Of a DNA stretch of 64,000 nucleotides, positions 1-64,000 are shown one piece after another. The stretch spans positions 96,001 to 160,000 of the forward strand of contig JBCBZT010000005.1 of assembly GCA_039815185.1 (NCBI GenBank), given 5' to 3'. Within the stretch, counting starts at the first letter, position 1. Each line of letters starts with the position of its first letter. This stretch comes from Cyanobacteria bacterium P01_A01_bin.123. GTDB lineage: Bacteria > Cyanobacteriota > Cyanobacteriia > Phormidesmidales > Phormidesmidaceae. The notes under the pieces are model-generated. The model did not search any database. It saw nothing but the letters and a program-made list of their open reading frames with translations, and had not been told where the DNA came from. A program made the translations under genes and the position numbers.

Positions 1-169
1 CTAAATAAGGCTTGGTGGGGCCCATCTTCACAGCGACCCCCATGATGACAATGTGAGCCGCGATGGGTAAAACTATGGCGGTTGAGTGTTGCGCTCCCTG
101 AGCGATTAAGGTTATGGGGAGCGCGATCGCTGCGCTTAAGACTGCACCAGCAATAGAAATCCGTTTCAT
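1..169 (-). CDS. 5' part of a probable secreted protein, running off the window edge
   Basis: ATG at 169; open frame MKRISIAGAVLSAAIALPITLIAQG... looks like a signal peptide. Confidence 0.5.
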   Translation of the reverse strand, partial: MKRISIAGAVLSAAIALPITLIAQGAQHSTAIVLPIAAHIVIMGVAVKMGPTKPYL

Positions 170-266
170 CGCATCCGCCTGATCGGAGATGGGTATTTAT
201 CCTTCATCCTGTGCGCTGCACCTTGGCCAACCGCGTTAATGAATGGCATCCATTCCTTATCTCCCA

Positions 267-305
267 TTAAATGTGTCACATCCTCTGACGTTGTGACACA
301 TTTAA
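267..305. promoter_or_regulatory. 14-bp perfect inverted repeat (operator-like) just before the RBS of the sigma-like gene
   Basis: TTAAATGTGTCACA-N11-TGTGACACATTTAA, then AGGAGGA and ATG at 316. Confidence 0.55.
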
Positions 306-315
306 GTAGGAGGAC

Positions 316-927
316 ATGAACCCCATGAGTAATGAGGTCTACGACCAGCTTGAACGCCTGAATGAAGTCATTAAGAGTGCATTATCACCCAAGGAGAGTG
401 GAACTTCGAGAAAGCTAATTCTATTTATACGACGCTCGTTGAATCAGGTAGGACTGTATAACGAGTGGAGCGAACACGAAATTCTACTTGAGGCTTACTT
501 GCGGACGCATGAGCGTATCAAGGCGGGAGAGGTGATCGATAATCTGCCTGGGTATTTGAATCGTGTTTCTCATTTTCTGATTCTTGAGAAAAACAAGCAC
601 AGACGGCGGAGACAAAATATTCGCCAAAAACTTTCTGGCTTCACGTCTGAAACGATGTTTTTCCCAGAAATTTCTTACCTAGATGGCGTCGGTACTGACA
701 CGGTTAACTTTTTGCTAGCTGCCTTTGAAGCTTTGTCAGAGAGAGACCAGCAAATCTTAGTGCTGCGGACAGTAAAGGGGTATTCCTGGAAAGAGATCGC
801 CTACTCAATGGTAGAGAATGGAATAGCAGAGGAATGTACAGATAGCTTAGTTGCAAAGTTGAGAAAACAAGGTGAAAGAGCCTTGGATAAACTCAGGAAA
901 AGGATGCTGTCTGTCGATAATTCATAA
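316..927 (+). CDS. sigma-70 family (ECF-like) sigma factor
   Basis: Region 4-like LSERDQQILVLRTVKGYSWKEIA; region 2-like EILLEAYLR...YLNRVSHFLILE; strong RBS. Confidence 0.7.
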   Translation: MNPMSNEVYDQLERLNEVIKSALSPKESGTSRKLILFIRRSLNQVGLYNEWSEHEILLEAYLRTHERIKAGEVIDNLPGYLNRVSHFLILEKNKHRRRRQNIRQKLSGFTSETMFFPEISYLDGVGTDTVNFLLAAFEALSERDQQILVLRTVKGYSWKEIAYSMVENGIAEECTDSLVAKLRKQGERALDKLRKRMLSVDNS

Positions 928-992
928 TGGCTTGAAAGAATTGGCGGATAGTCAGCCCAACAACTATTTAGATAAGGATTGGTATAGTTTTG

Positions 993-1622
993 ATGCAGCC
1001 AGAGGAAGCCCAAAATTTTAGAGCCTCATTCAATGCTTCTTCAAAAGAATGTAGAAAGGCTCTTACTGAATATTATGAACTGGCCAGATTGCCAGAGTTA
1101 TCTGAGGAGCAAGCTATTAGGCTGCACAATATCCTTGGAATGGCAGAGTTAGATGAAACCGTGGGGTTTCTCATCAATGAAATTGATGAGCTGACCTTTC
1201 AAGAGTTAGGGTTCTATGAAGAAGAGTTTCAAGCTCATTTTGAGAATGAGGTATCCAATATTCAAGAGTTTATTCTTGATGGTGCTGAACGTAGAACATT
1301 GTTGCTTTCTGCAATCGCAAATCAGGTTAACCCTAGCAGTGCCAGGCAGGATATTTATTCTAACTACAGCTATCCCCGGCTAGAAATGCTGCTCGATACT
1401 GGCCACGCTGTACGCACGGATCTCCAGAAGCTGGTTTTTTCAGACGAAGTTTTGTTTTGTTCTAGAGAGATGGGCTTCTATCTGCGTAAGCACCAAGATA
1501 GACGCGATCGCGCCTTACCTTGGTATAGACCTGGGTCAATTCTCAACTTCTTGAAAGAGGAATCCATCTCCCTATTGGCTGCCGCTTCTTTGACGCTCTT
1601 AGTGTGCTTGATAATCTTTTGA
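993..1622 (+). CDS. hypothetical protein with C-terminal TM helix (possible anti-sigma partner)
   Basis: Long ORF directly after the sigma gene; hydrophobic C-terminus. Confidence 0.6.
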   Translation: MQPEEAQNFRASFNASSKECRKALTEYYELARLPELSEEQAIRLHNILGMAELDETVGFLINEIDELTFQELGFYEEEFQAHFENEVSNIQEFILDGAERRTLLLSAIANQVNPSSARQDIYSNYSYPRLEMLLDTGHAVRTDLQKLVFSDEVLFCSREMGFYLRKHQDRRDRALPWYRPGSILNFLKEESISLLAAASLTLLVCLIIF

Positions 1623-1647
1623 TCTAATTTTGATAGCTTTTATAAAC

Positions 1648-1699
1648 GTGGCGGAAGCTGATGAAGTACGATACATCAGCTTCCGTCACATTGTTTTTT
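1648..1699 (+). terminator. intrinsic terminator
   Basis: GTGGCGGAAGCTGATG-N10-CATCAGCTTCCGTCAC followed by TTGTTTTTT. Confidence 0.7.
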
Positions 1700-1741
1700 C
1701 TGCGGACACATATTATTAGAAGTCATTAAAACTATTTGCGT

Positions 1742-1948
1742 ATGTCATACACTATCCATGAAGATCGTCAAAACCTGCAAATCTGTCCCAAGTGTGGAAA
1801 AGCGGCCCTAGCTCAACCTAGGGAAAATCTTTATCGCTGCCTATGGTGCGGATTTGAATCCGATATCTCTGGAACGACTTTAAGGGTTCCATCTTTCATT
1901 CTATTAATAGTTTTTGTCGTGATTGTGATCATCTTTTTGCAAGGATAG
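1742..1948 (+). CDS. small zinc-ribbon membrane protein
   Basis: CPKC...CLWC plus C-terminal TM helix. Confidence 0.65.
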   Translation: MSYTIHEDRQNLQICPKCGKAALAQPRENLYRCLWCGFESDISGTTLRVPSFILLIVFVVIVIIFLQG

Positions 1949-1983
1949 TTTGGTTGCAACAATTCAAGTTGCTTTCAGTTGAA

Positions 1984-3549
1984 TCAAGTTTGAGGAATGC
2001 TGAGATGATGTCCACCACGACGAAAATCTCCGGCCCCAGTAATCGTGCCGTCGTCATTAACGGTCACCGCATGAACACCGCCAAAAAACATGTTGGGTTG
2101 ACTCCACCACAACCAGTCATTGACGGGCCAATCTCCAATCTCGCCAATGGCCTCTCGATCAAATCCCGGTTCTAAATTAAAGGTTTCTCGTTCCCAGTGG
2201 ATGCGGGGGGCGACTACAGCCTCAGCAATGGGCAAGTGAAAATCCACCACGTTTGAAATTACCTGCAAAATAGCCGTGCGAATCCGGTTGGCACCACCAG
2301 AGCCTAGGGCAATTTGGGCCTGACCATCTTTGAGCACCAAAGTTGGGGCCATCATTGATGAAATCCGCTGGTTAGTCTGCCACTGATGAAACCCATGGGG
2401 GTTGAGATCTTCTTCACCCAGCATGTTGTTCACCATAATCTGAGTGCCCGGAATCACATAGGACGAGCCTTCTCCATTGGACGTGGTTACACTGGCCGCG
2501 TTGCCGTCGCTATCGATGACGCTGACATGGGTGGTGCTGCCCCATTTATTCACCTGTTGCTTAAAGTCGTGCCAGTAAGGTGCAGCATGGTCTGAGGAGA
2601 GGAAAAAATCAGCCACGTTCTCTTGGTACAAGTTGGCATCAAATCCGTCTCGGCGAGCTACGTTGGTCAGTCGCATGGCCTCCACCAGGGTGCGGAGATG
2701 GTCAACGCTGCCGGGGGTAAATTGGCTCAAATCGGTTTGACTCAGTAGACTCAAGGCGAAGGCGATTAGCGTTCCACCAGAGCTGGGAGGTGGATTAGTT
2801 AGTAGGGTGTTGCCTCGGTAATTGAGACGCAGCGGCGATCGCTCGATCACTTGATATTGATCAAAATCAGCCTGGGTGAGGTAGCCCCCTTGCGCAGCGC
2901 AGGCTTGCACAATATGGTGGGCAAAATCACCCCGATAAAATCCATCAATACCGCTTTGGGCTAGATTTGCCAGGGCTTCGGCCATCGCTGGTAGGCAAAA
3001 TCTATCGCCGACTTTGAGTAAATCCCCCCCTGGTGCATAGATATCGCGAGTGGCGGCATTCGCCATCAAAATGGGCTCCAAAAGAATAAAGGAGTAAGCC
3101 CGAAAATCATCGACGATGACCCCAGTTTCGGCTAGCGCGATCGCAGGTTCAACTAGGATTTTGAGCGGTAGTCGCCCGAGGCGCTGGTGGACGTGAAGCA
3201 GTCCGGCAAAGTTACCCGGAGTAGCCATTGACCCCAAGCCAATGTGAAACTCTTGCACGGTGTCGCCAAAGTTGGCGTTGACCGGATAAAAGTCGATGGG
3301 ATTAGCCCCAACTTTGCTGCAGGGAGTTTGCGTGAAGAAATCGAATAAAACGTCTTCTCCCTGGGCCGTGTGGGCTAATAGGAAACCGCCGCCGGCAACG
3401 GAAGTGAGCGTTGGCTCTGCTACGAAGGAGGCAAACACGGCGGCGATCGCGCTATCAAAGGCATTGCCCCCTGCTGCTAAGATTGATGCCCCAGCTTCAG
3501 CGACTTTTGGATGTCCCGCTGCAATCGTGCCTTGACACGTTTCTGTCAT
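1984..3549 (-). CDS. ggt: gamma-glutamyltransferase
   Basis: GGNAFDSAIAA, TTHVSVID (catalytic Thr), SSMMAPT, GSGGANRI motifs. Confidence 0.93.
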   Translation of the reverse strand: MTETCQGTIAAGHPKVAEAGASILAAGGNAFDSAIAAVFASFVAEPTLTSVAGGGFLLAHTAQGEDVLFDFFTQTPCSKVGANPIDFYPVNANFGDTVQEFHIGLGSMATPGNFAGLLHVHQRLGRLPLKILVEPAIALAETGVIVDDFRAYSFILLEPILMANAATRDIYAPGGDLLKVGDRFCLPAMAEALANLAQSGIDGFYRGDFAHHIVQACAAQGGYLTQADFDQYQVIERSPLRLNYRGNTLLTNPPPSSGGTLIAFALSLLSQTDLSQFTPGSVDHLRTLVEAMRLTNVARRDGFDANLYQENVADFFLSSDHAAPYWHDFKQQVNKWGSTTHVSVIDSDGNAASVTTSNGEGSSYVIPGTQIMVNNMLGEEDLNPHGFHQWQTNQRISSMMAPTLVLKDGQAQIALGSGGANRIRTAILQVISNVVDFHLPIAEAVVAPRIHWERETFNLEPGFDREAIGEIGDWPVNDWLWWSQPNMFFGGVHAVTVNDDGTITGAGDFRRGGHHLSIPQT

Positions 3550-3925
3550 TAAATTATCCCCACCCCCCGGATTTAATCATTGAGACGCAAGTGCTAAATT
3601 GTAGAACCAGAGTTAGTAAATTGCTTTAAAGATTGCGCTCAAAACTGACGACATAAAGCTTGAATCCTCTGCCAAATCATAGTCATGGCAGGTCACAGTT
3701 CGGTTTAAATAGAGCGGAATCTCATTAATTTTTAAGGTTTTTATTCACCTTCCAAGCGCTTAAATGCCAACAACCATCGCGGCTTACAGCGTGTTGTCCC
3801 CATTATTAAATGCTTCGAGTCATGCTGAACGGTTCTGCTAGAGCAGCATGGGCTAAGCCCTTTGCAACTCAATGCGGTGGATCTGACAGCAACCACAATC
3901 CTATTTCCCACGGAGATTTTCTAAC

Positions 3926-4795
3926 ATGCAGTTTCATGCTGGCTTATTTGCTGCGATCGCATTAGGGAGTTTCTCGCTCGTAGCTTGCACCAACGCACCC
4001 CCCTCGACTGCCCCCTCTGCAGATACCCCTGAAGCCGAGGCTACCGACGCAACCCCTGCTGAATCTAGCGATGTGGGTAACCTTGCCGTTCGCGCCAACG
4101 GGGAAGATTTTGTCCGTCAAGGGTTTGTCTCTAAAGACGGCTGGCAAATCAGCTTTGACCATGTCTATGTCAATTTGACCGAAGTCACTGCCTATCAAAG
4201 CGACCCTCCTTTTGACCCCGATGGTGATGTCTCCCCAGAAGCCACTGTAGAAACTCTCCTGATCGACGAAAAGACGGTGGATCTCGCGGCAGGAGGCGAT
4301 GCCGCTGAACCGATTCTGGTGAGCGAAGTCGCTGCTCCACCCGGACGCTACAATGCCCTAGCTTGGAAGATGGTACCCGCCAGTGATGGGCCTGCTGCTG
4401 GGCAAACCCTACAGCTCATCGGTACGGCTGAAAAAGAGGGCCGCACTGTTAACTTCATTCTCAATGTTGATCAGTCTTACACCTACGTTTGCGGTGACTA
4501 TGTGGGTGCAGCCCGCAAAGGGATACTTGAGGCAGGGGGAGATGCAGATTTAGAAGCCACTTTCCACTTTGACCATCTGTTTGGCGACGGGGAAGCGCCC
4601 CCCGATGACGCCATCAATGTGGGTGCGTTAGGGTTTGAGCCCCTCGCAACCCTAGCTGCAGATAACTCCCTTGAGGTCGATATGGCTACGTTGGAGACGC
4701 AATTTTCTGATGAAGACTATACATTGTTAGAAACTGCACTTATTGGCCTAGGACATGTTGGGGAAGGCCATTGTGCAGAAACCACAGCGTCCTGA
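3926..4795 (+). CDS. lipoprotein (DUF4382-like), likely metal-binding partner of the Co/Ni ECF system
   Basis: Lipobox LVAC; HFDH and GHVGEGHC motifs; first gene before cbiM. Confidence 0.65.
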   Translation: MQFHAGLFAAIALGSFSLVACTNAPPSTAPSADTPEAEATDATPAESSDVGNLAVRANGEDFVRQGFVSKDGWQISFDHVYVNLTEVTAYQSDPPFDPDGDVSPEATVETLLIDEKTVDLAAGGDAAEPILVSEVAAPPGRYNALAWKMVPASDGPAAGQTLQLIGTAEKEGRTVNFILNVDQSYTYVCGDYVGAARKGILEAGGDADLEATFHFDHLFGDGEAPPDDAINVGALGFEPLATLAADNSLEVDMATLETQFSDEDYTLLETALIGLGHVGEGHCAETTAS

Positions 4796-4893
4796 GTCTA
4801 TGCAGCATTGAGCCGCTAAATTTGGAGCTCTAACTCTGGAGTATCGAATGGGCTGCTGCAAGTGCTACTGATGTCAATCAATTAGAAGAACTA

Positions 4894-5382
4894 ATGACAA
4901 GGGTAAAGCAACGTGGTTTTCGACCGAACCGCTGGTTATGGGGCATCGTCACTGTTGGGACTGTTTTAGGCCACGCACCCTCGGTTACAGCCCATGGGGT
5001 CAGCATTCAGCACCAAATGACCCGCGAAGTTAAAATTCAGGCCGTTTATGACTCGGGCGAGCCGATGGCTGAAGCCCAGGTTTCGGTGTATGCCCCTGAT
5101 GCTCCCCAAACACCATGGACAACCGGAAAGACGAACGAACAAGGAGAGTTTGAGTTTGCACCAGACAGTACTTTAGAAGGTGATTGGGAAGTCCAGGTGC
5201 GCCAAGCGGGACACGGGGATATCGTGACGATTCCCATCACCTCAACGGCAGAGACGACGATGCAGGCCAGTGTTGTGCAAGCTAGTGGTGGGCATACCCC
5301 AGCTCAGCTGGTATTGATGGGAGCCGCAGGGATTTGGGGGTTTGTGGGGACGGCCTTGTTTTTCTCCCGGAGGTCAGCTTAG
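4894..5382 (+). CDS. carboxypeptidase-regulatory-like domain accessory protein of the Co/Ni transporter
   Basis: Signal peptide ending AHG; YDSGEPMAEAQVSVY...GKTNEQGEFEF; C-terminal TM; adjacent to cbiM. Confidence 0.75.
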   Translation: MTRVKQRGFRPNRWLWGIVTVGTVLGHAPSVTAHGVSIQHQMTREVKIQAVYDSGEPMAEAQVSVYAPDAPQTPWTTGKTNEQGEFEFAPDSTLEGDWEVQVRQAGHGDIVTIPITSTAETTMQASVVQASGGHTPAQLVLMGAAGIWGFVGTALFFSRRSA

Positions 5383-6024
5383 ATGCACATTGCCGACGGG
5401 ATTTTGCCCGCCCAAATTGCGATCGCAGGGTATGCCGGTACTGGATTGGTCACCTGGTACAGCCTCCGCAAAATTAATCAGCTACCCAACCCCCAGGCTC
5501 AAATTCCCAAAGCTTCGCTGCTGACAGCCGCGTTCTTTGTCGCCTCTTGGATTCATATTCCAGTGCCGCCCACGAGTGTTCATCTGATTTTGAATGGTTT
5601 GCTGGGGACTGTACTGGGTTATTTTGCCTTTCCGGCTATCCTGACTGGACTGTTATTTCAGGCCGTTATGTTTCAGCATGGGGGGTTATCCACCCTCGGG
5701 ATTAACGCGTTGATGATGGGCATACCGGCGATCGCAGCCCACCATATTTTTCAACTCCGGTATCAGTTTAAGTCATTGCCAGCTTGGAGCTTGGGGGTAT
5801 TTGGCTTTTTGTCGGGGGCTTTAGGATTGGGGCTAGCCGTTGTTATTTTCTTTGGATTACTGGTGACGCATCTGGCAGCAGGGCTAGACGCTCAAACTGA
5901 AACCGCAGCGATTATTGGGTTATGTCTAGCCCATATTCCTGTGGTGATGCTTGAGGGGATCTTTACAGCCCTTTTGGTGACGTTTTTTAACCGAGTCAAG
6001 CCAGAGTTGCTGCCATCGCCATGA
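5383..6024 (+). CDS. cbiM: Co/Ni ECF transporter substrate-binding component
   Basis: N-terminal MHIADG signature; SVHL...G; FQHGGLSTLGIN. Confidence 0.95.
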   Translation: MHIADGILPAQIAIAGYAGTGLVTWYSLRKINQLPNPQAQIPKASLLTAAFFVASWIHIPVPPTSVHLILNGLLGTVLGYFAFPAILTGLLFQAVMFQHGGLSTLGINALMMGIPAIAAHHIFQLRYQFKSLPAWSLGVFGFLSGALGLGLAVVIFFGLLVTHLAAGLDAQTETAAIIGLCLAHIPVVMLEGIFTALLVTFFNRVKPELLPSP

Positions 6025-6785
6025 AGCTAGGACTCGAACACTTTGCCCACCTCAACTCGCCCATTCACCGCTGGGCACCAGTGCCTAAACTGCTAGGCTT
6101 AGGAACGTTGATTTTCGCCTTTTCCAGTGTGCAGACTTTGATCGTGCTGCCAGGGATGATGGTGATCACAGCTGGCTTATTTAGCCTGTCAAGGTTGCCC
6201 TTGACCTTTTGGTGGCAGCGGTTGAAGTTGCCGGGGTTATTTTTAATCGGATTAGTGATTGCATTGCCCTTCATTTCGGGGGAAACGCCCATTTTTCAAT
6301 GGGGAATTCTACGACTCTATGGGGAAGGTCTCCAGGCTGTTGTGCTAATTTCTGTGCGGTTTGTTTGTATTCTCACCCTAGGGTTAATTTTGTTTGGTAC
6401 GGCCCCTTTTTTAAACATGATTACTGCCCTACGCAGTCTGGGCTTACCGCCGCTATTAGCCGATATGATTTTACTGTCTTATCGGTATATTTATGAGATT
6501 GGTGACTATTTCCAATCCATGAGGAAGGCTGTGAAGCTGAGGGGCTTCCGCAGCGATCGCCCCAATCTCAAAACCCTCAAAACCCTTTCAGCTCTGGCGG
6601 GGAGTTTGATTATTCGCAGCTATGAGCAATCTGAACAAGTGTATAAAGCGATGCTGATGCGGGGGTATGGGCAAGGGGCAAGCGTAGCTGAGCGTGCTCG
6701 CTTTTGTAGCCAAGACTGGGCGCTATTGGGGGTAACCGTAGGGAGTGCGATCGCAATACTTTTAGCAGAAGTTTTACTTGGATAA
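6021..6785 (+). CDS. cbiQ: Co/Ni ECF transporter T component
   Basis: NSPIHRW.P..KL; YRYI; LRGF and MRGY motifs; ATGA overlap with cbiM. Confidence 0.93.
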   Translation: MKLGLEHFAHLNSPIHRWAPVPKLLGLGTLIFAFSSVQTLIVLPGMMVITAGLFSLSRLPLTFWWQRLKLPGLFLIGLVIALPFISGETPIFQWGILRLYGEGLQAVVLISVRFVCILTLGLILFGTAPFLNMITALRSLGLPPLLADMILLSYRYIYEIGDYFQSMRKAVKLRGFRSDRPNLKTLKTLSALAGSLIIRSYEQSEQVYKAMLMRGYGQGASVAERARFCSQDWALLGVTVGSAIAILLAEVLLG

Positions 6786-6941
6786 TGATTCTAATAAAGG
6801 ATGTAGTGGACAATAGTGATAGCAGCAGTACACCATCGGTGTAATCCAAACACAGGTCTACAGCTATGGCAATCTGCTCCTAGCGGTAAGGGCTTCTTCA
6901 AGTTCTGAACCATTGTCTTTTTCAGTACTCGATTAACCTGT

Positions 6942-8171
6942 ATGAAGATTCCAAGTCTCAATCGTGACCAACAGAAATTTCTATTTGTACTGAGTATTGC
7001 AGTTATTTATATAACACTCGTAGCCTGGCTTAATTTCTTACAAGGCCCTACCTGGTGGGATGAAAAACACTTCTGGGAAACGAGCCTAACATTTAGCGAT
7101 CGCCTGGTGCCTAGCATTAATGATTTGAGAGATTATGGCGAGCTGAATACGCCGCTGCCATTCATTATTTTTGGTGCTCTAGAGTATTTCTTCCATCAAG
7201 GGATATTTGCAGGTCGTCTGCTAAACCTGATTTTATCCCTCAGCATGGTCTTTATTATCGGTTGGCCTGCTCGAGGAAAAGGTGGACGAGCTATTTTGTG
7301 TCTAATTGGTCTATTCCTGTGCCCCTATTATCTCTGGTTGAGTGGGCGTTTATATACGGAGATGATCACCAGCTTTTGGGTGATGATGGGATTTGTCGCG
7401 TACGTTCGAAATCGGCATTTTCTGAGTTGTGTTGCCTTCATATTGGCGATCGCATCGCGGCAGTATATGTTAGCTTTTCCCGTTGCAATTATGGCTTATG
7501 AGCTTATGGTTGCCATACTCAAAATCATCCGCCGTCGTGGGATTATTCTAGTTGAACCGTGGAGGTGGTTAGCTCCCCTAATAGCTTCTGCGTCAATTTT
7601 GGGATGGTTCTATTTATTTGGAGGATTGGCACCTGCAACGGGCATAACGGTTCGTGATACACCTGAACTACAAGAAACAATTTGGGCTGTAACACCCGGT
7701 GGCATCATCAATTTTTTGTCCTTCGTTGGTGTCTATATCGTCATTCCAGAATTCATTCTATTTCAGCCTCAGAATAGACTCCAAGCGTTGAAGCCGAAAT
7801 GGCGTAAAGTCATCTGTATTGCAGTAATTTTGTTGCTATTTCTACTTGTATTTCCCCCATTATTTGGCGGTTCAGGCAATATCAATAAACTTGCTAGATT
7901 ATTGCCTTATGACATTCTGAAACTCATCTTCTACTATTGTCTATCTCTGCTAGCCTGCATTCGATTCTCCCAGCCCGATCTAATTTCAACGGTTGTTTTA
8001 TTTAATAGCTTAGTAATGATGAAGGCGCATTCTTGGGATCGATATATATTACCCCTGGTGATCGTTTTCTGGTATCTAAAGTCAACGGGGCTTGCAGAAG
8101 AACTTAATATCTTTAAACAACAAGATAAAATGCTAATCAAAGAGGATGGTGTAACAAAACTCCTCAACTAA
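6942..8171 (+). CDS. polytopic membrane glycosyltransferase (GT-C/ArnT-PMT-like)
   Basis: WWDE after the first TM; many TM helices; RQY and RYILP motifs. Confidence 0.65.
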   Translation: MKIPSLNRDQQKFLFVLSIAVIYITLVAWLNFLQGPTWWDEKHFWETSLTFSDRLVPSINDLRDYGELNTPLPFIIFGALEYFFHQGIFAGRLLNLILSLSMVFIIGWPARGKGGRAILCLIGLFLCPYYLWLSGRLYTEMITSFWVMMGFVAYVRNRHFLSCVAFILAIASRQYMLAFPVAIMAYELMVAILKIIRRRGIILVEPWRWLAPLIASASILGWFYLFGGLAPATGITVRDTPELQETIWAVTPGGIINFLSFVGVYIVIPEFILFQPQNRLQALKPKWRKVICIAVILLLFLLVFPPLFGGSGNINKLARLLPYDILKLIFYYCLSLLACIRFSQPDLISTVVLFNSLVMMKAHSWDRYILPLVIVFWYLKSTGLAEELNIFKQQDKMLIKEDGVTKLLN

Positions 8172-8726
8172 AATAAGATCTACTTGCTTAAAGCCCTTAA
8201 TTTCAAAAACTTGGTTTTGTTAAATCAGAGATATTTTTCCTAGATAGCAACCACCAAGTCTAATCTCATTGGATTATCAAGGACGAATCTCTAGCAGCTT
8301 CAGCATAGTTTTATACCAAGTCTGCTCATGAACTTGTCAGGCAGCAAGACTACATCGATATTGAGACAGCCCTGACGGGAACAAAATGACGAGTAAATCC
8401 GTCTGCCGGGAAATTGCTTATCGATACTGCAATAACCTTGCTATAACGTCTGACAAAACCACTACGGAAGCTGGAGATCTGCCGTCTAGTTATAAATAAA
8501 TAACCTGCCCCATCAAGATTACGTAAAGTTTCGATGAATATACGGAGAAATATCTTGCAAAATTCCAGATAAAAGTTTTAGCTATATCTTTATACAAGCC
8601 ATAGACCTTAGTGTTGAATTGCATAAACGCCTATTGGCGTATTTTTAACGGGATTTTTAAGGCTAGGGCACCAAGGCATTCTTTGCTTTTTTTGAAGTGA
8701 TGGTTTAGCTTTTACCAACCATAGTA

Positions 8727-9746
8727 ATGTCTTCAATCAGTGTTTCAGTTGTGATTCCCGTTTACAACGGCGGGAAAGATTTTCGACTATGTTTAACCAG
8801 CGTCCGAGCAAGCCTGCGTACCTCTGATGAACTTATTGTGGTGTCTGATGGTGATACGGACTGCTCTTGGTGTGTGGCAGAGGAATTTGGCGCCAAGGTA
8901 CTGCGGCTAAGGGATCAAGGTGGGCCTGCCCGAGCTAGAAATGTTGGTGCCAAGGCAGCTCAAGGGGCTATTGTGTTCTTCGTGGATGCTGATGTCACGC
9001 TCTATCCCGATACGTTGAGTTTGATTGAACAGCGGTTTCAGCAGCAGCCAGACCTGGCCGCGCTGATTGGTTCCTATGACGATGCGCCAGGTGCCAGCAA
9101 CTTTCTTTCTCAGTACAAAAATCTGTTTCATCACTACACCCATCAGGCATCTCTGGAAGTTGCCTCTACTTTTTGGGGGGCATGTGGGGCGATTCGTCGG
9201 TCGGCCTTTCAGGCAGTGGGTGGATTTGATGAAAGTTACCGCAAACCCTGCATTGAGGATATTGAGTTGGGCTATCGGCTCAAACAGGCAGGTTACACGA
9301 TCCACCTATGCAAAGATATTCAGGTAAAGCACTTGAAGCGATGGGAGCCAATATCCTTGCTAAGGGCAGAGATTTTCTACAGAGCATTACCTTGGGCAGA
9401 GTTGATTCTGCGCGATCGCCGCTTGGATGCTGACCTGAATCTCAGCCACACCAATCGTGTAAGTGTTTTACTTGTATTTGCCCTGGTTGGGAGTTTAGGG
9501 GCTGGTGTCATGATCCCTTGGTTATGGTTGGTTACTGCGGTTTCAGCGCTGGGGCTACTGGTGATCAACCTAGATGTCTATCGGTTTTTTTACGATAAAC
9601 GGGGACTGCTATTTACTTTGCGAGTGATTCCTTGGCACTGGTTTTACTTCCTCTATGGCGGTGCCGCCTTTGCCTATAGCATTTTGAGGTACTACGTTAG
9701 ACCGCTTGCATCTACCCGAGCCCATGGTGGACTGGGGAGTTCGTAA
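8727..9746 (+). CDS. glycosyltransferase family 2 with C-terminal TMs
   Basis: SVVIPVYN, GPARARNVG, FVDAD, GGFDE, EDIELG. Confidence 0.92.
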   Translation: MSSISVSVVIPVYNGGKDFRLCLTSVRASLRTSDELIVVSDGDTDCSWCVAEEFGAKVLRLRDQGGPARARNVGAKAAQGAIVFFVDADVTLYPDTLSLIEQRFQQQPDLAALIGSYDDAPGASNFLSQYKNLFHHYTHQASLEVASTFWGACGAIRRSAFQAVGGFDESYRKPCIEDIELGYRLKQAGYTIHLCKDIQVKHLKRWEPISLLRAEIFYRALPWAELILRDRRLDADLNLSHTNRVSVLLVFALVGSLGAGVMIPWLWLVTAVSALGLLVINLDVYRFFYDKRGLLFTLRVIPWHWFYFLYGGAAFAYSILRYYVRPLASTRAHGGLGSS

Positions 9747-9799
9747 ATCGAGATGGTGTCTATGCCACTAAAGCTCAGAACATTAATAACTGGAGTCTC

Positions 9800-11299
9800 A
9801 TGGTGATTAATAATTCCTCCCCTGTGGTAATTATCGGCGGTGGGCCTGCTGGTCTAACATCGGGATATGAACTGATGAAACATGGTGTCACTTCAGTTGT
9901 GCTTGAAAAAGCTGATAAAGTGGGTGGAATCTCTCGCACGGAAACCTACAAGGGCTATCGGTTTGACATTGGGGGGCACCGCTTCTTCACAAAGGTGGGT
10001 GAGGTGAAAGCCGTCTGGAAAGAAATTTTAGGCGATGACTTTATTCAAGTCCCTAGACTCTCTCGTATCTACTATAAGGGTAAGTTTTACGACTATCCGA
10101 TCTCTGTTTTTAAGACCCTGAGAAATATTGGTCCCGTTTACAGTTCTTTAGTGATAGCCAGTTATCTTAAGGCTAAACTCCGGAAGAAACTAAACCCCGA
10201 GTTTGAAGCAGAAACTTTTGAAGAGTGGGTCACAGACTGTTTTGGAGAACGGCTTTATCGAATGTTCTTTAAAACCTATACCGAAAAGGTTTGGGGGATT
10301 CCCTGCAGCCAAATTCGTGCCGATTGGGCCGCTCAGCGGATTCAAAATATGTCCCTGAAACAAGTTGTGATCAATGCAGTATTTGGTAGTCAAAATGCTA
10401 AAAGTTTGATCAAGAAGTTTGACTATCCCCGTTTAGGGCCAGGCATGATGTGGGAGCGATGCCAGGAGTTACTTGAAGTTCACGGGTCGCCAGTTCACCT
10501 CAATACCGAAGTGGTGCGTGTTGAGCGAGAAGGCACTCGCATTACTCAGGTTGTTGCTAAACAGGGCGATCATACCTTTACCTTGACCGGAGAACATTTC
10601 ATCAACTCTATGCCGGTCAGTGCTTTAGTTCGTCGTCTCAACCCACAGCCTCCCAAATCTGTCTTAGCAGCAGCTCGGGGGCTTAAATATCGTGACTTTC
10701 TGATTGTTTCGCTGATTGTCAATCAAGATCACCTGTTTCCTGATAACTGGCTCTATATTCATAGTCCCGAGTTTAAGGTTGGCCGTATTCAAAACTTTAA
10801 AAACTGGAGCCCTCACATGGTTCCTGATGCCAGTAAAACCTGCTTAGGAATGGAATATTTTTGTAGTGAAGGTGATGACATATGGGAAATGTCAGACTCG
10901 AAGTTAATTGAAGTAGCATCCCAAGAGATTACTCGATTAGGGTTAGGCGTGAAACTTGATGATGTTGAAGATGGCTGCGTGATTCGTCAACGTAAAGCCT
11001 ATCCAGTCTATGACGGTGAATATCGCAAACATCTACAGGTACTGCAAGATTATCTGAAAACCTTTGAAAATCTGCAAACAGTAGGTCGTAATGGTATGCA
11101 CCGTTACAACAACCAAGATCACTCAATGCTGACAGCGCTACTGGCGGCTAAAAATATTCTGGGCGAGAACCATGATTTATGGAATGTGAATGTTGAGCGG
11201 TCATATCACGAAAACTTTACTGACGCAGAATGGTCAAAACTTAAGCAACAGCCCAAAGAATCTGTTGCAGATGCTCGCTCTTTGTCGCCTGCTGCTTAG
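9800..11299 (+). CDS. FAD-dependent oxidoreductase (UDP-galactopyranose mutase/protoporphyrinogen oxidase-like)
   Basis: GGGPAGLT Rossmann motif, FDIGGHRFF, GRNGMHRYNNQDHSM. Confidence 0.85.
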   Translation: MVINNSSPVVIIGGGPAGLTSGYELMKHGVTSVVLEKADKVGGISRTETYKGYRFDIGGHRFFTKVGEVKAVWKEILGDDFIQVPRLSRIYYKGKFYDYPISVFKTLRNIGPVYSSLVIASYLKAKLRKKLNPEFEAETFEEWVTDCFGERLYRMFFKTYTEKVWGIPCSQIRADWAAQRIQNMSLKQVVINAVFGSQNAKSLIKKFDYPRLGPGMMWERCQELLEVHGSPVHLNTEVVRVEREGTRITQVVAKQGDHTFTLTGEHFINSMPVSALVRRLNPQPPKSVLAAARGLKYRDFLIVSLIVNQDHLFPDNWLYIHSPEFKVGRIQNFKNWSPHMVPDASKTCLGMEYFCSEGDDIWEMSDSKLIEVASQEITRLGLGVKLDDVEDGCVIRQRKAYPVYDGEYRKHLQVLQDYLKTFENLQTVGRNGMHRYNNQDHSMLTALLAAKNILGENHDLWNVNVERSYHENFTDAEWSKLKQQPKESVADARSLSPAA

Positions 11300-11361
11300 A
11301 GATGGATGATTTAGAGACCATAGCTCACCTATTTCCTTGATCAATACTGAGATTGGTTTTT

Positions 11362-12180
11362 ATGGCGTGTATTGCTCAAACTAACCTTCAGCTATTTAAT
11401 CAGCTTCAGGCACTCAACTACTCAGAAGCTGATCTCGTTTGTATCAACAGAGCTTACAACTTGACAGCCCGTTCTTTTTCCGGTTACTACCGGGGCTCGG
11501 GAAAACCCTTTCTAGCCCATTTAATTGGCACGGCTAGTATTCTAGCTTCAGTCAAGGCTCCAATTGAAACAGTGGCGGCGGGGTTGCTCCACGCTATTTA
11601 TAATTTTGGGCGATATACGGGCGATCGCCCAATCGCTGCTCATAAACGCTTGTGGTTGAGAAAGCGCGTGGGTGAAAAAATAGAGGCTTATGTGGCGCAG
11701 TATTCTACCTTCGTCTGGAACGAGCAAACGATCCCTGAAATTTTCAACAGCTTGCCAAGCCTAGAAAAAGATGAAATTGGCGGTCAAGTCTTACTCGTCA
11801 GATTGGCTAATGAACTAGAAGACCACCTCGACTTGGGGGTTTTGTATTGCCGTAATTTAGAAGGGCGACTGGCGTATATCCGGAATAGCGGTTCCCTAAT
11901 AGTTGATATGGCAAATGCATTGGGATTTCCTAGCTTATCTGATCGACTTTCAAAAACATTTCAAGAAACTTTAGAAGCAGAGGTTCCACAGCGGTTTCAT
12001 ATTTCGAATGACTATTCTTATTTGGTTCCGACAGAGCCATATCTTCTATATTTAACAAAAAAGACATATGCATCAATACTTTATCGATTTGATCACCACC
12101 GCTGGAGTCAAAAGTTTGCCCACAAATTCAGGAATCAAACTTTTGAATGGTCGAATAAGCTAGGCTTCACTAAAGAGTGA
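11362..12180 (+). CDS. HD-like/DUF6817-type protein
   Basis: RGSGKPFLAHLIGTASIL...AAGLLHAIY. Confidence 0.6.
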   Translation: MACIAQTNLQLFNQLQALNYSEADLVCINRAYNLTARSFSGYYRGSGKPFLAHLIGTASILASVKAPIETVAAGLLHAIYNFGRYTGDRPIAAHKRLWLRKRVGEKIEAYVAQYSTFVWNEQTIPEIFNSLPSLEKDEIGGQVLLVRLANELEDHLDLGVLYCRNLEGRLAYIRNSGSLIVDMANALGFPSLSDRLSKTFQETLEAEVPQRFHISNDYSYLVPTEPYLLYLTKKTYASILYRFDHHRWSQKFAHKFRNQTFEWSNKLGFTKE

Positions 12181-12209
12181 GGAGTTTAAGGGGGGTGAGG
12201 AGATAAACT

Positions 12210-13271
12210 TTGAAAAGGATAAAGGTTGGATTAGCAGGTTTTGGAAGATTTTCAGAATTGGTTCTGATTAATATCCTGATGCGATCGCCTTGGGACTTGC
12301 TAGCAATTGCTGACACCTCAAAGGCACGAAGAAACCTAGCTAGGCAACTTACCAAAGATGTAGAAATCCTTGAAAGTTATCAGGAACTCATTTTACAACC
12401 TAATATAGAAGCGGTCATTATTTCATTGCCCAGTAATCTTCATGCGGAGGCAAGTATACTTGCTTTTCAGCACGGCAAGCATGTGTATCTTGAGAAACCT
12501 ATCGCTACCAATATTGTAGATGCCAAATGCGTTATCGAATCCTGGAAAGGTTCTAAATGTGCCGGAATGATAGGTCTTAACTACAGATTTCATCCCCTAA
12601 ATCAACTGGCACAGAAATATTTTAGCCAAAATAAACTTGAAGATGTCTTTCATGTCACTTCAAGTTTTTCTTCCCCCATACGGGAACTGCCGAAATGGCA
12701 GCATTCACGTGAAAGTGGTGGAGGTGTTCTGCTTCATTTGGCAACTCATCATATCGATCTGATTCGCTTCATTTTGGGCGCTGAAGTGAGAACTGTCTTT
12801 TCTAAAATAAGCACCCAAATATATCCAGGAGATACCGCCTGGCTGCAGATGACCTTAGACAATAACATTACGACTCAATCTTTCTTTTCTCATAGTGCTG
12901 TTCGAGAAGATGTTTTTCATTTCTATCAAAAGACAGGTAAATTGACTATTGATAGATACCATTCACTGAATTTGGAATTTACCAAGCCGGATATTCAACC
13001 CTCACGCTTTCCCGCTATAGCGCGTTACTTCAAGCAACTCATTAACAGTCCGGTTTTGCGTTCAAAACTAAGCAATCCTCGAAGAGAACCCTCATATAAA
13101 TTGGCTTTTGACCGCTTTGCAGATGCGATCAAAAGCCGAATCTCGCCAAGCCCTGATTTGTGGGATGGATACTACAGCTTTTTGGTTGTTGAGGCAGCCG
13201 AAAAATCGGCTCAAATAGGGAAGGTCGTCAATTTGGAGCAGTGGGCCAGTGAAAGTACTGCTTGTCAATGA
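12210..13271 (+). CDS. Gfo/Idh/MocA family oxidoreductase
   Basis: GLAGFG, GKHVYLEKP, SGGGVLLHLATHHID. Confidence 0.92.
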   Translation: MKRIKVGLAGFGRFSELVLINILMRSPWDLLAIADTSKARRNLARQLTKDVEILESYQELILQPNIEAVIISLPSNLHAEASILAFQHGKHVYLEKPIATNIVDAKCVIESWKGSKCAGMIGLNYRFHPLNQLAQKYFSQNKLEDVFHVTSSFSSPIRELPKWQHSRESGGGVLLHLATHHIDLIRFILGAEVRTVFSKISTQIYPGDTAWLQMTLDNNITTQSFFSHSAVREDVFHFYQKTGKLTIDRYHSLNLEFTKPDIQPSRFPAIARYFKQLINSPVLRSKLSNPRREPSYKLAFDRFADAIKSRISPSPDLWDGYYSFLVVEAAEKSAQIGKVVNLEQWASESTACQ

Positions 13272-14424
13272 CTATGCCACGCCGACTGGGGGCGCTGAGT
13301 TGATTATGCTAGCCCTGCGCCAGCAGTTAAGAGTGCTCGGACACGACGTAAGGCTTTTTGCCAGTTCTGCGAGGCCCTTGAATAAAAGGAGTGAAGCCGA
13401 TTATGAATGTCTAGGAACCACCTCAAGATTTCGGACTTTATTGCAATCCAATAATCCCTGGGCCTCCCAAAAGCTTGCCGAGGTATTGGCTGATTTCAAG
13501 CCCGACATTGTCCATGTCAGGATTTTTTTAACGCAACTTTCGCCCAGTATTCTGCCGCTCTTAGTCAATATCCCAACCATATACCATGTTGCCTGGTATC
13601 GCCCCATTTGTCCGTTAGGAACTAAACGGCTACCTACTGGTGAAAGCTGTCATTATTCAGTGGGAGCTGAATGCTATAAAAAGGGTTGTTTGCCAATTCA
13701 TGACTGGCTTCCCCTGATGTTTCAGATGCGTCGTTGGGATGCTTGGAAGCATGCGTTTAATTTGGTGGTAGCTAACAGTCACTTTGTGAAAGTGCAACTC
13801 GTTGGCCAAGGTGTTGATGCGACAGAAGTTATATGGAATGGCATTCCCTATCAACCCATATGCTTAGAGCTCTCACCAGCACCAACGGCTGTTTTTGCAG
13901 GGCGATTGGTGATTGAAAAAGGTGTCGATGTGTTGATCAAAGCCTTTAACCTTGTGACCGATGCAGTTCCCCATGCAAAGTTACTGATTGCGGGCGCAGG
14001 ATCAGAAAGGAAAAATCTTGTTGGCCTAGTTTCAGACTTAAAGCTCCAAAATAGCGTGACCTTTTTAGGCCATCTATCGCGTAAAGATATGGAGGAAAAA
14101 TTTAAAGAGGCCTGGGTTCAGGTTGTTCCTTCTCAATGGCAAGAGCCCTTTGGAATTGTTGCAGCAGAAGCCATGATGAGAGGAAAGGCCGTGATTTCAA
14201 GTAACTTGGGTGGATTGACTGAGATTGTGCGTCCAGGTGAAACTGGGTTATTGTTTACGCACAATAATATTCAGGAATTGGCGAGTTCGATCACAAGCAT
14301 TTTAAGTGATCGAGCTGTTGCTAGAAGCATGGGCGAGGCGGGGCGTAAAATTGCACTAGCTGATTTTAGTGAAGAGTCTTTTGTCCAGAAATTTTTGAAC
14401 CTTTACCGAAAGGTGGCAGTTTAG
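13249..14424 (+). CDS. glycosyltransferase family 4
   Basis: GGAE, AGRLVIEKG, EPFGIVAAEAM; GTG start overlaps the upstream gene. Confidence 0.93.
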   Translation: MKVLLVNDYATPTGGAELIMLALRQQLRVLGHDVRLFASSARPLNKRSEADYECLGTTSRFRTLLQSNNPWASQKLAEVLADFKPDIVHVRIFLTQLSPSILPLLVNIPTIYHVAWYRPICPLGTKRLPTGESCHYSVGAECYKKGCLPIHDWLPLMFQMRRWDAWKHAFNLVVANSHFVKVQLVGQGVDATEVIWNGIPYQPICLELSPAPTAVFAGRLVIEKGVDVLIKAFNLVTDAVPHAKLLIAGAGSERKNLVGLVSDLKLQNSVTFLGHLSRKDMEEKFKEAWVQVVPSQWQEPFGIVAAEAMMRGKAVISSNLGGLTEIVRPGETGLLFTHNNIQELASSITSILSDRAVARSMGEAGRKIALADFSEESFVQKFLNLYRKVAV

Positions 14425-14465
14425 TCCAACTTTGATCTTCAATTGATATTTATGAGGTAAATAAA

Positions 14466-15500
14466 ATGAGCACCAGCATTGGAGTTAAAACGGACGCTAA
14501 TGAAGTGGCTGCTGCTGAAATGTCTAAAGCGCATCCGCTTGTCTCTGTCGTCGTTGAAGGCTACAACGAGTTAAATGATTTAGGAACGGCTAATGATACT
14601 TTAGATGCACTTGCCAATCAACAGTATCCACTCAACCTAATAGAAGTTATCTTAGTTGGCACATCTGCACAGGTAGAGGTTTGGGAAAAGCAGTTCTCTG
14701 ATACTCAATTTTCTGCTGTTAAACCTTTTGCCTATGATGGGATTGGCTATTACGAATTTAAGAACCTATGCCTCAATGTTGCATCAGGTCAGGTATTCGC
14801 CTTTACTGATTCGGATGTGACTCCCAGATCAGAGTGGATTAAATCTGGTGTAGAAGAAATCCAAAAAGGAGCAGCGGCGGTTGTGGGGCCAAGCCTTTTT
14901 CAAAACGAAGAATGGGGCCCCGATACGATGCTAATGAGGGTGGCAGCATCTGTCTCATGGGGATTTGTAGTTGGTGAAGACAAAGGCAGGGGTTGTTTGA
15001 TCGCGGCTAACATGCTAAGTCATAACGTCATCTTTAGCGCCGACACATTTCGCGAGTTTCAATTTACGACAGATTATGGCAGAACTTGCTCTCCAGCTTT
15101 GCTTTACAAAACCCTCATTCACTCAAACCGGAAAGTTGCTTTTAACCCGAAACAACAAGCGGCTCACTCATTTACCTGGAAGTGGTGGCTGTTTCAGTAC
15201 CATTATCGTTTGGGTTACGAGATTTATCGTTTAAGAAGGCTGGACGCCTCTTATCCCAATCAGTGGATTAGCAAAACGAAAATTCTAGAGCCAGTTGTAA
15301 CACTAATGTGGCATGTCCTTTTGGACTTACCAAGATGGCTGAGATTTAGCAAAGCCTTAAATGAAAATCCTTTGCGTCGGTGGGCTTCCTTCCCACTATT
15401 AGTTATCTTGTCTTTGATCGCCCATAGTTCTGAAATGATTGGAATGTATGCAACTTTGGCTAACCCTGAGAAAATGAGGCAATGGGCTGAGAGTGCATAG
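14466..15500 (+). CDS. glycosyltransferase family 2-like
   Basis: VSVVVEGYNE, AFTDSD DxD motif. Confidence 0.8.
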   Translation: MSTSIGVKTDANEVAAAEMSKAHPLVSVVVEGYNELNDLGTANDTLDALANQQYPLNLIEVILVGTSAQVEVWEKQFSDTQFSAVKPFAYDGIGYYEFKNLCLNVASGQVFAFTDSDVTPRSEWIKSGVEEIQKGAAAVVGPSLFQNEEWGPDTMLMRVAASVSWGFVVGEDKGRGCLIAANMLSHNVIFSADTFREFQFTTDYGRTCSPALLYKTLIHSNRKVAFNPKQQAAHSFTWKWWLFQYHYRLGYEIYRLRRLDASYPNQWISKTKILEPVVTLMWHVLLDLPRWLRFSKALNENPLRRWASFPLLVILSLIAHSSEMIGMYATLANPEKMRQWAESA

Positions 15501-15600
15501 CGCTTTTGTTGACTATCGATATGAATTAGACAGCTTAAGTCTGTCAGAAAGTATGGGTGTTTAGTCAAATCCTATTGGATGACAAAGAGATTTGGGAGAA

Positions 15601-16521
15601 ATGAGTAAGAGTAGTAATTTGCCTAATTTGTTAATTATTGGTGCTATGAAGTCTGGCACAACCAGCCTTCATTATTATTTAGATTTGCATCCGGAAATAT
15701 GTATGTCTCGGGCAAAAGAACTAAACTTCTTCATTGAAGAATTTAATTGGAATCAAGGAGTACAGTGGTATCGATCTCACTTCCTAGGGCAAGCAAAAAT
15801 CTATGGGGAATCATCACCTAACTACACTAGATATCCTAAATGGAAAGGAGTGCCGCATAGAATTTTTTCAGTGATACCAGAAACAAAATTGATATACCTA
15901 GTGCGTGATCCAATTGAGCGAATCATCTCTCACTATATACACTTCTATTCCAATAATATGGAAAATCGAAGCATCGATGAAGCCTTGGCCAAGTTCGATG
16001 GCAATTTATATGTGGATCGCAGTAAGTATTTTTTCCAGCTAGAACAATACTTTAGTTATTTTTCTAATGCTAATATTTTAATTCTTACTTCTGAAGAGCT
16101 TCTGAATTATCCTCAGAAAACGATGAAAAAAGTCTTTCAATTTCTAGAGGTGGATGATAGTTTTCAGTTCAAGTTTAGAGCCAAAAACCTTTCGGATTTT
16201 TTACGTTTTGGCCCTGCTATTTTTAATTCAAACTTCCAGTTCAATATGAAACTTCATGAGTCTTCTCGAAAGAGAAGGATAACAATGCCTAAACATAATT
16301 CAGTAATGGCAGCTTTAGCTATGACGCTTCAATATCTACCTCCTGAGTTGAGGTGTCACCTCGAGAAGGTCATGTATAGGCCTTTTTCTCAGAAAATTGA
16401 GCGCCCGAGAATGAGTGATGCTCTACGGGATAGGTTGTTGGAATATCTTGCTGATGATATTAAGAGACTCCAATCATATGCAGAATGCGACTTTAAAGAA
16501 TGGAATATAAGTCCGTCCTGA
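15601..16521 (+). CDS. sulfotransferase
   Basis: IIGAMKSGTTSL (PAPS 5'-PSB loop), RDPIERIISHY (3'-PB motif). Confidence 0.92.
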   Translation: MSKSSNLPNLLIIGAMKSGTTSLHYYLDLHPEICMSRAKELNFFIEEFNWNQGVQWYRSHFLGQAKIYGESSPNYTRYPKWKGVPHRIFSVIPETKLIYLVRDPIERIISHYIHFYSNNMENRSIDEALAKFDGNLYVDRSKYFFQLEQYFSYFSNANILILTSEELLNYPQKTMKKVFQFLEVDDSFQFKFRAKNLSDFLRFGPAIFNSNFQFNMKLHESSRKRRITMPKHNSVMAALAMTLQYLPPELRCHLEKVMYRPFSQKIERPRMSDALRDRLLEYLADDIKRLQSYAECDFKEWNISPS

Positions 16522-16614
16522 TTTCAAGTCTGCTCTTTGCGCTAAAGATTTAATCAAGATATGGTGACTACCTTAAACTCGACCAGTTAATGAGTTTGTT
16601 TAGGATTGAGAAAT

Positions 16615-18078
16615 ATGAGTCTTAAGCAAAAAGCCATTAAGGGCATTATATGGTCTGGAATTCAAAACTGGGGAAGTCAAGCGGGTTCGCTCATCGTCTT
16701 TTTTGTCTTAGCTCGCCTACTTTTACCAGCAGATTTTGGATTGGTTGCTTTAGCTAATACCTTTTTAATTTTTTTCGATATTTTTGTCGATCAAGGATTT
16801 TCCTTAGCGCTTATCCAGCGACATGAGATAGAAGTAGAACACTTAGATACTGCCTTTTGGACTCAGATTTGCCTAGGGTTAAGTTTTACAATATTCGGCT
16901 TAGTCAGTGCTAATCTAATTGCTGAAATATTTCAGCAACCGCTTTTGACTCCCATTCTGCAGTGGTTTTCTACCCTGGCATTTCTGAGATCCCTCAGCAT
17001 CGTTCAGCAAGCTATATTAAGAAGAAAATTTGAATTTAAGAAAATTGCAATTCGAGCTTTGTTGGGTATTCTTGTCAGTGGTTCAGTTGGCATTACACTA
17101 GCACTACTGGACTTTGGAGTTTGGAGTTTGGTAGGCCAACAACTAACGTTTGAAGTGGTAGGGGTTATTGCATTTTGGAGCTTGAGTGACTGGAGACCTA
17201 GACTTCGGGTTTCAACTCGGCATTTGAAGGATCTCTCTGGTTTTGGCATCTCAATATTCTTCTCAAATATTCTAAAGTTCTTTAACCAAAATTCAGACAA
17301 TCTACTAATTGGCTATTTCCTGGGAGAAGTTGCACTAGGTTACTATGCGGTTGCCTATCGTATATTACAAGTCTTGACCCAGTTGCTGGTTCATACGGGC
17401 AATCAGGTTGCTATGCCAATGCTCTCTCGATTGCAAGGTGATTCTGAACGATTTATAAAGGGATTTTATAAACTCATAAAACTAGCTAGCGTAGTGACTT
17501 TGCCAATCTTTCTTGGTGTCATTGCCCTGGCAGCTGAATTAGTTATCACTGTCTTTGGAGAGAAATGGGAGGCATCTATTCCCGTTATTCAAATTCTGTC
17601 AATTGGAGGGATTATTCATCTTATTCTTTTCTTTAACCGCTCAGTTTTTGTTGCAATCGGTAAACCTTTTTGGCGACTGCGCTTGGAAATATTGAATGTC
17701 TCTCTAAATATTGCTGCTTGTATGCTGGCTGTGCGCTGGGGCATTGTAGCTGTGGCGTTTGCATACATCCTGAGCGATTTGCTTGTCGTGCCTGCTAGCT
17801 TACTAGTTTTGAGGCAGCTGACGGCCCTATCTTTAAGGGTTTATTTTAAGCAACTTTCCTCGCCCCTCGTATGTGCTGTCTTGATGATGGTGTTGACTTG
17901 GCTGGCAGAATATGGCCTAGCACAAATATTGGAACCCAAAATAGTTCTGCTGATCTGCACTCTTTTAGGAGCCATGCTATACACTTTTTGCCTTCGATTA
18001 CTGGCTCCCGCGCTTTTTCAAGAACTTTGGGAACTGGTCGTTATCGGTTTTTTAAAGCGACGAGAGAAACCTTCTTAA
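16615..18078 (+). CDS. wzx: Wzx/MOP-family polysaccharide flippase
   Basis: LARLLLPADFGLVA, GVWSLVGQQL, LGYYAVAYR; many TMs. Confidence 0.88.
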   Translation: MSLKQKAIKGIIWSGIQNWGSQAGSLIVFFVLARLLLPADFGLVALANTFLIFFDIFVDQGFSLALIQRHEIEVEHLDTAFWTQICLGLSFTIFGLVSANLIAEIFQQPLLTPILQWFSTLAFLRSLSIVQQAILRRKFEFKKIAIRALLGILVSGSVGITLALLDFGVWSLVGQQLTFEVVGVIAFWSLSDWRPRLRVSTRHLKDLSGFGISIFFSNILKFFNQNSDNLLIGYFLGEVALGYYAVAYRILQVLTQLLVHTGNQVAMPMLSRLQGDSERFIKGFYKLIKLASVVTLPIFLGVIALAAELVITVFGEKWEASIPVIQILSIGGIIHLILFFNRSVFVAIGKPFWRLRLEILNVSLNIAACMLAVRWGIVAVAFAYILSDLLVVPASLLVLRQLTALSLRVYFKQLSSPLVCAVLMMVLTWLAEYGLAQILEPKIVLLICTLLGAMLYTFCLRLLAPALFQELWELVVIGFLKRREKPS

Positions 18079-18102
18079 TTGATGATAAAAAACTTTTGAA
18101 TC

Positions 18103-19023
18103 ATGAATCCTCAAAATTTAGAATTCTCTATTGTTATTCCAACCTATAACCGTCCCGAGCGATTAGCTCAATGCTTACAAAGTCTGACTCAGTTGGATTA
18201 TCCGCGCGATCGCTTTGAAGTTATCATAGTGGATGATGGCAGTCACATAGCTCTAGACGCGATCGCAGTTCGGTTTGAAACCCATCTTTCGATAAGTCTA
18301 ATTCGCCAAAACAATGCAGGCCCGGCTAGTGCCCGCAACACTGGAGCCGCGGCGGCCCAGGGCCACTATTTGGTTTTTACCGATGACGACTGCCAACCTG
18401 ATTTTGGCTGGCTCAAGGAATTAGCAGCCGCAGTTGCTGAAGTTCCGGATGCTCTAATCGGGGGACATACGGTCAATGCTTTACCTGACAATCTTTGTTC
18501 CACTGCCAGCCAATTATTGATTGATTATATCTACGACTATTACAATTATGCTAAAGGAGAAGCGACCTTTTTTGCATCTAATAACTTTGCAATGCCTCGC
18601 TTGCTTTATCAACAGCTTGGCGGATTTGATACCACTTTTCCTCTAGCTGCTGGAGAAGATCGAGAATTTTGCGATCGCTGGCGATATAAAGGATTCTCAA
18701 TGCACTACGCTGCGGCTATGCAGGTTCACCATGCACACAACCTCAGTTTAGCTTCCTTTTGGCGGCAGCATTTTAACTATGGTCGCGGGGCATTTTACTT
18801 TCATAAGATTCGTAGCCAACGTCAATCTCAACCAATCAAAGTTGAACCGCTCACGTTCTATTCCAAATTACTAATTTATCCCTTCTCTCAATTGGAAGGA
18901 TGGCGATCCTGGAACCTATCTGGATTATTCTGTCTTTCCCAAGTTGCCAATGTAGCCGGGTTTTTCTGGGAGAGATATCAACAAAGATCAAGCCTATCTA
19001 AGCTGACGACCACTTCTTCCTGA
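18103..19023 (+). CDS. glycosyltransferase family 2
   Basis: SIVIPTYNR, VDDGS, FTDDDC, GEDREF. Confidence 0.93.
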   Translation: MNPQNLEFSIVIPTYNRPERLAQCLQSLTQLDYPRDRFEVIIVDDGSHIALDAIAVRFETHLSISLIRQNNAGPASARNTGAAAAQGHYLVFTDDDCQPDFGWLKELAAAVAEVPDALIGGHTVNALPDNLCSTASQLLIDYIYDYYNYAKGEATFFASNNFAMPRLLYQQLGGFDTTFPLAAGEDREFCDRWRYKGFSMHYAAAMQVHHAHNLSLASFWRQHFNYGRGAFYFHKIRSQRQSQPIKVEPLTFYSKLLIYPFSQLEGWRSWNLSGLFCLSQVANVAGFFWERYQQRSSLSKLTTTSS

Positions 19024-19166
19024 GCGAGTAGCGGTGATCAGGGATGCATATTTGTTCGCTTACTTTTCAATATTTGCTCATGAGCGAACGATATATCCGG
19101 CTACGGGTAGTTCTTTGGGTATCTAAAGTCGATTGAATTTGCAGGTGACTATCTTTATTGAGATAA

Positions 19167-19805
19167 CTAATCAAAAAGATCGGTCTCTTGGGGCGCTGCA
19201 ATCAAGACTAGACCTGTAATGCCGCCTACGATTAGACCGACAAGGCTACCGGCCATCATGTCAGCCAAAGCAGGGGAGAAGTCTAGTAATGCAATTGGAA
19301 GTATTTGCCATAAGATGGCCCACCCCAAGAACTCACCTAATGCAATGCTTAGCCAAGCTGCTTTGAACCAACTGTAGGCATTTATATGTGTATTCCGGAG
19401 GACAGAGGATTGGCACAGGGCGACCCAAAAGCCATTGACAATACCGTACCAACTGTCTAAAAATAGCTGGACTCCCGAATCGACAGCCTCGATATTGTCG
19501 TAGGCCCATGCATTCAAGTAAGAGCCTAGGCCATTGCCTACTGCAAACCCGAGGAATGTTAACGGTATCCAGAGGGCAGATAAGCGGATGCGGTTATGTA
19601 AGAAAACCCATGATGAGATGCCCACAATCAGACCGTAGATGAGGCCATAAACGATGCCCCATTCAAAGTTATTGCCAACATTAAAAAACGATGCGATGTA
19701 GGCGGTGTCGTCTTCGAAGCCGATAAATGCCCCAAGATATGCGCTGATAAGCCAGCCAAGGGCTGTAATCAGCGTCCAGCTTAACCATAGTTTCATTGCA
19801 CTCAA
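19167..19805 (-). CDS. hypothetical integral membrane protein
   Basis: Gly-rich TM repeats. Confidence 0.7.
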   Translation of the reverse strand: MSAMKLWLSWTLITALGWLISAYLGAFIGFEDDTAYIASFFNVGNNFEWGIVYGLIYGLIVGISSWVFLHNRIRLSALWIPLTFLGFAVGNGLGSYLNAWAYDNIEAVDSGVQLFLDSWYGIVNGFWVALCQSSVLRNTHINAYSWFKAAWLSIALGEFLGWAILWQILPIALLDFSPALADMMAGSLVGLIVGGITGLVLIAAPQETDLFD

Positions 19806-20070
19806 GTCACTTATGTTATGGCCATCTTTAACGGTTCGCTCGAAAACCTGGCTGAAGAAATCAGATCTATCCTAAAAGTGTAAGTGATCGCACTGAACTT
19901 TTAATTTGCTAATTTCCAATCTTATCTTTTCAAAAAAGAATTTTACTTATCATTTCTCAAAATTTGACTGCAAGTTCTTTGGAAAGCCTGAGGGAAACCC
20001 GATTTCCTTGCAAAATCCGATAGCTTAATGAAAGCATCTCTGCTTGCCGTCTACGGAATTGAATTTGTCT

Positions 20071-20838
20071 ATGCTGAATCCTGCCTCTACGGTCTCATCA
20101 CCTCTATTGCGTTTGGGCACCCATGCTCTGGCGGTGGAAGAATTGTGTTTTGCCTATCCTGATGGTCTCCAGGTTTTACAGGCGGTAGAGTTTGAGATTC
20201 AATGGGGAGAGCGAGTTGGGTTGATTGGCCCCAACGGAGCGGGCAAAACGACGCTATTTATGCTGCTGTGTGGCCTGTTGACTCCCAATCAGGGGGAGAT
20301 CCGCCTGTTTGAACGGGCTGTCGTCCCTGGGGAGTTTCGCTCTGAAATTGGCTTGGTATTTCAAAATCCTGCGGATCAGTTGTTCTCCCTTTCAGTTCGC
20401 GATGACGTTGCCTTTGGCCCAATCAACATGGGGCTCTCTGCTGATGAGATAGAGCGACGGGTACAGGCGGCACTGTATCTGACGGGGATGGTTGAGTTTG
20501 CCGATCGGCCACCCCACCATCTGTCAGGGGGACAAAAGCGAATGGTGGCGATCGCGAGCGTGTTAGCCATGCATCCCCAGTTGATTATTTATGACGAACC
20601 CAGCGCCAATCTGGATATCCGGGCGCGACGACGGTTGATTCAGTTTTTGCAGCATGCGGAGCAAACCACTTTGGTTTGTTCCCACGATTTAGACCTGATT
20701 TTGGATGTCTGCGATCGCGTGTTGTTGATCGACCAGGGGCAGATTATTGCCGATGGGCCAACGCGGGAGATTATGGGCAACGGTTCGCTGATGGAGGCCC
20801 ATGGGTTGGAGTGTCCCTATGCGTTGTCCAATCATTAA
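20071..20838 (+). CDS. cbiO: Co/Ni ECF transporter ATPase
   Basis: GPNGAGKTT, VFQNPADQLF, LSGGQKR, DEP, SHDLD; ending MEAHGLECP typical of CbiO. Confidence 0.9.
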   Translation: MLNPASTVSSPLLRLGTHALAVEELCFAYPDGLQVLQAVEFEIQWGERVGLIGPNGAGKTTLFMLLCGLLTPNQGEIRLFERAVVPGEFRSEIGLVFQNPADQLFSLSVRDDVAFGPINMGLSADEIERRVQAALYLTGMVEFADRPPHHLSGGQKRMVAIASVLAMHPQLIIYDEPSANLDIRARRRLIQFLQHAEQTTLVCSHDLDLILDVCDRVLLIDQGQIIADGPTREIMGNGSLMEAHGLECPYALSNH

Positions 20839-21184
20839 ACGATGATGGCGTGGCAAGCAGTCAGTCTGCCTCTGCCCAAGGATCCCCTAACTTCGCGCTA
20901 ATAAGGGAAACTCATCCTGCAAAATCACCCGATTTCAGTCATTAATCGGGCAATGCTTTGTAGCTTTCTATACTATTGAAGCAACAGGTTCGAAGAGCCC
21001 GCCGCAAAGCCACCTACAACCGAAACATGGCAGTCATTAGCCTCTGCTGGAATTTCCTTCAATGAGGATGTCAACACAGATCAAAAATCACTGAGGACTG
21101 TGTTTCTGTTGTAGTTATAGGGAACCATAGCCTAAGTGTTACCTGATATCAATTGTGCGAGTGTAACTTAAAGGCAATAATTTC

Positions 21185-22342
21185 ATGGTGCATCAAGCAG
21201 GCTTTGAGGCAACCCAATTCGCAACAGAGCTACAGGTTGACCCGTCGTCTTACTTCAAGAGAGAATTTCAGCTTTACTATCAGCCGATAATATCACTTGA
21301 AAATCAAAGATTACATAGCTTTGAAGCCCTCATCTGGTGGCAACCAAGTAGGGCGCAGTTTTATTCATCGAACTTGCTTGATTTGCTTAAGGACTCTACA
21401 TTAGATGTGCCTTTACATCAATGGATACTTTATGAAGCTTGCCAGCAACTTAAATTTTGGCAGATTTACTATTTAGCTAATATTCCTTTGTCCTTGAGCG
21501 TTAATTTGTCTGTTAGACAATTAAACCAAAAGCAAATTGTTGAGTTTGTAGAATATTTAATCGCTTCAGTTAAGCTGATGCCTACTCATCTACAGTTAGA
21601 GATTCCTGCAGAATGGGCATTGCAAAATTGGTCAGCCGCAAAAGCTATTTTCAATCGGTTTAAGCGGATAGGAATTTCAATTTGCGTTGATGACTTCGAT
21701 CCATCATATATGTCTTACGAAGATTTGAAAGGCTTACCCATTAAGGTTCTTAAAATCAAGCAAGATTATATCAGACAGCTGCCAAATAATTATGATTTCC
21801 AGAACGCTTTTCAAGAAATCATTTTGGTAGCGAAAAGCGCTCGTATTCAAGTTGCGGCCAGAGGAATTGAGAAAGCTTCTGAATTAGATGCCATAAAATC
21901 CCTAGGTTGCACAGCTGCTCAAGGCGTCTTCCTCTCAGAGCTACTATCTGCACGTCAAGCAGCTGAATTGATTTCCTGGCAGGTTAAAAAACAGCCCAAA
22001 GATTTGATGGCTTATGTCATAGTGATGAACATTCTGAGTCAATTTGCTCAGTGTTTTCTAGGCAAAACTGTCGTGATCCGACTCTGGAAAGAAACCATGC
22101 CGAAAAAGCCATGGCTGGCTTTAATTAAACCCTACGAAGATCGTCGGCTGATCCTGAAGTCGGTACGGCTTAACAAACTAGATATGACGCGCCAGCAAGA
22201 ACTACGGCAGTGGATGTATCAATTTATCCAGCGCTGTAGTCGTATCGTTAAGAACTTTTCCCAACTTTTAATTCAGGCTGAACGCACTCCAGCGGAAACA
22301 AGACTCCTTAGCGTTTTATGCCCAACTCTATTTTCAGAGTAG
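21185..22342 (+). CDS. EAL-domain protein, degenerate, with C-terminal extension
   Basis: YQPI...EAL, SVN, LEI, DDF, LKI, QG; EGVE replaced by RGIE. Confidence 0.85.
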   Translation: MVHQAGFEATQFATELQVDPSSYFKREFQLYYQPIISLENQRLHSFEALIWWQPSRAQFYSSNLLDLLKDSTLDVPLHQWILYEACQQLKFWQIYYLANIPLSLSVNLSVRQLNQKQIVEFVEYLIASVKLMPTHLQLEIPAEWALQNWSAAKAIFNRFKRIGISICVDDFDPSYMSYEDLKGLPIKVLKIKQDYIRQLPNNYDFQNAFQEIILVAKSARIQVAARGIEKASELDAIKSLGCTAAQGVFLSELLSARQAAELISWQVKKQPKDLMAYVIVMNILSQFAQCFLGKTVVIRLWKETMPKKPWLALIKPYEDRRLILKSVRLNKLDMTRQQELRQWMYQFIQRCSRIVKNFSQLLIQAERTPAETRLLSVLCPTLFSE

Positions 22343-22427
22343 TTTGTCAAGCTGACCTTGGTGCTGAGAATCCTCTTCGGTGCATGTGTTGGCTGGGGGT
22401 GAATATCAGCTAAGGCAATTTCAGGCA

Positions 22428-22499
22428 TGCGATCGCGTTATTTCAGCCACGTTTCTGGAATTGTCGGTGACGGCTGAGGCGATATTTGGGGCGGCTGGT
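22428..22499 (+). repeat. 72-bp dispersed repeat, copy 1 (starts with HIP1)
   Basis: 60/72 gapless identity with 23393-23464. Confidence 0.85.
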
Positions 22500-22550
22500 T
22501 TTTAGAGTGCTTAGTGGCGCAACAGTTGCGCTATTACAGGGGCAAGACAG

Positions 22551-22736
22551 TCAGTTTTCTTCAGATTGGGGATTATCGCGTCCGATGAGATAGTCAAGCA
22601 CCCGGTCGATCTTATCTAGTGCAGCCTGGATGCTATCTAAAGTAGTCTGGATAGTGCGGCGAAACGCTTCAAACTCGGCCCGATCACTGACGGCTTGTAG
22701 GGCGAGTTGGGCCATTGTGCGATCCAGACTGGCCAT
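22551..22736 (-). CDS. small coiled-coil hypothetical protein
   Basis: Amphipathic helical sequence ending LDKIDRVLDYL; start uncertain. Confidence 0.55.
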   Translation of the reverse strand: MASLDRTMAQLALQAVSDRAEFEAFRRTIQTTLDSIQAALDKIDRVLDYLIGRDNPQSEEN

Positions 22737-22928
22737 CTGTTGGCGATGGGGGGATTGGCCATGGGGTGATCTGATTTGGATGCTTAACGCATTCTACCCG
22801 CCTTATTTTGGCCCGACTTATTCTGGGAGGAGATTGCGGACTTTGCTAGCGTGGCCATATAGAAATGGTTTGCTGAAGTGGGCGTTGGGCAAGAGAAATT
22901 ATTTAAGTAACTACCAAGGGAAAAGAGA

Positions 22929-23366
22929 ATGTTGCAATCGTGGATTAACGAGTTCGAGGGAAGTGAGTGGGAAGGTAGAGCTGAGTTGTGGCTTGATCCT
23001 GAAGGTAATGAAGTTGATATTAGTCAATGTACTTTAGCTATCAATTCAGGTGTTCTTGCTTACACGTGGGTTTACAAAGGCGAAACAAAAACGGGTTCTT
23101 TCACATTTCATGATGGTGGTGCAACGTGGACAGATAGCTGGCATCAGCCAGAACCTAGGCATTGTGAATATCTTAGTGGTGCTTGGGGGCTCTTCACCGT
23201 TGAATATTCATATTCAGTTCCATCAAGCCCTGACTGGGGTTGGAGAAGTAAGCTATCACAGAGGCCAGATGACAGTTTGGTTCTCCAAATGACCAATATT
23301 GCCCCATGGGGTGAAGAGGGTCGGGCTGTAAGAATGATATTTCAAAGCGCGGACGCGAAATCTTGA
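22929..23366 (+). CDS. hypothetical protein, Trp-rich beta fold
   Basis: 145-aa ORF with a purine-rich RBS. Confidence 0.75.
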   Translation: MLQSWINEFEGSEWEGRAELWLDPEGNEVDISQCTLAINSGVLAYTWVYKGETKTGSFTFHDGGATWTDSWHQPEPRHCEYLSGAWGLFTVEYSYSVPSSPDWGWRSKLSQRPDDSLVLQMTNIAPWGEEGRAVRMIFQSADAKS

Positions 23367-23392
23367 TGGGTTGGCGTTAAGGATATTGGAAG

Positions 23393-23464
23393 TGCGATCG
23401 CGTTGTTTCGGCTACGTTTCTGGAGTTGGCGGTGATGGCTGAGACAGTCTTTGGGGCTGCTAGT
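23393..23464 (+). repeat. 72-bp dispersed repeat, copy 2
   Basis: 60/72 identity with 22428-22499. Confidence 0.85.
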
Positions 23465-23470
23465 GGGCCA

Positions 23471-23503
23471 AGATCCCTGGGTTTTCAGAAAACCCAGGGA
23501 TCT
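23471..23503. repeat. 33-bp palindrome (REP/small-dispersed-repeat-like)
   Basis: AGATCCCTGGGTTTTC-A-GAAAACCCAGGGATCT. Confidence 0.85.
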
Positions 23504-23684
23504 GAGACTTTTAAGTCTCTCATCGCTTTGACGTTCACAGCTATTCAAGTGACATAGCGGCGAAATGTTTTCTAGGTATTGGTGGTGTAGCTAATCAGCA
23601 CTTAAATTTGAACTGGCTCTGTTTTCGCGTAGCTGGCATCCGTACGGATCTCAAAAAATTGCGGTTGACGAATGTCTATGTATT

Positions 23685-23786
23685 GATGTTCAACCGATCG
23701 TCTCTTCCATATTTCCAGAACTGACCTTAACCGTGAGTCAAATCCTGGCTGCTGGAAAATTACCTGGCGAACAAGAAAATCCCTAA
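23685..23786 (+). pseudogene. 3' remnant of a Uma2 (DUF820)-like endonuclease gene
   Basis: Translates as IVSSIFPELTLTVSQILAAG...*, resembling the cyanobacterial Uma2 C-terminus; no upstream gene body. Confidence 0.6.
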
Positions 23787-24537
23787 ACCATCCATCTAAA
23801 ACTACTCGCCACCCTACTGATTCTGGATTGGAATTTATTCTGAATATGATCAGTTGCTGAAAAAGTCATGATACTGCCACATAATATTGTGCAGGAGTGG
23901 ACGGATTGGAAAAAACCCAGGCATTACTCAAAAATGTTGACCGCGATATACGGAAAAATTTTGCCTATTTATCCAAATCAGCGGAACGTCCAGGGTTATT
24001 CAGTCTAATAATAGTTTAATAGTTGTACTGCTCAGGCGATCGCTGTCCTGTTCGTCGTGCATGGTTAGCTTGCCAAAATCTGAGGGAACCCTAAGGGACA
24101 AACTGATCCAATTGAACCCCAGATTCCAACTAAACCTATGAGCGTTCAAACTCGCATCACCTCACCTCAAACATTGCCTGAAACCCCTTGGCTATGCCAT
24201 TGTTGAGTCACTGTATTTAGGTTAGAGCTTGTTGGTAGCAGACGCTACAAGACAATGACGCTACAAGACAATTTGGTCGGGGCATCTCAGTCAACAAAAC
24301 TTTCTCCAGTAGAACTAGTAGGATTTGGTTTTAGTAGCCCCACAGAACTCTATAGGGGCAGCTTAGATAGAAAAATCACAATAGATCAAAGCAGCAAATT
24401 GATTATGAAGCTACCTGTTTCAGGATAAGTACGGCTAAAACGGTTTTTGGAAATACTAATTGATCTGGTTGCAATGCTTCACTCGTAGTCTTTCTGAATC
24501 CTTGAAACTAATCCTTGAAACTATAGTCCATTGATTT

Positions 24538-26784
24538 ATGCAGAATTTATTGCCACGGGCCATCAACCTTTATCAGACCTCCCTTACAGCAAAAACCTTG
24601 CTGAATATGTCGCTGAGGGTTGCATTGGTGGTGTTGGTGTCAGCTATTGTGAGCTATTTCCACGTTGTGCATAACCTAGAAGCTCAAACGATTCAGGAAT
24701 TAGAAAGTTACATAACAGAGCGTGGACAACGAGAAAGTTCAATATTCCAACTAGCAGAAGATAATTTAACTGCCTTGCGGGATCGCTTTTTACAGGAAAT
24801 AGGCCAACCCTCTAAGCAGAATGTCTTAGCGGAGTTTAATCAGCAATTTTTTGCTTGGGATGATGGTACAACTCGTAATTTTCACAATGACCGACCGCTG
24901 TCAGAATTCGATACCATTCGACAAGCCACCTCATTTGTCAATAAATGGACGGAGATTACTCCAGCGCTCAAACGACAACTATTAATTGCTCAACGTTTGA
25001 TTACTAGCCATGGCATAGCATGGAGTAATCGGTTTATGAATACCTATTTGAATACAGTCGAAAACACGACAACAATATACTGGAGCAGCACTCCGCTGGG
25101 ATTACAGGCGAAATCTGATTTTGAACCATCTCAAGATGAGTACCTTTATGCGGCAGACCCCCAGCATAATCCAAACCGACAGCCTGTTTGGACAGGGGTT
25201 TATTCTGATACTGTGACTGGGGTTTGGATGGTGTCAGCTGTAGTTCCTCTTTATGAGGGAGATCGCTTTGTCGGTGGCTTTGGCCACGACATTCAGCTTG
25301 ATAACTTGATAGAGCAAACCATTAATAATAATTTACCAGGAGCTTATAATCTTATCTTTAGTCGAGGCGGTCGATTAATTGCTCATCCTCAATACATTGA
25401 GGAAATTCAACAGGCCCAGGGTAATTTAAATATAAATAACTTAAACGACGACCATCTTCAAGAAATTTTCCAACTGAGCCTGGCTATGCCAACAGGTGTG
25501 ATTGAAAATAAAAGAGATCAGGAGTTCTTGGCAGTCACACAACTGGCTGGCCCAGATTGGCTCTTCGTAACAGTCTATCCGAAAGCACTCCTTTCAGAAG
25601 CAGCTTTGGACACCATTAAATTTGTTCTGGCTGCTAGTTTTATAGCTCTCTTGGTTGAAGTTATCTTGCTGTTTTCCGTCTTGCAAAATCAGATTACTGA
25701 TCCACTCCACTATCTCATGACGGCAAGTCAGAAATTGGCGGATGGTGAATTTGAAGTAGATCTCAAAATTAATCGCAAAGATGAATTGGGCCAGCTTGCG
25801 TTGTCGTTTTCACAAATGACTCATCAACTTCAAAATGCTTTTCGTGCTTTACAGCAAAAGGTCGTAGAAAAAGAGCGGGCAGAAGAACTAATAATTGAAA
25901 GAAATAATGCCCTTGAACAGGCTTTGATTGAACTCCAGAGAATGCAGCTGCAAACCGTGCAATACGAGAAGATGGCGACTTTAGGTGACTTGGTCGCTGG
26001 GGTGGCGCATGAAATCAACAACCCTATTGGTTTCCTCAATGGTAGCATCCAAAATTTGGAAGATTATGTCAAAGACTTATTTGAGCATTTAGAAACTTAT
26101 CGAGAGCAGCATCCTCCCAATGATCTAGTTCAAGAAAACGCTGAAGACATTGATTTGGAATTTGTGCTAAAAGATTTACCCAAACTGCTGGAGTCTATGT
26201 GGGAGGCGACAGATCGCATTAAGGGCATCAGCATTAGCCTACGTACCTTCTCGCGCGCTGATACTGAATACAAAGTCAGCGCGAATCTCCATGAAAGTCT
26301 CGATAGCACGTTGCTGATCCTGAAATATCGACTCAAGGCCAATGATCAGCGCCCGAAGATTGAAGTGGTTCAAAACTATGGTGAGCTACCGGAGATTGAC
26401 TGTTTCCCCGGCCAGCTCAATCAGGTGTTTATGAATATCCTCGCTAACGCGATCGATATGTTCGATGAAATAGCCCAGGAAACTACTTTTGAAGATTTGA
26501 AAGAGGATTCTCAAAAAATCACAGTTCAAACTGCTATATCGGCCAACCAAAGTGCTATCGAGATTCGAATTGCTGACAACGGCAAAGGTATGTCAGAAGA
26601 GGTTAAATCCAGGATTTTTGATCACTCTTTTACAACTAAAAGTGTTGGTAAAGGGACTGGATTAGGGCTGGCGATCGCTCGACAAATTGTAGTGGAAAAA
26701 CACGGCGGTAGCCTAGAGGTGCAGTCTGAGTTGGGGCAAGGTACTGAGTTCTCTATCCGCCTACCAATTCATGTCTATTCGTAA
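24538..26784 (+). CDS. membrane sensor histidine kinase (Cache-HAMP-HisKA-HATPase)
   Basis: Two TMs; HAMP RKDELGQLA; H-box AGVAHEINNP; NILANAID, DNGKGM, GTGLGL. Confidence 0.95.
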   Translation: MQNLLPRAINLYQTSLTAKTLLNMSLRVALVVLVSAIVSYFHVVHNLEAQTIQELESYITERGQRESSIFQLAEDNLTALRDRFLQEIGQPSKQNVLAEFNQQFFAWDDGTTRNFHNDRPLSEFDTIRQATSFVNKWTEITPALKRQLLIAQRLITSHGIAWSNRFMNTYLNTVENTTTIYWSSTPLGLQAKSDFEPSQDEYLYAADPQHNPNRQPVWTGVYSDTVTGVWMVSAVVPLYEGDRFVGGFGHDIQLDNLIEQTINNNLPGAYNLIFSRGGRLIAHPQYIEEIQQAQGNLNINNLNDDHLQEIFQLSLAMPTGVIENKRDQEFLAVTQLAGPDWLFVTVYPKALLSEAALDTIKFVLAASFIALLVEVILLFSVLQNQITDPLHYLMTASQKLADGEFEVDLKINRKDELGQLALSFSQMTHQLQNAFRALQQKVVEKERAEELIIERNNALEQALIELQRMQLQTVQYEKMATLGDLVAGVAHEINNPIGFLNGSIQNLEDYVKDLFEHLETYREQHPPNDLVQENAEDIDLEFVLKDLPKLLESMWEATDRIKGISISLRTFSRADTEYKVSANLHESLDSTLLILKYRLKANDQRPKIEVVQNYGELPEIDCFPGQLNQVFMNILANAIDMFDEIAQETTFEDLKEDSQKITVQTAISANQSAIEIRIADNGKGMSEEVKSRIFDHSFTTKSVGKGTGLGLAIARQIVVEKHGGSLEVQSELGQGTEFSIRLPIHVYS

Positions 26785-26881
26785 ATTTTGCATCAGAGTG
26801 GTGGCGCAGTAAAACAAATCGTTAGAGCTGCTGTATTGAAGCGGTTGATCGGGGAAAAGGCGGCGACAGCGAATCAACTCC

Positions 26882-27020
26882 ACTGACCTTAACCTTTACC
26901 AAATCCTGGCTGCTGGAGAGTTATCCATAGACTGACCTTAACCTTTAGCCAAATCCTGGCTGCTGGAGAGTTGTCCATAGAACCGGATAATTCCTGATCC
27001 ACCTATCTAAAACTAATCGC
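26882..27020 (+). repeat. tandem duplication (~49 bp) of the Uma2-remnant repeat
   Basis: ACTGACCTTAACCTTTA(G)CCAAATCCTGGCTGCTGGAGAGTT.TCCATAG twice; 26931-27020 aligns gaplessly with 23720-23809. Confidence 0.85.
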
Positions 27021-27624
27021 TATCCCAAACCTTAGCTAATCGCTGATCGCGACCGCAGCCAAATCGATAAACCTTATAGCGCACGGGGTGGGTTTCATAA
27101 TAGTTTTGATGATAGTCTTCCGCTTCGTAAAACGTGGTCGCAGGGCGAATTGTCGTGGCAATTTCTTGGTCAAACTTCAACGTTTCCAAATCTTGCTTGG
27201 ACTGCGCTGCGAGAGCTTGCTGCTGCTCATCGTGGTAAAAAATTGCCGATCGATACTGGCTCCCCTTATCGCAAAACTGACCCCGGTCATCCAAGGGATC
27301 AACATTGTGCCAAAACACATCTAGCAGTTGTTCGTAGCTGACCTTGTCTGGGTCATAAACCACTTGCATCGCCTCCACATGGCCCGTTGTTCCCGAAGAA
27401 ACTTGGTAGTAAGTTGGGTTTTCCTTGTCACCCCCCGTATATCCCGATGTTGTCGAGACAACGCCGTCGAGTTCGTCGAAGGGATGCTCCATGCACCAAA
27501 AACAGCCGCCTGCAAAGGTGGCTTTGGCTAGGGGGCTGTCAGCTTGGGCAAAGCCTGCTATGGAGGTAAGAGAAATGAGGCAAAGAACCAAAACGGAGAG
27601 GGCAATGGAGAAGAGTCTGGACAT
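27013..27624 (-). CDS. msrA: peptide-methionine (S)-S-oxide reductase with signal peptide
   Basis: FAGGCFWC, GYTGG, AEDYHQNYY. Confidence 0.95.
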   Translation of the reverse strand: MSRLFSIALSVLVLCLISLTSIAGFAQADSPLAKATFAGGCFWCMEHPFDELDGVVSTTSGYTGGDKENPTYYQVSSGTTGHVEAMQVVYDPDKVSYEQLLDVFWHNVDPLDDRGQFCDKGSQYRSAIFYHDEQQQALAAQSKQDLETLKFDQEIATTIRPATTFYEAEDYHQNYYETHPVRYKVYRFGCGRDQRLAKVWDSD

Positions 27625-27794
27625 GAATTTAAGAACTAAGGGCGATCGCGATTGTATCTAAATCGTAACAATTTTTCCTCCCCAGAGTTTATAGTGCTGG
27701 CCAGCTTGCTGAATGCATCGAGTATCGCTGAGATGCCCAATACATAAGCAATCTGGCTTGCCGTAGCACCCAAAGCTTTGTGGGTACGGCGATA

Positions 27795-28979
27795 TTAAAG
27801 CCCTACTTTTGATGGCGATCGCGGGCGGGTACCCCACAGTATGGCCATCAGCGCGATCGCCATCAGCGGTAACCCCACCTGATTCACTGTCAGCCAGCTA
27901 AAGCGGTGGAATAAATGGCCGGAGAGAAAAGTAGTTAATGTGACAAAGCCAAACATCAAAAAGTCATGGGCGGCTTGGGTTTTAGCCTGCTCTGCCGGGG
28001 TATAAGCGGCTGTCAGCAGCGTGGTGGAGCCGACAAACATAAAATTCCAGCCGATGCCGAGTAGCAGTAAGGCGATCGCGAAATGCTCAAAACTCAGGCC
28101 CAATAGGTTAGTCCCTAAAGCCAGCAGGTTTAGCAAAATCCCAACCAGGATAATCGGAATGACGCCAAAATATCGAATTAAAGACCCAGTCAAAAAGGAG
28201 GGCGCAAACATACCCAACACGTGCCACTGAATCACCGATGCAGTAGCCCCAAAGGAATGAGGCACAGCTTGCATCGCTAAAGGGGTTGCCGTCATCACCA
28301 GCGTCATCACGCCATAGCCAATCATGCTGCCGATCACCGCCACCAAAAATACGGGTTGACCCATGATTGTCAGCAGCGATCGCCCCGTGTCTTGATTTTC
28401 TTGCACGAGGGGGGGCGGGGTTTGAATCAGCACCAAACAGACCACCGTCAGTAACTGGAGCCCCAAAATCGCCACCAGCGACCCAACATATAGCGTCGAG
28501 TCAAACCAGGTTTGGGAAACTCGGGCTAGCCAAGGGGCGGCGATCGCGGCAATGGTGCCCCCCGCCACCACCCAAGAAATCGCCTGGGCACGGAAAGCTT
28601 CGGTTGCCGCGTCGGCAGCGGCAAAGCGGTAGTAGCCCACAAACCCGTTGAATGCCCCCAAGAGCGCGATCGCCAGACAAAACAACCCAAAGCTCTGTTG
28701 CTGCACCGAGGCGATCCCCAACCCAGCACCCACTACCCCCAAGCCCGAGCCAATCAAAAAGCCCTGTTGCCGCCCTAAGCGCCGCATGAATAGGGCCGCT
28801 GGGATGGTTAGGGCCATGGTTGCCACCTGCCGCAGGGTCAGCGGCAACGTCGCCAAAGATTTGTCTTCAGCCAAACCAAAGCCAATCAGCGCCGCTGTGG
28901 TGATCAAAATTGTGTTGCTTGACATCGCCAGGGCTTGGCATAGGGCCAAAAGAGCTACGTTTCGTCGGGCCAGGGACAT
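27795..28979 (-). CDS. MFS transporter
   Basis: Multi-TM protein; YRFAAAD; GWNFMFVGSTTLL. Confidence 0.9.
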   Translation of the reverse strand: MSLARRNVALLALCQALAMSSNTILITTAALIGFGLAEDKSLATLPLTLRQVATMALTIPAALFMRRLGRQQGFLIGSGLGVVGAGLGIASVQQQSFGLFCLAIALLGAFNGFVGYYRFAAADAATEAFRAQAISWVVAGGTIAAIAAPWLARVSQTWFDSTLYVGSLVAILGLQLLTVVCLVLIQTPPPLVQENQDTGRSLLTIMGQPVFLVAVIGSMIGYGVMTLVMTATPLAMQAVPHSFGATASVIQWHVLGMFAPSFLTGSLIRYFGVIPIILVGILLNLLALGTNLLGLSFEHFAIALLLLGIGWNFMFVGSTTLLTAAYTPAEQAKTQAAHDFLMFGFVTLTTFLSGHLFHRFSWLTVNQVGLPLMAIALMAILWGTRPRSPSKVGL

Positions 28980-29160
28980 AGGTATCGATTTGGGATTCTG
29001 GGCTTTGTTGTGAGTTCGGTTGTTTGAGTGCCCTGCAAATTACCCGTGGGGGTAATGTCAGTGGCCCCATCTGCCAAACACAATGGGGGCAAGTATAACC
29101 CCCGTCGATAACCAGAATCTATCGCTTTTTCCGATTTGCTCCATTGTGTTCCTGAATACT

Positions 29161-29826
29161 ATGACGCTTTCCCTGATCAACGTTACCCGCTACTACCAAG
29201 GCAAATCCCATCAAGATCAAGCACTGACTTATCTGCAACAGCAGCTTGAAGCCACCCAGCCCAATTTACTGGCCGATAATTCAGAATTTGCTCGACGCTG
29301 GCGCAACCTCAACCCGGTATCGCCCGACCGTTTGATCTCAGCAGAAGGCATTGGTTTGGCTCAGCTGGGTATGACCTACGGCGCGTTCAAACAGCAATTG
29401 GGCGAGGCGATAACTTTCCAGGTGCGATCGCCCTTTATCGTCGATTTCGACGCGATCGCTGTCGTTCTAGATGGCCAAGACCTCTTCTACATCCTCTATC
29501 CAGCCAGCACCACCCTAACCGACGTCGATACCCTTGAAAGCCTAGTCACCGAAAATCCGAACTTCCGCACCGCCGCAGGGGTCGGTCCCGGCGTTTTGCT
29601 GCAGCAAGGTGTCCAAGCTTATGGTGCGCCTAGCTTTAGCTATAGCCTAGCCAACGAATCCCGCGAGTTTGTTAAATTTGCCAATCAACCTTCTCCCCGC
29701 ATTGGCTTTAGCCCAGTTGCTCCCTGCTATCAGTTTGCAGGCATCTACAGTGAACCCGTTCAAGAATTTAACCAAACCAATGCCTACCAGGCAAATACGT
29801 CGCTGTGTCGCGTTTGGGTGAGTTGA
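29161..29826 (+). CDS. hypothetical protein
   Basis: Long ORF; ATG at 29161 chosen over the upstream ATG at 29083. Confidence 0.65.
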   Translation: MTLSLINVTRYYQGKSHQDQALTYLQQQLEATQPNLLADNSEFARRWRNLNPVSPDRLISAEGIGLAQLGMTYGAFKQQLGEAITFQVRSPFIVDFDAIAVVLDGQDLFYILYPASTTLTDVDTLESLVTENPNFRTAAGVGPGVLLQQGVQAYGAPSFSYSLANESREFVKFANQPSPRIGFSPVAPCYQFAGIYSEPVQEFNQTNAYQANTSLCRVWVS

Positions 29827-29832
29827 GAGGCA

Positions 29833-29957
29833 GTGATGGGGTGATGGCGTAATCGGGTGATGGGGAAGGTGGGGTAGAATCGTTGGCGAATTCCTCCCCA
29901 CCTTCCCCATCTGTTCCACCTCAACTACTCCCTCACTCCCCCAACTCCCCGCTCCCC
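29833..29957. repeat. degenerate short tandem repeats (GGGTGAT / CCCCACT-like) in facing orientation
   Basis: G-rich GTGATGG units followed by C-rich CTCCC units; STRR-like. Confidence 0.5.
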
Positions 29958-30158
29958 TGCGATCGCCGCCGTCGACATCGATCAGAACAATACTTCACCT
30001 CATCCCAACAGTCGGCCCATTTTTTTCGCCAGGTGAAGGGACGTTGGCAAACGGGGCACTGCTTGGTGGGTAAGTCAGATTTGGAACGTTGGCGTGCCAT
30101 AGATTAGGGTGGAGTGGGTTAAGTTAACAAACCTCTTAAGATTATCCCTTCAAAGCCT

Positions 30159-31013
30159 ATGGCTGGATTGCTAGATCACATTCGGATTGTGTTGGTTGAA
30201 CCAGCAGGGGCGTTGAATGTGGGATCTATTGCTCGGGTGATGGCCAATATGGGGTTGTCGCGATTGGTGCTGGTCAATTCCCACTGTGATCCCTTGGGAG
30301 AGGAGGCATTGCGGATGGCCGTTCATGCCGATGGGGTGCTGCATCAGGCGCAGCAGGTGGCTGACTTATCGACGGCGTTGGTCGGGTGTCAGCGAGCGAT
30401 CGCGACCACAGCTCGCCCCCGCGCTGACATGCCCTTAGAAACCCCAGAAGCCGCGCTTCCCTGGCTGCTCAATTCTGATTCGGATGTGCCTTTAGAAACG
30501 GCCTTGATCTTCGGGCCTGAAGATCGGGGGCTAAGCAATGGCGAACTCAACTATGCCCAGCGTTACGTAATGATTCCCGCAAATCCAGCCTATCCGTCGC
30601 TCAATTTGGCCCAGGCGGTGGCAGTGTGTGGTTATGTGTTGCGCCATTGTGCTGATGCGGGTGGGGGGGCTGCAAAATTAGCCCAGATCAGGCATGCTGT
30701 AAGTAGTACATGCACTCTGCCAAATTCCCAGGCGGCTCCAACAGCCCCTAGCCAGACTGTCCTGACGGCTCCCATTGATCAAATTGACGGATATTTCCAA
30801 CATTTAGAAGCCGTTTTGCTCAAAATCGGCTATCTTTACCCCCATACCGCTTCGAGTCGCCTGGAAAAGCTGCGGCGACTTCTGTACAGAGCTGAACCCT
30901 CTGAACAAGAAGTCTCAATGTTGCGTGGCATTCTACGACAGGTAGAATGGGCACTCGATAGGGCTTCATCAGTGGCTGTCGATACTGTTGATGAGGCTGA
31001 AACCGGGGGTTAG
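30159..31013 (+). CDS. trmJ: TrmJ/LasT SPOUT RNA methyltransferase
   Basis: NVGSIARVMANMG, FGPEDRGLSN, SLNLAQAV. Confidence 0.9.
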   Translation: MAGLLDHIRIVLVEPAGALNVGSIARVMANMGLSRLVLVNSHCDPLGEEALRMAVHADGVLHQAQQVADLSTALVGCQRAIATTARPRADMPLETPEAALPWLLNSDSDVPLETALIFGPEDRGLSNGELNYAQRYVMIPANPAYPSLNLAQAVAVCGYVLRHCADAGGGAAKLAQIRHAVSSTCTLPNSQAAPTAPSQTVLTAPIDQIDGYFQHLEAVLLKIGYLYPHTASSRLEKLRRLLYRAEPSEQEVSMLRGILRQVEWALDRASSVAVDTVDEAETGG

Positions 31014-31058
31014 CCCAACGGTTTACCTTGACAATTGTTATTCCATAAGGTTGCTCTT

Positions 31059-33191
31059 ATGTCGGATTACGGCGATGGCCCCCTAAGGCCGGTCTCTGAC
31101 CATCGTGCCCAAGGCATGCGCCCTTCTAGATCCCCTTCGGTTCCTCCCCTGCCGAGATCACAATCGGCATCATCTCCCTATAGTGGCGATTCTCATCCCT
31201 ATAGTGGCGATTCTCAACAGTCCTCTGGTACAGGGTCTGAGTTTGGCGCGAGTCGCTACGATCAAGCCTATGCAGCCCACCAGAGAAATAGTCAGGGAAC
31301 CCAACCCAGTCGGCCCCCCGGGACGAATTCCAATTACGGGTTAACCCCAGATCAAGGTGCACCTCCCCCTACTGCACCGCCTAAAGTGCCCGTCAGACGC
31401 GCCAAAGATTATCCGCGTTCTTCTAGGCAAACTGCAGGGGCATCTGGCTTCAGTCTGAGGCGATGGTTAGCAGGCGGCAAGCCGACCCAGCGCCCCAGAC
31501 GCTCTGAACCCCGCGATTCAAGTCGCCTGGGGCATGATGGTCAGAGACCGGATCCAGAAGGACATCTTCACGGGCGCGATGGCCAGAGGGCAGCCCAGGG
31601 AAGCTATCGCGTTAATTCAATGCGCCAAAGCCCCCCTGCGGTTGTCCCACCCCGGCGACAACTCAAAGTTCCAGCGGCCCCCCAAAGCGATCCAAACAGC
31701 GGTATTCAACCGGCAACTTCGTTTGATCTCTCCTCAACTGGGACGCGAGTGGGGCTCGCTAATGGTTCCCCATCCCCCCAGACCCAAGGGAATGGCAATT
31801 ACTATCAAGATCCCCGCTATGGTGATCCATATCGGCAAAGCCAATCCCCTCAATACCCATCCCCATATTCGCCTGCACCCACGGCTCAACCGTCACCCAA
31901 TCGCCATCGGCATTTGTCGCCTCAGCCACCTGCACTCCAGTCACCTACATCCCAGGCATCTGCACCCCAGGCACCCCAATTTCAGAACAAAGTAACGCCC
32001 CTGCGGCCTCGGGGGGAGCGGCCACTCTCGACGCCTGAAGCCTCGCCGTATCGCAGCCGTGACGATCGCAGTCGTGAGGATCGCCTCCCCCGTCGGACGC
32101 CCCGTCGAACCCAACCGCTACTGCCGCGACCGTTGCTGATTCCCATCCGGTTATTGATTTTAGGAGTCGGCTTGGCTGCGATCGCGGGTACACTGCTCTC
32201 CATTTTGAGCCCCGAGCAAGCAGACTATGCCCAAAATACTGGGGCACCGCCCCCCTCGGCTGAAGCTGCGGCAACCGAGGCAGCAAACACATCCCAGTCT
32301 CCCGGTTTCAGTGCTAATGCCCTACCCCTGGGTACAGAGTTGGTGCATGTCCAAGACACCTTAGAAGAGTTGGTAACCCTCACCCCTGGTCTCACCCAAT
32401 CGGTATTTATGGTGAATCTAGATTCGGGAGCTTATGTAGATGTTGACGGGAGCCAGTCCATGCCCGCCGCCAGCACGATCAAAGTGCCGATTTTAGTTGC
32501 GTTTTTGCAGGCCGTTGACCGGGGCACCATTCGTTTGGATCAGTCTTTGACCCTCAATCAAGAAGATTTGGCAACGGGCTCAGGCGATTTGCAAAACCAG
32601 CCCGTCGGTAGTCAATATTCGGCGCTGGAAGTCGCTAGCCTGATGATCATTACCAGTGACAACACGGCTACGAATATGATCATTCAGTTATTGGGGGGGC
32701 AAGACGGGCTCAATCGTCAGTTTCGCGATTGGGGGCTGACCGAAACAGTACTGCGTAATCCGCTACCCGACTTATCAGGTACAAATACGACCAGTACTCA
32801 GGATTTAGCCAGTTTGATGGCCAGAATTGATCAGGGGCAATTGTTAGAACTGAGATCGCGCGATCGCCTGTTTTCCATCATGCAGCGTACCAAGAGCCGC
32901 AATCTAATTCCATCTGGCGTGGGTACTGAGGCGTTAATTGCCAACAAAACTGGCGACATTGCCTCGACGCTGGGGGATGTTGCGCTAATCGATTTACCCA
33001 ATGGCACCCGCTATGCCCTAGCTGTGCTCACGACTCGTCCTGATAATGATGGTCGGGCCAGGGAATTGATTCGTCGGGTTTCCCAAGAGGTGTATCAAGA
33101 GCTCAAGCAGCCGACGGCCCCGACTGGTGGAGAACCGCCAGTGGAAGTGCCTAACGTGGAAAGTGAGGGAAGTTTGGTGCCTCAGGGGTAA
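31059..33191 (+). CDS. class A beta-lactamase-like serine hydrolase with long disordered N-terminus and a TM
   Basis: AASTIK (SxxK), SDN and KTG motifs. Confidence 0.9.
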   Translation: MSDYGDGPLRPVSDHRAQGMRPSRSPSVPPLPRSQSASSPYSGDSHPYSGDSQQSSGTGSEFGASRYDQAYAAHQRNSQGTQPSRPPGTNSNYGLTPDQGAPPPTAPPKVPVRRAKDYPRSSRQTAGASGFSLRRWLAGGKPTQRPRRSEPRDSSRLGHDGQRPDPEGHLHGRDGQRAAQGSYRVNSMRQSPPAVVPPRRQLKVPAAPQSDPNSGIQPATSFDLSSTGTRVGLANGSPSPQTQGNGNYYQDPRYGDPYRQSQSPQYPSPYSPAPTAQPSPNRHRHLSPQPPALQSPTSQASAPQAPQFQNKVTPLRPRGERPLSTPEASPYRSRDDRSREDRLPRRTPRRTQPLLPRPLLIPIRLLILGVGLAAIAGTLLSILSPEQADYAQNTGAPPPSAEAAATEAANTSQSPGFSANALPLGTELVHVQDTLEELVTLTPGLTQSVFMVNLDSGAYVDVDGSQSMPAASTIKVPILVAFLQAVDRGTIRLDQSLTLNQEDLATGSGDLQNQPVGSQYSALEVASLMIITSDNTATNMIIQLLGGQDGLNRQFRDWGLTETVLRNPLPDLSGTNTTSTQDLASLMARIDQGQLLELRSRDRLFSIMQRTKSRNLIPSGVGTEALIANKTGDIASTLGDVALIDLPNGTRYALAVLTTRPDNDGRARELIRRVSQEVYQELKQPTAPTGGEPPVEVPNVESEGSLVPQG

Positions 33192-33768
33192 ATCGCAGCT
33201 TAGTTGGAAGGCGGGGTTCGAGAGTCTCAGGTATTGCCTCAGCTTCAGCTTCAACTGTTCGAAGAAGCCATTTCGCGATCCTGCACTAAAGATGACGGTG
33301 CCATCAGCCGCTGGCTCATTGAGACTTTAGCCGATTGAGCGATCGCTTTTTCTTGTCAATTGAACGCGATCGCCTACAGTGCCGCGTAGCCGAAGGTAAC
33401 GTTAAACTGCGCGCACCAAATCACTACTGAGCTGTAGTCATCGACGTTTACCGTTTCAAGAATGGCATATCGCTGAGCCCCATTGAAGCTTTCAAGGGTG
33501 GCGATGGTCGTATAATCTTGGGCAACTACCAAACGATCCACAACTCAGGTGCATACGGTCGCGACAACCTGCTCACTACAATCCTTCCTCATGGCTAACC
33601 CCAAATCCTGCCCTACGGAATCGAGATTCTTTGAGCTGAAGTTAAAAGAGAATCTTTGCCAAGCGTTAGGATTTGATCAAGTTCTAGCCTAATCCCGACA
33701 TCCAGGCGGATATCATGACGTTGGCAAGGCTTGTTCAACTTCAGAGTTTTAGTCAGGAGATTTAACCG

Positions 33769-35007
33769 ATGCGTGTGGGCTTACAGTGTTCGCTGAGTGA
33801 TCCCCATCTTGATGTAGCCCAACCGAATAGCCAGCGGCAGCTATCGATGGCGATTTCTGCCATCGTTGATCAGCCGGGGCGGAGTGCACCCCTTAACCTC
33901 TGTCTTGTGCTAGACCACAGCGGTTCAATGCAGGGCACCCCCCTGAGCCAGGTGAAAGAAGCGGCAAATCGAATTGTTGAAAGTCTTTCTCCTAGCGATC
34001 GTCTCTCGATTGTTGTGTTTGACCATAAGGCTAAGGTGCTGATTCCCAACGCCCCCGTCGCCGATCCGATCGAAGTCAAAAGCAAACTGTATTCCCTCAA
34101 AGCCTCTGGCGGCACTTGTATTGACGATGGCCTGAAGTTGGGTATTGAAGAATGTGCCAAAGGCAAACAAGACACGATTTCCCAAATTTTTCTACTGACG
34201 GATGGAGAAAACGAACACGGCGACGACTTGCGCTGTTTGAAGCTGGCTGAACTTGCCGCTGACTACACCATTACCCTCAACAGCCTGGGTTTTGGCGACC
34301 ACTGGAATCAAGACGTGCTTGAGCGGATCGCTGATGCGGGCAGTGGCAGTCTGACCTATATTCAGGAACCCGAAGACGCGATCGCCGAATTTAGCCGCCT
34401 CTTCACACGCATTCAGTCCGTCGGGTTGACCAATGCCTACCTCAGTATTCAGCTCTCAGATGCCGCTCGTCTGGCAGAACTCAAACCCATTGCCCAAGTT
34501 GCGCCAGAAACGATTGAGCTATCGGTAATTCAAGAAGCCAATCAGGTTTTAGTCCGCTTGGGAGATTTGATGGTGGATGCCCCCCGCGTGGTCTTGGCCA
34601 ATCTCTATATTCACCAGTTGCCCCCCGGCGCCCATCCCATTGCCACCGTGCAAGTGCGCTACGACGATCCCGCCTTAGGCCAAACTGAGCTGACTTCAGA
34701 ATCAATTCGGGTTGAGGTTACGGGACAGGCCCAGTATCAGGCGACGCCTAATCCTCACGTACAGCAGCATGTGCTGGCGCTAGCCAAGTATCGACAAACT
34801 CAAATTGCTGAAACCAAACTGCAATCGGGCGATCGCCAGGGCGCAGTTACCCTGTTGCAATCGGCAGCCAAAACCGCGCTGCAAATGGGCGACCAAAACG
34901 CTGCCACCGTGCTGCAAGAAAATGCCACTCGCCTGCAATCTGGAGAAGCTCTGTCGGAACGCGATCGTAAACAAACGCGTATTGCCTCAAAAACCACCCT
35001 ACAGTGA
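33769..35007 (+). CDS. VWA-domain protein
   Basis: MIDAS DHSGSM, GGT, LLTDGE; RBS AGGAG. Confidence 0.92.
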   Translation: MRVGLQCSLSDPHLDVAQPNSQRQLSMAISAIVDQPGRSAPLNLCLVLDHSGSMQGTPLSQVKEAANRIVESLSPSDRLSIVVFDHKAKVLIPNAPVADPIEVKSKLYSLKASGGTCIDDGLKLGIEECAKGKQDTISQIFLLTDGENEHGDDLRCLKLAELAADYTITLNSLGFGDHWNQDVLERIADAGSGSLTYIQEPEDAIAEFSRLFTRIQSVGLTNAYLSIQLSDAARLAELKPIAQVAPETIELSVIQEANQVLVRLGDLMVDAPRVVLANLYIHQLPPGAHPIATVQVRYDDPALGQTELTSESIRVEVTGQAQYQATPNPHVQQHVLALAKYRQTQIAETKLQSGDRQGAVTLLQSAAKTALQMGDQNAATVLQENATRLQSGEALSERDRKQTRIASKTTLQ

Positions 35008-35036
35008 TGTCCGGTTAACTCCCCGGTCAACGGACA

Positions 35037-35534
35037 ATGACTATTGACTACCGCCTCTTATCACCCACGGATACCCCCATCCTGTGGGAAATGCTGATGT
35101 ACGCTGCCCATGAGCCATCGATTAAAGCTGTGCAGCAAAATCCCGAGCTAGCAAGATACAGCCTCAATTGGGGCCGACCCGGGGATATGGGGATCTTGGC
35201 CCAAACCCTCACACAACCCGTCGGAGCCGCGTGGTTGCGACTGTGGTCCGATAGTGAGAAGGGATACGGCTATGTTGATGCAGAGACGCCCGAACTCGCG
35301 ATCGCGGTTGCCCCTAATTATCGGGGTCAGGGTGTTGGAACCCAACTTCTAGAAAAGGTTTTGGCTCAAGCTCGCCCCCATTACACCACCGTATCCCTCA
35401 GCGTCCGCGAGGATAATCCGGTGTTAAGGCTCTATCTGCGGTTGGGTTTCGTAAAAGTTCCCAACAGTGATGTTTCTAATCGAACGGGCAGCACTTCGTT
35501 CACAATGGTCTACGCTACCAATTTAGAATTTTAG
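35037..35534 (+). CDS. GNAT acetyltransferase
   Basis: VAPNYRGQGVG, LYLRLGF. Confidence 0.9.
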   Translation: MTIDYRLLSPTDTPILWEMLMYAAHEPSIKAVQQNPELARYSLNWGRPGDMGILAQTLTQPVGAAWLRLWSDSEKGYGYVDAETPELAIAVAPNYRGQGVGTQLLEKVLAQARPHYTTVSLSVREDNPVLRLYLRLGFVKVPNSDVSNRTGSTSFTMVYATNLEF

Positions 35535-35633
35535 ATGTTTTGCCAAGAGGTTGTAGCCTCTCTGTTTGTGGCCGTTAAAACGTGAAAAAGTAGCCTTTGG
35601 AAGGCCAACATAAATTCTGATTGCTGTATTTGT

Positions 35634-36872
35634 CTACTCTTGTAGTTCTTGTGGCAACGCCGTAGGTCGAACTTCTAAGATTTCTGTTTCACCAGTGCGT
35701 TCAATTTCCACTTCTAGTACTTCGCCGATGCTGCTCGATTCAACTTGATTTTGCACTTCGCTGGCATCCTTTACCGAGTTGCCATTGATGCGCTTGATAA
35801 TGTCTCCCTGTTTCAATCCTGATGCTTCGGCGGGGGTGCCTTCCATCACCCGCACAATGATCACCCCTTCCGCTTGCTCAACTTTGAAATCCAGCTCTTC
35901 GTCTTGGTTGATCTGCTCTTTCATCTCAGGGGTGAGGTTGACCATTTGAATCCCTAAATAGGGATGCTGGACTTCTCCAGTTTCAAATAGCTGATCAGAA
36001 ATCCGCTTGGCTGTTTCGATCGGGATGGCAAAGCCTAATCCTTGGGCGTTAGCGCGAATGGCGGTATTCATGCCAATCACCTCCCCTTGGTCGTTAAGCA
36101 GTGGGCCACCAGAATTACCAGGATTAATCGCAGCGTCGGTTTGGATAAACTGAACCCGCTTGTCAGGTACACCCACTTGTGAACTGCTGCGACCCAGGGC
36201 ACTAATAATGCCTGCCGTAACCGTATTATCGAGGCCAAGGGGATTACCAATGGCGATTGCCCATTGCCCTGGAGCCAAGTTTTCCGTTGATCCGAGCTGC
36301 ACTGTGGGTAAATCAGTCGCTTCAATTTTAATCACAGCCACATCAGTGACCGGATCTGACCCCATGACTTTACCGTCAAAGGTACGGCCATCTTTGAGCG
36401 TGACTATCACCTCTGTTGCCCCTTCAACTACGTGGGCATTGGTAATCAAACGCCCGTCATTAGTGAGAATAAAGCCAGACCCAGTGCCTTGCTCAATGCG
36501 CTCAGGGGTGGGGGCTGCGGGCGCCTCATCCCCAAAAAAGCGCTTAAACAGGGGATGTTGTTGAAAGGCATTAGGTAGCCCGCTAACGGTACGAGCCGAA
36601 TCAATCCGAACGACGGCAGGGCCAACTTGTTCAACGGCTTCAGCAATAAAATTAGGATTGCTTTGCAGCGGCAACCGACTTTGCGCCAAGGCGGGCTCTT
36701 GCTGGTTGGCAGTTTGCAAGGCAGTCGTTATGGTCTCCGCTTGAGGAATCGTTGCGTCACTCGACGTTTCGGGAGATGGGGACATCAGGATCTGATAGCT
36801 GGCAATGCCTAGTCCGCTACCCGTCGCCAATAACCCTACATAAAGCCCCAACTGTTTTAACGAGAGAGCCAT
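35634..36872 (-). CDS. htrA: HhoA/HhoB/HtrA serine protease with PDZ domain
   Basis: TNAHVV, DVAVIK, GNSGGPL catalytic triad; PDZ domain. Confidence 0.93.
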   Translation of the reverse strand: MALSLKQLGLYVGLLATGSGLGIASYQILMSPSPETSSDATIPQAETITTALQTANQQEPALAQSRLPLQSNPNFIAEAVEQVGPAVVRIDSARTVSGLPNAFQQHPLFKRFFGDEAPAAPTPERIEQGTGSGFILTNDGRLITNAHVVEGATEVIVTLKDGRTFDGKVMGSDPVTDVAVIKIEATDLPTVQLGSTENLAPGQWAIAIGNPLGLDNTVTAGIISALGRSSSQVGVPDKRVQFIQTDAAINPGNSGGPLLNDQGEVIGMNTAIRANAQGLGFAIPIETAKRISDQLFETGEVQHPYLGIQMVNLTPEMKEQINQDEELDFKVEQAEGVIIVRVMEGTPAEASGLKQGDIIKRINGNSVKDASEVQNQVESSSIGEVLEVEIERTGETEILEVRPTALPQELQE

Positions 36873-37136
36873 CTAAACCGTCCTATAGCCAATTGCGTTG
36901 ATATGTTGCCTCTACTCTAGCGAATTCCTCCACTTTGGCGGATTTAAACTTGATGCGACTGAATCTTTTGGTGTGGGCTTGCGTCAACGTTGATAGTTAG
37001 AGGTTTAAAGCCTCTAGGGTCAGCGTTAGGCTAGGGCCAGAGGTCTTTCTAAAGGTTTTTTTAGACGTGGCTCATCGCCATTATGCACCGATAGACCAGT
37101 CTCCCCCACTGACTCTGTATTATTCTCGTTGTTCCC

Positions 37137-38132
37137 ATGCGTGTCCGATTATCGATTCCTATCCGATACCTGTCGCTGGCCCGGTCTTTAACCATCGCAG
37201 CCAGCAGTATGATCTGCTTCGGCGTTGTCCAACCGAGCGTCATGGCCCTAATGCTGGCCCCAACCTCCCCGATTGGAACCAAGCAGACCTCTGACACACC
37301 TGTCGAGTCCAGGGACAATCAGGGCACTCAACTTTGTCGTGACCCGGCCTTAGAACGGGTGCGCCAACATACCGTTGCTGAGGGAGAGACCTTAGACGCG
37401 ATCGCGCAGCAATATCGCTTGATTCCCGCTACGCTACTCGGGTTTAACCCAGCGCTGCAACAACGGCAGATCCAGGTAGGCGATCGCTTAGATGTTCCAC
37501 CGTTCAACGGCATTCGAGTGCAGGTACCCAGCGGGCAAACCTGGGTACAAGTCGCCGAAGCCTATGGGATTGGCGCAGATGTGTTGTTTGAGGTGAATGG
37601 CTGTGGCGCTACAGTGCCAGCCAATATCTTTGTGCCTGGGGTGAATTGGTTCCCAGGGGTGGCAACCACCAGTACTGCTGCCACAGCGCCCACGGATCAT
37701 GGCTTAAACGGATACCCACTACCTGAGCGAGCACCCATTATTTTGGGTTACGGTTGGCAACCGGACCCCACAGGCAATCAACCGATCTTTAGCAGCGGTG
37801 TAGCTTTGGGGGCGATCGCGAATATATCCGTGTTAGCTGTGGGGGATGGGGTAGTCGCCTTTGCGGGTGCCCAGCCCGATGATTCCTCAAGAAATTTGGT
37901 AGTGATTAACCACGACCAAGGGATACAAACCCGCTACGCCAACTTGGGTGAGGTCAACGTTTCGGTGGGGCAACGGGTCAGCCAAGGGACTCAGTTGGGT
38001 CGGTTGGGGGAGGCAAATCAGGGGAGTGATCGGCAGCGATCGGCACTCTATTTTGAAGTGCGTACCAATTCTGAGCTGGGCTGGGTTGCCCAAAACCCCC
38101 AACGCTATATCCCTGAACTCGGCTTGCGCTAA
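37137..38132 (+). CDS. LysM-containing M23 peptidase-family protein
   Basis: Two LysM-like repeats plus M23-type fold; HxH appears replaced (TRYANL, ALYFEVR). Confidence 0.85.
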   Translation: MRVRLSIPIRYLSLARSLTIAASSMICFGVVQPSVMALMLAPTSPIGTKQTSDTPVESRDNQGTQLCRDPALERVRQHTVAEGETLDAIAQQYRLIPATLLGFNPALQQRQIQVGDRLDVPPFNGIRVQVPSGQTWVQVAEAYGIGADVLFEVNGCGATVPANIFVPGVNWFPGVATTSTAATAPTDHGLNGYPLPERAPIILGYGWQPDPTGNQPIFSSGVALGAIANISVLAVGDGVVAFAGAQPDDSSRNLVVINHDQGIQTRYANLGEVNVSVGQRVSQGTQLGRLGEANQGSDRQRSALYFEVRTNSELGWVAQNPQRYIPELGLR

Positions 38133-38181
38133 ATATAAGCACTAGTAATTTTGTAGCATTATTGTCAAGTAACGCCTACAA

Positions 38182-39120
38182 TTGCCGTTAACGCTTACCA
38201 GTAGCGGCCTATGCGGGATAGCGCCTATGACCCAACCCCCAAAGCCATCGGCTGATTTAACGCGAACCCTATTCTCTGGGGGAAACTTCGCCCTATCGCC
38301 AACAGGCCCACTCAGGCCTGCCTTTTGGTATAACCTTTTGCGCCATCGACCGTTTTGGTTGTTAGGGGCGCTTTGGTTCTGCTGCTTGTTAATTTCAATG
38401 GTTGCCATGGGGGGACTGCTCGATCCTGGGGTTGAGGCAGAAAAAGCGCCCCCTACTGTTGAAATCCCCACCACTGTTGGGCCTAGGGCCGTTACAGATC
38501 CAGAAGGCTTCACGACCTATGCTGAGACTCCTGATGGTGCTGATGCGACCTCTGAAACCCCATTGGGTACAGAAATCGAACCTGCCTTAGAAGCTAAATT
38601 AAGCCCAGCCGTTTTGCTTGCCTTCATCGGCATTTGTAGTAGTGGCTGTTGGCTGCTATCTCGTTATTTACAAGCCCCACGCCATTTACCTAAAGCGCGG
38701 ATGCGCCAGCGGAAATCTCGCGCTGTTCAACCCGAAGCCAACCCAACCGTCTCCGCCGCAGTAGCTATTCAACCCCCTGTTAAACGACTGAAGCCGTTTG
38801 ACTCAGCTCAGGTACCGTCACTCTATACAGACGGTAAATTGCCCTGGAAAACTGCCCAGGCCTTTAGTCCTAGGTCGTCCCAATCAACTGAAATCCCTCA
38901 GGTGCAAAATTCACCCCCCCCTTCCCCTTATCCCCCCATTTCTCCATCTCCCTCGACCCCATCGGGCACAGCATCAACCCCAGGCAACCCAGAGACGGAA
39001 ACTCGGGCTGAAGCCAGCTTAGTCTCTGAAGAGGCTACCCATGCCCTTGACTGGCCAGAGGGTAGCATTGCCCACCAAATGGATTTGCGCCAGCGGCGAT
39101 CGCTCTCTTCTCTGCTATAG
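38182..39120 (+). CDS. hypothetical membrane protein (start uncertain)
   Basis: Two TMs; C-terminal LDWPEGSIAHQMDLRQRRSLSSLL. Confidence 0.7.
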   Translation: MPLTLTSSGLCGIAPMTQPPKPSADLTRTLFSGGNFALSPTGPLRPAFWYNLLRHRPFWLLGALWFCCLLISMVAMGGLLDPGVEAEKAPPTVEIPTTVGPRAVTDPEGFTTYAETPDGADATSETPLGTEIEPALEAKLSPAVLLAFIGICSSGCWLLSRYLQAPRHLPKARMRQRKSRAVQPEANPTVSAAVAIQPPVKRLKPFDSAQVPSLYTDGKLPWKTAQAFSPRSSQSTEIPQVQNSPPPSPYPPISPSPSTPSGTASTPGNPETETRAEASLVSEEATHALDWPEGSIAHQMDLRQRRSLSSLL

Positions 39121-39128
39121 CCAGTAAG

Positions 39129-40049
39129 TTGGTTCCCCTCCCCGTTGTTTTCCATCCTGACTATGTGTCGCCACTGCCGCCGGGTCATCGGTTTCCGATG
39201 GCTAAGTTTGGGCTGATTTGTGATTTGCTACTTGCCGATAGGGTGGTCAGCACCCACGACATCTATTATCCAGGTGCCCCCATCGCTGAGTGGATTGAAC
39301 TTGTCCACCAGGCTGACTATGTGGCAGCTTACTGCAACGGCAGCTTAGCGGCCAAGGCCCAACGCCGCATTGGCTTACCCTGGAGTCCAAATCTAGTCAA
39401 ACGGACCTGTACTGCCGTGGGTGGGACGATTTTAACGGCGAAGCTGGCCCTAAAACGGGGGATTGCCTGCAATACTGCTGGGGGGACTCACCATGCGTTT
39501 CCAGATTATGGTGCGGGGTTTTGCATTTTTAACGACCTCGCGATCGCGGCTCGAGTCTTACAAACTCAGCAGCTCGTCCGAAAAATCTTGATTGTAGATC
39601 TCGATGTCCACCAAGGGGATGGTACCGCCTGGATTTTTCGCGACGATCCCAGTGTGTTTACCTTCTCCATGCACTGCGGCGTTAACTTTCCACTACGCAA
39701 GCAACAAAGTGATTTGGATGTGCCCCTAGCAGAAGGCACCGGAGATGAAATCTATCTAAAAAAATTGCGTGATCACTTACCCGATTTGCTCACCCATATC
39801 AAACCCGATTTAGTGCTCTACGATGCCGGGGTTGATACCCATTACGGCGATCGCCTGGGCAAACTAGCGCTGACTGATATGGGGCTATATGCAAGGGAAA
39901 CTTATGTTCTAGAGACCTGTGTTGCCGCTGGCTATCCCGTGGCCTGCGTTATCGGCGGCGGCTACGCAGAAGATATGACTGCCTTGGTAAACCGTCACGC
40001 CCTGCTGCATCGAGCCGCTGCAGCAGTTTACAGCAAGTATCAATTGTAG
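39129..40049 (+). CDS. histone deacetylase-family protein
   Basis: GGTHHA, GFCIFND, DLDVHQGDG, GGGY. Confidence 0.95.
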   Translation: MVPLPVVFHPDYVSPLPPGHRFPMAKFGLICDLLLADRVVSTHDIYYPGAPIAEWIELVHQADYVAAYCNGSLAAKAQRRIGLPWSPNLVKRTCTAVGGTILTAKLALKRGIACNTAGGTHHAFPDYGAGFCIFNDLAIAARVLQTQQLVRKILIVDLDVHQGDGTAWIFRDDPSVFTFSMHCGVNFPLRKQQSDLDVPLAEGTGDEIYLKKLRDHLPDLLTHIKPDLVLYDAGVDTHYGDRLGKLALTDMGLYARETYVLETCVAAGYPVACVIGGGYAEDMTALVNRHALLHRAAAAVYSKYQL

Positions 40050-40082
40050 AATTGATCAGGTGGGCACTTTATCTGTCACCCG

Positions 40083-40112
40083 TTGATAGAGACAAACGCC
40101 AAATGCTATATT
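40083..40112 (+). promoter_or_regulatory. probable tRNA promoter
   Basis: TTGATA-N18-TATATT with extended -10 TG. Confidence 0.5.
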
Positions 40113-40128
40113 AAGAAACGCGATTCAT

Positions 40129-40202
40129 GGCGAGCGTAGCCAAGTGGTTAAGGCAGTGGATTGTGATTCCACCATTCGCGGGTTCGACCCCCGTCGTTCG
40201 CC
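40129..40202 (+). tRNA. trnH: tRNA-His(GUG), G-1 encoded, CCA not encoded
   Basis: Acceptor GCGAGCG/CGTTCGC; anticodon stem GTGGA/TCCAC with loop TTGTGAT; GGTTCGA T-loop; C73. Confidence 0.97.
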
Positions 40203-40228
40203 CTTATTACAGCGATCGGGTTTCAAGA

Positions 40229-40249
40229 CTTGCCAAAATCTTGCCAAAA
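40229..40249 (+). repeat. tandem CTTGCCAAAA repeat, candidate integrase arm-type sites
   Basis: Two 10-bp copies with 11-bp period, just past the tRNA 3' end. Confidence 0.5.
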
Positions 40250-40367
40250 ATGAGCGGGTTTTTGGGCCTGATAAAGTTGCTTAGAAAAGCAATTTTTAGC
40301 GCTTTAAGGTTCAGTAGGCATAATCCCCTAGATGCGGTGCGTCGCCAGCAAATCTAGGGAGGACTCC

Positions 40368-40553
40368 ATGGAAAAGAACAATATTGCTGCGATCGTCATC
40401 GTCGTGGTGCTGGGTTTTGTTAGCACCACCCTGGGTTTGGCCCTGATTCTCAGGCCATCCCCTCAAGTCGTTGCACAGCCTGAGGTAGAAACTACGGAGG
40501 AGCCGCAAGCCCCAGCAGCCAGCACGCCTGCGGTGGTTGACACAGAGGATTAA
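40368..40553 (+). CDS. small single-TM protein (moron-like)
   Basis: GGAGG RBS; N-terminal TM; acidic Pro-rich tail. Confidence 0.7.
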   Translation: MEKNNIAAIVIVVVLGFVSTTLGLALILRPSPQVVAQPEVETTEEPQAPAASTPAVVDTED

Positions 40554-40557
40554 GTTG

Positions 40558-40591
40558 AACTTTAAACACGGGAATTCCCGTGTTTAAAGTT
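40558..40591. terminator. 34-bp perfect palindrome between convergent genes
   Basis: AACTTTAAACACGGGAATTCCCGTGTTTAAAGTT. Confidence 0.7.
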
Positions 40592-40916
40592 AAGCGGTCA
40601 CCTGTGCAGATAGAATTTGCTCAACTTTAAAGAGGTTTCGTAGCTTCTCGGCCTCGATTTCAGCCAAAGCCAGCACCTGACTATGCTTGAGTAGCTCTCC
40701 CATGCAAGATTGGTATTCAGGGTCAGTGGCTTCGATCTCAAGTCGCGCCGCCTTACGTTTGTCGGCATTGGTCAGACTCTTATCCTCGCTGATCTCTACG
40801 GCAATCCGGGCCTTGCAAGCCTCTAGTGCCCCGGTCGCCATCCTTGCGTGCTCCCGAGCGTCCACTACTAGTTTCTGGGCTTCGGCGATCGCGTTCGGAT
40901 ATTCAATTAGTTCCAT
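40590..40916 (-). CDS. phage hypothetical helical protein
   Basis: ~108-aa coiled-coil-like ORF with AAGG RBS. Confidence 0.75.
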   Translation of the reverse strand: MELIEYPNAIAEAQKLVVDAREHARMATGALEACKARIAVEISEDKSLTNADKRKAARLEIEATDPEYQSCMGELLKHSQVLALAEIEAEKLRNLFKVEQILSAQVTA

Positions 40917-41002
40917 ATTCAAACCTTTGGTTATGATGGTGGCGCCACACCCGGCATCCCCATCGCACTCCGGTGGGGTTTTACATTTCTACCCGCAGAC
41001 TC

Positions 41003-42082
41003 TCATCCTACTAGCTCTGGAAATACAGAAAGCGCAGGCTTCGCGCCCCAGTCGGTTCGCCACAGCCCCGGCGTACATTTTTGTTTCCTAGGAGTTTCTC
41101 GTTTGTCGGATGGGATCGATCGCCAAACCTTCCATGCTTCAGGATTGGCGCGAATAGCATCAACACTCCAGTAATCGCGTCCCTCAAATAAAAACTTACG
41201 ATTGCTGTTGTGCCAAGTGTCTTCAAGTATGTCGGTCGGGCACCAAAAACCCAGTACTTCGACATCGTACTTTTCGGCAAGGTCACGCCATCCCTGGTAT
41301 GTGGCGGCTTGCCAAGGTTCAAACAATCTTCTGAGATTTTGAATGTATCCCCCTCCAGCTATTTTGTTTGACCAAACGAGGGTGTCCCACGCGATCGTCT
41401 CGTCAAATAAAATCTTCAGCGGCTCTTGACCCATCGCTACGAACTGGCCACTGAGCTTCTTGATGCGAACGAGCAAGGTTTCAATGGCAGAAATAGTCAA
41501 CGGGTGGTAGCACTGGTTGTGCAGCTGAACCGCGATCCCGTCAATGGGGACACCCTTCGCCCTAGCCATAGAAACGTAATTCAGTAGCACCCCCCATCGA
41601 CTCGTATCCTGTGGCCTTAGCTCCTTAATAAGCAAGGTCGCGTTAGGGTTCGCTTCACGAGCAAGGTGGAATGATTCATCAATCCACCAATAATGATGCT
41701 GCTTTGCCCAAGGCACATTGCGCATCCAGACACCAGTAGGCCATAGTTCGTTCGCCACATCCCAGTATTTGACTTGAGGTAGTGCACTTACGATGCCTTG
41801 AATCCATTGTTTCTGCGCCTCCCATGCTTCACTAGGGTTTCGGTATAGGCTGCGAACCCATTCAGGGATGGCATTGGGCGCTGTTAGCGCTCCGCCGTGG
41901 GTGAGTTTGTTGTCTGCCCAGTCAATTGCGTGCTGAATAGAACTCAAATCAAGTCCATTGCGGGTGTGTACCCTATTCTGATGCAGTTGCTTCAGTCTAA
42001 AGCCCTGTCCTCGTTCAACATGAGCCTTGTATTGTGGATCCTTTATGAGTAGGTCAGTCTCGACCGAAAATTGGAGCAGCAT
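41003..42082 (-). CDS. GH10 (endo-1,4-beta-xylanase-like) glycoside hydrolase
   Basis: HG...IPEWV, WDVANE, F.LAREANPNATL, GVPIDGIAVQLH, ILFDE; TAATG-coupled to the tail gene. Confidence 0.8.
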   Translation of the reverse strand: MLLQFSVETDLLIKDPQYKAHVERGQGFRLKQLHQNRVHTRNGLDLSSIQHAIDWADNKLTHGGALTAPNAIPEWVRSLYRNPSEAWEAQKQWIQGIVSALPQVKYWDVANELWPTGVWMRNVPWAKQHHYWWIDESFHLAREANPNATLLIKELRPQDTSRWGVLLNYVSMARAKGVPIDGIAVQLHNQCYHPLTISAIETLLVRIKKLSGQFVAMGQEPLKILFDETIAWDTLVWSNKIAGGGYIQNLRRLFEPWQAATYQGWRDLAEKYDVEVLGFWCPTDILEDTWHNSNRKFLFEGRDYWSVDAIRANPEAWKVWRSIPSDKRETPRKQKCTPGLWRTDWGAKPALSVFPELVG

Positions 42083-43137
42083 TAAATTACTGGATTAATT
42101 GTGCAAATGTATCCGCCAGAGCCGTCAGGATATGGTCGATTAGGCTTGAATCCGTCATCCCCGTCGTTTGCTCCACCTGTACAGCTAACGTCATAATCTT
42201 CGGGATAAGGTTCCTCTGGTGGTGGAGAAGGATCACAGTCTGCGCAGCACCCAACTAGCGCCCATCCCATGCCGTTATATTTGTAGGCACACTCAATCTC
42301 TGACGCGGGCGGGCCTGTCAGTTCTTGGGTTATGACATGAATATCTCCAACCTGCTTTATATCTGGCGGCGCGGGGCCAGTTGTGATTCTATTTCGCCGA
42401 CGCCAGACACCATCCCACCATGCATAAACTGTGCCGTCACGAGTTATATGGAGTTGGCCGTTGTGAAGGCCATTGACGGTTGGGGCACCTAAAACAGCAC
42501 GAGGCCCAATGGGATACCACTGTGGCTTAGTGGTAGTGGGATAATCGTTGAGCTTGATATACCACTGCAACGCTTCAACGCCGGGAACTGTCGCGCCACC
42601 TTCGTAGCCTACGTCTACGTAAAGATTGTTGAGTGAACCTAAGGACTGGGGCGGGGGGCCATCACCCATTAAGATCGTTACACCGCCCCCGGCAAACTCT
42701 ACCCAAACTTGGTTCGTTGCATCCCAAATCCACAGCGCCAGAATGTTGTCACTGCCATCAGTCTGGACATAGCCGTCATTTGGGTATCGCGCCCGTAGCC
42801 CACTAGTGTTTGGGTTGTCCTCACCACGTTGAAAACCCGCATTTCGCTCATTAGCAGCTTCCAGTGCTGCTCCTATACTGCCGTCACCATTACCTAGTCG
42901 TGGTGTACTAGCCGCTAATCCTTGGTTGAACTGGATGGGGCTACCAATCGACAATCCTGAGTTAGTCTGCAATCCACGAGGGCGAACAGAGGTCTCAGCG
43001 CCTAGGGGCTGAACCCTATTCTGTCCGGCATAGACTGTCGATGCAGTTCTGGCACGGATTCGCTCGGCCCGCACGACCTGAGATTGGACGCGACGGGAGA
43101 GAACACCTGCTAGCCGATCTCTGGCACTCTGGATCAT
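42082..43137 (-). CDS. phage tail fibre/receptor-binding-like protein
   Basis: Repeated W.W.G..W units, Cys-rich C-terminus; ATGA overlap with the upstream gene. Confidence 0.65.
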   Translation of the reverse strand: MIQSARDRLAGVLSRRVQSQVVRAERIRARTASTVYAGQNRVQPLGAETSVRPRGLQTNSGLSIGSPIQFNQGLAASTPRLGNGDGSIGAALEAANERNAGFQRGEDNPNTSGLRARYPNDGYVQTDGSDNILALWIWDATNQVWVEFAGGGVTILMGDGPPPQSLGSLNNLYVDVGYEGGATVPGVEALQWYIKLNDYPTTTKPQWYPIGPRAVLGAPTVNGLHNGQLHITRDGTVYAWWDGVWRRRNRITTGPAPPDIKQVGDIHVITQELTGPPASEIECAYKYNGMGWALVGCCADCDPSPPPEEPYPEDYDVSCTGGANDGDDGFKPNRPYPDGSGGYICTINPVI

Positions 43138-44921
43138 GGGGTATACCCCCCTGAGAGCCAGATGCCTTGACAATAAACGGCTGACTCAGTTGGCGTGTGC
43201 TCCCACGAAACACCGTTGGCAAGGAATTTGTAGGTGGTGCCACCATCAATCACATCCACCTGGAACAGCGGAAAATCAGCGTCAATCAAGGCATCCGTGA
43301 TGGGTATCTTGATCTCCATACCCCGATACTCACCTACCGCTAAATCACGGTGCAGTGTGGCCATCGTGGTGCATTGGGCATTAGAGAACCCGAAGGGTAC
43401 GGTGATCGGAAATGTGCGGGTACGTCCGCTGCTACCGCCTGGGTGGGTGAACGTTGCCTGCCCGATGTACTGTTGTTCTTCCTCTACAAATGGGCCTTCC
43501 CAGTATTCGGTTGCGGGTGGCGCATTCTCGCCTCTTCCCCCTGGACTGGGTGCAGATGGCGGGGCCACCATCAAGGCCCATAAGCTGGTCTGGGTCGTAT
43601 CCGTGGCCGCATTTGAGAGGATCGCGGCTACTTGATTTGAGGTGTTGGACTTAAACTCACCATTGCCCAAGGGCGTCCAAGTTTGCGTCGATTTCCGTAC
43701 AGTTTGAGTGTTGTACGGATTAGCGCTGAGGTCATCGTGCAGGATTTCAAGATCATCCTGCTCAACCACGATTTTGCTCACCACGTCGTTGGTGTAGGTG
43801 TAGGTCGTGGTGATGGTGGTGAGCGTGCGATCGCTCGTCTTGGGGCTGGCGTTGAGGTTGAATGCCCCCTGCGGTCGCCTGATGGTCTTGACGATGTTCA
43901 GCAGACGATGTGGAGCTGATGACGCATCATAGGTTTTGACTTCCGTCACCAAGTAGCTTTGAGTGTTGCCGCTCACCCCTTCTGGATCGAGATACACCAG
44001 CTCTGGTGGGGCTAGCACCTGCACCTGTGATGTTCTCGATACGGCTGTTGGCGGGTTGTAGGTATAGCTGTCGGTGTAATTGGTGGTGACGGTGTAACTG
44101 CCCGATTTGCCTGGGCCAAGGGTGGAGGCGTCTCCCGTCTCCACGTTCTGATCGGTGATGGGGTTGGCCAGTGCCGATAGTGTCGTCCCCACTGCATCAG
44201 CCCGGTAAACCTCTGCAGGGCTAGCCGGGTTCCCAAGTGGCCTGAAGACGCTGTCATTTGTGCCCAGGGTGATGGTCACCGTCGGATTGCCTGGGGTGAA
44301 CGATAGCTGCCGTGAGCGCACTACTCCTGCTTTGTCTACGTAGAGGTAGCGAAAATCATTGCTGTAGGCCAATTCCCCGGCGACTCCGGTGTAGCTGCCA
44401 CCATCTTTGGCGACCGGTACAGCAAGGCTATAGGGCCAGCTCCCCAGATTGATCGATGCATTGGGAACGTCATCGGCCTCTAGCAGGCTTTGGGCGATGG
44501 TTGCGGTGTTAGTGCTGGTGCCAACGCTAACGCCGCTCTGGTCGCCGTCTGGCCCCTGTACGTCCATCCAGGCTAACCAGCAACCCACATCTAGGGTGAT
44601 GCGGTTCTGCTGGGGTGGGGCGGGCTCTCTCAGTAGCGTTAGGTAGCCCAGCGGATGATCTGAGTAGCTGGCATCTGAGCGTTGAATCTGAAGCCTGACT
44701 GATTGACCCGGTCGCCAGCGGGTGAAATTGGTGCGAGGGTCAATCGATTCAGGGTTAGTTAAATCCTCCTGAATCTCAATCTGACCTTCGATTTTGATTA
44801 GGCCGCTCTCGTCAATGCTGGTGTAGCCGAGTGAGGCGCTAACCCGACTGCCGCTCCAGTCTTGGGAGTCGCTACCGACAAGTAGCTTTAGACGGCGAGA
44901 GATGAGGTTTGCAAGGGCCAA
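43134..44921 (-). CDS. phage tail/baseplate hub-like protein
   Basis: Thr-rich beta protein, second gene after the tape measure. Confidence 0.65.
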   Translation of the reverse strand: MALANLISRRLKLLVGSDSQDWSGSRVSASLGYTSIDESGLIKIEGQIEIQEDLTNPESIDPRTNFTRWRPGQSVRLQIQRSDASYSDHPLGYLTLLREPAPPQQNRITLDVGCWLAWMDVQGPDGDQSGVSVGTSTNTATIAQSLLEADDVPNASINLGSWPYSLAVPVAKDGGSYTGVAGELAYSNDFRYLYVDKAGVVRSRQLSFTPGNPTVTITLGTNDSVFRPLGNPASPAEVYRADAVGTTLSALANPITDQNVETGDASTLGPGKSGSYTVTTNYTDSYTYNPPTAVSRTSQVQVLAPPELVYLDPEGVSGNTQSYLVTEVKTYDASSAPHRLLNIVKTIRRPQGAFNLNASPKTSDRTLTTITTTYTYTNDVVSKIVVEQDDLEILHDDLSANPYNTQTVRKSTQTWTPLGNGEFKSNTSNQVAAILSNAATDTTQTSLWALMVAPPSAPSPGGRGENAPPATEYWEGPFVEEEQQYIGQATFTHPGGSSGRTRTFPITVPFGFSNAQCTTMATLHRDLAVGEYRGMEIKIPITDALIDADFPLFQVDVIDGGTTYKFLANGVSWEHTPTESAVYCQGIWLSGGYTP

Positions 44922-44924
44922 GGG

Positions 44925-45458
44925 TCACGCCTCCACAAGCTGGAATATGACGCGCCGCGCTTCCTCGTCCGAGTCTGTCCATCGCCCAGCGATTCGTCGC
45001 CAGTTTCCTGGCACCTGAAGTTTGACCTTGAAAACGCCAAAGCCATACTCATACCCTGCGTTCCAGGACGGGTTGAGAGCGCTCAGCAGTGTGCGGCTAT
45101 GGGGGGATGGCTCTGCATCTAGGTAGTCGATCTCGTCAATCAGCCGCAGCGCCCCATCGCGATAGGCTTTGTATTCGGCGTCTTGCCATTTGGCTAATGC
45201 TCCAAGCTGGATCGCCTCGTCCAGGGTGAGCATGACGGGCACAGTCCACAGATAGGTGGGCTCATAGCTTGGGCCGATAATCTGCGGTGTCCCTTCTGAT
45301 GAACGCTCCTCAACTTCTGCGTAGCCAGATTCCGATCTCAGCGGCTCTGCATCATCATCATCAGGCCACAGGTTGAGGGTGATCGAGGGGATTGGTGTGG
45401 TCGCGAAGTCGGAAGCGCCCGCGCCAGGTATTCCGAGGGTGAGGTCGCCTGCGACCAT
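44925..45458 (-). CDS. distal-tail-like protein
   Basis: Position after the tape measure; GGGAGG RBS. Confidence 0.6.
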   Translation of the reverse strand: MVAGDLTLGIPGAGASDFATTPIPSITLNLWPDDDDAEPLRSESGYAEVEERSSEGTPQIIGPSYEPTYLWTVPVMLTLDEAIQLGALAKWQDAEYKAYRDGALRLIDEIDYLDAEPSPHSRTLLSALNPSWNAGYEYGFGVFKVKLQVPGNWRRIAGRWTDSDEEARRVIFQLVEA

Positions 45459-45478
45459 CGAGGGAACCTCCCAATTGC

Positions 45479-45497
45479 TTCGGTGGGAAGATTCCTA
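45479..45497 (-). promoter_or_regulatory. late motif copy upstream of the distal-tail-like gene
   Basis: TAGGAATCTTC-CCAC-CGAA, 39 nt before ATG. Confidence 0.75.
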
Positions 45498-45529
45498 TGG
45501 AGTTTGGATGTCCTTGTTATCGTGGAAGT

Positions 45530-45724
45530 ATGGACTTCAAGCCCCAAGACCCTATCAAATACTTGGAAGGCGGCAAATGGATTGACGCCATTGTTATGGC
45601 TTATGCCGCCCCATTACTGAAGGTTGGCGTTGAAGTAAAGTGTCAGGGCAACGAGCGCTATCAAGTCGTTTCAATTAATTTGGCATACCCTGAGCAATGG
45701 CGATTGATTGGCCCGCCTTTCTAG
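45530..45724 (+). CDS. small hypothetical protein antisense to the tail operon
   Basis: Fills the gap between tape-measure and distal-tail genes; MDFKPQDPIKYLEGGKWIDAIV looks SH3-barrel-like; start may be 45497. Confidence 0.55.
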   Translation: MDFKPQDPIKYLEGGKWIDAIVMAYAAPLLKVGVEVKCQGNERYQVVSINLAYPEQWRLIGPPF

Positions 45725-48700
45725 AGCCCCGATCGCCTCACCATCTGGGCCATACGCTCCATCTCCAAACCTACAACGTCCTGTTGGGGTTGCTGGGTTT
45801 GCAGGGTGTAATAGGCTGGCGGTAGCTTTGCCGATCGATTGCTACGCACCTCATCAATCAGTGTCTGCATTTGCCGCTCAAGCCTTGCGGTACTCATAGC
45901 CACCGGAGCAGCCACCCCAGCGGTAAAGCTACCCATGGGGGCCATCAGGTTGGCAGCATCACGAGCGCTAAGGGCTTCTCTGACCAAAGCTCTGGATTGT
46001 TGCTGGCTGACCACCCGGGTCCCACGTGGAGGTACCAGGAATTCATCTTTGTGAACTTGCACCAAGCCACCTTCGGCCACGCCTCCAGACCTGAGGCTTT
46101 GGGCTGAGCTATCGCTACGAGCACTCTCCAGAATCGCAGCCACCCGCTCAGCATTCTGGCGATCAAGCCGCCGCTGCTCATCCTTGAATTCCCGCTCCCG
46201 ATCGCGCTCTGCATCAGCAAAGGCTTCCTCTAGCGCCCGTTGCTCATCCTCGAAGGCTCGCTGGGCATCCTCGGCTATCTGCTGGCGTTCCTCTTCAAGG
46301 TCTGCAATGCGTTGGGCTGATTGCTCGCGCAGGTCATTCAGCCTGAGTTCCTGGGCCTCTTTGAGCTGTTGGAGCTGCTCTTCATCGGCAATACGCTTCT
46401 GTTGCTGGGCTTCCTGAAACGCCTCCTGCTGGGCTTGTAAGCCGTCCTCAAAGTCTTGTCTGGCCTGCTCTAGTGGAGATAGCTCTAGCTGACCGTTGCG
46501 ATCTGCCTCGGCTAGGACACTGCCTGAATTGTTGAGTACCTCTTGCTCAATTTCTCGCCGTCGCCGTAGTTGCTCGTCTTCGGCAGCGAAGCGTTCTTCA
46601 AGGGCCCTTTCCTCCTCAGCATTAGCAGCCTGGTCTAAGGCAATGCGGCGCTCAACCTCTTGATTGAGGGCAGAGAATTCACGGTTGCCTCGATCGCGAA
46701 TAGCGGCGATCTCCTCCTGAAACGCCCGCTCCTCATTCTGGCGTTCTTGGTCAAGGCGGCGCTGGAGCTGGGCAACATCTTCGGCGTCCCGACGCTGCTG
46801 GGCGGCTATCTTGGCCTCAGAATCTTCCCTGAGCTTTGCAACCTGCTCCTCGGTTTGCTTTTTGAAAGCCGCTTGCTCCTCGTCAAATCGGGCTTCATCT
46901 TGCCGTGCTCGCGCTTCCTCGGCCCGTTCTCGCTGGAGGGCCGAATCATCGAAAGCCCGCTCGGCAGCTTCAGCAGCGGCACGGCGTTGCTCTTGGAGGG
47001 AGTCGGCTTCCGCTTTGGCCGCAGCTTGAGCGGCCTCAATTCTCGCCTGTGATGTGGATTCAGCAACATCTACCCGTTGCTTAGCGATATTTTCCTCAAG
47101 CTGTAGCAGCTCCTCTTGATCGTCGGCGCTAATTGTTCCGGCGTCTGCAAGGGCTTGCAGCTCACTAAGTCGCTCTTGATTGAGCCTCAGCCTTCTATCT
47201 AAGAAGCTCTGCTCGCTGGCCAATCGCTCCTCTTGACTGGCATCTTGATTGGCCAATCGCTCCTGTTCTGCTAGCTCCTCTAGCCTCAAAAGCCTCAGTC
47301 GCTCTTCGAGGGAGTTTTCTTGGCTTCTGGTGGAGTCTTCTAGGTCATTTGACGTCGCTGCTGTGCTGCTGCTAACAACGTTTCTCAGTCCTTGATATGC
47401 CCTGGCAAGTTCATTAATAGTGCCTGCTACTCCCCCAGTCTCAACTACCTCAGGAAACTGACCTAGAACGCCCAATGCTTGAAGGGCTTGGGCGCGTAAC
47501 TCTTGGATGCTGTCAATAAATCCAGTGATCTGATCGATGGCCGGCCCAAAGATGTCGGCTGCGGTTTCTCTGACCTGATCAATGAACTTGATTAGAGCCC
47601 CAATTTGGTCAATCAGGTTAAGGACGGGGCCGATCGGGCCTTGCATGGCAGCGGCAAAGCGCTCACCAAATACCGGAATCCCTTCGGCTGCGTCCTTTAT
47701 TTGATTGAAGGCGGTTATCAGGTCAAACAGAAACTGCACCGTTTCTCCAACGACCGTGATCGCCGTGCCAATACGTTCAATGTTTTGGGCAAATTGGTTG
47801 ATATTGGCGTCATTGCTCAGGAAGTCGGCGAAGGCATCAACCAGCCCAGCGAGTTGATTTGTCGCAGTGTCGAGAACAGACGCGATCGCCTGCCCAAGTC
47901 GCTCTGCAATCTCCGGGTTCTCCTCAAGTACACTTCCTAGCCTCTCCCCGGCCTGGTTAAGCGCGTCAAAGCCTTCGCTAGCGTCGGTTGTGGCCTCAAG
48001 TAAGTCTCTAGAGAACTCCACTACAGCCAGCTTGATAGGTGCTAAGGCTTGCCCGAACTCCGTCAGCGCAGCGCTGATTTGACCTTCCAATAACTCAGCT
48101 TGGCGCTCTAGGGATTGGTTGATGATCTCAAGTGATTCATCAACCGCCCCTGCTGAATTGCTCAGGTTTTCAAGAGTCTGCGCATACTTGCCATCAACCT
48201 GACCGAGTAGGGCTAAGATGGCTGGCGCACCTTCGTCGCCAAAAATCTTTTTGGCTAGCTCAAGCTGCTCTTGATTGTTCAGGTCTTGGGTTGCCGCTGC
48301 AAAGTTGCGGATAGTCTCCTCAAAACCCCTGAAGCTACCGTCCGCGTTGAATGCTAGGTTATCGACCCCGTCGATCTTCGCGGCTAGCCCACCTAGCAAC
48401 TCTTCAGCCTCGCCGCTGGGGGCTGATAGCCTTAGTAGGGAGATTCTTAGTCCTGTAGCTGCGGTAGCTGCCGAAAATCCACCGTCACGTAGCGTTGAAA
48501 ATCCCGCTGCAAGTTGGTCGAAGTCAGCATCCAGAGTGCCGGCCAGCGGCCCCACATCCTGAAAGAACTGGAAAAACTCTTCAATCCCTTGCGCCGAGCC
48601 CGCTGCCGTGGTGTTGATCAGCGTGTTCAGCTTGTCGGTGATACTATCTGCCGACTCGCCCAACTCTTCAAAGTTGTTGATGCCCGTCTGCACCACCCGC

Positions 48701-49302
48701 CCAGTCAGTACCGGGTCTTCGCCCAGTACATCGGACAGCTTGGTGATGCCCGCTAGGTTGGTCTCTACGTCGCTGGCGGTGGCTCCTAGCGTCAGTAAGG
48801 CTGTTGATAGAGCCGCAACACTAGCAGGCGTTTGGCTGGTGATAGCCGCAAGCTCTTTGGCCTGCTCCCCAATTCGCCCAATCTGCTCAGCGCTGGCGTC
48901 TGACTTGGCGTCGAACTCAGTTAATGCAGTCTCAAACGCCTCAAACTCTGTGATTGCCTGCCTGAGAGTATTGGCGACAGAGGCGATCGCCGCCTGAAAG
49001 CCCTGCACCGCGACCTGGGTGAGCTGCTGGCCAATCCCCTGGGCAATGCCCTGAAAGACCCCGCTAAGCCCCTGTGCCTCTTGCTTGGCCTTAGAGGTCT
49101 CCGCCTGTACCCGCTTCAGTTCTGCCGCAACCTGGGCCGCTTCTTTATCGCTCAGCTTGTATTCCTGAGCCAACAACCCCGCTAATCGATTAGCTTTTTC
49201 GGTTTCCGCGTTGACCTTTTGGATCGCTCTCTCAACGCCTTTTATTCCGCCGATTGAGGCAGTGTCGGCGTTGACCTTGATCTTTAGCTCGGTGTCTACC
49301 AC
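45721..49302 (-). CDS. tail tape-measure protein (TP901-like core)
   Basis: 1193 aa helical; AATAATGLRISLLRLSAPS...IFGDEG core; coiled coil; LRSGG...VQVHKDEFLVP tail. Confidence 0.92.
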   Translation of the reverse strand: MVDTELKIKVNADTASIGGIKGVERAIQKVNAETEKANRLAGLLAQEYKLSDKEAAQVAAELKRVQAETSKAKQEAQGLSGVFQGIAQGIGQQLTQVAVQGFQAAIASVANTLRQAITEFEAFETALTEFDAKSDASAEQIGRIGEQAKELAAITSQTPASVAALSTALLTLGATASDVETNLAGITKLSDVLGEDPVLTGRVVQTGINNFEELGESADSITDKLNTLINTTAAGSAQGIEEFFQFFQDVGPLAGTLDADFDQLAAGFSTLRDGGFSAATAATGLRISLLRLSAPSGEAEELLGGLAAKIDGVDNLAFNADGSFRGFEETIRNFAAATQDLNNQEQLELAKKIFGDEGAPAILALLGQVDGKYAQTLENLSNSAGAVDESLEIINQSLERQAELLEGQISAALTEFGQALAPIKLAVVEFSRDLLEATTDASEGFDALNQAGERLGSVLEENPEIAERLGQAIASVLDTATNQLAGLVDAFADFLSNDANINQFAQNIERIGTAITVVGETVQFLFDLITAFNQIKDAAEGIPVFGERFAAAMQGPIGPVLNLIDQIGALIKFIDQVRETAADIFGPAIDQITGFIDSIQELRAQALQALGVLGQFPEVVETGGVAGTINELARAYQGLRNVVSSSTAATSNDLEDSTRSQENSLEERLRLLRLEELAEQERLANQDASQEERLASEQSFLDRRLRLNQERLSELQALADAGTISADDQEELLQLEENIAKQRVDVAESTSQARIEAAQAAAKAEADSLQEQRRAAAEAAERAFDDSALQRERAEEARARQDEARFDEEQAAFKKQTEEQVAKLREDSEAKIAAQQRRDAEDVAQLQRRLDQERQNEERAFQEEIAAIRDRGNREFSALNQEVERRIALDQAANAEEERALEERFAAEDEQLRRRREIEQEVLNNSGSVLAEADRNGQLELSPLEQARQDFEDGLQAQQEAFQEAQQQKRIADEEQLQQLKEAQELRLNDLREQSAQRIADLEEERQQIAEDAQRAFEDEQRALEEAFADAERDREREFKDEQRRLDRQNAERVAAILESARSDSSAQSLRSGGVAEGGLVQVHKDEFLVPPRGTRVVSQQQSRALVREALSARDAANLMAPMGSFTAGVAAPVAMSTARLERQMQTLIDEVRSNRSAKLPPAYYTLQTQQPQQDVVGLEMERMAQMVRRSGL

Positions 49303-49304
49303 GA

Positions 49305-49979
49305 CTACTGAAGGGATGTGTCGTGGCGAGAGTTCCTAGGCGATTGAGTCTGGGGCGCTGCTCGATACTTGGCCCGCGCCTTGGCCCTTTGGTCTTTGGC
49401 CCAATTCTTGAACTCGGCCTTACGCCGCTCTTCTGGCGTTTTTCGCTGCCAGTTCGATTCCTCTAGGACTGCTAGGACTTCGCGGAATGGCTTAGCCGTT
49501 GCCACCTGATAGGCAAGTTCCAGATTGCCGCCGCAGTGGGAGGCGATCGCGGCTATGAGTGTCACCCGGTCGGTCTTGCCACTGTCGCCCTTTTCGCTGC
49601 TGGGATGACGCGGTTTGGGCGGTCGATTGAGGGTTTGGAGAGGAGCCTCGATGATTTCCCCGCCTTCTCGGCGATGAAAGATGAGCCAGCTCATCTCACG
49701 CGGCGTCACCCAGTCCAAGCTGATGCCGTTTAGCTCCAGGATGCGATCGCAGAGGTACTGAAACCGCTGGTGTTCACGGTAAAGGTCATCGACGGTTAGC
49801 TCGTTCGGGGCATCATTGGCGATCGCCCGGATTTCCTCCAGTCGATCCTCAAACTCGAAAATGCCAGTGACTGAACAGCCACTGGCAATGTGGTAGCGCC
49901 CCCCGCGCCCGCGAAACTCAAGTTCGCCAGAGCGCAGGAAGCAATAATCGTGCTCTCTCCTCTCCTCAATCCAGGGCAC
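49305..49979 (-). CDS. tail assembly chaperone-like protein
   Basis: Lies between tail tube and tape measure. Confidence 0.6.
   Translation of the reverse strand: MPWIEERREHDYCFLRSGELEFRGRGGRYHIASGCSVTGIFEFEDRLEEIRAIANDAPNELTVDDLYREHQRFQYLCDRILELNGISLDWVTPREMSWLIFHRREGGEIIEAPLQTLNRPPKPRHPSSEKGDSGKTDRVTLIAAIASHCGGNLELAYQVATAKPFREVLAVLEESNWQRKTPEERRKAEFKNWAKDQRAKARAKYRAAPQTQSPRNSRHDTSLQ
49320..49338 (-). promoter_or_regulatory. late motif copy upstream of the tape-measure gene
   Basis: TAGGAACTCTC-GCCA-CGAC, 36 nt before GTG; lies inside the upstream CDS. Confidence 0.75.
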
Positions 49980-50779
49980 TAGGAAGTTACCCCAGTATCA
50001 AGGTTGAAAATCTCAAACGGCTGCTCCCATCCGCTGGGGGTTTCCGCTGCGAACTCAACACTCAGAGTCGGTACGTCCTCACTCAAGTCGATATTGGGGC
50101 GTGACTTACGAGAGAGGGAAGGGAAGTGAATTACCCAATTGTCAGTTGACTCAGGGGTGTGGAGCTTCCCAAGGAAGCTGATTTTGCCGTACTTCGTCGC
50201 AGTTCCAGAGCCCCCATAGGCGGCGATACTGGTGTAGTTAGTGGGCACGCTATAGCTGATGGGAGCATTCGCTCGGTCGGCGTGAAGCACCAGCTTGTTG
50301 CCCGTGGCATCCACTTGCACTTCGCTAGCGCTAGCTGGTGCCGTAGAGGCATCGGCGGTGTGGATTAACGATTCCGGTTGCCCCCAAGTCCCAAAAGCGT
50401 TGACGTAAGCTTTGATGTAGTTGAGGTTGCCTGCTGTGATGGCGGCATCAGCAATCTCAAAAGCTGCGCTGGCAGGCACTGTAGCCTGCTTAAGTAACGG
50501 CAAAATAACGTTGGTTTGAGTTTTGGGAAACTCATTCAGTGCAAAGCCGAGCTGCGCCCAATCGGTGTACTGAGTGCTGAGGGTGAGCGTGTCGGTCACC
50601 TCGCTCTCTGCTGAGGATTTGGTCTTTCGGACGCCCTTAACGTAGCCCTTGGCTTCGCGGTTCTCAGACTCGCTGGTGAAGGTGAAGTCAAATAGGAAAA
50701 GCTCAATCAGTCTTTGTGCCACTTCCCCACCGCTGAGGTTTAGGGTTTGGGCGTAGCAATCGCCGAGGCCGGAAAGCAT
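49979..50779 (-). CDS. major tail tube protein
   Basis: Position, size and beta-rich composition. Confidence 0.7.
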   Translation of the reverse strand: MLSGLGDCYAQTLNLSGGEVAQRLIELFLFDFTFTSESENREAKGYVKGVRKTKSSAESEVTDTLTLSTQYTDWAQLGFALNEFPKTQTNVILPLLKQATVPASAAFEIADAAITAGNLNYIKAYVNAFGTWGQPESLIHTADASTAPASASEVQVDATGNKLVLHADRANAPISYSVPTNYTSIAAYGGSGTATKYGKISFLGKLHTPESTDNWVIHFPSLSRKSRPNIDLSEDVPTLSVEFAAETPSGWEQPFEIFNLDTGVTS

Positions 50780-50802
50780 AGGAATCTCTCTCGCGATGGT
50801 TG

Positions 50803-50821
50803 GTCGCGGGGAGAGTTCCTA
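50803..50821 (-). promoter_or_regulatory. late motif copy upstream of the tail tube gene
   Basis: TAGGAACTCTC-CCCG-CGAC, 42 nt before ATG. Confidence 0.75.
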
Positions 50822-50834
50822 TGCTGGGCGAGCC

Positions 50835-51041
50835 CTATTCGCTGGCGTCTTCCTTAGCTTCAGGCTCAACAAACGCCACAATCTTGCCTTGGCCCAGTAG
50901 CGCTTGGGTGACGGGGTGATCGGCAGGTAGCGTGACGCGATCGTTCATGTACTTCATCCCGCCTAGGTCTTTAAAGTTGATGTCGCCTTTGCAGACGAAC
51001 TCGGCGTTTTCAACGGGCGTAGTTTTCTTGGTTGTAGGCAT
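50835..51041 (-). CDS. small phage hypothetical protein
   Basis: AAGGA RBS; has its own upstream motif copy. Confidence 0.7.
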   Translation of the reverse strand: MPTTKKTTPVENAEFVCKGDINFKDLGGMKYMNDRVTLPADHPVTQALLGQGKIVAFVEPEAKEDASE

Positions 51042-51061
51042 AGTAAAAATCCTTGAAACGT

Positions 51062-51080
51062 TTCGCTGCGAGGATTCCTA
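51062..51080 (-). promoter_or_regulatory. late motif copy upstream of the 68-aa gene
   Basis: TAGGAATCCTC-GCAG-CGAA, 39 nt before ATG 51041. Confidence 0.75.
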
Positions 51081-51512
51081 GCCGACGCCGCGAATCATCA
51101 TGGGGAACTGAAAGCCTATTTCAAACTCCCAGTCCGAATCTGTTCGGCCAAGGAACTTGAAGCCGCTGCTGTAGCGCATTGCCCCGCATTTGGGCGGGCA
51201 GAATCCAATCAGATATTGGCTAATTTGGTTTTGTAGGTCGAACAAATCACCGTCGCCCCTCAGTCCACGTACCCGCCCGTAGATCGTGGCAATGCGGGTA
51301 ATAGCCTGAATTCGTCTATTGGCCCCAATCTTGCCCTGTGGCTTCTCGTCGAAACACACCAGGGTCAAAACCCCTTTACTCGTGGATTCTAGAAGCTCGC
51401 CGTACTCTTTGGGCTTCTCGGGCAAGGCATGGACGATCAGCCCGGTGTCGCGCAGGAATGCAAGCCGATCGACAATTGCTTGCTCGATCTCAACAGGATT
51501 GGGATTAGCCAT
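51078..51512 (-). CDS. tail terminator-like (Mu gp37-type) protein
   Basis: IEQAIVDRL...LIGFCPP; position before the tube gene. Confidence 0.65.
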   Translation of the reverse strand: MANPNPVEIEQAIVDRLAFLRDTGLIVHALPEKPKEYGELLESTSKGVLTLVCFDEKPQGKIGANRRIQAITRIATIYGRVRGLRGDGDLFDLQNQISQYLIGFCPPKCGAMRYSSGFKFLGRTDSDWEFEIGFQFPMMIRGVG

Positions 51513-51936
51513 CTACGTGCCTCTTCAGGATTTGCTCAATTGCATCGATATGCCGCTGGGCAAAGCCCATGTATCGGCGCTGCGGCATACGCTTAGTCCC
51601 TCGCTGATGCCAGAGTCCAGCGGTTCGATTAGCCGTCGTTTCTACACTTGACTGCGTTGCGCTGGCTGGGCGAGCTGTGATGCCAGAAACCAAGGAGCTG
51701 GTGTCTCTGAGGATGGCAGATGGAGCCTTGCGTTTCCGCTTCTGGATCAGTGTTGACTGCGCTAACGGTTGCCATGGGTTGCCGTCTGGGTCTTGCTGCT
51801 TGGCGAAGTTCTCCTTGGTCTGAGCCTCCATGTAAAGCGCTGCCTCGTTGAGCGCAGGCGTCCAATCCCTAGTCCGGTCTTCCACATCAGCGATCACCCG
51901 CAGCACTGCGTCGGCTTCGGTTTCAAGTTCAAACAT
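51505..51936 (-). CDS. phage virion morphogenesis/tail-completion protein
   Basis: NFAKQQDPDGNPWQPL..ST, ILRDT..L, HQRG...MPQRRYMG. Confidence 0.88.
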   Translation of the reverse strand: MFELETEADAVLRVIADVEDRTRDWTPALNEAALYMEAQTKENFAKQQDPDGNPWQPLAQSTLIQKRKRKAPSAILRDTSSLVSGITARPASATQSSVETTANRTAGLWHQRGTKRMPQRRYMGFAQRHIDAIEQILKRHVDG

Positions 51937-52318
51937 CGGAACTTTCCCCCCAAATCACACGAGCCTTAAATGTGCCGCTCAGCTTGGCCCCGAGCGCTGC
52001 TGTCACTGCTGTGTACGGCGACTGCACTACGGCAGCCAAGTAAAACTCACCCTGTAACTCGTCAATCGTTGCCGTGGCCTTACTCCCTGGCGGTAGAGAG
52101 GGAGGTAGCGCTGATGGATCAATACAACGCCCTTCAAGTTGAACCTCGTGAAGCTCGCTGCTGTTGTCGGATTGAGCGCGTGACGACTTCGGCACCAAGT
52201 AGGCACTCACTACCAGCGGCTGAGTGATCGTCGAGGGGTTCCCCAGGTTGTCTTCTTTTTTCTCGCCTATAGGCACCTGGAATGTGAGAGTGGCGTTTGC
52301 GGGAAAGACAGAAGCCAT
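51929..52318 (-). CDS. head-closure-like protein
   Basis: DNLGNP motif; position in the neck module. Confidence 0.6.
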   Translation of the reverse strand: MASVFPANATLTFQVPIGEKKEDNLGNPSTITQPLVVSAYLVPKSSRAQSDNSSELHEVQLEGRCIDPSALPPSLPPGSKATATIDELQGEFYLAAVVQSPYTAVTAALGAKLSGTFKARVIWGESSDV

Positions 52319-52335
52319 TTGGGTAGTGGCATAGC

Positions 52336-52379
52336 GTCGCTGCGAGAGTTCCTATTGGACTAGGAATTCTTAGATCGCA
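52336..52379. promoter_or_regulatory. back-to-back divergent late motif copies
   Basis: Minus TAGGAACTCTC-GCAG-CGAC (36 nt to ATG 52318); plus TAGGAATTCTT-AGAT-CGCA (38 nt to ATG 52399). Confidence 0.75.
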
Positions 52380-52398
52380 TTCCCCGCGTGATCGCTTT

Positions 52399-55300
52399 AT
52401 GGCAGCACCCAGCCTATCTGGATTGACAGCTTTTGTAACCACTCAAAGTGATTTGACCCCAGGGTCTGCTTACTCATCAGGATTTGCAGTGCATTCGGTT
52501 GCCAGTTCGACAACAACTTATGGGACTGGCCCACGCCTCAGAGGGTCTGCTGGCACGTCTTTACCCAACATAGGGACAGCTCGGTATGAGCCTGCATCTA
52601 GCTTTGACATGTCTGGCAGTGGTTGCTTGGTTGGAATGTTTCGATTGTCTTTTGATAACAGTGCAACGACGCAAGCCGAGAATGGCCTAATTGTTGGCTG
52701 GAGTGATGGTTCTTCGACCGAATTGTTTTCGATTAGTGGACTAGATTTGAGTCCAGAAGGAGATCCTTTTGATTATTTTGCTTTGTCTGGTGGCATTACC
52801 CCAGATCTTTCGGAAGGGTCGCCAAACCTAGGGAGTTTAACTCAAGCTATTTTCGGGGCGAGTAGAAACCTCGCGAGTGGGGGAACTGCCCCTAACTGGA
52901 TATTTGATCAGGTCTACTGGGTAAACGATTTAACTCTGTTAGACGGAGAAATAGCAAACCCATCTTCATTTTTGTGGCTTAAATCAGAGATTGACAATCT
53001 CACTCCAGCGCTTTCATCAAACATTGGGTCTGATCGGCAAATAAGTTTACCCTTTCCTCTAAAAAATCAAGCAGCTTACTTTAATTCTGAGGGAGAGTTT
53101 TTAGCTTTCCAGCAAAGCGACGGCATCAAGCGTCGGTACAAGTCAGGATTTTTAAGATATTTAATTGAGCCTTCGCTGGCGACCGATTATCAAAGGCATG
53201 CTTTTGGATCCTTGTCGTCTCCCGAAGCGTTTGACGTTGAGGTGTCGAGCTTAGCTCATGCTTCGGCCACCATTGAGATTGAGAGTTACTCATTCGTGTC
53301 GGGTGGTGGAACAGTAACTTATCGATCGCCAGTAGTGGTAGCTGGCGGGGCCGATTCTGGCTTCAACACTGTTCACTACATTGGTGGCTCGATTAGTAAT
53401 CGCCAGGTTTCTGGCGTATCTGGCAGAACAACTCAGGTGCAAATTGATTGCACTCCAGGTCAGGACTTAGGTGCGGTCGGCTTTCAATTAGGGAGTAATG
53501 CCCAGCTTGCCCTTAACCCCTCTAGCGCAGGTGCCAGCGCCATTGCTTTAACTGGTATATCTGCGACGGGGACTTTGGATGTCGTTAATCTGACATCGAA
53601 TGCCATCACTATTACGATCGCTTCGGGGCAGACGTTTACAACAGCCAATAACACGGGTGGAGTTGTGACGGTTCAGCAGCCCCAAATCGCACTGACAGCT
53701 CTCAACTTTGCCGATGGTGTTCGTGTGTTTGCGGCTCGGCAGCAAACTTTTCGAGTCAACAGCGCTGACATTAATACAGGGACAAACGAAATCACTCTAG
53801 GTGCCGATGACGAGACTGGAGCGACTTTTGCGGGGCAGACCACAAGCCCCGCAACGCTTCTGCTGCTGACACTGGCTGATGGGGCAACAATCCCCACAAC
53901 CAGCCCTCAGATCGAGAGTGGCAACCTGTACTACGTAGTTGCCAACACTGCTGGCGTCGTCCAGATTTCAGAGACCGAAGGCGGAACAGCAATTGCGTTT
54001 ACGGATGCTGGCACCGAAAGTGGTGGACAACTCCTTCAGCTCAAAGCCGAAACTGAGTTGATTAATGCGGTCGTGTCAGGGGGGGATGGACTGTCCAGCC
54101 CGCTCACACTACCCACTGGGGCAGTTCTCAGTGTTGCAGCGCAGCATCGCCCAAGCGCAGCATCTGCTAGCACCTTGTTTGAAAGACAGGTTTCCTGGGG
54201 GAGTGATGGGGCTGCGATCACAGAGACCTTTTCGGCGACAAACAACCCTGACACTTTGCATAACGCTTTGGTTGGGGCGACTATTCAAAGCAATAGTGGT
54301 CTTGCGGTCACTGTCACCAGCGACGGGGCGACGGTTGCTGGGCTCGCATTTGACCTGAGTGGCGACATTCAAGTTGATGCGAACGCCATTACAGATGCCG
54401 TCATATCTTTCCCAGACGGCTACCTGTGGATGGTCTATATGCGCTCCACAGAGATGGGGATCAGGTTTATCAGGAACCAATTCACTGCGGTTGGGCTGAT
54501 GGACTTCCGGTTTAACTCAGGTCTAACCATTGACAATGTTGCTGATGGCATCCGGAACTCGCCTGCTACGACACTGACGGTATACGGCAATGTTCAGCCA
54601 ACAACAGGCTCAACTGTTGTAGCTACTGAGTCTGGGACGATTCACATTGTCCCGTTCTTTGTGACAAGTATTGCTTCAGCGGGCGGAGGCAGCAGTGCCC
54701 CAACTGTCGAGCAGATTTGGACGCATAGCGATCGCACTCTAACGGGTTCCCAGGCAACCAACATCGCCGCCCTGGGAACACCTAATACTTTTAAGGCCGA
54801 TGTTTCAGGCTTGAGCACGTTTGACCCGGCAACTCAGACAGTTGATGTCGGCAGGGTCGCTGGCAATGCTGTTACTGGAACAGGGGATTTTCAGGCTGAT
54901 CTGTCGGGACTGACGACGGCAGTTGGCAATATCCCTACCAACCCATTGCTCACTACGGATATGAGGCTAAACAACCTGAATGCTCCGATCGGTGATATCC
55001 CGACTACTGCCCCGCTCGATGCTGCGGCAATTCAGAGCGCAGCCGCAGCAGCTCTGACAGCCTATGACCCGCCAACACGAGCAGAGTTGACGGCTGACAA
55101 AGCTGAAGTACTCCTAGCCATCAATGGTCTCCCCGCCCCCAGTAATGCAACCTTAGCCAATCAGCAAGCCATCTTGACTGCCGTAGGTGCTTTGCCTCAA
55201 AGCAAGGAGGGATATAGCCTGAGCGCTGCTGGGGTTACTGCCGTACAGTCTGGTCTTGCAACTCCTACCGACGTCACCGTGACCGTTGATGGTGGTTTCA

Positions 55301-55467
55301 CCGCGAGCGATCGCACCCTTATCACTGACACCAATAAGCAGGTGAAAGCCGATGAAGTGAAAACCGCAACCACCTACCAGCGCAAGGAGGCAGGCACCGA
55401 AACGGTCATCCTCAATAAGACGATCGACATCCAGGGCGACAACGTCACTGTCACCAATGCCCCATGA
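52399..55467 (+). CDS. large phage fibre/virion appendage protein
   Basis: 1022 aa rich in T/S/G/A; F(K/Q)AD(V/L)SGL repeats; IWTHSDRTLT. Confidence 0.7.
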   Translation: MAAPSLSGLTAFVTTQSDLTPGSAYSSGFAVHSVASSTTTYGTGPRLRGSAGTSLPNIGTARYEPASSFDMSGSGCLVGMFRLSFDNSATTQAENGLIVGWSDGSSTELFSISGLDLSPEGDPFDYFALSGGITPDLSEGSPNLGSLTQAIFGASRNLASGGTAPNWIFDQVYWVNDLTLLDGEIANPSSFLWLKSEIDNLTPALSSNIGSDRQISLPFPLKNQAAYFNSEGEFLAFQQSDGIKRRYKSGFLRYLIEPSLATDYQRHAFGSLSSPEAFDVEVSSLAHASATIEIESYSFVSGGGTVTYRSPVVVAGGADSGFNTVHYIGGSISNRQVSGVSGRTTQVQIDCTPGQDLGAVGFQLGSNAQLALNPSSAGASAIALTGISATGTLDVVNLTSNAITITIASGQTFTTANNTGGVVTVQQPQIALTALNFADGVRVFAARQQTFRVNSADINTGTNEITLGADDETGATFAGQTTSPATLLLLTLADGATIPTTSPQIESGNLYYVVANTAGVVQISETEGGTAIAFTDAGTESGGQLLQLKAETELINAVVSGGDGLSSPLTLPTGAVLSVAAQHRPSAASASTLFERQVSWGSDGAAITETFSATNNPDTLHNALVGATIQSNSGLAVTVTSDGATVAGLAFDLSGDIQVDANAITDAVISFPDGYLWMVYMRSTEMGIRFIRNQFTAVGLMDFRFNSGLTIDNVADGIRNSPATTLTVYGNVQPTTGSTVVATESGTIHIVPFFVTSIASAGGGSSAPTVEQIWTHSDRTLTGSQATNIAALGTPNTFKADVSGLSTFDPATQTVDVGRVAGNAVTGTGDFQADLSGLTTAVGNIPTNPLLTTDMRLNNLNAPIGDIPTTAPLDAAAIQSAAAAALTAYDPPTRAELTADKAEVLLAINGLPAPSNATLANQQAILTAVGALPQSKEGYSLSAAGVTAVQSGLATPTDVTVTVDGGFTASDRTLITDTNKQVKADEVKTATTYQRKEAGTETVILNKTIDIQGDNVTVTNAP

Positions 55468-56192
55468 CGGTCTTAGCCCGATACCTCAGCAACGGCGCGA
55501 CTCAATACCTGGCAATCGCGCTGGGCTTTCAATCGGTTGTTGCAGATCAGGAACTCTCCCTGCAGGAACTCCTGTTTTTTGCCCGCTCTGTCAACGCTGA
55601 GATGAATCCAGGTATTTTCAATCTGCATATTCCGCAGGGCACGGATTACACCCTAGCGGTGACTGTGACAGGCGGCCCATCATTTAGGGCCCTGGCCACA
55701 AGTGCGGGCACAAACCAGATTCAGCTAATCGATCAGCTCTCTATCTCCCTCAGCACGAATGATAAGGTGGCGTTCGGCAATGCGATCGGAACCATTACGG
55801 CAGATGCAGGGCTGGGGTCAAAATCCCTGAATATTTCCCCGCTACTGTTTGATATCCCCCGCAACACTAAGGGCCAGAAGGTTTCTGACGTCACAGGGCA
55901 AACGGCAGAGGCTAAAATCTATAGCGACCTGGGGCAAACGGCAGTGGTGACCCTTACCGCAAACCTGACTGATGCCCCGACAGATGGGTTGATCCGGTTG
56001 AGTCTCTCTGATGCTCAGACCGCATCGCTTGCTGCGAATCTACCCGCTGGTGAATTCCTGACCGAGACAGAGATTCAATCTCGCAAGTACAGTGGCTCAG
56101 AATACCTCTGGCAGCTTGAGCTAACTGACACGAATGCCATTACCCGGCGCGTGCTTCAGGGTATTGTCCTCGTTTCGCCACAGGGGGTCTAA
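55464..56192 (+). CDS. phage structural protein (BppU-N-like adaptor)
   Basis: LHIPQGTDY...GLIRLSLSDAQTASL...WQLEL...RVLQGIV; ATGA-coupled. Confidence 0.65.
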   Translation: MTVLARYLSNGATQYLAIALGFQSVVADQELSLQELLFFARSVNAEMNPGIFNLHIPQGTDYTLAVTVTGGPSFRALATSAGTNQIQLIDQLSISLSTNDKVAFGNAIGTITADAGLGSKSLNISPLLFDIPRNTKGQKVSDVTGQTAEAKIYSDLGQTAVVTLTANLTDAPTDGLIRLSLSDAQTASLAANLPAGEFLTETEIQSRKYSGSEYLWQLELTDTNAITRRVLQGIVLVSPQGV

Positions 56193-56644
56193 TGGCTGAG
56201 CAGAGCGTTTGCGTTGCAATCACACCAGAGGTTGCTGGGGTCAGGATTGGTCATGGCTTCCCAATCCAAATCAATGGCAGCACTCAGGATGGCACGTTCT
56301 TAGCGCCGTCTTACCCGGCATCAGCAACCCTTTCGGCCCTGCGCGTCGTAACCCTCAATAGCAGCAATCAATGGGTTTATGCCGACAAAGACACCAGTGG
56401 TCATATCAATACAGCGATCGCGTTGCTGACTACAGCAGTCAACTCTGGCAGCTCAGTCCGTCCGGTGTTGCAAGGCTTGGTCGCCGATAGCAGTTGGAGC
56501 TGGTCTTTAGATACCCTCCTGTGGCTTGGTGCCAATGGGTTGTTAACCCAGACTCCACCAACGACAGGGTTTCTGAGGCAACTCGCCACGATTGTTAGCC
56601 CCACTCAAATCAACTTCAACCCACAGGAGGGTATTTCGTTGTGA
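56192..56644 (+). CDS. phage structural protein (capsid-fibre/cement-like)
   Basis: LSALRVV...LWLGANGLLTQTPPTTGF; TAATG-coupled. Confidence 0.7.
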   Translation: MAEQSVCVAITPEVAGVRIGHGFPIQINGSTQDGTFLAPSYPASATLSALRVVTLNSSNQWVYADKDTSGHINTAIALLTTAVNSGSSVRPVLQGLVADSSWSWSLDTLLWLGANGLLTQTPPTTGFLRQLATIVSPTQINFNPQEGISL

Positions 56645-57144
56645 GTTCAAACAGATTTCTCAGTGTCGTTAGCGGGGTCAAAACCCTGCTAACCGCGATT
56701 GCAACTTCGGCTGGTGCGGGTGACGCCAATAAAATTATCGCCACTGACGGTAGTGGCAAAATCGACATCACCTTTATGCCTTCTGGGGTTGGCGCAGATA
56801 CCCTCAGTATTGAGGCAAGCGAGAACTTGAGTGCCGGCGACTTCATTAATATCCACGATGTAAGCGGGGCAAGGGTTCGCAAGGCCGACAACTCCAACAC
56901 TCGCCCTGCTCATGGCTTTGTCCTTAGCTCGGTTACTAGCGGCGCTAACGCGACCGTCTACCTCTCCGGTGCCAACACTGGGTTAACAAGCTTAACGCCA
57001 GGTACGCGCTATTACCTGGGCACTGCCGGGGCCGCTACGGCAACTGCCCCCAGTGCATCAGGGGAAATTGTTCAGTATCTGGGCGCGGCAAATAGCACCA
57101 CAAGCTTGGTGTTTGAAGATAACGAGTACACCGCGATCTCATAA
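56641..57144 (+). CDS. phage structural protein, paralogous to the preceding gene
   Basis: ASENLSAGDFINI...LTPGTRYYLG; GGAGG RBS. Confidence 0.75.
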   Translation: MSSNRFLSVVSGVKTLLTAIATSAGAGDANKIIATDGSGKIDITFMPSGVGADTLSIEASENLSAGDFINIHDVSGARVRKADNSNTRPAHGFVLSSVTSGANATVYLSGANTGLTSLTPGTRYYLGTAGAATATAPSASGEIVQYLGAANSTTSLVFEDNEYTAIS

Positions 57145-57146
57145 GT

Positions 57147-57629
57147 ATGGCCAAGACCCTGATTGAGCTAGCAAGCGGCATCCGTCGAGCCAGCGTTGAA
57201 CTCTCGACATACTTTGAAGGGCTGATGAATGCTGCCGATGCGGCTGCTGTGAGGACGGCGTTATCGGCGGCGGCTCTCAATGTGGCTCAAGCATTCACTA
57301 AGGGGCAGCGATCAGCGCCTGTCGCTCTATCCATTAGTAGCGGTGTTGTCGCAATCGACGCCAGCGCTTCAAATATTTTTACCCTAAGCCTCACCGAAAA
57401 TGTGACCAGTGTCACGCTCAGCAACTTAGCGGCAGGCACTAATTTCGACCTGCATATCACCCAGGATGCGACTGGTGGGCGTACTGTAGTGGGTTGGGCT
57501 GCTGCCTTTAAATGGCCTGGGGGGACAGCGCCGACAATAACCAGTGCTGCCAATGCCGAGGACTTCATCAGCTTTGAGTCGGCGGATGGTACGACAGTTA
57601 AAGGCTTCTATGCACAGGACTTCGGCTGA
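57147..57629 (+). CDS. phage fibre-type protein
   Basis: ITQDATGGRTV..W...KWPGGTAPTIT motif, common in tail-fibre proteins. Confidence 0.75.
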   Translation: MAKTLIELASGIRRASVELSTYFEGLMNAADAAAVRTALSAAALNVAQAFTKGQRSAPVALSISSGVVAIDASASNIFTLSLTENVTSVTLSNLAAGTNFDLHITQDATGGRTVVGWAAAFKWPGGTAPTITSAANAEDFISFESADGTTVKGFYAQDFG

Positions 57630-58360
57630 TGAGCGTATTGACGGTACCTGCTGCGATCACGTCTCAACAAGCATCAGTTGCTAGCCCACTACTCACCGAT
57701 CTTCTGTTATGGGCAGAGAACTACAGTCAAGGAACATGGGCCGATAGCCATAGCAGCGGTAACGACCTAACAATGATTGGAACCGTAGCAGATGATGGCG
57801 CTGGCTCTGCCGTTTATGGCAGCAGCACAAGCAACTACCATGCTTCAACATCGAACGATGCCTTGCGCACCATCTCTACATCTTCGTTTAGCTTCTCTCT
57901 TGTTGTAACGGTGACGAGCAGTTCAACTTTTAGCAACAGTGGCGTTGTTGCAAGTGTTTATCGAGCGTCAGGGAACAGCCGGGGATGGTTTGTTGACTTC
58001 CCGAACAACACCACGGCTCGGTTCCTGACCTCTGAGAACGGGCAAAGTGGTGGAAGCCTGAACATCGTCAGCGTTGCCACCAGTATAAGCCTGGACACTG
58101 AATACACAGTTCAGGGCTACTACGATTCTGAAAACGATCAGATCGCCATCCGAGTGAATGATGGGGCATTTGGTGTTACGACTGGCGTCACCGTGATCAA
58201 CACCTCTACTTCCGATTTCCGCCTAGGTCAGATTGCTGATCCGGGTAATCGCTTCATCGGCGAAATCAGGAAAGTCATTCTGTGGGGTCGAAAGCTTTCG
58301 ACCATCGAATTCGATCAGGTGTATAACGGTGGTAGCCCGATTGGTTACCCTGGCCCATGA
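57629..58360 (+). CDS. LamG/concanavalin A-like lectin-domain protein
   Basis: FRLG...FIGEIRKVILWGRKLS..E...VYNGG C-terminal signature. Confidence 0.75.
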   Translation: MSVLTVPAAITSQQASVASPLLTDLLLWAENYSQGTWADSHSSGNDLTMIGTVADDGAGSAVYGSSTSNYHASTSNDALRTISTSSFSFSLVVTVTSSSTFSNSGVVASVYRASGNSRGWFVDFPNNTTARFLTSENGQSGGSLNIVSVATSISLDTEYTVQGYYDSENDQIAIRVNDGAFGVTTGVTVINTSTSDFRLGQIADPGNRFIGEIRKVILWGRKLSTIEFDQVYNGGSPIGYPGP

Positions 58361-58851
58361 CGTTGTCTCAAATCGATACAAAAATGAGACGCCTGTTTTA
58401 GCCCGCTGGTTAGTGTGCCAATTTAAGAAATTCGATGGGCTACTTTAGGACTAAGTGTGACAGTTGGGGGTATGTGCCAGTTGGCTGAACCCCTTTAAAT
58501 CTCATTAAGTCCACGAAGAGGACAGCAAAACGCCAAGCCTCTTTCATATCAATGCTTTCGGGTACTTTTAGGGCTTTGACTAGTTGCCTGTTAAGCAAAC
58601 ATTATCAGCCTGGACTAGGCTAAATCCCTCGTCTCACAGGTGTCTCATCAATTCAAGCGCTACGATTGGGCCGACGATCGTTGAGGTTCGATGTGTCCCC
58701 TGTATTCATCTGGCAACGCAACGCTGGCCCATGGGAGACGATTGCGGAGGGTGAAAACCTGAGGCTTGGCTTCCCCCTTCAATACAACGGCAAGTCGTGG
58801 CCAGAAATCGCGATCGAAGGCTGGCGCGGCGTCTACATTACTCAATCGCAA

Positions 58852-58903
58852 AATGTTCGCCATGAACAATTCCGGAATTCCGTAAAAGTTCACGGCGAAC
58901 ATT
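58852..58903 (-). terminator. 16-bp hairpin directly after the head-tail adaptor stop codon
   Basis: AATGTTCGCCATGAAC-N20-GTTCACGGCGAACATT; the single mismatch is a G:U pair on the minus strand. Confidence 0.55.
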
Positions 58904-59299
58904 CTAGGGTCTGAGGCTCGGGATGAATGATCGCGTCCCCCGTCGCCTCGCTGCAACCCCATCGCACTTAACGCAGTCAAGGGCTGCTGCTTCAAATCCA
59001 GTCGGCACGCTCAGCCCCTTCGCTGAATCGTAAGAGGCTTGCAATGCCAGTAGCGATTCAATAGGCTTGGCTAACCCGGTGAACTTGGCCCCATCCGCCT
59101 CAGTTAAGGTCTGCGCGGTTTGGTTCTGTTCTAACCACTTGGCGGCTACGTAGAAGGGGCGGTAGTGAGTTACGGCCCCGACATCTACCCCCGCGCTCAT
59201 CACCAGCAGTTCGGTTAGGTAGGCATCATCCGCAGCACTGGCCCCACTACGTTCTTTGGCACGGGCGAGGGCGTCAGTTATCACAAGGTAGGTGGTCAC
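58904..59299 (-). CDS. head-tail adaptor-like protein
   Basis: Helical 131-aa protein downstream of the capsid gene. Confidence 0.6.
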   Translation of the reverse strand: MTTYLVITDALARAKERSGASAADDAYLTELLVMSAGVDVGAVTHYRPFYVAAKWLEQNQTAQTLTEADGAKFTGLAKPIESLLALQASYDSAKGLSVPTGFEAAALDCVKCDGVAARRRGTRSFIPSLRP

Positions 59300-59302
59300 C
59301 TG

Positions 59303-59533
59303 CTAGAGCCTCACTACCCAGTCTTCAGCTAGAACGTCGCTTTGAGATGTTACCCAAGGAACAAGATCGCCTTGGGCGGTCTTTATGAAGATGTAGGGCA
59401 GGGTCATTTTTGAGTGTTCATCTGGGCGTTGCAGCTCTAAGTACATTCCTTTGCCGTTCCATCCGGCGCGATGAGCTTGTCCGCCCCTCTTCAGGGCATG
59501 TAATGCGTCGCCAAAATCCAATGGTGTGCTCAT
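59303..59533 (-). CDS. tad2: DUF2829-family protein (Tad2-like anti-defence sponge)
   Basis: FGDAL..LK.G....RAGWNGKGMYL...PYI......G..VPW..SQSDVLAEDW. Confidence 0.85.
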   Translation of the reverse strand: MSTPLDFGDALHALKRGGQAHRAGWNGKGMYLELQRPDEHSKMTLPYIFIKTAQGDLVPWVTSQSDVLAEDWVVRL

Positions 59534-59928
59534 TGTTGTTCCTCTAGGTTGATTTCGATAAGCTCTTGAGCAATCTCGGGGCTGAACTCCTTCTCAATGA
59601 TTCGCAGGAAGCTAGCATCCCATCCATCAGGATGCTTTTGGGCTCCGACGCGATCGCCGATTTCCTTGATAGCTGCCCAGTCGCGCTTGCCTTCAGCGTC
59701 ATAGATGCGCTTCAGTTCTTCAAGGCGTTCTGCCGCCATTCTTAGCAGGGCATCTTGAGTTGGCTGTGGCGACTCAGGCTTACCCTGTTCAGCGACCGGA
59801 ATTCCGGTCGTGGCCTCCAGGCCCAGCGCGATCGCCAGATCCTGAGGCACAAAGGTACAGCCAGCAGGGTAACGTTTCCCGCGCCATCCCGTTGATTCAG
59901 TGAGGGGTGGTATCTCAACAAAACTCAT
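59530..59928 (-). CDS. phage hypothetical protein
   Basis: 132-aa ORF coupled to the next gene. Confidence 0.75.
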   Translation of the reverse strand: MSFVEIPPLTESTGWRGKRYPAGCTFVPQDLAIALGLEATTGIPVAEQGKPESPQPTQDALLRMAAERLEELKRIYDAEGKRDWAAIKEIGDRVGAQKHPDGWDASFLRIIEKEFSPEIAQELIEINLEEQQ

Positions 59929-59940
59929 TGGTTGACCCCC

Positions 59941-61113
59941 CTACGCAGTCGGGCGTTGCACGCGAATCACGTAATAGGCTTGTGGGTCAGTGATGACCGG
60001 CAATCCCGTTTGATAGCTTTCACCCCCCATGCCGACCGGCTTCTTCTCATTCATCCAAGTGTGAATGGTGCGTCCGCTGGCGTCTTTGCCAGGGTTGCGA
60101 CCCACACCGTAATAGCCCAAGGTGTCGTTGAGGACGATGGAGCCATCAGTAAAGCCGCTGATATCAGTATTAGTGGCCCCCACATAGTCGCTGGCGATTT
60201 CGTAGTTGCGCTGGGTGCTACCGACCATCAATAGATAGTCGTAGCCCGCTTCTACATCCATGTAACGATTGAAGCCAACCTCGCTTTCGTAGCCGCCGTT
60301 GTAGCGGGTTAACACCGGATAGCCTTCGTCTGTGAACACATCATCCAGGATTTGATTGCTCACCCGGTTGGTTGAGCTGACAATCTCACTGTTGGAGTTG
60401 ACCACCACGAATGAGGTGCGCTTGATCACCTCAGCGTTAAGCCGCAGAGTCCTTGCAAGATAAGGCGTGGCATACATGCTGGTCACGTCATACCCTAGGC
60501 CATTGAGCTTTTCTAAGCCTGCTTCAATGTCATCAAATGGATCGTAGGTATTCAGGTTCCAGCCTTGAGGCGCAGCCTGGGTGCCACCAGGAATCGTAAC
60601 GACGTGGTCAGCAGGACGATAGTAATTGATCGGCTCCATTTGGCCATTGATCGTTTGGCGAGTGGTTACTGCTGTCAGGAGTGCCTGCCAACGCTGAATC
60701 TCATTCTTGATGACATGAGGCTGAAGCAGCTCGAGGTCAGTCCATCCGATGACCCGCGACATCGCTTCCATGTCGCCGCCGCGCATCAGCAGCTTGCGCA
60801 AGTCATCGTAGTCCTTGCCAGTTAAGTCTTTTTGAGTGTCGGTATGGCCCAGGTCAACGCGGAAGCTGCCGATCAGATGGCCGTTCTTTTGCTTCTGAGT
60901 TGGGCTGTAACGGTTGTTGTCGAGGGCAGGGCGAGTCCGATAACGAACCTGAGTTTCTTCGTAGGCGTTCTCTTCAACAATTCGCTCAGGGAGGATTCGT
61001 GCGCCAAGTAGCGGCTGACGCTCGGAGCCAAATTGAGCTTGAGGATCGAGCGCGAGGCGCTGAAAATAACGCTCCTCTTGCAACTCTTCATAAAGTTCGT
61101 AAAAGGTTTTCAT
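59941..61113 (-). CDS. major capsid protein (lambda E-like)
   Basis: ~390 aa after decoration and scaffold genes; E..RWQAL, W...T.DPFDDIE, LPVITDP; ATG at 61113 with GAGG RBS. Confidence 0.85.
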   Translation of the reverse strand: MKTFYELYEELQEERYFQRLALDPQAQFGSERQPLLGARILPERIVEENAYEETQVRYRTRPALDNNRYSPTQKQKNGHLIGSFRVDLGHTDTQKDLTGKDYDDLRKLLMRGGDMEAMSRVIGWTDLELLQPHVIKNEIQRWQALLTAVTTRQTINGQMEPINYYRPADHVVTIPGGTQAAPQGWNLNTYDPFDDIEAGLEKLNGLGYDVTSMYATPYLARTLRLNAEVIKRTSFVVVNSNSEIVSSTNRVSNQILDDVFTDEGYPVLTRYNGGYESEVGFNRYMDVEAGYDYLLMVGSTQRNYEIASDYVGATNTDISGFTDGSIVLNDTLGYYGVGRNPGKDASGRTIHTWMNEKKPVGMGGESYQTGLPVITDPQAYYVIRVQRPTA

Positions 61114-61135
61114 TGCGGCCTCTCGCGCCTGTGAT

Positions 61136-61154
61136 GTCAGCGAGAGGATTCCTA
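61136..61154 (-). promoter_or_regulatory. late motif copy upstream of the capsid gene
   Basis: TAGGAATCCTC-TCGC-TGAC, 41 nt before ATG. Confidence 0.75.
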
Positions 61155-61158
61155 TGCG

Positions 61159-61186
61159 CAAAAACCCCGTGATTGCTCACGGGGTT
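61159..61186 (-). terminator. intrinsic terminator between the decoration and capsid genes
   Basis: Minus strand AACCCCGTGA-GCAA-TCACGGGGTT-TTTG. Confidence 0.7.
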
Positions 61187-61211
61187 ACTTTGTCAATATC
61201 GAGCGTTGATC

Positions 61212-61835
61212 TTAACTGGGGTAGACCAGGCAATCATAAAGTTCTCGAATCTTGGCTTGTTGAGCCGCTGTCATATCAGCCCATCCAGGTAGCTTATTCT
61301 CGTAAATCTGGGTGTCATGACGCACTAGGGTGATGCCTGCATCCTGCTCTAGATATTCGTTTTGGAAAGCTACGAGATGGATCTCATCATCATTGGCAAC
61401 ATCAGCCACGCCAAAGCCTGTACCTGCAGCGCGTTCAGTATAGGTGCGACCTACTAGCACCCCGGAGCGAGCAACAGTGCGCCCACTGGAGCCCGGATAG
61501 TCATAACTATCGCCATCTGCGGTATTAGCTGCCAAGGTGCCCGTTAGGGTGGTGGCCCCTCGGTTGGCACGCTTCTCAAGAGCGAGCAGCTTGCCGCTGC
61601 CAAAATCTAGAATGACTCCTCTCAAGATGTTGCCCTGCAGTGCTTGGGTCAGCGTTAGCTCAACGCCACTTCCTGCCACTGCCGCGCCACTTAGGGTTAG
61701 CGTCTGTTCATCGGAATAGCCAAATTCACTAATCTCTGCCTGGGTACCTGCTGGCACCAAGCATCTGTCGGTAAGCTCCTCAGCCGCCCATTCGGGCATT
61801 TGCATGGTTTGGGATTCCCAGGTCACTCCAGGCAT
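61212..61835 (-). CDS. head decoration-like protein
   Basis: Lies between scaffold and capsid; SGVLVGR, IYENKLP. Confidence 0.65.
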   Translation of the reverse strand: MPGVTWESQTMQMPEWAAEELTDRCLVPAGTQAEISEFGYSDEQTLTLSGAAVAGSGVELTLTQALQGNILRGVILDFGSGKLLALEKRANRGATTLTGTLAANTADGDSYDYPGSSGRTVARSGVLVGRTYTERAAGTGFGVADVANDDEIHLVAFQNEYLEQDAGITLVRHDTQIYENKLPGWADMTAAQQAKIRELYDCLVYPS

Positions 61836-61862
61836 GGTTAAAGTCCTCGTTTTTGTTAGGCG

Positions 61863-62543
61863 TTATTGTTCGGTGGCAAGGGATTTAGCGCCTGACCTGT
61901 GCTTGCTCAGGTAGCTAGTGAGAGGATTCAAGTCACTCCCACCCTTGGGTGAGCCACTGGGCAGTTGGGTCTTCTTGCCCTTGGTGTCGTTGCCGCCCTT
62001 GGGTGGTTCAGTTGTGGGGAACAGTGCAGGGATGAAGGCTTTCAGCGCGTCATCGCCCTCGACGTACTCACGCAGTGGCTTATCGCCCAACTTGACGCCA
62101 TCGTCTGCGATCGCCAGCTCATCAACCTTGTCACCAAGCAGCTTCTCGAGCACCTCAACACTCGCCCCTGCCTTGGTCGCAACCTCAGACAGTTTGGTGC
62201 GGCGTTCGGCGGTTTTTACCTTCCCTTCTGCTTCAGTGGCTCGGGTTTCGAGTGCGGTCTTATCCGTTCGCAGCTTTTCAGCTTCGGAGACCAGCCCCGT
62301 TACTTTGGTCTGTGCGTTTTCTAGGATTGCATCGACATCGCCTTCAATGCCTAGCGCCTTGCCGATCGCTTCCAGAGCGGTCTGCATCGACTGGGCCTTG
62401 GTGGTGGCGTTACGCTTTTCGCCAATGATCTCGAAATTCTTGCTGTTGAGGCGTTCCACTTCTCCTTCAACCGCAGATACCAGATCTGCCGCATCATCAA
62501 CTTCCAGAGCCTTGATGCGCTTTAGGGCTTCCTTGTAATCCAT
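61863..62543 (-). CDS. capsid scaffolding-like protein
   Basis: Acidic coiled coil with flexible G/P-rich tail. Confidence 0.7.
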   Translation of the reverse strand: MDYKEALKRIKALEVDDAADLVSAVEGEVERLNSKNFEIIGEKRNATTKAQSMQTALEAIGKALGIEGDVDAILENAQTKVTGLVSEAEKLRTDKTALETRATEAEGKVKTAERRTKLSEVATKAGASVEVLEKLLGDKVDELAIADDGVKLGDKPLREYVEGDDALKAFIPALFPTTEPPKGGNDTKGKKTQLPSGSPKGGSDLNPLTSYLSKHRSGAKSLATEQ

Positions 62544-62562
62544 TGCGATACTGCTTCAGTAG

Positions 62563-62581
62563 GTCGCGGGGATGATTCCTA
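62563..62581 (-). promoter_or_regulatory. late motif copy upstream of the scaffold gene
   Basis: TAGGAATCATC-CCCG-CGAC, 38 nt before ATG. Confidence 0.75.
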
Positions 62582-63700
62582 CCCAGCCACTGTCATGCGC
62601 CAAGAATGACGCCACCCACGGGGAGTTAATGTCTCTATGCGTTGCTCCGCATAATTCCAAACGCATTGTGGAAATTCGACAATGTAGTTGTTTCCTATTG
62701 GCGATTCATGCCTCACTAGGATGCGTGAAGGCCAGCGCATAAACGCTGGATCAAAGTAACGTCTGGGCTCTATTTGAAGTTCACCGTTAACTGGAACGAT
62801 ATCAACTAGTCCCGTGAGATCTACTCGGGGTAGATCCTGTTCTGCCTCTTCAACTTCATCCCAAAAAACATCTCTTGCCGATGGCCGTCGCCAACCCTGC
62901 CAATGCAGAGCCGCTTCCCGCTCTGCATTGCGAGATCGCTCCTTTGCCTCTTCACTACGCCGCTGGGCTTCAGGGGTTTTCGTGCTTTCCCAATCGGGGC
63001 AATCGTCCCCATCTGGGCCGTAGGGATGGATGCCGCATATTAGTGTTGGATGGCGATCGCCGTCATCTGAGCGGTATTTGCCGCCGACATAGTTGGCGCA
63101 GCTCTGGCAGGGGTTGGGCGACTGCGGCTGACCACTGACATCGAAACCTGAATAGCCTACGATTTCTCGGGTTTCGATATTTCCATCTTCGTCGATGCCG
63201 ATAGGTACTTCCTGAACAACACGCCGAAACGAGCCAAAGCCCCTTCCGTAGACGGTACCACTCCTAAATTCAGTAATTCCGCCCTCAAAAGAATTGGCAT
63301 TGATAAAGACACCGCTCTGCACCCTCTCCAAAGCAGCATTGATAGAGAACCCCATTGCAACATAGCGACTAACCTCTTCAGCTACTCCGATGCCATGCTC
63401 AAGAATCAGTGCCCTAGCATCCTCTGGGACGAGCGGAGTTAGCGTACTGAGCCGCATCGCCTGTTCTTCAATCTCGATCATGCGCTGTATGCCGCTTGCG
63501 CCAATACTTCCAAAGCTAGACATAGCCGCACCAAGGTCAGAGAAAGCTACGCCTAGGCTCGCGATCGCCGCCCTGGACTGTTCGCTGGCTCTAGTAATCG
63601 CAGCTAACATCTCTGGGGCAGCCATAAGCAGGGTTGAAGGCTTCGAGGCTCTATGTGCCCGCGATCGCCCTCGCTCCCGTCTTTTCTGCCGTTTGCCCAT
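62579..63700 (-). CDS. phage hypothetical protein with Cys-rich (DUF6464-like) domain
   Basis: PCQSCANY...LICGIHPYGP...CPDWE. Confidence 0.65.
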   Translation of the reverse strand: MGKRQKRRERGRSRAHRASKPSTLLMAAPEMLAAITRASEQSRAAIASLGVAFSDLGAAMSSFGSIGASGIQRMIEIEEQAMRLSTLTPLVPEDARALILEHGIGVAEEVSRYVAMGFSINAALERVQSGVFINANSFEGGITEFRSGTVYGRGFGSFRRVVQEVPIGIDEDGNIETREIVGYSGFDVSGQPQSPNPCQSCANYVGGKYRSDDGDRHPTLICGIHPYGPDGDDCPDWESTKTPEAQRRSEEAKERSRNAEREAALHWQGWRRPSARDVFWDEVEEAEQDLPRVDLTGLVDIVPVNGELQIEPRRYFDPAFMRWPSRILVRHESPIGNNYIVEFPQCVWNYAEQRIETLTPRGWRHSWRMTVAG

Positions 63701-63744
63701 GCGTTGGTCGAAGTGAAGATAGCCCCATGATGGCTCATGAATCG

Positions 63745-63939
63745 TTAGCTGGAGCCAGGCGCGATCGGCTCAAACTGAATACCGTTGTCACCTTCTACAG
63801 GGAGAATATGATCTATGTGCCCTGAGGCAATGGGCATGGGAATACCATTCGGGAAAGCCTCGCAAGTCCACCCTTTGTCGCTGTTGCGCTGCATTGGTCT
63901 AAGGTGCTTGCAGCTACTACAACCCGGCCAATCTTCCAT
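63745..63939 (-). CDS. small Cys-rich phage protein
   Basis: CSSCKH...CEAFPNGIP...DH..PVEGDNGIQFEP; GGAGG RBS; TAATG-coupled to the upstream gene. Confidence 0.75.
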   Translation of the reverse strand: MEDWPGCSSCKHLRPMQRNSDKGWTCEAFPNGIPMPIASGHIDHILPVEGDNGIQFEPIAPGSS

Positions 63940-64000
63940 TAGAAGTCCTCCTCCTCAGACCATTGCTCAGTGTAATTAATGACCTCTGAGTTATCGATTT
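63939..64000 (-). CDS. 3' end of an upstream phage gene (partial)
   Basis: ...IDNSEVINYTEQWSEEEDF* with the stop overlapping the next ATG. Confidence 0.55.
   Translation of the reverse strand, partial: IDNSEVINYTEQWSEEEDF

Follow-up and report, generated by a model that had tools for sequence, protein, structure and literature searches.

In phage T4, the genes e, soc, 49, I-TevI, I-TevII, I-TevIII and segB, and likewise mobE of Aeh1, have a late promoter that overlaps or adjoins the 5′ arm of a hairpin masking the Shine-Dalgarno (SD) sequence and/or the AUG, according to the accessible text of PMC3014915 and PMC2988022. For gene e, a 100-fold effect is reported there. A second point of reference is provided by the cyanobacterial promoters of the SigJ and SigF type. 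In Nostoc, the J-Box GGGaAtacT constitutes an extended -10 element, and the -35 element is weak or dispensable (accessible parts of PMC6495340 and PMC11407516); the three Gs of the J-Box are described for SigJ, in the available text of PMC6495340, as absolutely conserved. In the mapped SigF promoter of Synechocystis, the GGG occupies -15 to -13 (PMC2532724 and the review PMC2758279, each in the portion available).

The prophage described here resembles both systems. A J-Box-like motif recurs shortly upstream of its genes, and we put at roughly 0.7 the probability that this late promoter doubles as a gene-specific translation lock.

The window is the 64,000-nucleotide stretch G000:C82:96001-160000, and coordinates given below are those of the window unless C82 is named. 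Positions 40130..64000 hold the left part of a prophage of ~65 kb, which extends from an att site in a tRNA to G000:C82:~201400; the tRNA lies at 40130-40202, and its 3′ part is directly repeated at C82 ~201340-201400, bounding the prophage. The tRNA is also the only Rfam match in the window. Genes for tape measure, neck/tail completion, major capsid, scaffold, Mu F-like protein, portal and terminase were recognised in the prophage by profile matches. The tail tube assignment of the 266-aa gene at 50779 comes from YomU_Tube matches in the ESM Atlas, and the label 'distal tail' for the 177-aa gene at 45458 is based on position only, its profile searches having returned no match. Relatives of the prophage are located in cyanobacteria of the host's family. 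No cultured phage was matched by the capsid, and viral contigs queried with the capsid or the phage sigma factor as single proteins gave no matches, while alignment queries did find some; the tail tube was not found in the 5 close relatives searched.

The motif and its promoter register

The motif, TAGGAAYYNTYNNNNYG, is present in 8 copies in the window, each 36-42 nt 5′ of a start codon, with motif starts at 45497, 49338, 50821, 51080, 52354, 61154 and 62581 on the minus strand and at 52361 on the plus strand. All eight copies, and all of the hairpin arms quoted in the sequence-only reading that preceded this analysis, were verified in the sequence. The strict pattern, which was fitted to these copies, gives 8 matches in the window against 0.14 expected. 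With a looser J-Box-shaped pattern, 13 TAGG-type sites were found in the 65-kb prophage, where the rest of the genome would predict 0.5; all 13 lie 33-44 nt 5′ of start codons, and a fourteenth site is of the CAGG type. Six motif copies fall outside the window, at C82 -161916, +163500, -166887, -168731, +168842 and -172951 (the sign giving the strand). Non-structural genes lie directly upstream of the last of these, a layout that would put its gene on an early or middle read-through transcript; most other copies come after late genes.

Between the tape measure and 'distal tail' genes, a 75-aa ORF without a family match runs antisense (45497..45724, plus strand), and its first ATG overlaps the motif.

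The J-Box GGGaAtacT aligns with motif positions 2-10. Since the GGG of the SigF promoter stands at -15 to -13, the T at motif position 10 would correspond to -7, and the G at position 17 to +1. When only a 6-nt core was imposed on 18 related contigs, T was found at position 10 in 77 of the 101 sites, a pyrimidine at position 16 in 69 and a purine at position 17 in 80, this core set including the prophage's own sites and chance matches. Among the TAGG sites (n=63), a pyrimidine-purine (YR) step occupies positions 16-17 in 48, versus 2 and 11 in the adjacent registers. The motif has the extended -10 of a J-Box with its conserved A and T, albeit as a variant in which the first G is replaced by A in all 13 strict prophage sites. 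At the copies that head divergent units, no other conserved upstream element is present, and a pattern scan for sigma-70 promoters and terminators gave no excess over shuffles.

The motif is thus most likely the late promoter of a family of temperate cyanobacterial phages, an extended -10 of the SigJ/SigF (J-Box) type in which the host's first G is either A or G, and its +1 is predicted at motif position 17. The earlier claim that the motif is a late promoter receives computed support from the J-Box/SigF register and the YR enrichment, which place the predicted +1 where the 5′ hairpin arm reaches its 3′ end.

A +1 at motif position 21-22, considered at first, was abandoned in view of the J-Box register, the SigF geometry and the YR enrichment. 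The motif was also considered as a -35 element, a sigma-54 site or a T7-like promoter, all of which were rejected by its spacing and by the sigma factor present.

Leader hairpins and upstream stop codons

Each leader in the window was folded and scored against 200 dinucleotide shuffles, the counts below being the shuffles that fold at least as well. The strongest lock is found in the tail tube leader (50776..50824, minus strand; motif start 50821), where the predicted +1 at 50805 lies in a 19-bp hairpin that buries the ATG at 50779 (-27.6 kcal/mol, z -8.2, 0/200 shuffles); cutting at the predicted +1 leaves -3.5 kcal/mol, and the upstream stop is 14 nt before the motif. In the tape measure leader (49299..49338, minus strand; predicted +1 49322), the arms 49326-49320 and 49305-49299 bury the GTG, 6/200 shuffles are as stable, and the predicted energy goes from -14.6 to -1.9 kcal/mol on cutting. 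This leader is embedded in the 3′-terminal part of the ORF upstream, the stop of which lies 2 nt ahead of the GTG. The leader of the 68-aa gene at 51041 (51044..51080, minus strand; predicted +1 51064; arms 51080-51071 and 51053-51044) is equalled by 3/200 shuffles and goes from -15.0 to -1.7 kcal/mol, and the Gp37-like gene upstream terminates at the TAG of its motif.

The 'distal tail' and capsid leaders are borderline. In the former (45463..45497, minus strand; motif 45497-45480, predicted +1 45481), a 5′ arm at 45495-45484 faces a 3′ arm at 45473-45463 that contains GGAGG; 29/200 shuffles fold as well (p 0.047 in a longer window), and cutting at the predicted +1 is predicted to shift the energy from -15.2 to -5.8 kcal/mol. 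In the latter (61119..61154, minus strand; predicted +1 61138), an 8-bp hairpin with arms 61147-61140 and 61126-61119 buries GAGAGG ahead of the ATG at 61113, 13/200 shuffles are as stable, and the corresponding values are -14.8 and -5.0 kcal/mol. Directly 5′ of the capsid promoter lies a terminator-like hairpin with a U run (61160..61186, minus strand; -19 kcal/mol, z -4.7), which the terminator pattern scan had missed.

The scaffold leader (62545..62581, minus strand; predicted +1 62565) forms a weak hairpin 5′ of the ATG at 62543, which is not beyond chance (40/200 shuffles). Cutting takes it from -11.0 to -2.6 kcal/mol, but its inner 5-bp stem is downstream of the predicted +1 and survives truncation; here the TAG of the motif is the stop codon of an upstream 373-aa ORF. 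The divergent pair had been described as weakly paired, and so it proved. The late promoter of the gene at 52318 (52337..52354, minus strand; predicted +1 52338) has no lock across +1 (lock -0.4; 155/200 shuffles as stable), and that of the inverted plus-strand cassette (52361..52378; predicted +1 52377), which starts at 52399 and carries tail-fibre-like genes, has no net lock (-0.3; 105/200). Outside the window, 300 shuffles gave p 0.003 for the portal, 0.047 for a portal remnant, 0.09 for the Mu F-like gene and 0.93 for the small terminase.

Pairing with the gene's own initiation region had been claimed for six of the eight leaders. By predicted fold, a hairpin over the SD or start codon is indeed present in all six on RNA initiated upstream, yet only three of the eight leaders consistently beat their shuffles; two are borderline and the scaffold does not. 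The same division holds for the comparison of long and cut leaders that the sequence-only reading had proposed, in that the stems are removed at the predicted +1, but five of the eight are not consistently beyond shuffles.

It had further been suggested that read-through mRNA is silent. This is too strong, as at 19 of the 39 co-oriented sites in the phage family the last base of the upstream stop falls at -5..+3 relative to the motif start, and it is these sites, represented in the window by the scaffold and gene 51041, that have the highest mean lock (5.2 kcal/mol). When a ribosome reaching 9-12 nt past the stop is modelled, with footprint lengths that are an assumption, the mean opening energy falls from 10.9 to 8.7-6.7 kcal/mol, compared with 5.7 kcal/mol for the short RNA. 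Because the upstream stop abuts the motif and the modelled ribosome lowers the opening energy, read-through RNA with a translated upstream gene may escape silence; a terminating ribosome at the adjoining stop probably also opens the hairpin. A proposed tie between the lock and a co-oriented upstream gene amounts to a trend only: the lock is 4.1 kcal/mol in co-oriented leaders (n=39) and 2.8 kcal/mol in divergent ones (n=18; p 0.07), with ORFs of at least 80 aa taken as neighbours, and the capsid lock follows a terminator-like hairpin.

The abutting stops, their high mean lock and the closeness of the ribosome-covered energies to that of the short RNA are also what might be expected of translational-coupling hairpins, in which the stem mainly makes the translation of a gene depend on the ribosome that finishes the gene before it, the promoter just happening to occupy the same short intergenic space. 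However, the strong locks of the tail tube, the capsid and the inverted portal are out of the reach of such a ribosome, and in every class of leader the predicted +1 marks the end of the arms; tight abutment of stop and promoter can also be a product of genome compaction. We therefore regard coupling in place of a promoter-linked lock as unlikely; as an addition, it is compatible with a promoter that doubles as a lock.

A phage-encoded relative of SigF

The prophage carries a gene for a SigF-like sigma factor (C82 170801-171679, plus strand), for which SigF (NF005644) is the best NCBIfam match. Its score of 166 bits is below the cut-off of 261, whereas the host paralogs reach 387 and 393; its identity to the two host SigF-family paralogs is 39-40%. 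By these scores, the protein is a divergent relative of the cyanobacterial SigF subfamily, not a member. Among the sigma matches listed, the best 30 of 142 records, identity to the phage protein is at most 30%. In close relatives the sigma was missed at E 1e-40, yet it is present there at about 35% identity, and the gene was found in six of the eight related records that measure at least 43 kb. Two motif-bearing records, G014:C175 and G174 (the latter 61% complete), gave no sigma match.

In sigma factors, the region 4.2 helix reads the -35 element. The Arg-Arg pair of this helix is missing in all four phage sigmas aligned and kept in both host proteins, and the loss of these basic residues may well have made the phage sigma a -10-only factor.

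While the strict late sites of the prophage are TAGG in 13 of 13 cases, host sites at the same distance from the ATG are of the GGG type in 10 of 10. This difference suggests that the TAGG variant is read by the phage's own sigma, which is its most likely reader. The late promoters could instead be read by the host's SigJ/SigF, as the host-type G at position 2 in 58 of 142 phage sites and the presence of motifs in G014:C175, where no sigma was matched, would allow. Against such a host reader stand both the TAGG/GGG division and the absolute conservation that PMC6495340, in its available text, ascribes to SigJ's three Gs; we consider it quite improbable, and the lock would be unaffected by it.

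Leader-specific pairing and comparison with known systems

Across the phage family, leaders were picked by motif and distance alone. The first set was taken from 18 of 43 scanned records (10 duplicates had been dropped earlier; 25 that were short, distant or motif-poor were excluded), and of its 101 core sites 71 passed the filter, giving 68 unique leaders that include 12 of the 14 late sites of the prophage itself and 4 other matches. The energy for opening the initiation region drops by 3.75 kcal/mol in these leaders on cutting at position 17, versus 1.22 kcal/mol in 275 non-motif genes. When promoter halves were swapped between leaders, the own pair was better (p 8e-7), both in the prophage itself (n=16, p 0.004) and in its relatives (n=52, p 2e-5). 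The second set, drawn from 29 of 49 sigma-alignment loci (9 duplicates or near-duplicates and the 11 weakest being excluded) and from unused parts of four records, comprises 74 new leaders. Here the drop is 3.80 versus 1.56 kcal/mol (250 of 557 control genes) and the swap p is 2e-6, or 6e-5 for the 63 leaders from sigma-selected loci alone. Over all 142 leaders, own pairing exceeds swapped pairing with p 2e-11, and because the phages are related, these p-values overstate independence. The swap test is null in 150 non-motif phage genes (p 0.42) and at 111 host GGG (J-Box) sites (p 0.23). The leader-specific pairing first noted in the window thus holds across the phage family.

The excess pairing extends over motif positions 8-18, with none left at 19, and involves nucleotides -9 to +1 relative to the start codon. 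Motif leaders require 9.3 kcal/mol for opening when long and 6.1 when cut at position 17, compared with 7.3 and 6.7 kcal/mol for controls; long motif leaders are more closed than controls, and short ones are slightly more open. The top tenth of swaps holds 58 of 142 leaders, versus 21 of 150 and 20 of 111 controls. As modelled, the lock is therefore common but not universal, with a predicted hairpin clearly locking about 40% of leaders and many promoters having none. The description of the promoter as an anti-RBS arm holds insofar as the initiation region is paired; it is this region more than the SD that is paired, since a clear SD is present in only 39 of 142 leaders and the excess is centred on the start codon.

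A possible objection is that these are ordinary late promoters, whose hairpins are a by-product of a pyrimidine-rich promoter beside a purine-rich initiation region, the tail tube alone being real. Swapped leaders do pair too, at a mean of about -6.8 kcal/mol, over half of the leaders are unremarkable, and five of the eight in the window were seen above to fall short of consistently beating shuffles. Yet own pairing exceeds swapped pairing in two separate sets and in neither type of control. Furthermore, the capsid arms of the window and of the related locus L057 differ at two paired positions, and both form perfect 8-bp stems. This explanation is accordingly held to be very unlikely.

Covariation among homologous leaders, which had been proposed as a check, was not found: RNAalifold gave no consensus pairs in 10 scaffold leaders and 3 unrelated pairs in 5 capsid leaders. 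Neither an Rfam match nor a covarying fold places these leaders in a conserved structured RNA family, and the stems seem, from the modelled folds, to be rebuilt in shifting registers between orthologs. Tests for RNA-specific pairing were null (sense versus antisense p 0.20; 8 G-T versus 6 A-C mismatches).

Most improbable is that the motif is an RNA site at which a phage protein, an activator or a nuclease in the manner of Mu Com, opens or cuts the hairpin after transcription from upstream. In favour of such a site, pairing of the GGAA purines (positions 5-6) is lower than on either side, and every copy lies on the sense strand, immediately 5′ of the stem. Against it stand the constant J-Box register (T at -7, YR at -1/+1), the SigF-like sigma of the same phages, a hairpin geometry that is not conserved, and the divergent units, at whose head the motif is the sole conserved upstream element.

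From the computed motif, J-Box register, sigma gene and leader-specific complementarity, we infer promoter activity, its sigma reader, its +1, folding at the RNA level and an effect on translation, which for the promoter that doubles as a lock would combine as follows. The phage SigF-like sigma would start late RNAs at motif position 17, and the promoter bases that it leaves unfixed, at about -9 to -1, would be tuned gene by gene to pair with the gene's own initiation region. RNA arriving from upstream would carry both arms, fold into the hairpin and be poorly initiated, whereas RNA started at the motif would lack the 5′ arm and be translated freely from an open leader of 17-28 nt. Where an upstream stop abuts the motif, the terminating ribosome would open the hairpin as a second route. 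No match to Rho above cut-off was found in the host genome, so untranslated read-through may go unterminated, which would provide a motive for the lock. The lock might also keep virion genes off in the lysogen and adjust their stoichiometry, as the sequence-only reading had proposed.

A wider scenario is offered tentatively, and we lean against it as a whole. A widespread, uncultured family of cyanobacterial phages may have captured a host motility/stress sigma (SigF/SigJ), stripped it of -35 recognition, shifted its specificity and turned the unread promoter bases into a gene-specific lock. The late genes would then be insulated two-key cassettes, opened by their own start site or by a ribosome at the overlapping stop, in which stray read-through is silenced in a host without Rho.

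The arrangement proposed for the prophage would work like that of T4 e, soc, 49 and I-TevI. In T4, going by the accessible literature, longer transcripts carry a hairpin that hides the SD and/or AUG, late transcripts are without its 5′ arm, and a phage sigma reads the promoter, which consists of a -10 element only; for the prophage, the corresponding features are predicted. The T4 examples, in the same sources, are a handful of late genes inside early or middle units, whereas in the prophage family the hairpins are spread over the virion genes of temperate phages. Unlike in T4, read-through would come largely from other late units, the promoter is of the J-Box type and most leaders are without a clear SD.

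With cyanobacterial SigJ/SigF promoters, as given in the available portions of PMC6495340, PMC2532724 and PMC11407516, the phage motif shares R-G-G at -15 to -13, A at -11, T at -7 and the lack of a conserved -35, and the phage sigma falls with the SigF subfamily by best match. It differs in that the sigma scores under the family threshold and its region 4.2 is degenerate, and in that the promoter prefers A at -15 and T at -16; host J-Box sites, for their part, have no leader-specific pairing. A search of largely open-access literature found neither J-Box-type late promoters nor such hairpins in cyanophages, and neither is described in the accessible text of PMC12284385, PMC5780444 and PMC6157547.

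What is known is the gate mechanism of T4, and what would be new is its family-wide use with a phage-owned variant of the J-Box. The late regulon proposed here, with its sigma, promoter and predicted start site, is base-precise and testable, and belongs to a temperate cyanophage family found here without a cultured relative. As a part for gene expression in cyanobacteria, an 18-bp promoter with its own sigma and insulation against read-through would be useful as well. Moreover, the comparison suggests that the hairpin gate, described in T4 for individual genes, can serve as a design principle for virion genes in general.

Capsid leaders and inverted genes

In the window, as in the relatives G159, L051, L055 and L057, the capsid leader carries a predicted promoter, and a terminator-like hairpin, the motif and a predicted lock are all present. 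The capsid genes of G036, G042, G044 and G166 have no promoter before them, and possess a plain GAGGAG SD instead. Also within the head module of the window lies a gene for a Tad2-like anti-Thoeris domain (59303-59533, minus strand; Pfam E 5e-25).

On L001, a stretch of the same contig that runs on beyond the window, the portal gene (5536-6975, plus strand) points the opposite way from the head operon and has its own predicted promoter and a 10-bp hairpin. A predicted promoter and hairpin are also retained by a short portal-like remnant behind the large terminase gene (L001:8651-8848, minus strand). A tail-fibre-like cassette (window 52399-58360, plus strand) is a reverse-oriented insert between two small genes that are adjacent in G042, and two predicted promoters stand back-to-back there, 6 bp apart.

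Antisense and host-type sites

The 3' arm of the tail tube hairpin itself spells the motif on the plus strand (window 50779-50796), opposite to the tube promoter. There, a one-base bulge shifts the register such that the -7 T is absent, and the bulge may be a way of avoiding an antisense promoter.

Between the Xer-like recombinase gene, whose leader has a strong predicted lock (14 kcal/mol, computed), and the phage sigma gene lies the palindromic GGGAATATTCCC (L001:12727-12743; G000:C82 ~170727-170743), which presents one J-Box-like site on each strand. Both sites are of the host (GGG) type, so the phage sigma might first be switched on by host SigF/SigJ. Upstream of the G166 sigma gene, no equivalent sense-strand J-Box-like site was found. 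At a separate locus, close to the immunity region, an 892-residue protein contains an eCIS core domain (L002:7178-9856, plus strand).

A candidate lysis gene

A pentapeptide-repeat protein gene (L001:14949-16598, minus strand) contains a run of ~30-bp repeats in which the motif core is present and the motif register absent. The first motif-led gene past the non-structural block is L001:14364-14915 (minus strand), where the TAG of the motif is the stop codon of the upstream gene. Its product shows a weak ESM Atlas likeness (0.90) to a Mu-like releasin, DUF2730, and it is possibly a lysis gene. Should this be so, it would parallel T4 e, also a lysis gene with the arrangement considered here.

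Follow-up and report, generated by a model that had tools for sequence, protein, structure and literature searches.

How does a temperate phage that resides in a cyanobacterial chromosome switch on its late genes when these lie in separate units on both strands? The question is raised by a 64,000-nt stretch of cyanobacterial DNA (the window), in which an earlier note described eight copies of the motif TAGGAAYYHTC-N4-CGAM at a nearly fixed distance upstream of genes of a prophage, and interpreted them as a distributed class of late promoters for a phage-encoded or co-opted alternative sigma factor. Our analysis leads to a more specific reading, to which we assign a probability of roughly 0.75: the motif is a late-gene promoter without a −35 element, is read by a SigF/SigJ-like sigma factor of the prophage itself, and in most copies doubles as a lock on the translation of read-through RNA.

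The motif was searched with up to two mismatches allowed and with shuffled sequences as the null. The window contains nine matches, as compared to 1.67 ± 1.27 expected by chance, and 0 of 100 shuffles reach nine. All eight copies were recovered at the positions first described, including the two said to deviate slightly from the consensus (Table 1); the ninth match (51936, + strand) lacks TAGG and was not among them. The distance to the start codon, given previously as 36–42 nt, was measured as 39, 36, 42, 39, 36, 38, 41, and 38 nt, and the one copy within a coding sequence and the two that reuse an upstream TAG stop were found as described. The downstream genes had all been called structural, which holds for some but could not be established for every one, since the 177-, 266-, 129-, and 1022-aa ORFs have no PHROG match and the 68-aa ORF matches solely a family with unknown function.

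Table 1. Boxes and associated features of the prophage. Positions refer to the window unless given as C82 coordinates; energies in kcal/mol.
Feature	Position	Strand	Match to motif	Predicted +1	Remarks
attL, 65-bp repeat overlapping the 3′ part of tRNA-His (40130-40203)	40152..40216	+			
Box before 177-aa ORF (start 45458)	45479..45497	−	exact	45481	pairs with GGGAGG leader, −13.6
Box in 3′ end of 224-aa ORF (49305-49979), before tape measure gene (start 49302)	49320..49338	−	exact	49322	
Box and leader of 266-aa ORF (putative tail-tube position, from synteny)	50777..50821	−	exact	50805	strongest hairpin, −19.9, z −6.9
Box reusing TAG stop of 144-aa ORF, before 68-aa ORF	51062..51080	−	exact	51064	hairpin −11.2
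Box at divergent head, before 129-aa ORF and Neck1 gene	52336..52354	−	exact	52338	hairpin absent (−1.7)
Back-to-back divergent box, before 1022-aa ORF and tail-fibre-like cluster	52361..52379	+	2 mismatches	52377	
Box before major capsid gene (ATG 61113)	61136..61154	−	1 mismatch	61138	hairpin −14.3 over GAGAGG
Terminator-like hairpin and T run, directly upstream of capsid box	61157..61195	−			−19, z −4.7
Box reusing TAG stop of 373-aa ORF, before scaffold gene (start 62543)	62563..62581	−	exact	62565	
Six further boxes outside the window	C82: 161916−, 163500+, 166887−, 168731−, 168842+, 172951−				
TGGG box variant, before XerC-like recombinase gene	C82: 170740	−			outside the window
Sigma gene	C82:170894-171682	+			~11 kb beyond window end

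The attL repeat has its partner at C82:201330-201394, so the prophage is ~65 kb long; it is of the temperate type, with tRNA-His as its integration site. It carries 14 TAGG-type copies, 33–42 nt before start codons and restricted to the late region; those beyond the window stand before terS, a small ORF of 72 aa, and one of 183 aa. The motif is not equally common in the host: within the 8.09-Mb genome, 8/8 exact matches (two of them prophage copies outside the window) and 11/15 one-mismatch matches fall inside the 65-kb prophage. For a shorter motif core, the counts are 15 over the 31.6 kb of the late region vs 0 over the 28.4 kb of the early region.

No conserved −35 element had been seen before, and none emerged here: across the 14 sites, 0 columns between −56 and −18 exceed the 99% null. 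The register can be taken from the J-box of SigJ in Nostoc punctiforme, GGGaAtacT, which is an extended −10 element with a weak −35 (PMC6495340). T−16 A−15 G−14 G−13 would then be the extended −10 and AAYYHT the −10 hexamer, with A−11 and T−7 present in 14/14 sites; C−6 and N4 would form the discriminator and C−1/G+1 the start, resulting in leaders of ~17–26 nt. The +1 predicted in this register is the G of CGA, in agreement with the earlier guess. A purine occupies the predicted +1 in 88% of the 160 sites collected across 21 phages, where this position lay outside the search pattern, and in 74% of 54 host J-box-like sites. A GGG box also lies 37 nt upstream of the ATG of the PilB-like gene of the host. 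ECF promoters have the consensus −35 GGAAC and −10 CGT/CGA; an ECF reading of the motif, with GGAAC as −35 and CGAC as −10, was ruled out, as the spacer is 8 nt rather than 16–17 and the phage sigma is SigF-like. We regard it as highly probable that the motif is a promoter.

Late activators of the Mu C and P2 Ogr type are common in temperate phages, and the motif could in principle be the site of such a non-sigma activator, or of a repressor, acting together with the host primary sigma; the small ORF after the C82 168842 box, which we read as possibly of the ribbon-helix-helix type, would suit this role. However, the box is non-palindromic and is not followed by a TATAAT-like hexamer, the region holds no more sigma-70-type promoters than chance predicts (10 found vs 10.2 expected), and the predicted +1 lies only 17–26 nt from the start codon, all of which makes this explanation very improbable. 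The earlier preference for distributed promoters over lambda-type antitermination fits the divergent pair 52354−/52361+, the terminator-like hairpin before the capsid copy, and the 0 Q-like antiterminator matches among the 69 prophage proteins; gp33/gp45-like proteins likewise gave 0 matches among the 69. A simple terminator scan missed the hairpin at the capsid copy.

The alternative sigma factor that the note anticipated is encoded in the same prophage, by an intact ORF that itself lacks a box. Its best family is cyanobacterial SigF (NF005644), with a score of 166.8 bits, which is under the curated cut-off of 261, as compared to 399–414 bits for host-type proteins, and a tree made by a quick method places it in a clade of phage proteins, separate from both SigF/SigJ paralogues of the host. 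The protein is of the group 3 sigma-70 type, with regions 2, 3, and 4 and without region 1.1. Pfam matches region 2 strongly and region 4 below the cut-off, the structure model has helices for all three domains, and its top Foldseek match is the S. aureus SigB open complex, at a low TM-score. The −35-reading helix of region 4.2 has AGL, whereas 9/9 host-type rows have SRR, TRR, or SRH, so the basic residues of the host proteins are missing; together with a 3.2 linker that is ~13 aa shorter than in host-type proteins, this matches the absence of −35 conservation. Among cultured phage records we found no close relative of this sigma: all matches are <60% identical, and the 30 listed are ≤35%.

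The boxes are probably read mainly by this phage sigma. It could instead be that host SigJ/SigF does most of the reading, which would link the virion genes to the motility/hormogonium programme and leave the phage sigma merely to boost transcription or to target host genes. Both the register and the −10 core match the J-box, and the host has two paralogues and an excess of J-box-like sites (36 vs 12.6 expected). However, A occupies −15 in 14/14 TAGG-type sites (the TGGG variant being extra), while the J-box G trio at −15 to −13 is called absolutely conserved (PMC6495340), and TAGGAAYYHTC is not enriched upstream of host genes (1/29).

Related phages bear on the same choice. Single-sequence scans of viral contigs with sigma or capsid gave 0 matches, whereas alignment scans did give matches; in genomes and metagenomes, those obtained with the sigma alignment were, among the matches listed and as judged by identity, mostly host-type SigF/SigJ loci, and were left out of the comparison. 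In other cyanobacterial phages with a sigma, too, the box is found before late genes. Among the prophages that were picked by their sigma alone, G062 has 4 exact motif matches beside the sigma and 12 TAGG sites, and G157 has 8 TAGGAA sites among the matches listed. In a set of mutually related phages with gene starts from a crude caller, the top upstream hexamer is a GGAA/TAGGA word in 14/24 sequences but not in the other 10, one of which, G007, belongs to the same sigma clade. A de novo EM motif search in 12 phages was insensitive and gave HIP1 repeats or noise. Six of 8 capsid-selected prophages have such a sigma, and the 2 without it show no enriched GGAA word; in this sample the box thus follows the phage sigma, which argues against a host reader. 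GGG boxes are found in many related phages, as a host reader would allow, and TAGG and xGGG boxes occur together in many phages; G187 has CGGG boxes. In G330, which has GGC boxes, an altered sigma region 2.4 accompanies GGCAACCCTA at 3 late genes, a variant spotted by eye. No sigma residue cleanly sorts TAGG from GGG boxes: P/K before PRR in six TAGG phages is broken by G186 and G182.

The host reading also draws on G014, a contig of 58 kb that has head and tail genes and retains ~3 GGG/AGG sites before late genes, but in which sigma and replication genes were not detected; against this, G014 has the appearance of an element whose early region was lost. G570 (38 kb, sigma not found) has a few weak sites. 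G564 was rejected as a case of boxes without sigma, since the record begins at the XerC-like gene, exactly where the sigma would lie, and G159 (9-kb contig) and G036 (19-kb contig) are too short to judge sigma presence. Taken together, we consider a mainly host-read box improbable, and favor the phage sigma as the reader.

A feature unmentioned in the earlier note is that most boxes are predicted to fold onto their own leaders. According to the folding, bases −10 to −1 would pair with the 10 nt preceding the start codon; RNA started upstream would therefore hide the ribosome site, and RNA started at +1 would lack the pairing arm, so only RNA started at the box is predicted to be translated. 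At most sites the motif pairs better with its own leader than with swapped ones: native pairing amounts to −9.55 vs −7.14 kcal/mol with swapped leaders (P=5e-4), and 0/150 sets of control starts show as strong an effect. The computed cost of opening the ribosome site drops from 10.2 to 5.7 kcal/mol, with a plateau at motif position 16–17, and is reduced by >1 kcal/mol at 9/12 sites of this prophage; there is little or no lock at 4–5/12, and the 45497 site remains closed in the short RNA too (12.6 kcal/mol). At the 266-aa ORF, RNA from the predicted +1 folds like shuffled sequences (z −0.04).

The constant short spacing to start codons and the systematic leader pairing would also suit a pure RNA element, i.e., a processing site or translational operator where some factor of the phage or the host would cleave or unfold the hairpin at C/G on long transcripts and thereby free the ribosome site. 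This is hard to reconcile with the copies that have no hairpin, which are those at divergent heads (52354−/52361+; C82 163500+ and 168731−/168842+), where co-oriented RNA never arrives, or with the A−11/T−7/YR pattern and the sigma gene, which indicate a promoter; we give it very little weight.

A less drastic alternative is that the promoters are real and the hairpins are a mere by-product of a C-rich discriminator beside a G-rich ribosome site, without any regulatory role. Indeed, swapped heads pair too (−7.14 vs −5.53 kcal/mol for shuffled leaders), and the contrast between tandem and divergent sites, noticed post hoc in this prophage, has P=0.04 overall but P=0.14 when this prophage is excluded. 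On the other hand, native pairing exceeds swapped pairing in 18/19 phages, the effect is absent at control starts and null at host J-box-like sites, and orthologous genes retain the hairpin despite differing sequences, as judged by eye. A by-product is therefore rather unlikely, and the hairpin is, on these folding predictions, somewhat more probably a functional lock.

The favored mechanism would run as follows. On induction, the sigma, whose gene has no box, would be made from the early side and steer host RNA polymerase to every late unit together; with one sigma activating all late units, an antiterminator would be unneeded. A at −15 in place of G would keep the boxes mostly beyond host SigF/SigJ, and this is the weakest step. 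More tentatively, a widespread group of temperate cyanophages may have taken the host motility sigma (SigF/SigJ), given up recognition of the −35, and changed the extended −10 from GGG to TAGG (to GGC in one phage). Every late promoter would thereby become a 40-nt cassette that escapes the host motility programme and yields no translation on read-through RNA, giving the prophage a two-layer firewall; the phages would also form a natural set of orthogonal sigma-promoter pairs from which to decipher the extended −10 code. We consider this possible, but would not presume it.

These results provide a cyanobacterial-phage group 3 sigma with a precise candidate regulon, with starts predicted to the base, and suggest that these temperate phages turn on their virion genes via many short promoters and not by antitermination. 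From the variants of sigma and box over ~20 phages, one may learn how SigF/SigJ-type proteins read an extended −10. In cyanobacterial engineering, a compact orthogonal promoter that has its read-through lock built in would be of use as a part.

Reports of group 3 sigma genes in cyanobacterial siphoviruses go back to 2009, without a named target in the passages concerned. Like our prophage, the cyanosiphovirus P-SS2, in which the gene adjoins the terminase genes (PMC2784084), as well as S-LBS1 and SFprophage (PMC6157547, PMC12284385), carry a sigma; where these accounts touch on its target, it is given at most as a 'particular regulon' or host metabolism. Our literature search found no paper on J-box prophage promoters or on such locks in cyanophages. 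The prophage boxes share with the J-box the extended −10, the conserved A and T, the weak −35, the register to +1, and a group 3 sigma as (here predicted) reader, but have TAGG for GGG, an extra C−6 and C−1 G+1, restriction to a late region, 17–26-nt leaders with predicted locks, and a phage-clade sigma (PMC6495340). The SigF promoter PpilA1-54 of Synechocystis PCC 6803 has a similar purine-rich −12 core (GGG at −15 to −13) and stringent group 3 recognition, but also a −32 element (PMC2532724), which is not conserved in the prophage boxes.

The prophage shares with phage-sigma late systems of the gp55 and gp28/gp34 type that the sigma is phage-encoded, and that the motif lies before late genes and is absent from early genes. 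As with T4 gp55 (PMC5780444, PMC3014915) and the middle and late sigmas of SPO1/SP10 (PMC9429907), many separate late promoters would be served by a phage sigma, and recognition by gp55 is likewise −10-only. T4 and SPO1/SP10 are lytic, however, whereas this phage is temperate, resides in tRNA-His, and carries a sigma derived from the SigF/SigJ family. In the T4 gene e and I-TevI locks, too, a late promoter lies within the 5′ arm of a hairpin, which masks the ribosome site when the RNA was started upstream (PMC3014915), but in T4 they concern a few single genes, whereas in the prophage they are predicted at most late promoters and would be made from the promoter's own variable discriminator.

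All eight copies of the motif TAGGAAYYHTC-N4-CGAM, the box that the earlier note had placed before prophage late genes, were recovered with their reported positions and strands; six match exactly, one carries a single mismatch, and one carries two (chance expectation 1.67). They lie 36-42 nt ahead of start codons, one copy being located inside a CDS and two sharing a TAG stop, as had been described. The motif is likewise concentrated in the prophage rather than in the host: of the matches that the 8.09-Mb genome contains, all eight exact ones and 11 of the 15 with one mismatch fall within the prophage. With a shorter core as the pattern, the late region (31.6 kb) gives 15 matches, the early region (28.4 kb) none, and the genome as a whole 159. 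Six extra copies are found past the window, each 33-40 nt ahead of a gene (Table), and the 14 sites display no conservation upstream of -17, which agrees with the proposed absence of a -35 element. A weight matrix was trained on 12 of the known sites, its two new matches being the only independent evidence that it provides; the matrix also matched two positions on host contigs, which may be phage remnants. Comparison between sequences gives good support to the box as a real element and a candidate late promoter.

Table. Features of the prophage and of related sites. The window is G000:C82:96001-160000, where G000 is the source genome and C82 its contig; L numbers are sub-stretches with their own coordinates.
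Feature	Position	Strand	Remark
65-bp flanking repeat	window 40152-40216		overlaps tRNA-His
65-bp flanking repeat	C82:201330-201394		adjoining integrase
Glycoside hydrolase family 10 gene	window 41003-42082	-	end of tail operon
Small ORF	window 45499-45728	+	directly upstream of 45497 box
Match in related contigs	window 54435-54475
Box	C82 161916	-	before Mu F-like gene
Box	C82 163500	+	before portal
Portal gene	C82:163536-164975 (L001)	+
Sulfotransferase-like gene	L001:6559-7395	+	head region
Portal 5' remnant, 65 aa	C82:166651-166848 (L001)	-	after terL
Box	C82 166887	-	before portal remnant
Box	C82 168731	-	before terS
Box	C82 168842	+	before 72-aa ORF
XerC-like recombinase gene	C82:169879-170700 (L001:10879-11700)	-	divergent from sigma gene
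Imperfect palindrome	L001:11779-11800		between XerC-like and sigma genes
Sigma gene, 262 aa	C82:170894-171682
Box	C82 172951	-	before 183-aa ORF
892-aa ORF	L002:7178-9856	+	Pfam eCIS_core match
Host weight-matrix match	G000 C28:3097	-	36 nt ahead of ATG
Host weight-matrix match	G000 C10:53464	+
Two sigma genes and second box, other prophage	G292:C14, ~23800, 29900, 46200 (L292, L293)

The prophage spans 65 kb between the two copies of the repeat. Its portal gene runs opposite to the other head genes, the portal remnant has a box of its own, and genome G157 apparently also has two portal-like ORFs, which together suggest rearrangement. The XerC-like gene is preceded by a box at 39-42 nt in G000, G062, G082, and G564, and because this arrangement recurs in four phages, the recombinase appears to belong to the late regulon. 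The palindrome next to it (GTGAT..TTTCA G TGAAATCAC) is a possible operator. In related-strain contigs from runs X3 and X4, 13 nt stand in place of the small ORF next to the 45497 box, so this ORF is a variable insert. Contigs from runs X2 and X3 that match window sequence have CRISPR-repeat-like flanks, which suggests a spacer against this phage.

The earlier note had proposed looking for a sigma gene in the rest of the prophage, where one is indeed present. The best family for its product is cyanobacterial SigF (166.8 bits, below the cut-off of 261), and a quick tree of 56 rows places it in an 18-row group (SH-aLRT 94) separate from the two SigF/SigJ paralogues of the host; named homologues come from Leptolyngbya and Nodosilinea bins. 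Region 2 retains the family signature. In the helix of region 4.2, AGL stands in place of the SRR, TRR, or SRH of host-type rows, and the 3.2 linker is shortened by ~13 residues relative to these rows, so that -35 contacts have probably been lost. The predicted structure contains helices for domains 2, 3, and 4, with a SigB open complex as its top structural match, albeit at low TM-scores.

The J-box, a Nostoc SigJ promoter with the sequence GGGaAtacT, combines an extended -10 and a weak -35, and a single mapped start anchors it (PMC6495340). Alignment on the J-box T sets the register of the phage box as T-16 A-15 G-14 G-13 A-12 A-11 Y Y H T-7 C-6 N4 Y-1 G+1, and transcription would start at its G+1. 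G+1 is present in 14/14 prophage sites, and a purine occupies +1 in 88% of 160 sites from 21 phages, selected by RGGAAYnnT and distance alone. J-box-like sites in the host are overrepresented ahead of genes (36 versus 12.6 expected), whereas TAGGAAYYHTC is not (1/29). The PilB-like gene of the host has TGGGCACACT 37 nt ahead of its ATG. The phage box is J-box-like but lacks the G trio, and the boxes may be orthogonal to host SigF/SigJ.

Four of 172 other genomes of the order (G157, G082, G062, and G007) have a sigma match above the host band. Exact motif matches number four in G062, clustered and adjoining its sigma, two in G159 (on a single 9-kb phage contig), two in G157 (one near its sigma), two in G026 (scattered), and one each in 22 genomes; in G062 and G157, boxes lie 33-42 nt ahead of many late genes. 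A TAGGA/GGAA word ranks first among upstream hexamers in 14 of the 24 sequences compared, a set made up of 18 of the 22 viral records encoding a sigma of this kind (one partial) and six genomic regions; the other ten sequences, several of them fragments, lack it in that position. The box itself varies, with TAGG in G173, G176, G183, and G186, CGGG in G187, and mixed forms elsewhere. G330 combines an altered sigma region 2.4 with GGCAACCCTA ahead of three late genes.

Among eight prophages chosen by their capsids, six encode a SigF-like sigma, and the GGAA word is not enriched in either of the two that lack one. Of 55 further capsid-selected loci, 22 below 15 kb were excluded; seven sigma-positive loci hold 27 sites in 191 kb versus 19 sites in 538 kb for 26 sigma-negative loci (>=15 kb), a loose comparison because several loci are duplicates of others and the negative set includes many that seem not to be cyanobacterial. 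The late boxes would depend on the phage sigma, a reading against which count G014, where about three sites are kept with no detectable sigma, and G570, where no sigma was found either and a few weak sites are present. A second box, CACGGGCATGATAG, is present in the G292 prophage; two of its copies stand just a few nt ahead of ATG and are possibly leaderless promoters. A region of G093:C3 (L302-L305) repeats the element CTGGTTCA(A)GTTCA 31-37 nt ahead of at least five genes, and a SigF-like sigma is absent from it.

On read-through RNA, the motif is predicted to form a hairpin with its own leader over the ribosome-binding site. When heads (positions 1-16) were swapped among 12 own sites, the mean predicted fold was -9.55 kcal/mol for native and -7.14 kcal/mol for swapped combinations (permutation P=5e-4); computed for 150 sets of 12 control starts lacking the motif, the difference was 0.06+-0.71 and in no set as large as in the real one. 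The sign favors native heads in 18/19 phages with at least four sites, and the effect is absent from 54 host J-box-like sites (P=0.61), a list that includes chance matches. The excess pairing is located at -6 to +2, the partner being the 10 nt ahead of the start codon. Placing the 5' end at position 17 lowers the predicted opening cost of the start region from 10.2 to 5.7 kcal/mol, the cost leveling off beyond, and the drop exceeds 1 kcal/mol at 9/12 own sites. In this prophage, 8/8 tandem TAGG sites pair better than 4/4 divergent ones, a contrast spotted post hoc (P=0.04 overall; 0.14 with this prophage left out). Such hairpins may repress translation.

Most likely, the phage sigma would be produced after induction and bring host polymerase to ~14 short promoters, each late unit being translated only from RNA begun at its own box. 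There are separate precedents for phage sigmas that have late promoters of their own, for J-box promoters, and for locks of the T4 type. Work by Sawa in 2019 reportedly tied prophage sigmas to host metabolism. The freely accessible literature searched, main texts only, yielded neither such promoters in cyanophages nor a J-box associated with a phage. A group 3 sigma of P-SS2 is proposed to read a regulon left unnamed (PMC2784084), prophage sigmas are tied to host metabolism (PMC12284385), and SigA-like promoters are reported throughout Ma-LMM01 (PMC5780444). The prophage lock is a folding prediction throughout; its predicted hairpin-over-ribosome-site layout is the one in use in T4 genes e and I-TevI (PMC3014915).
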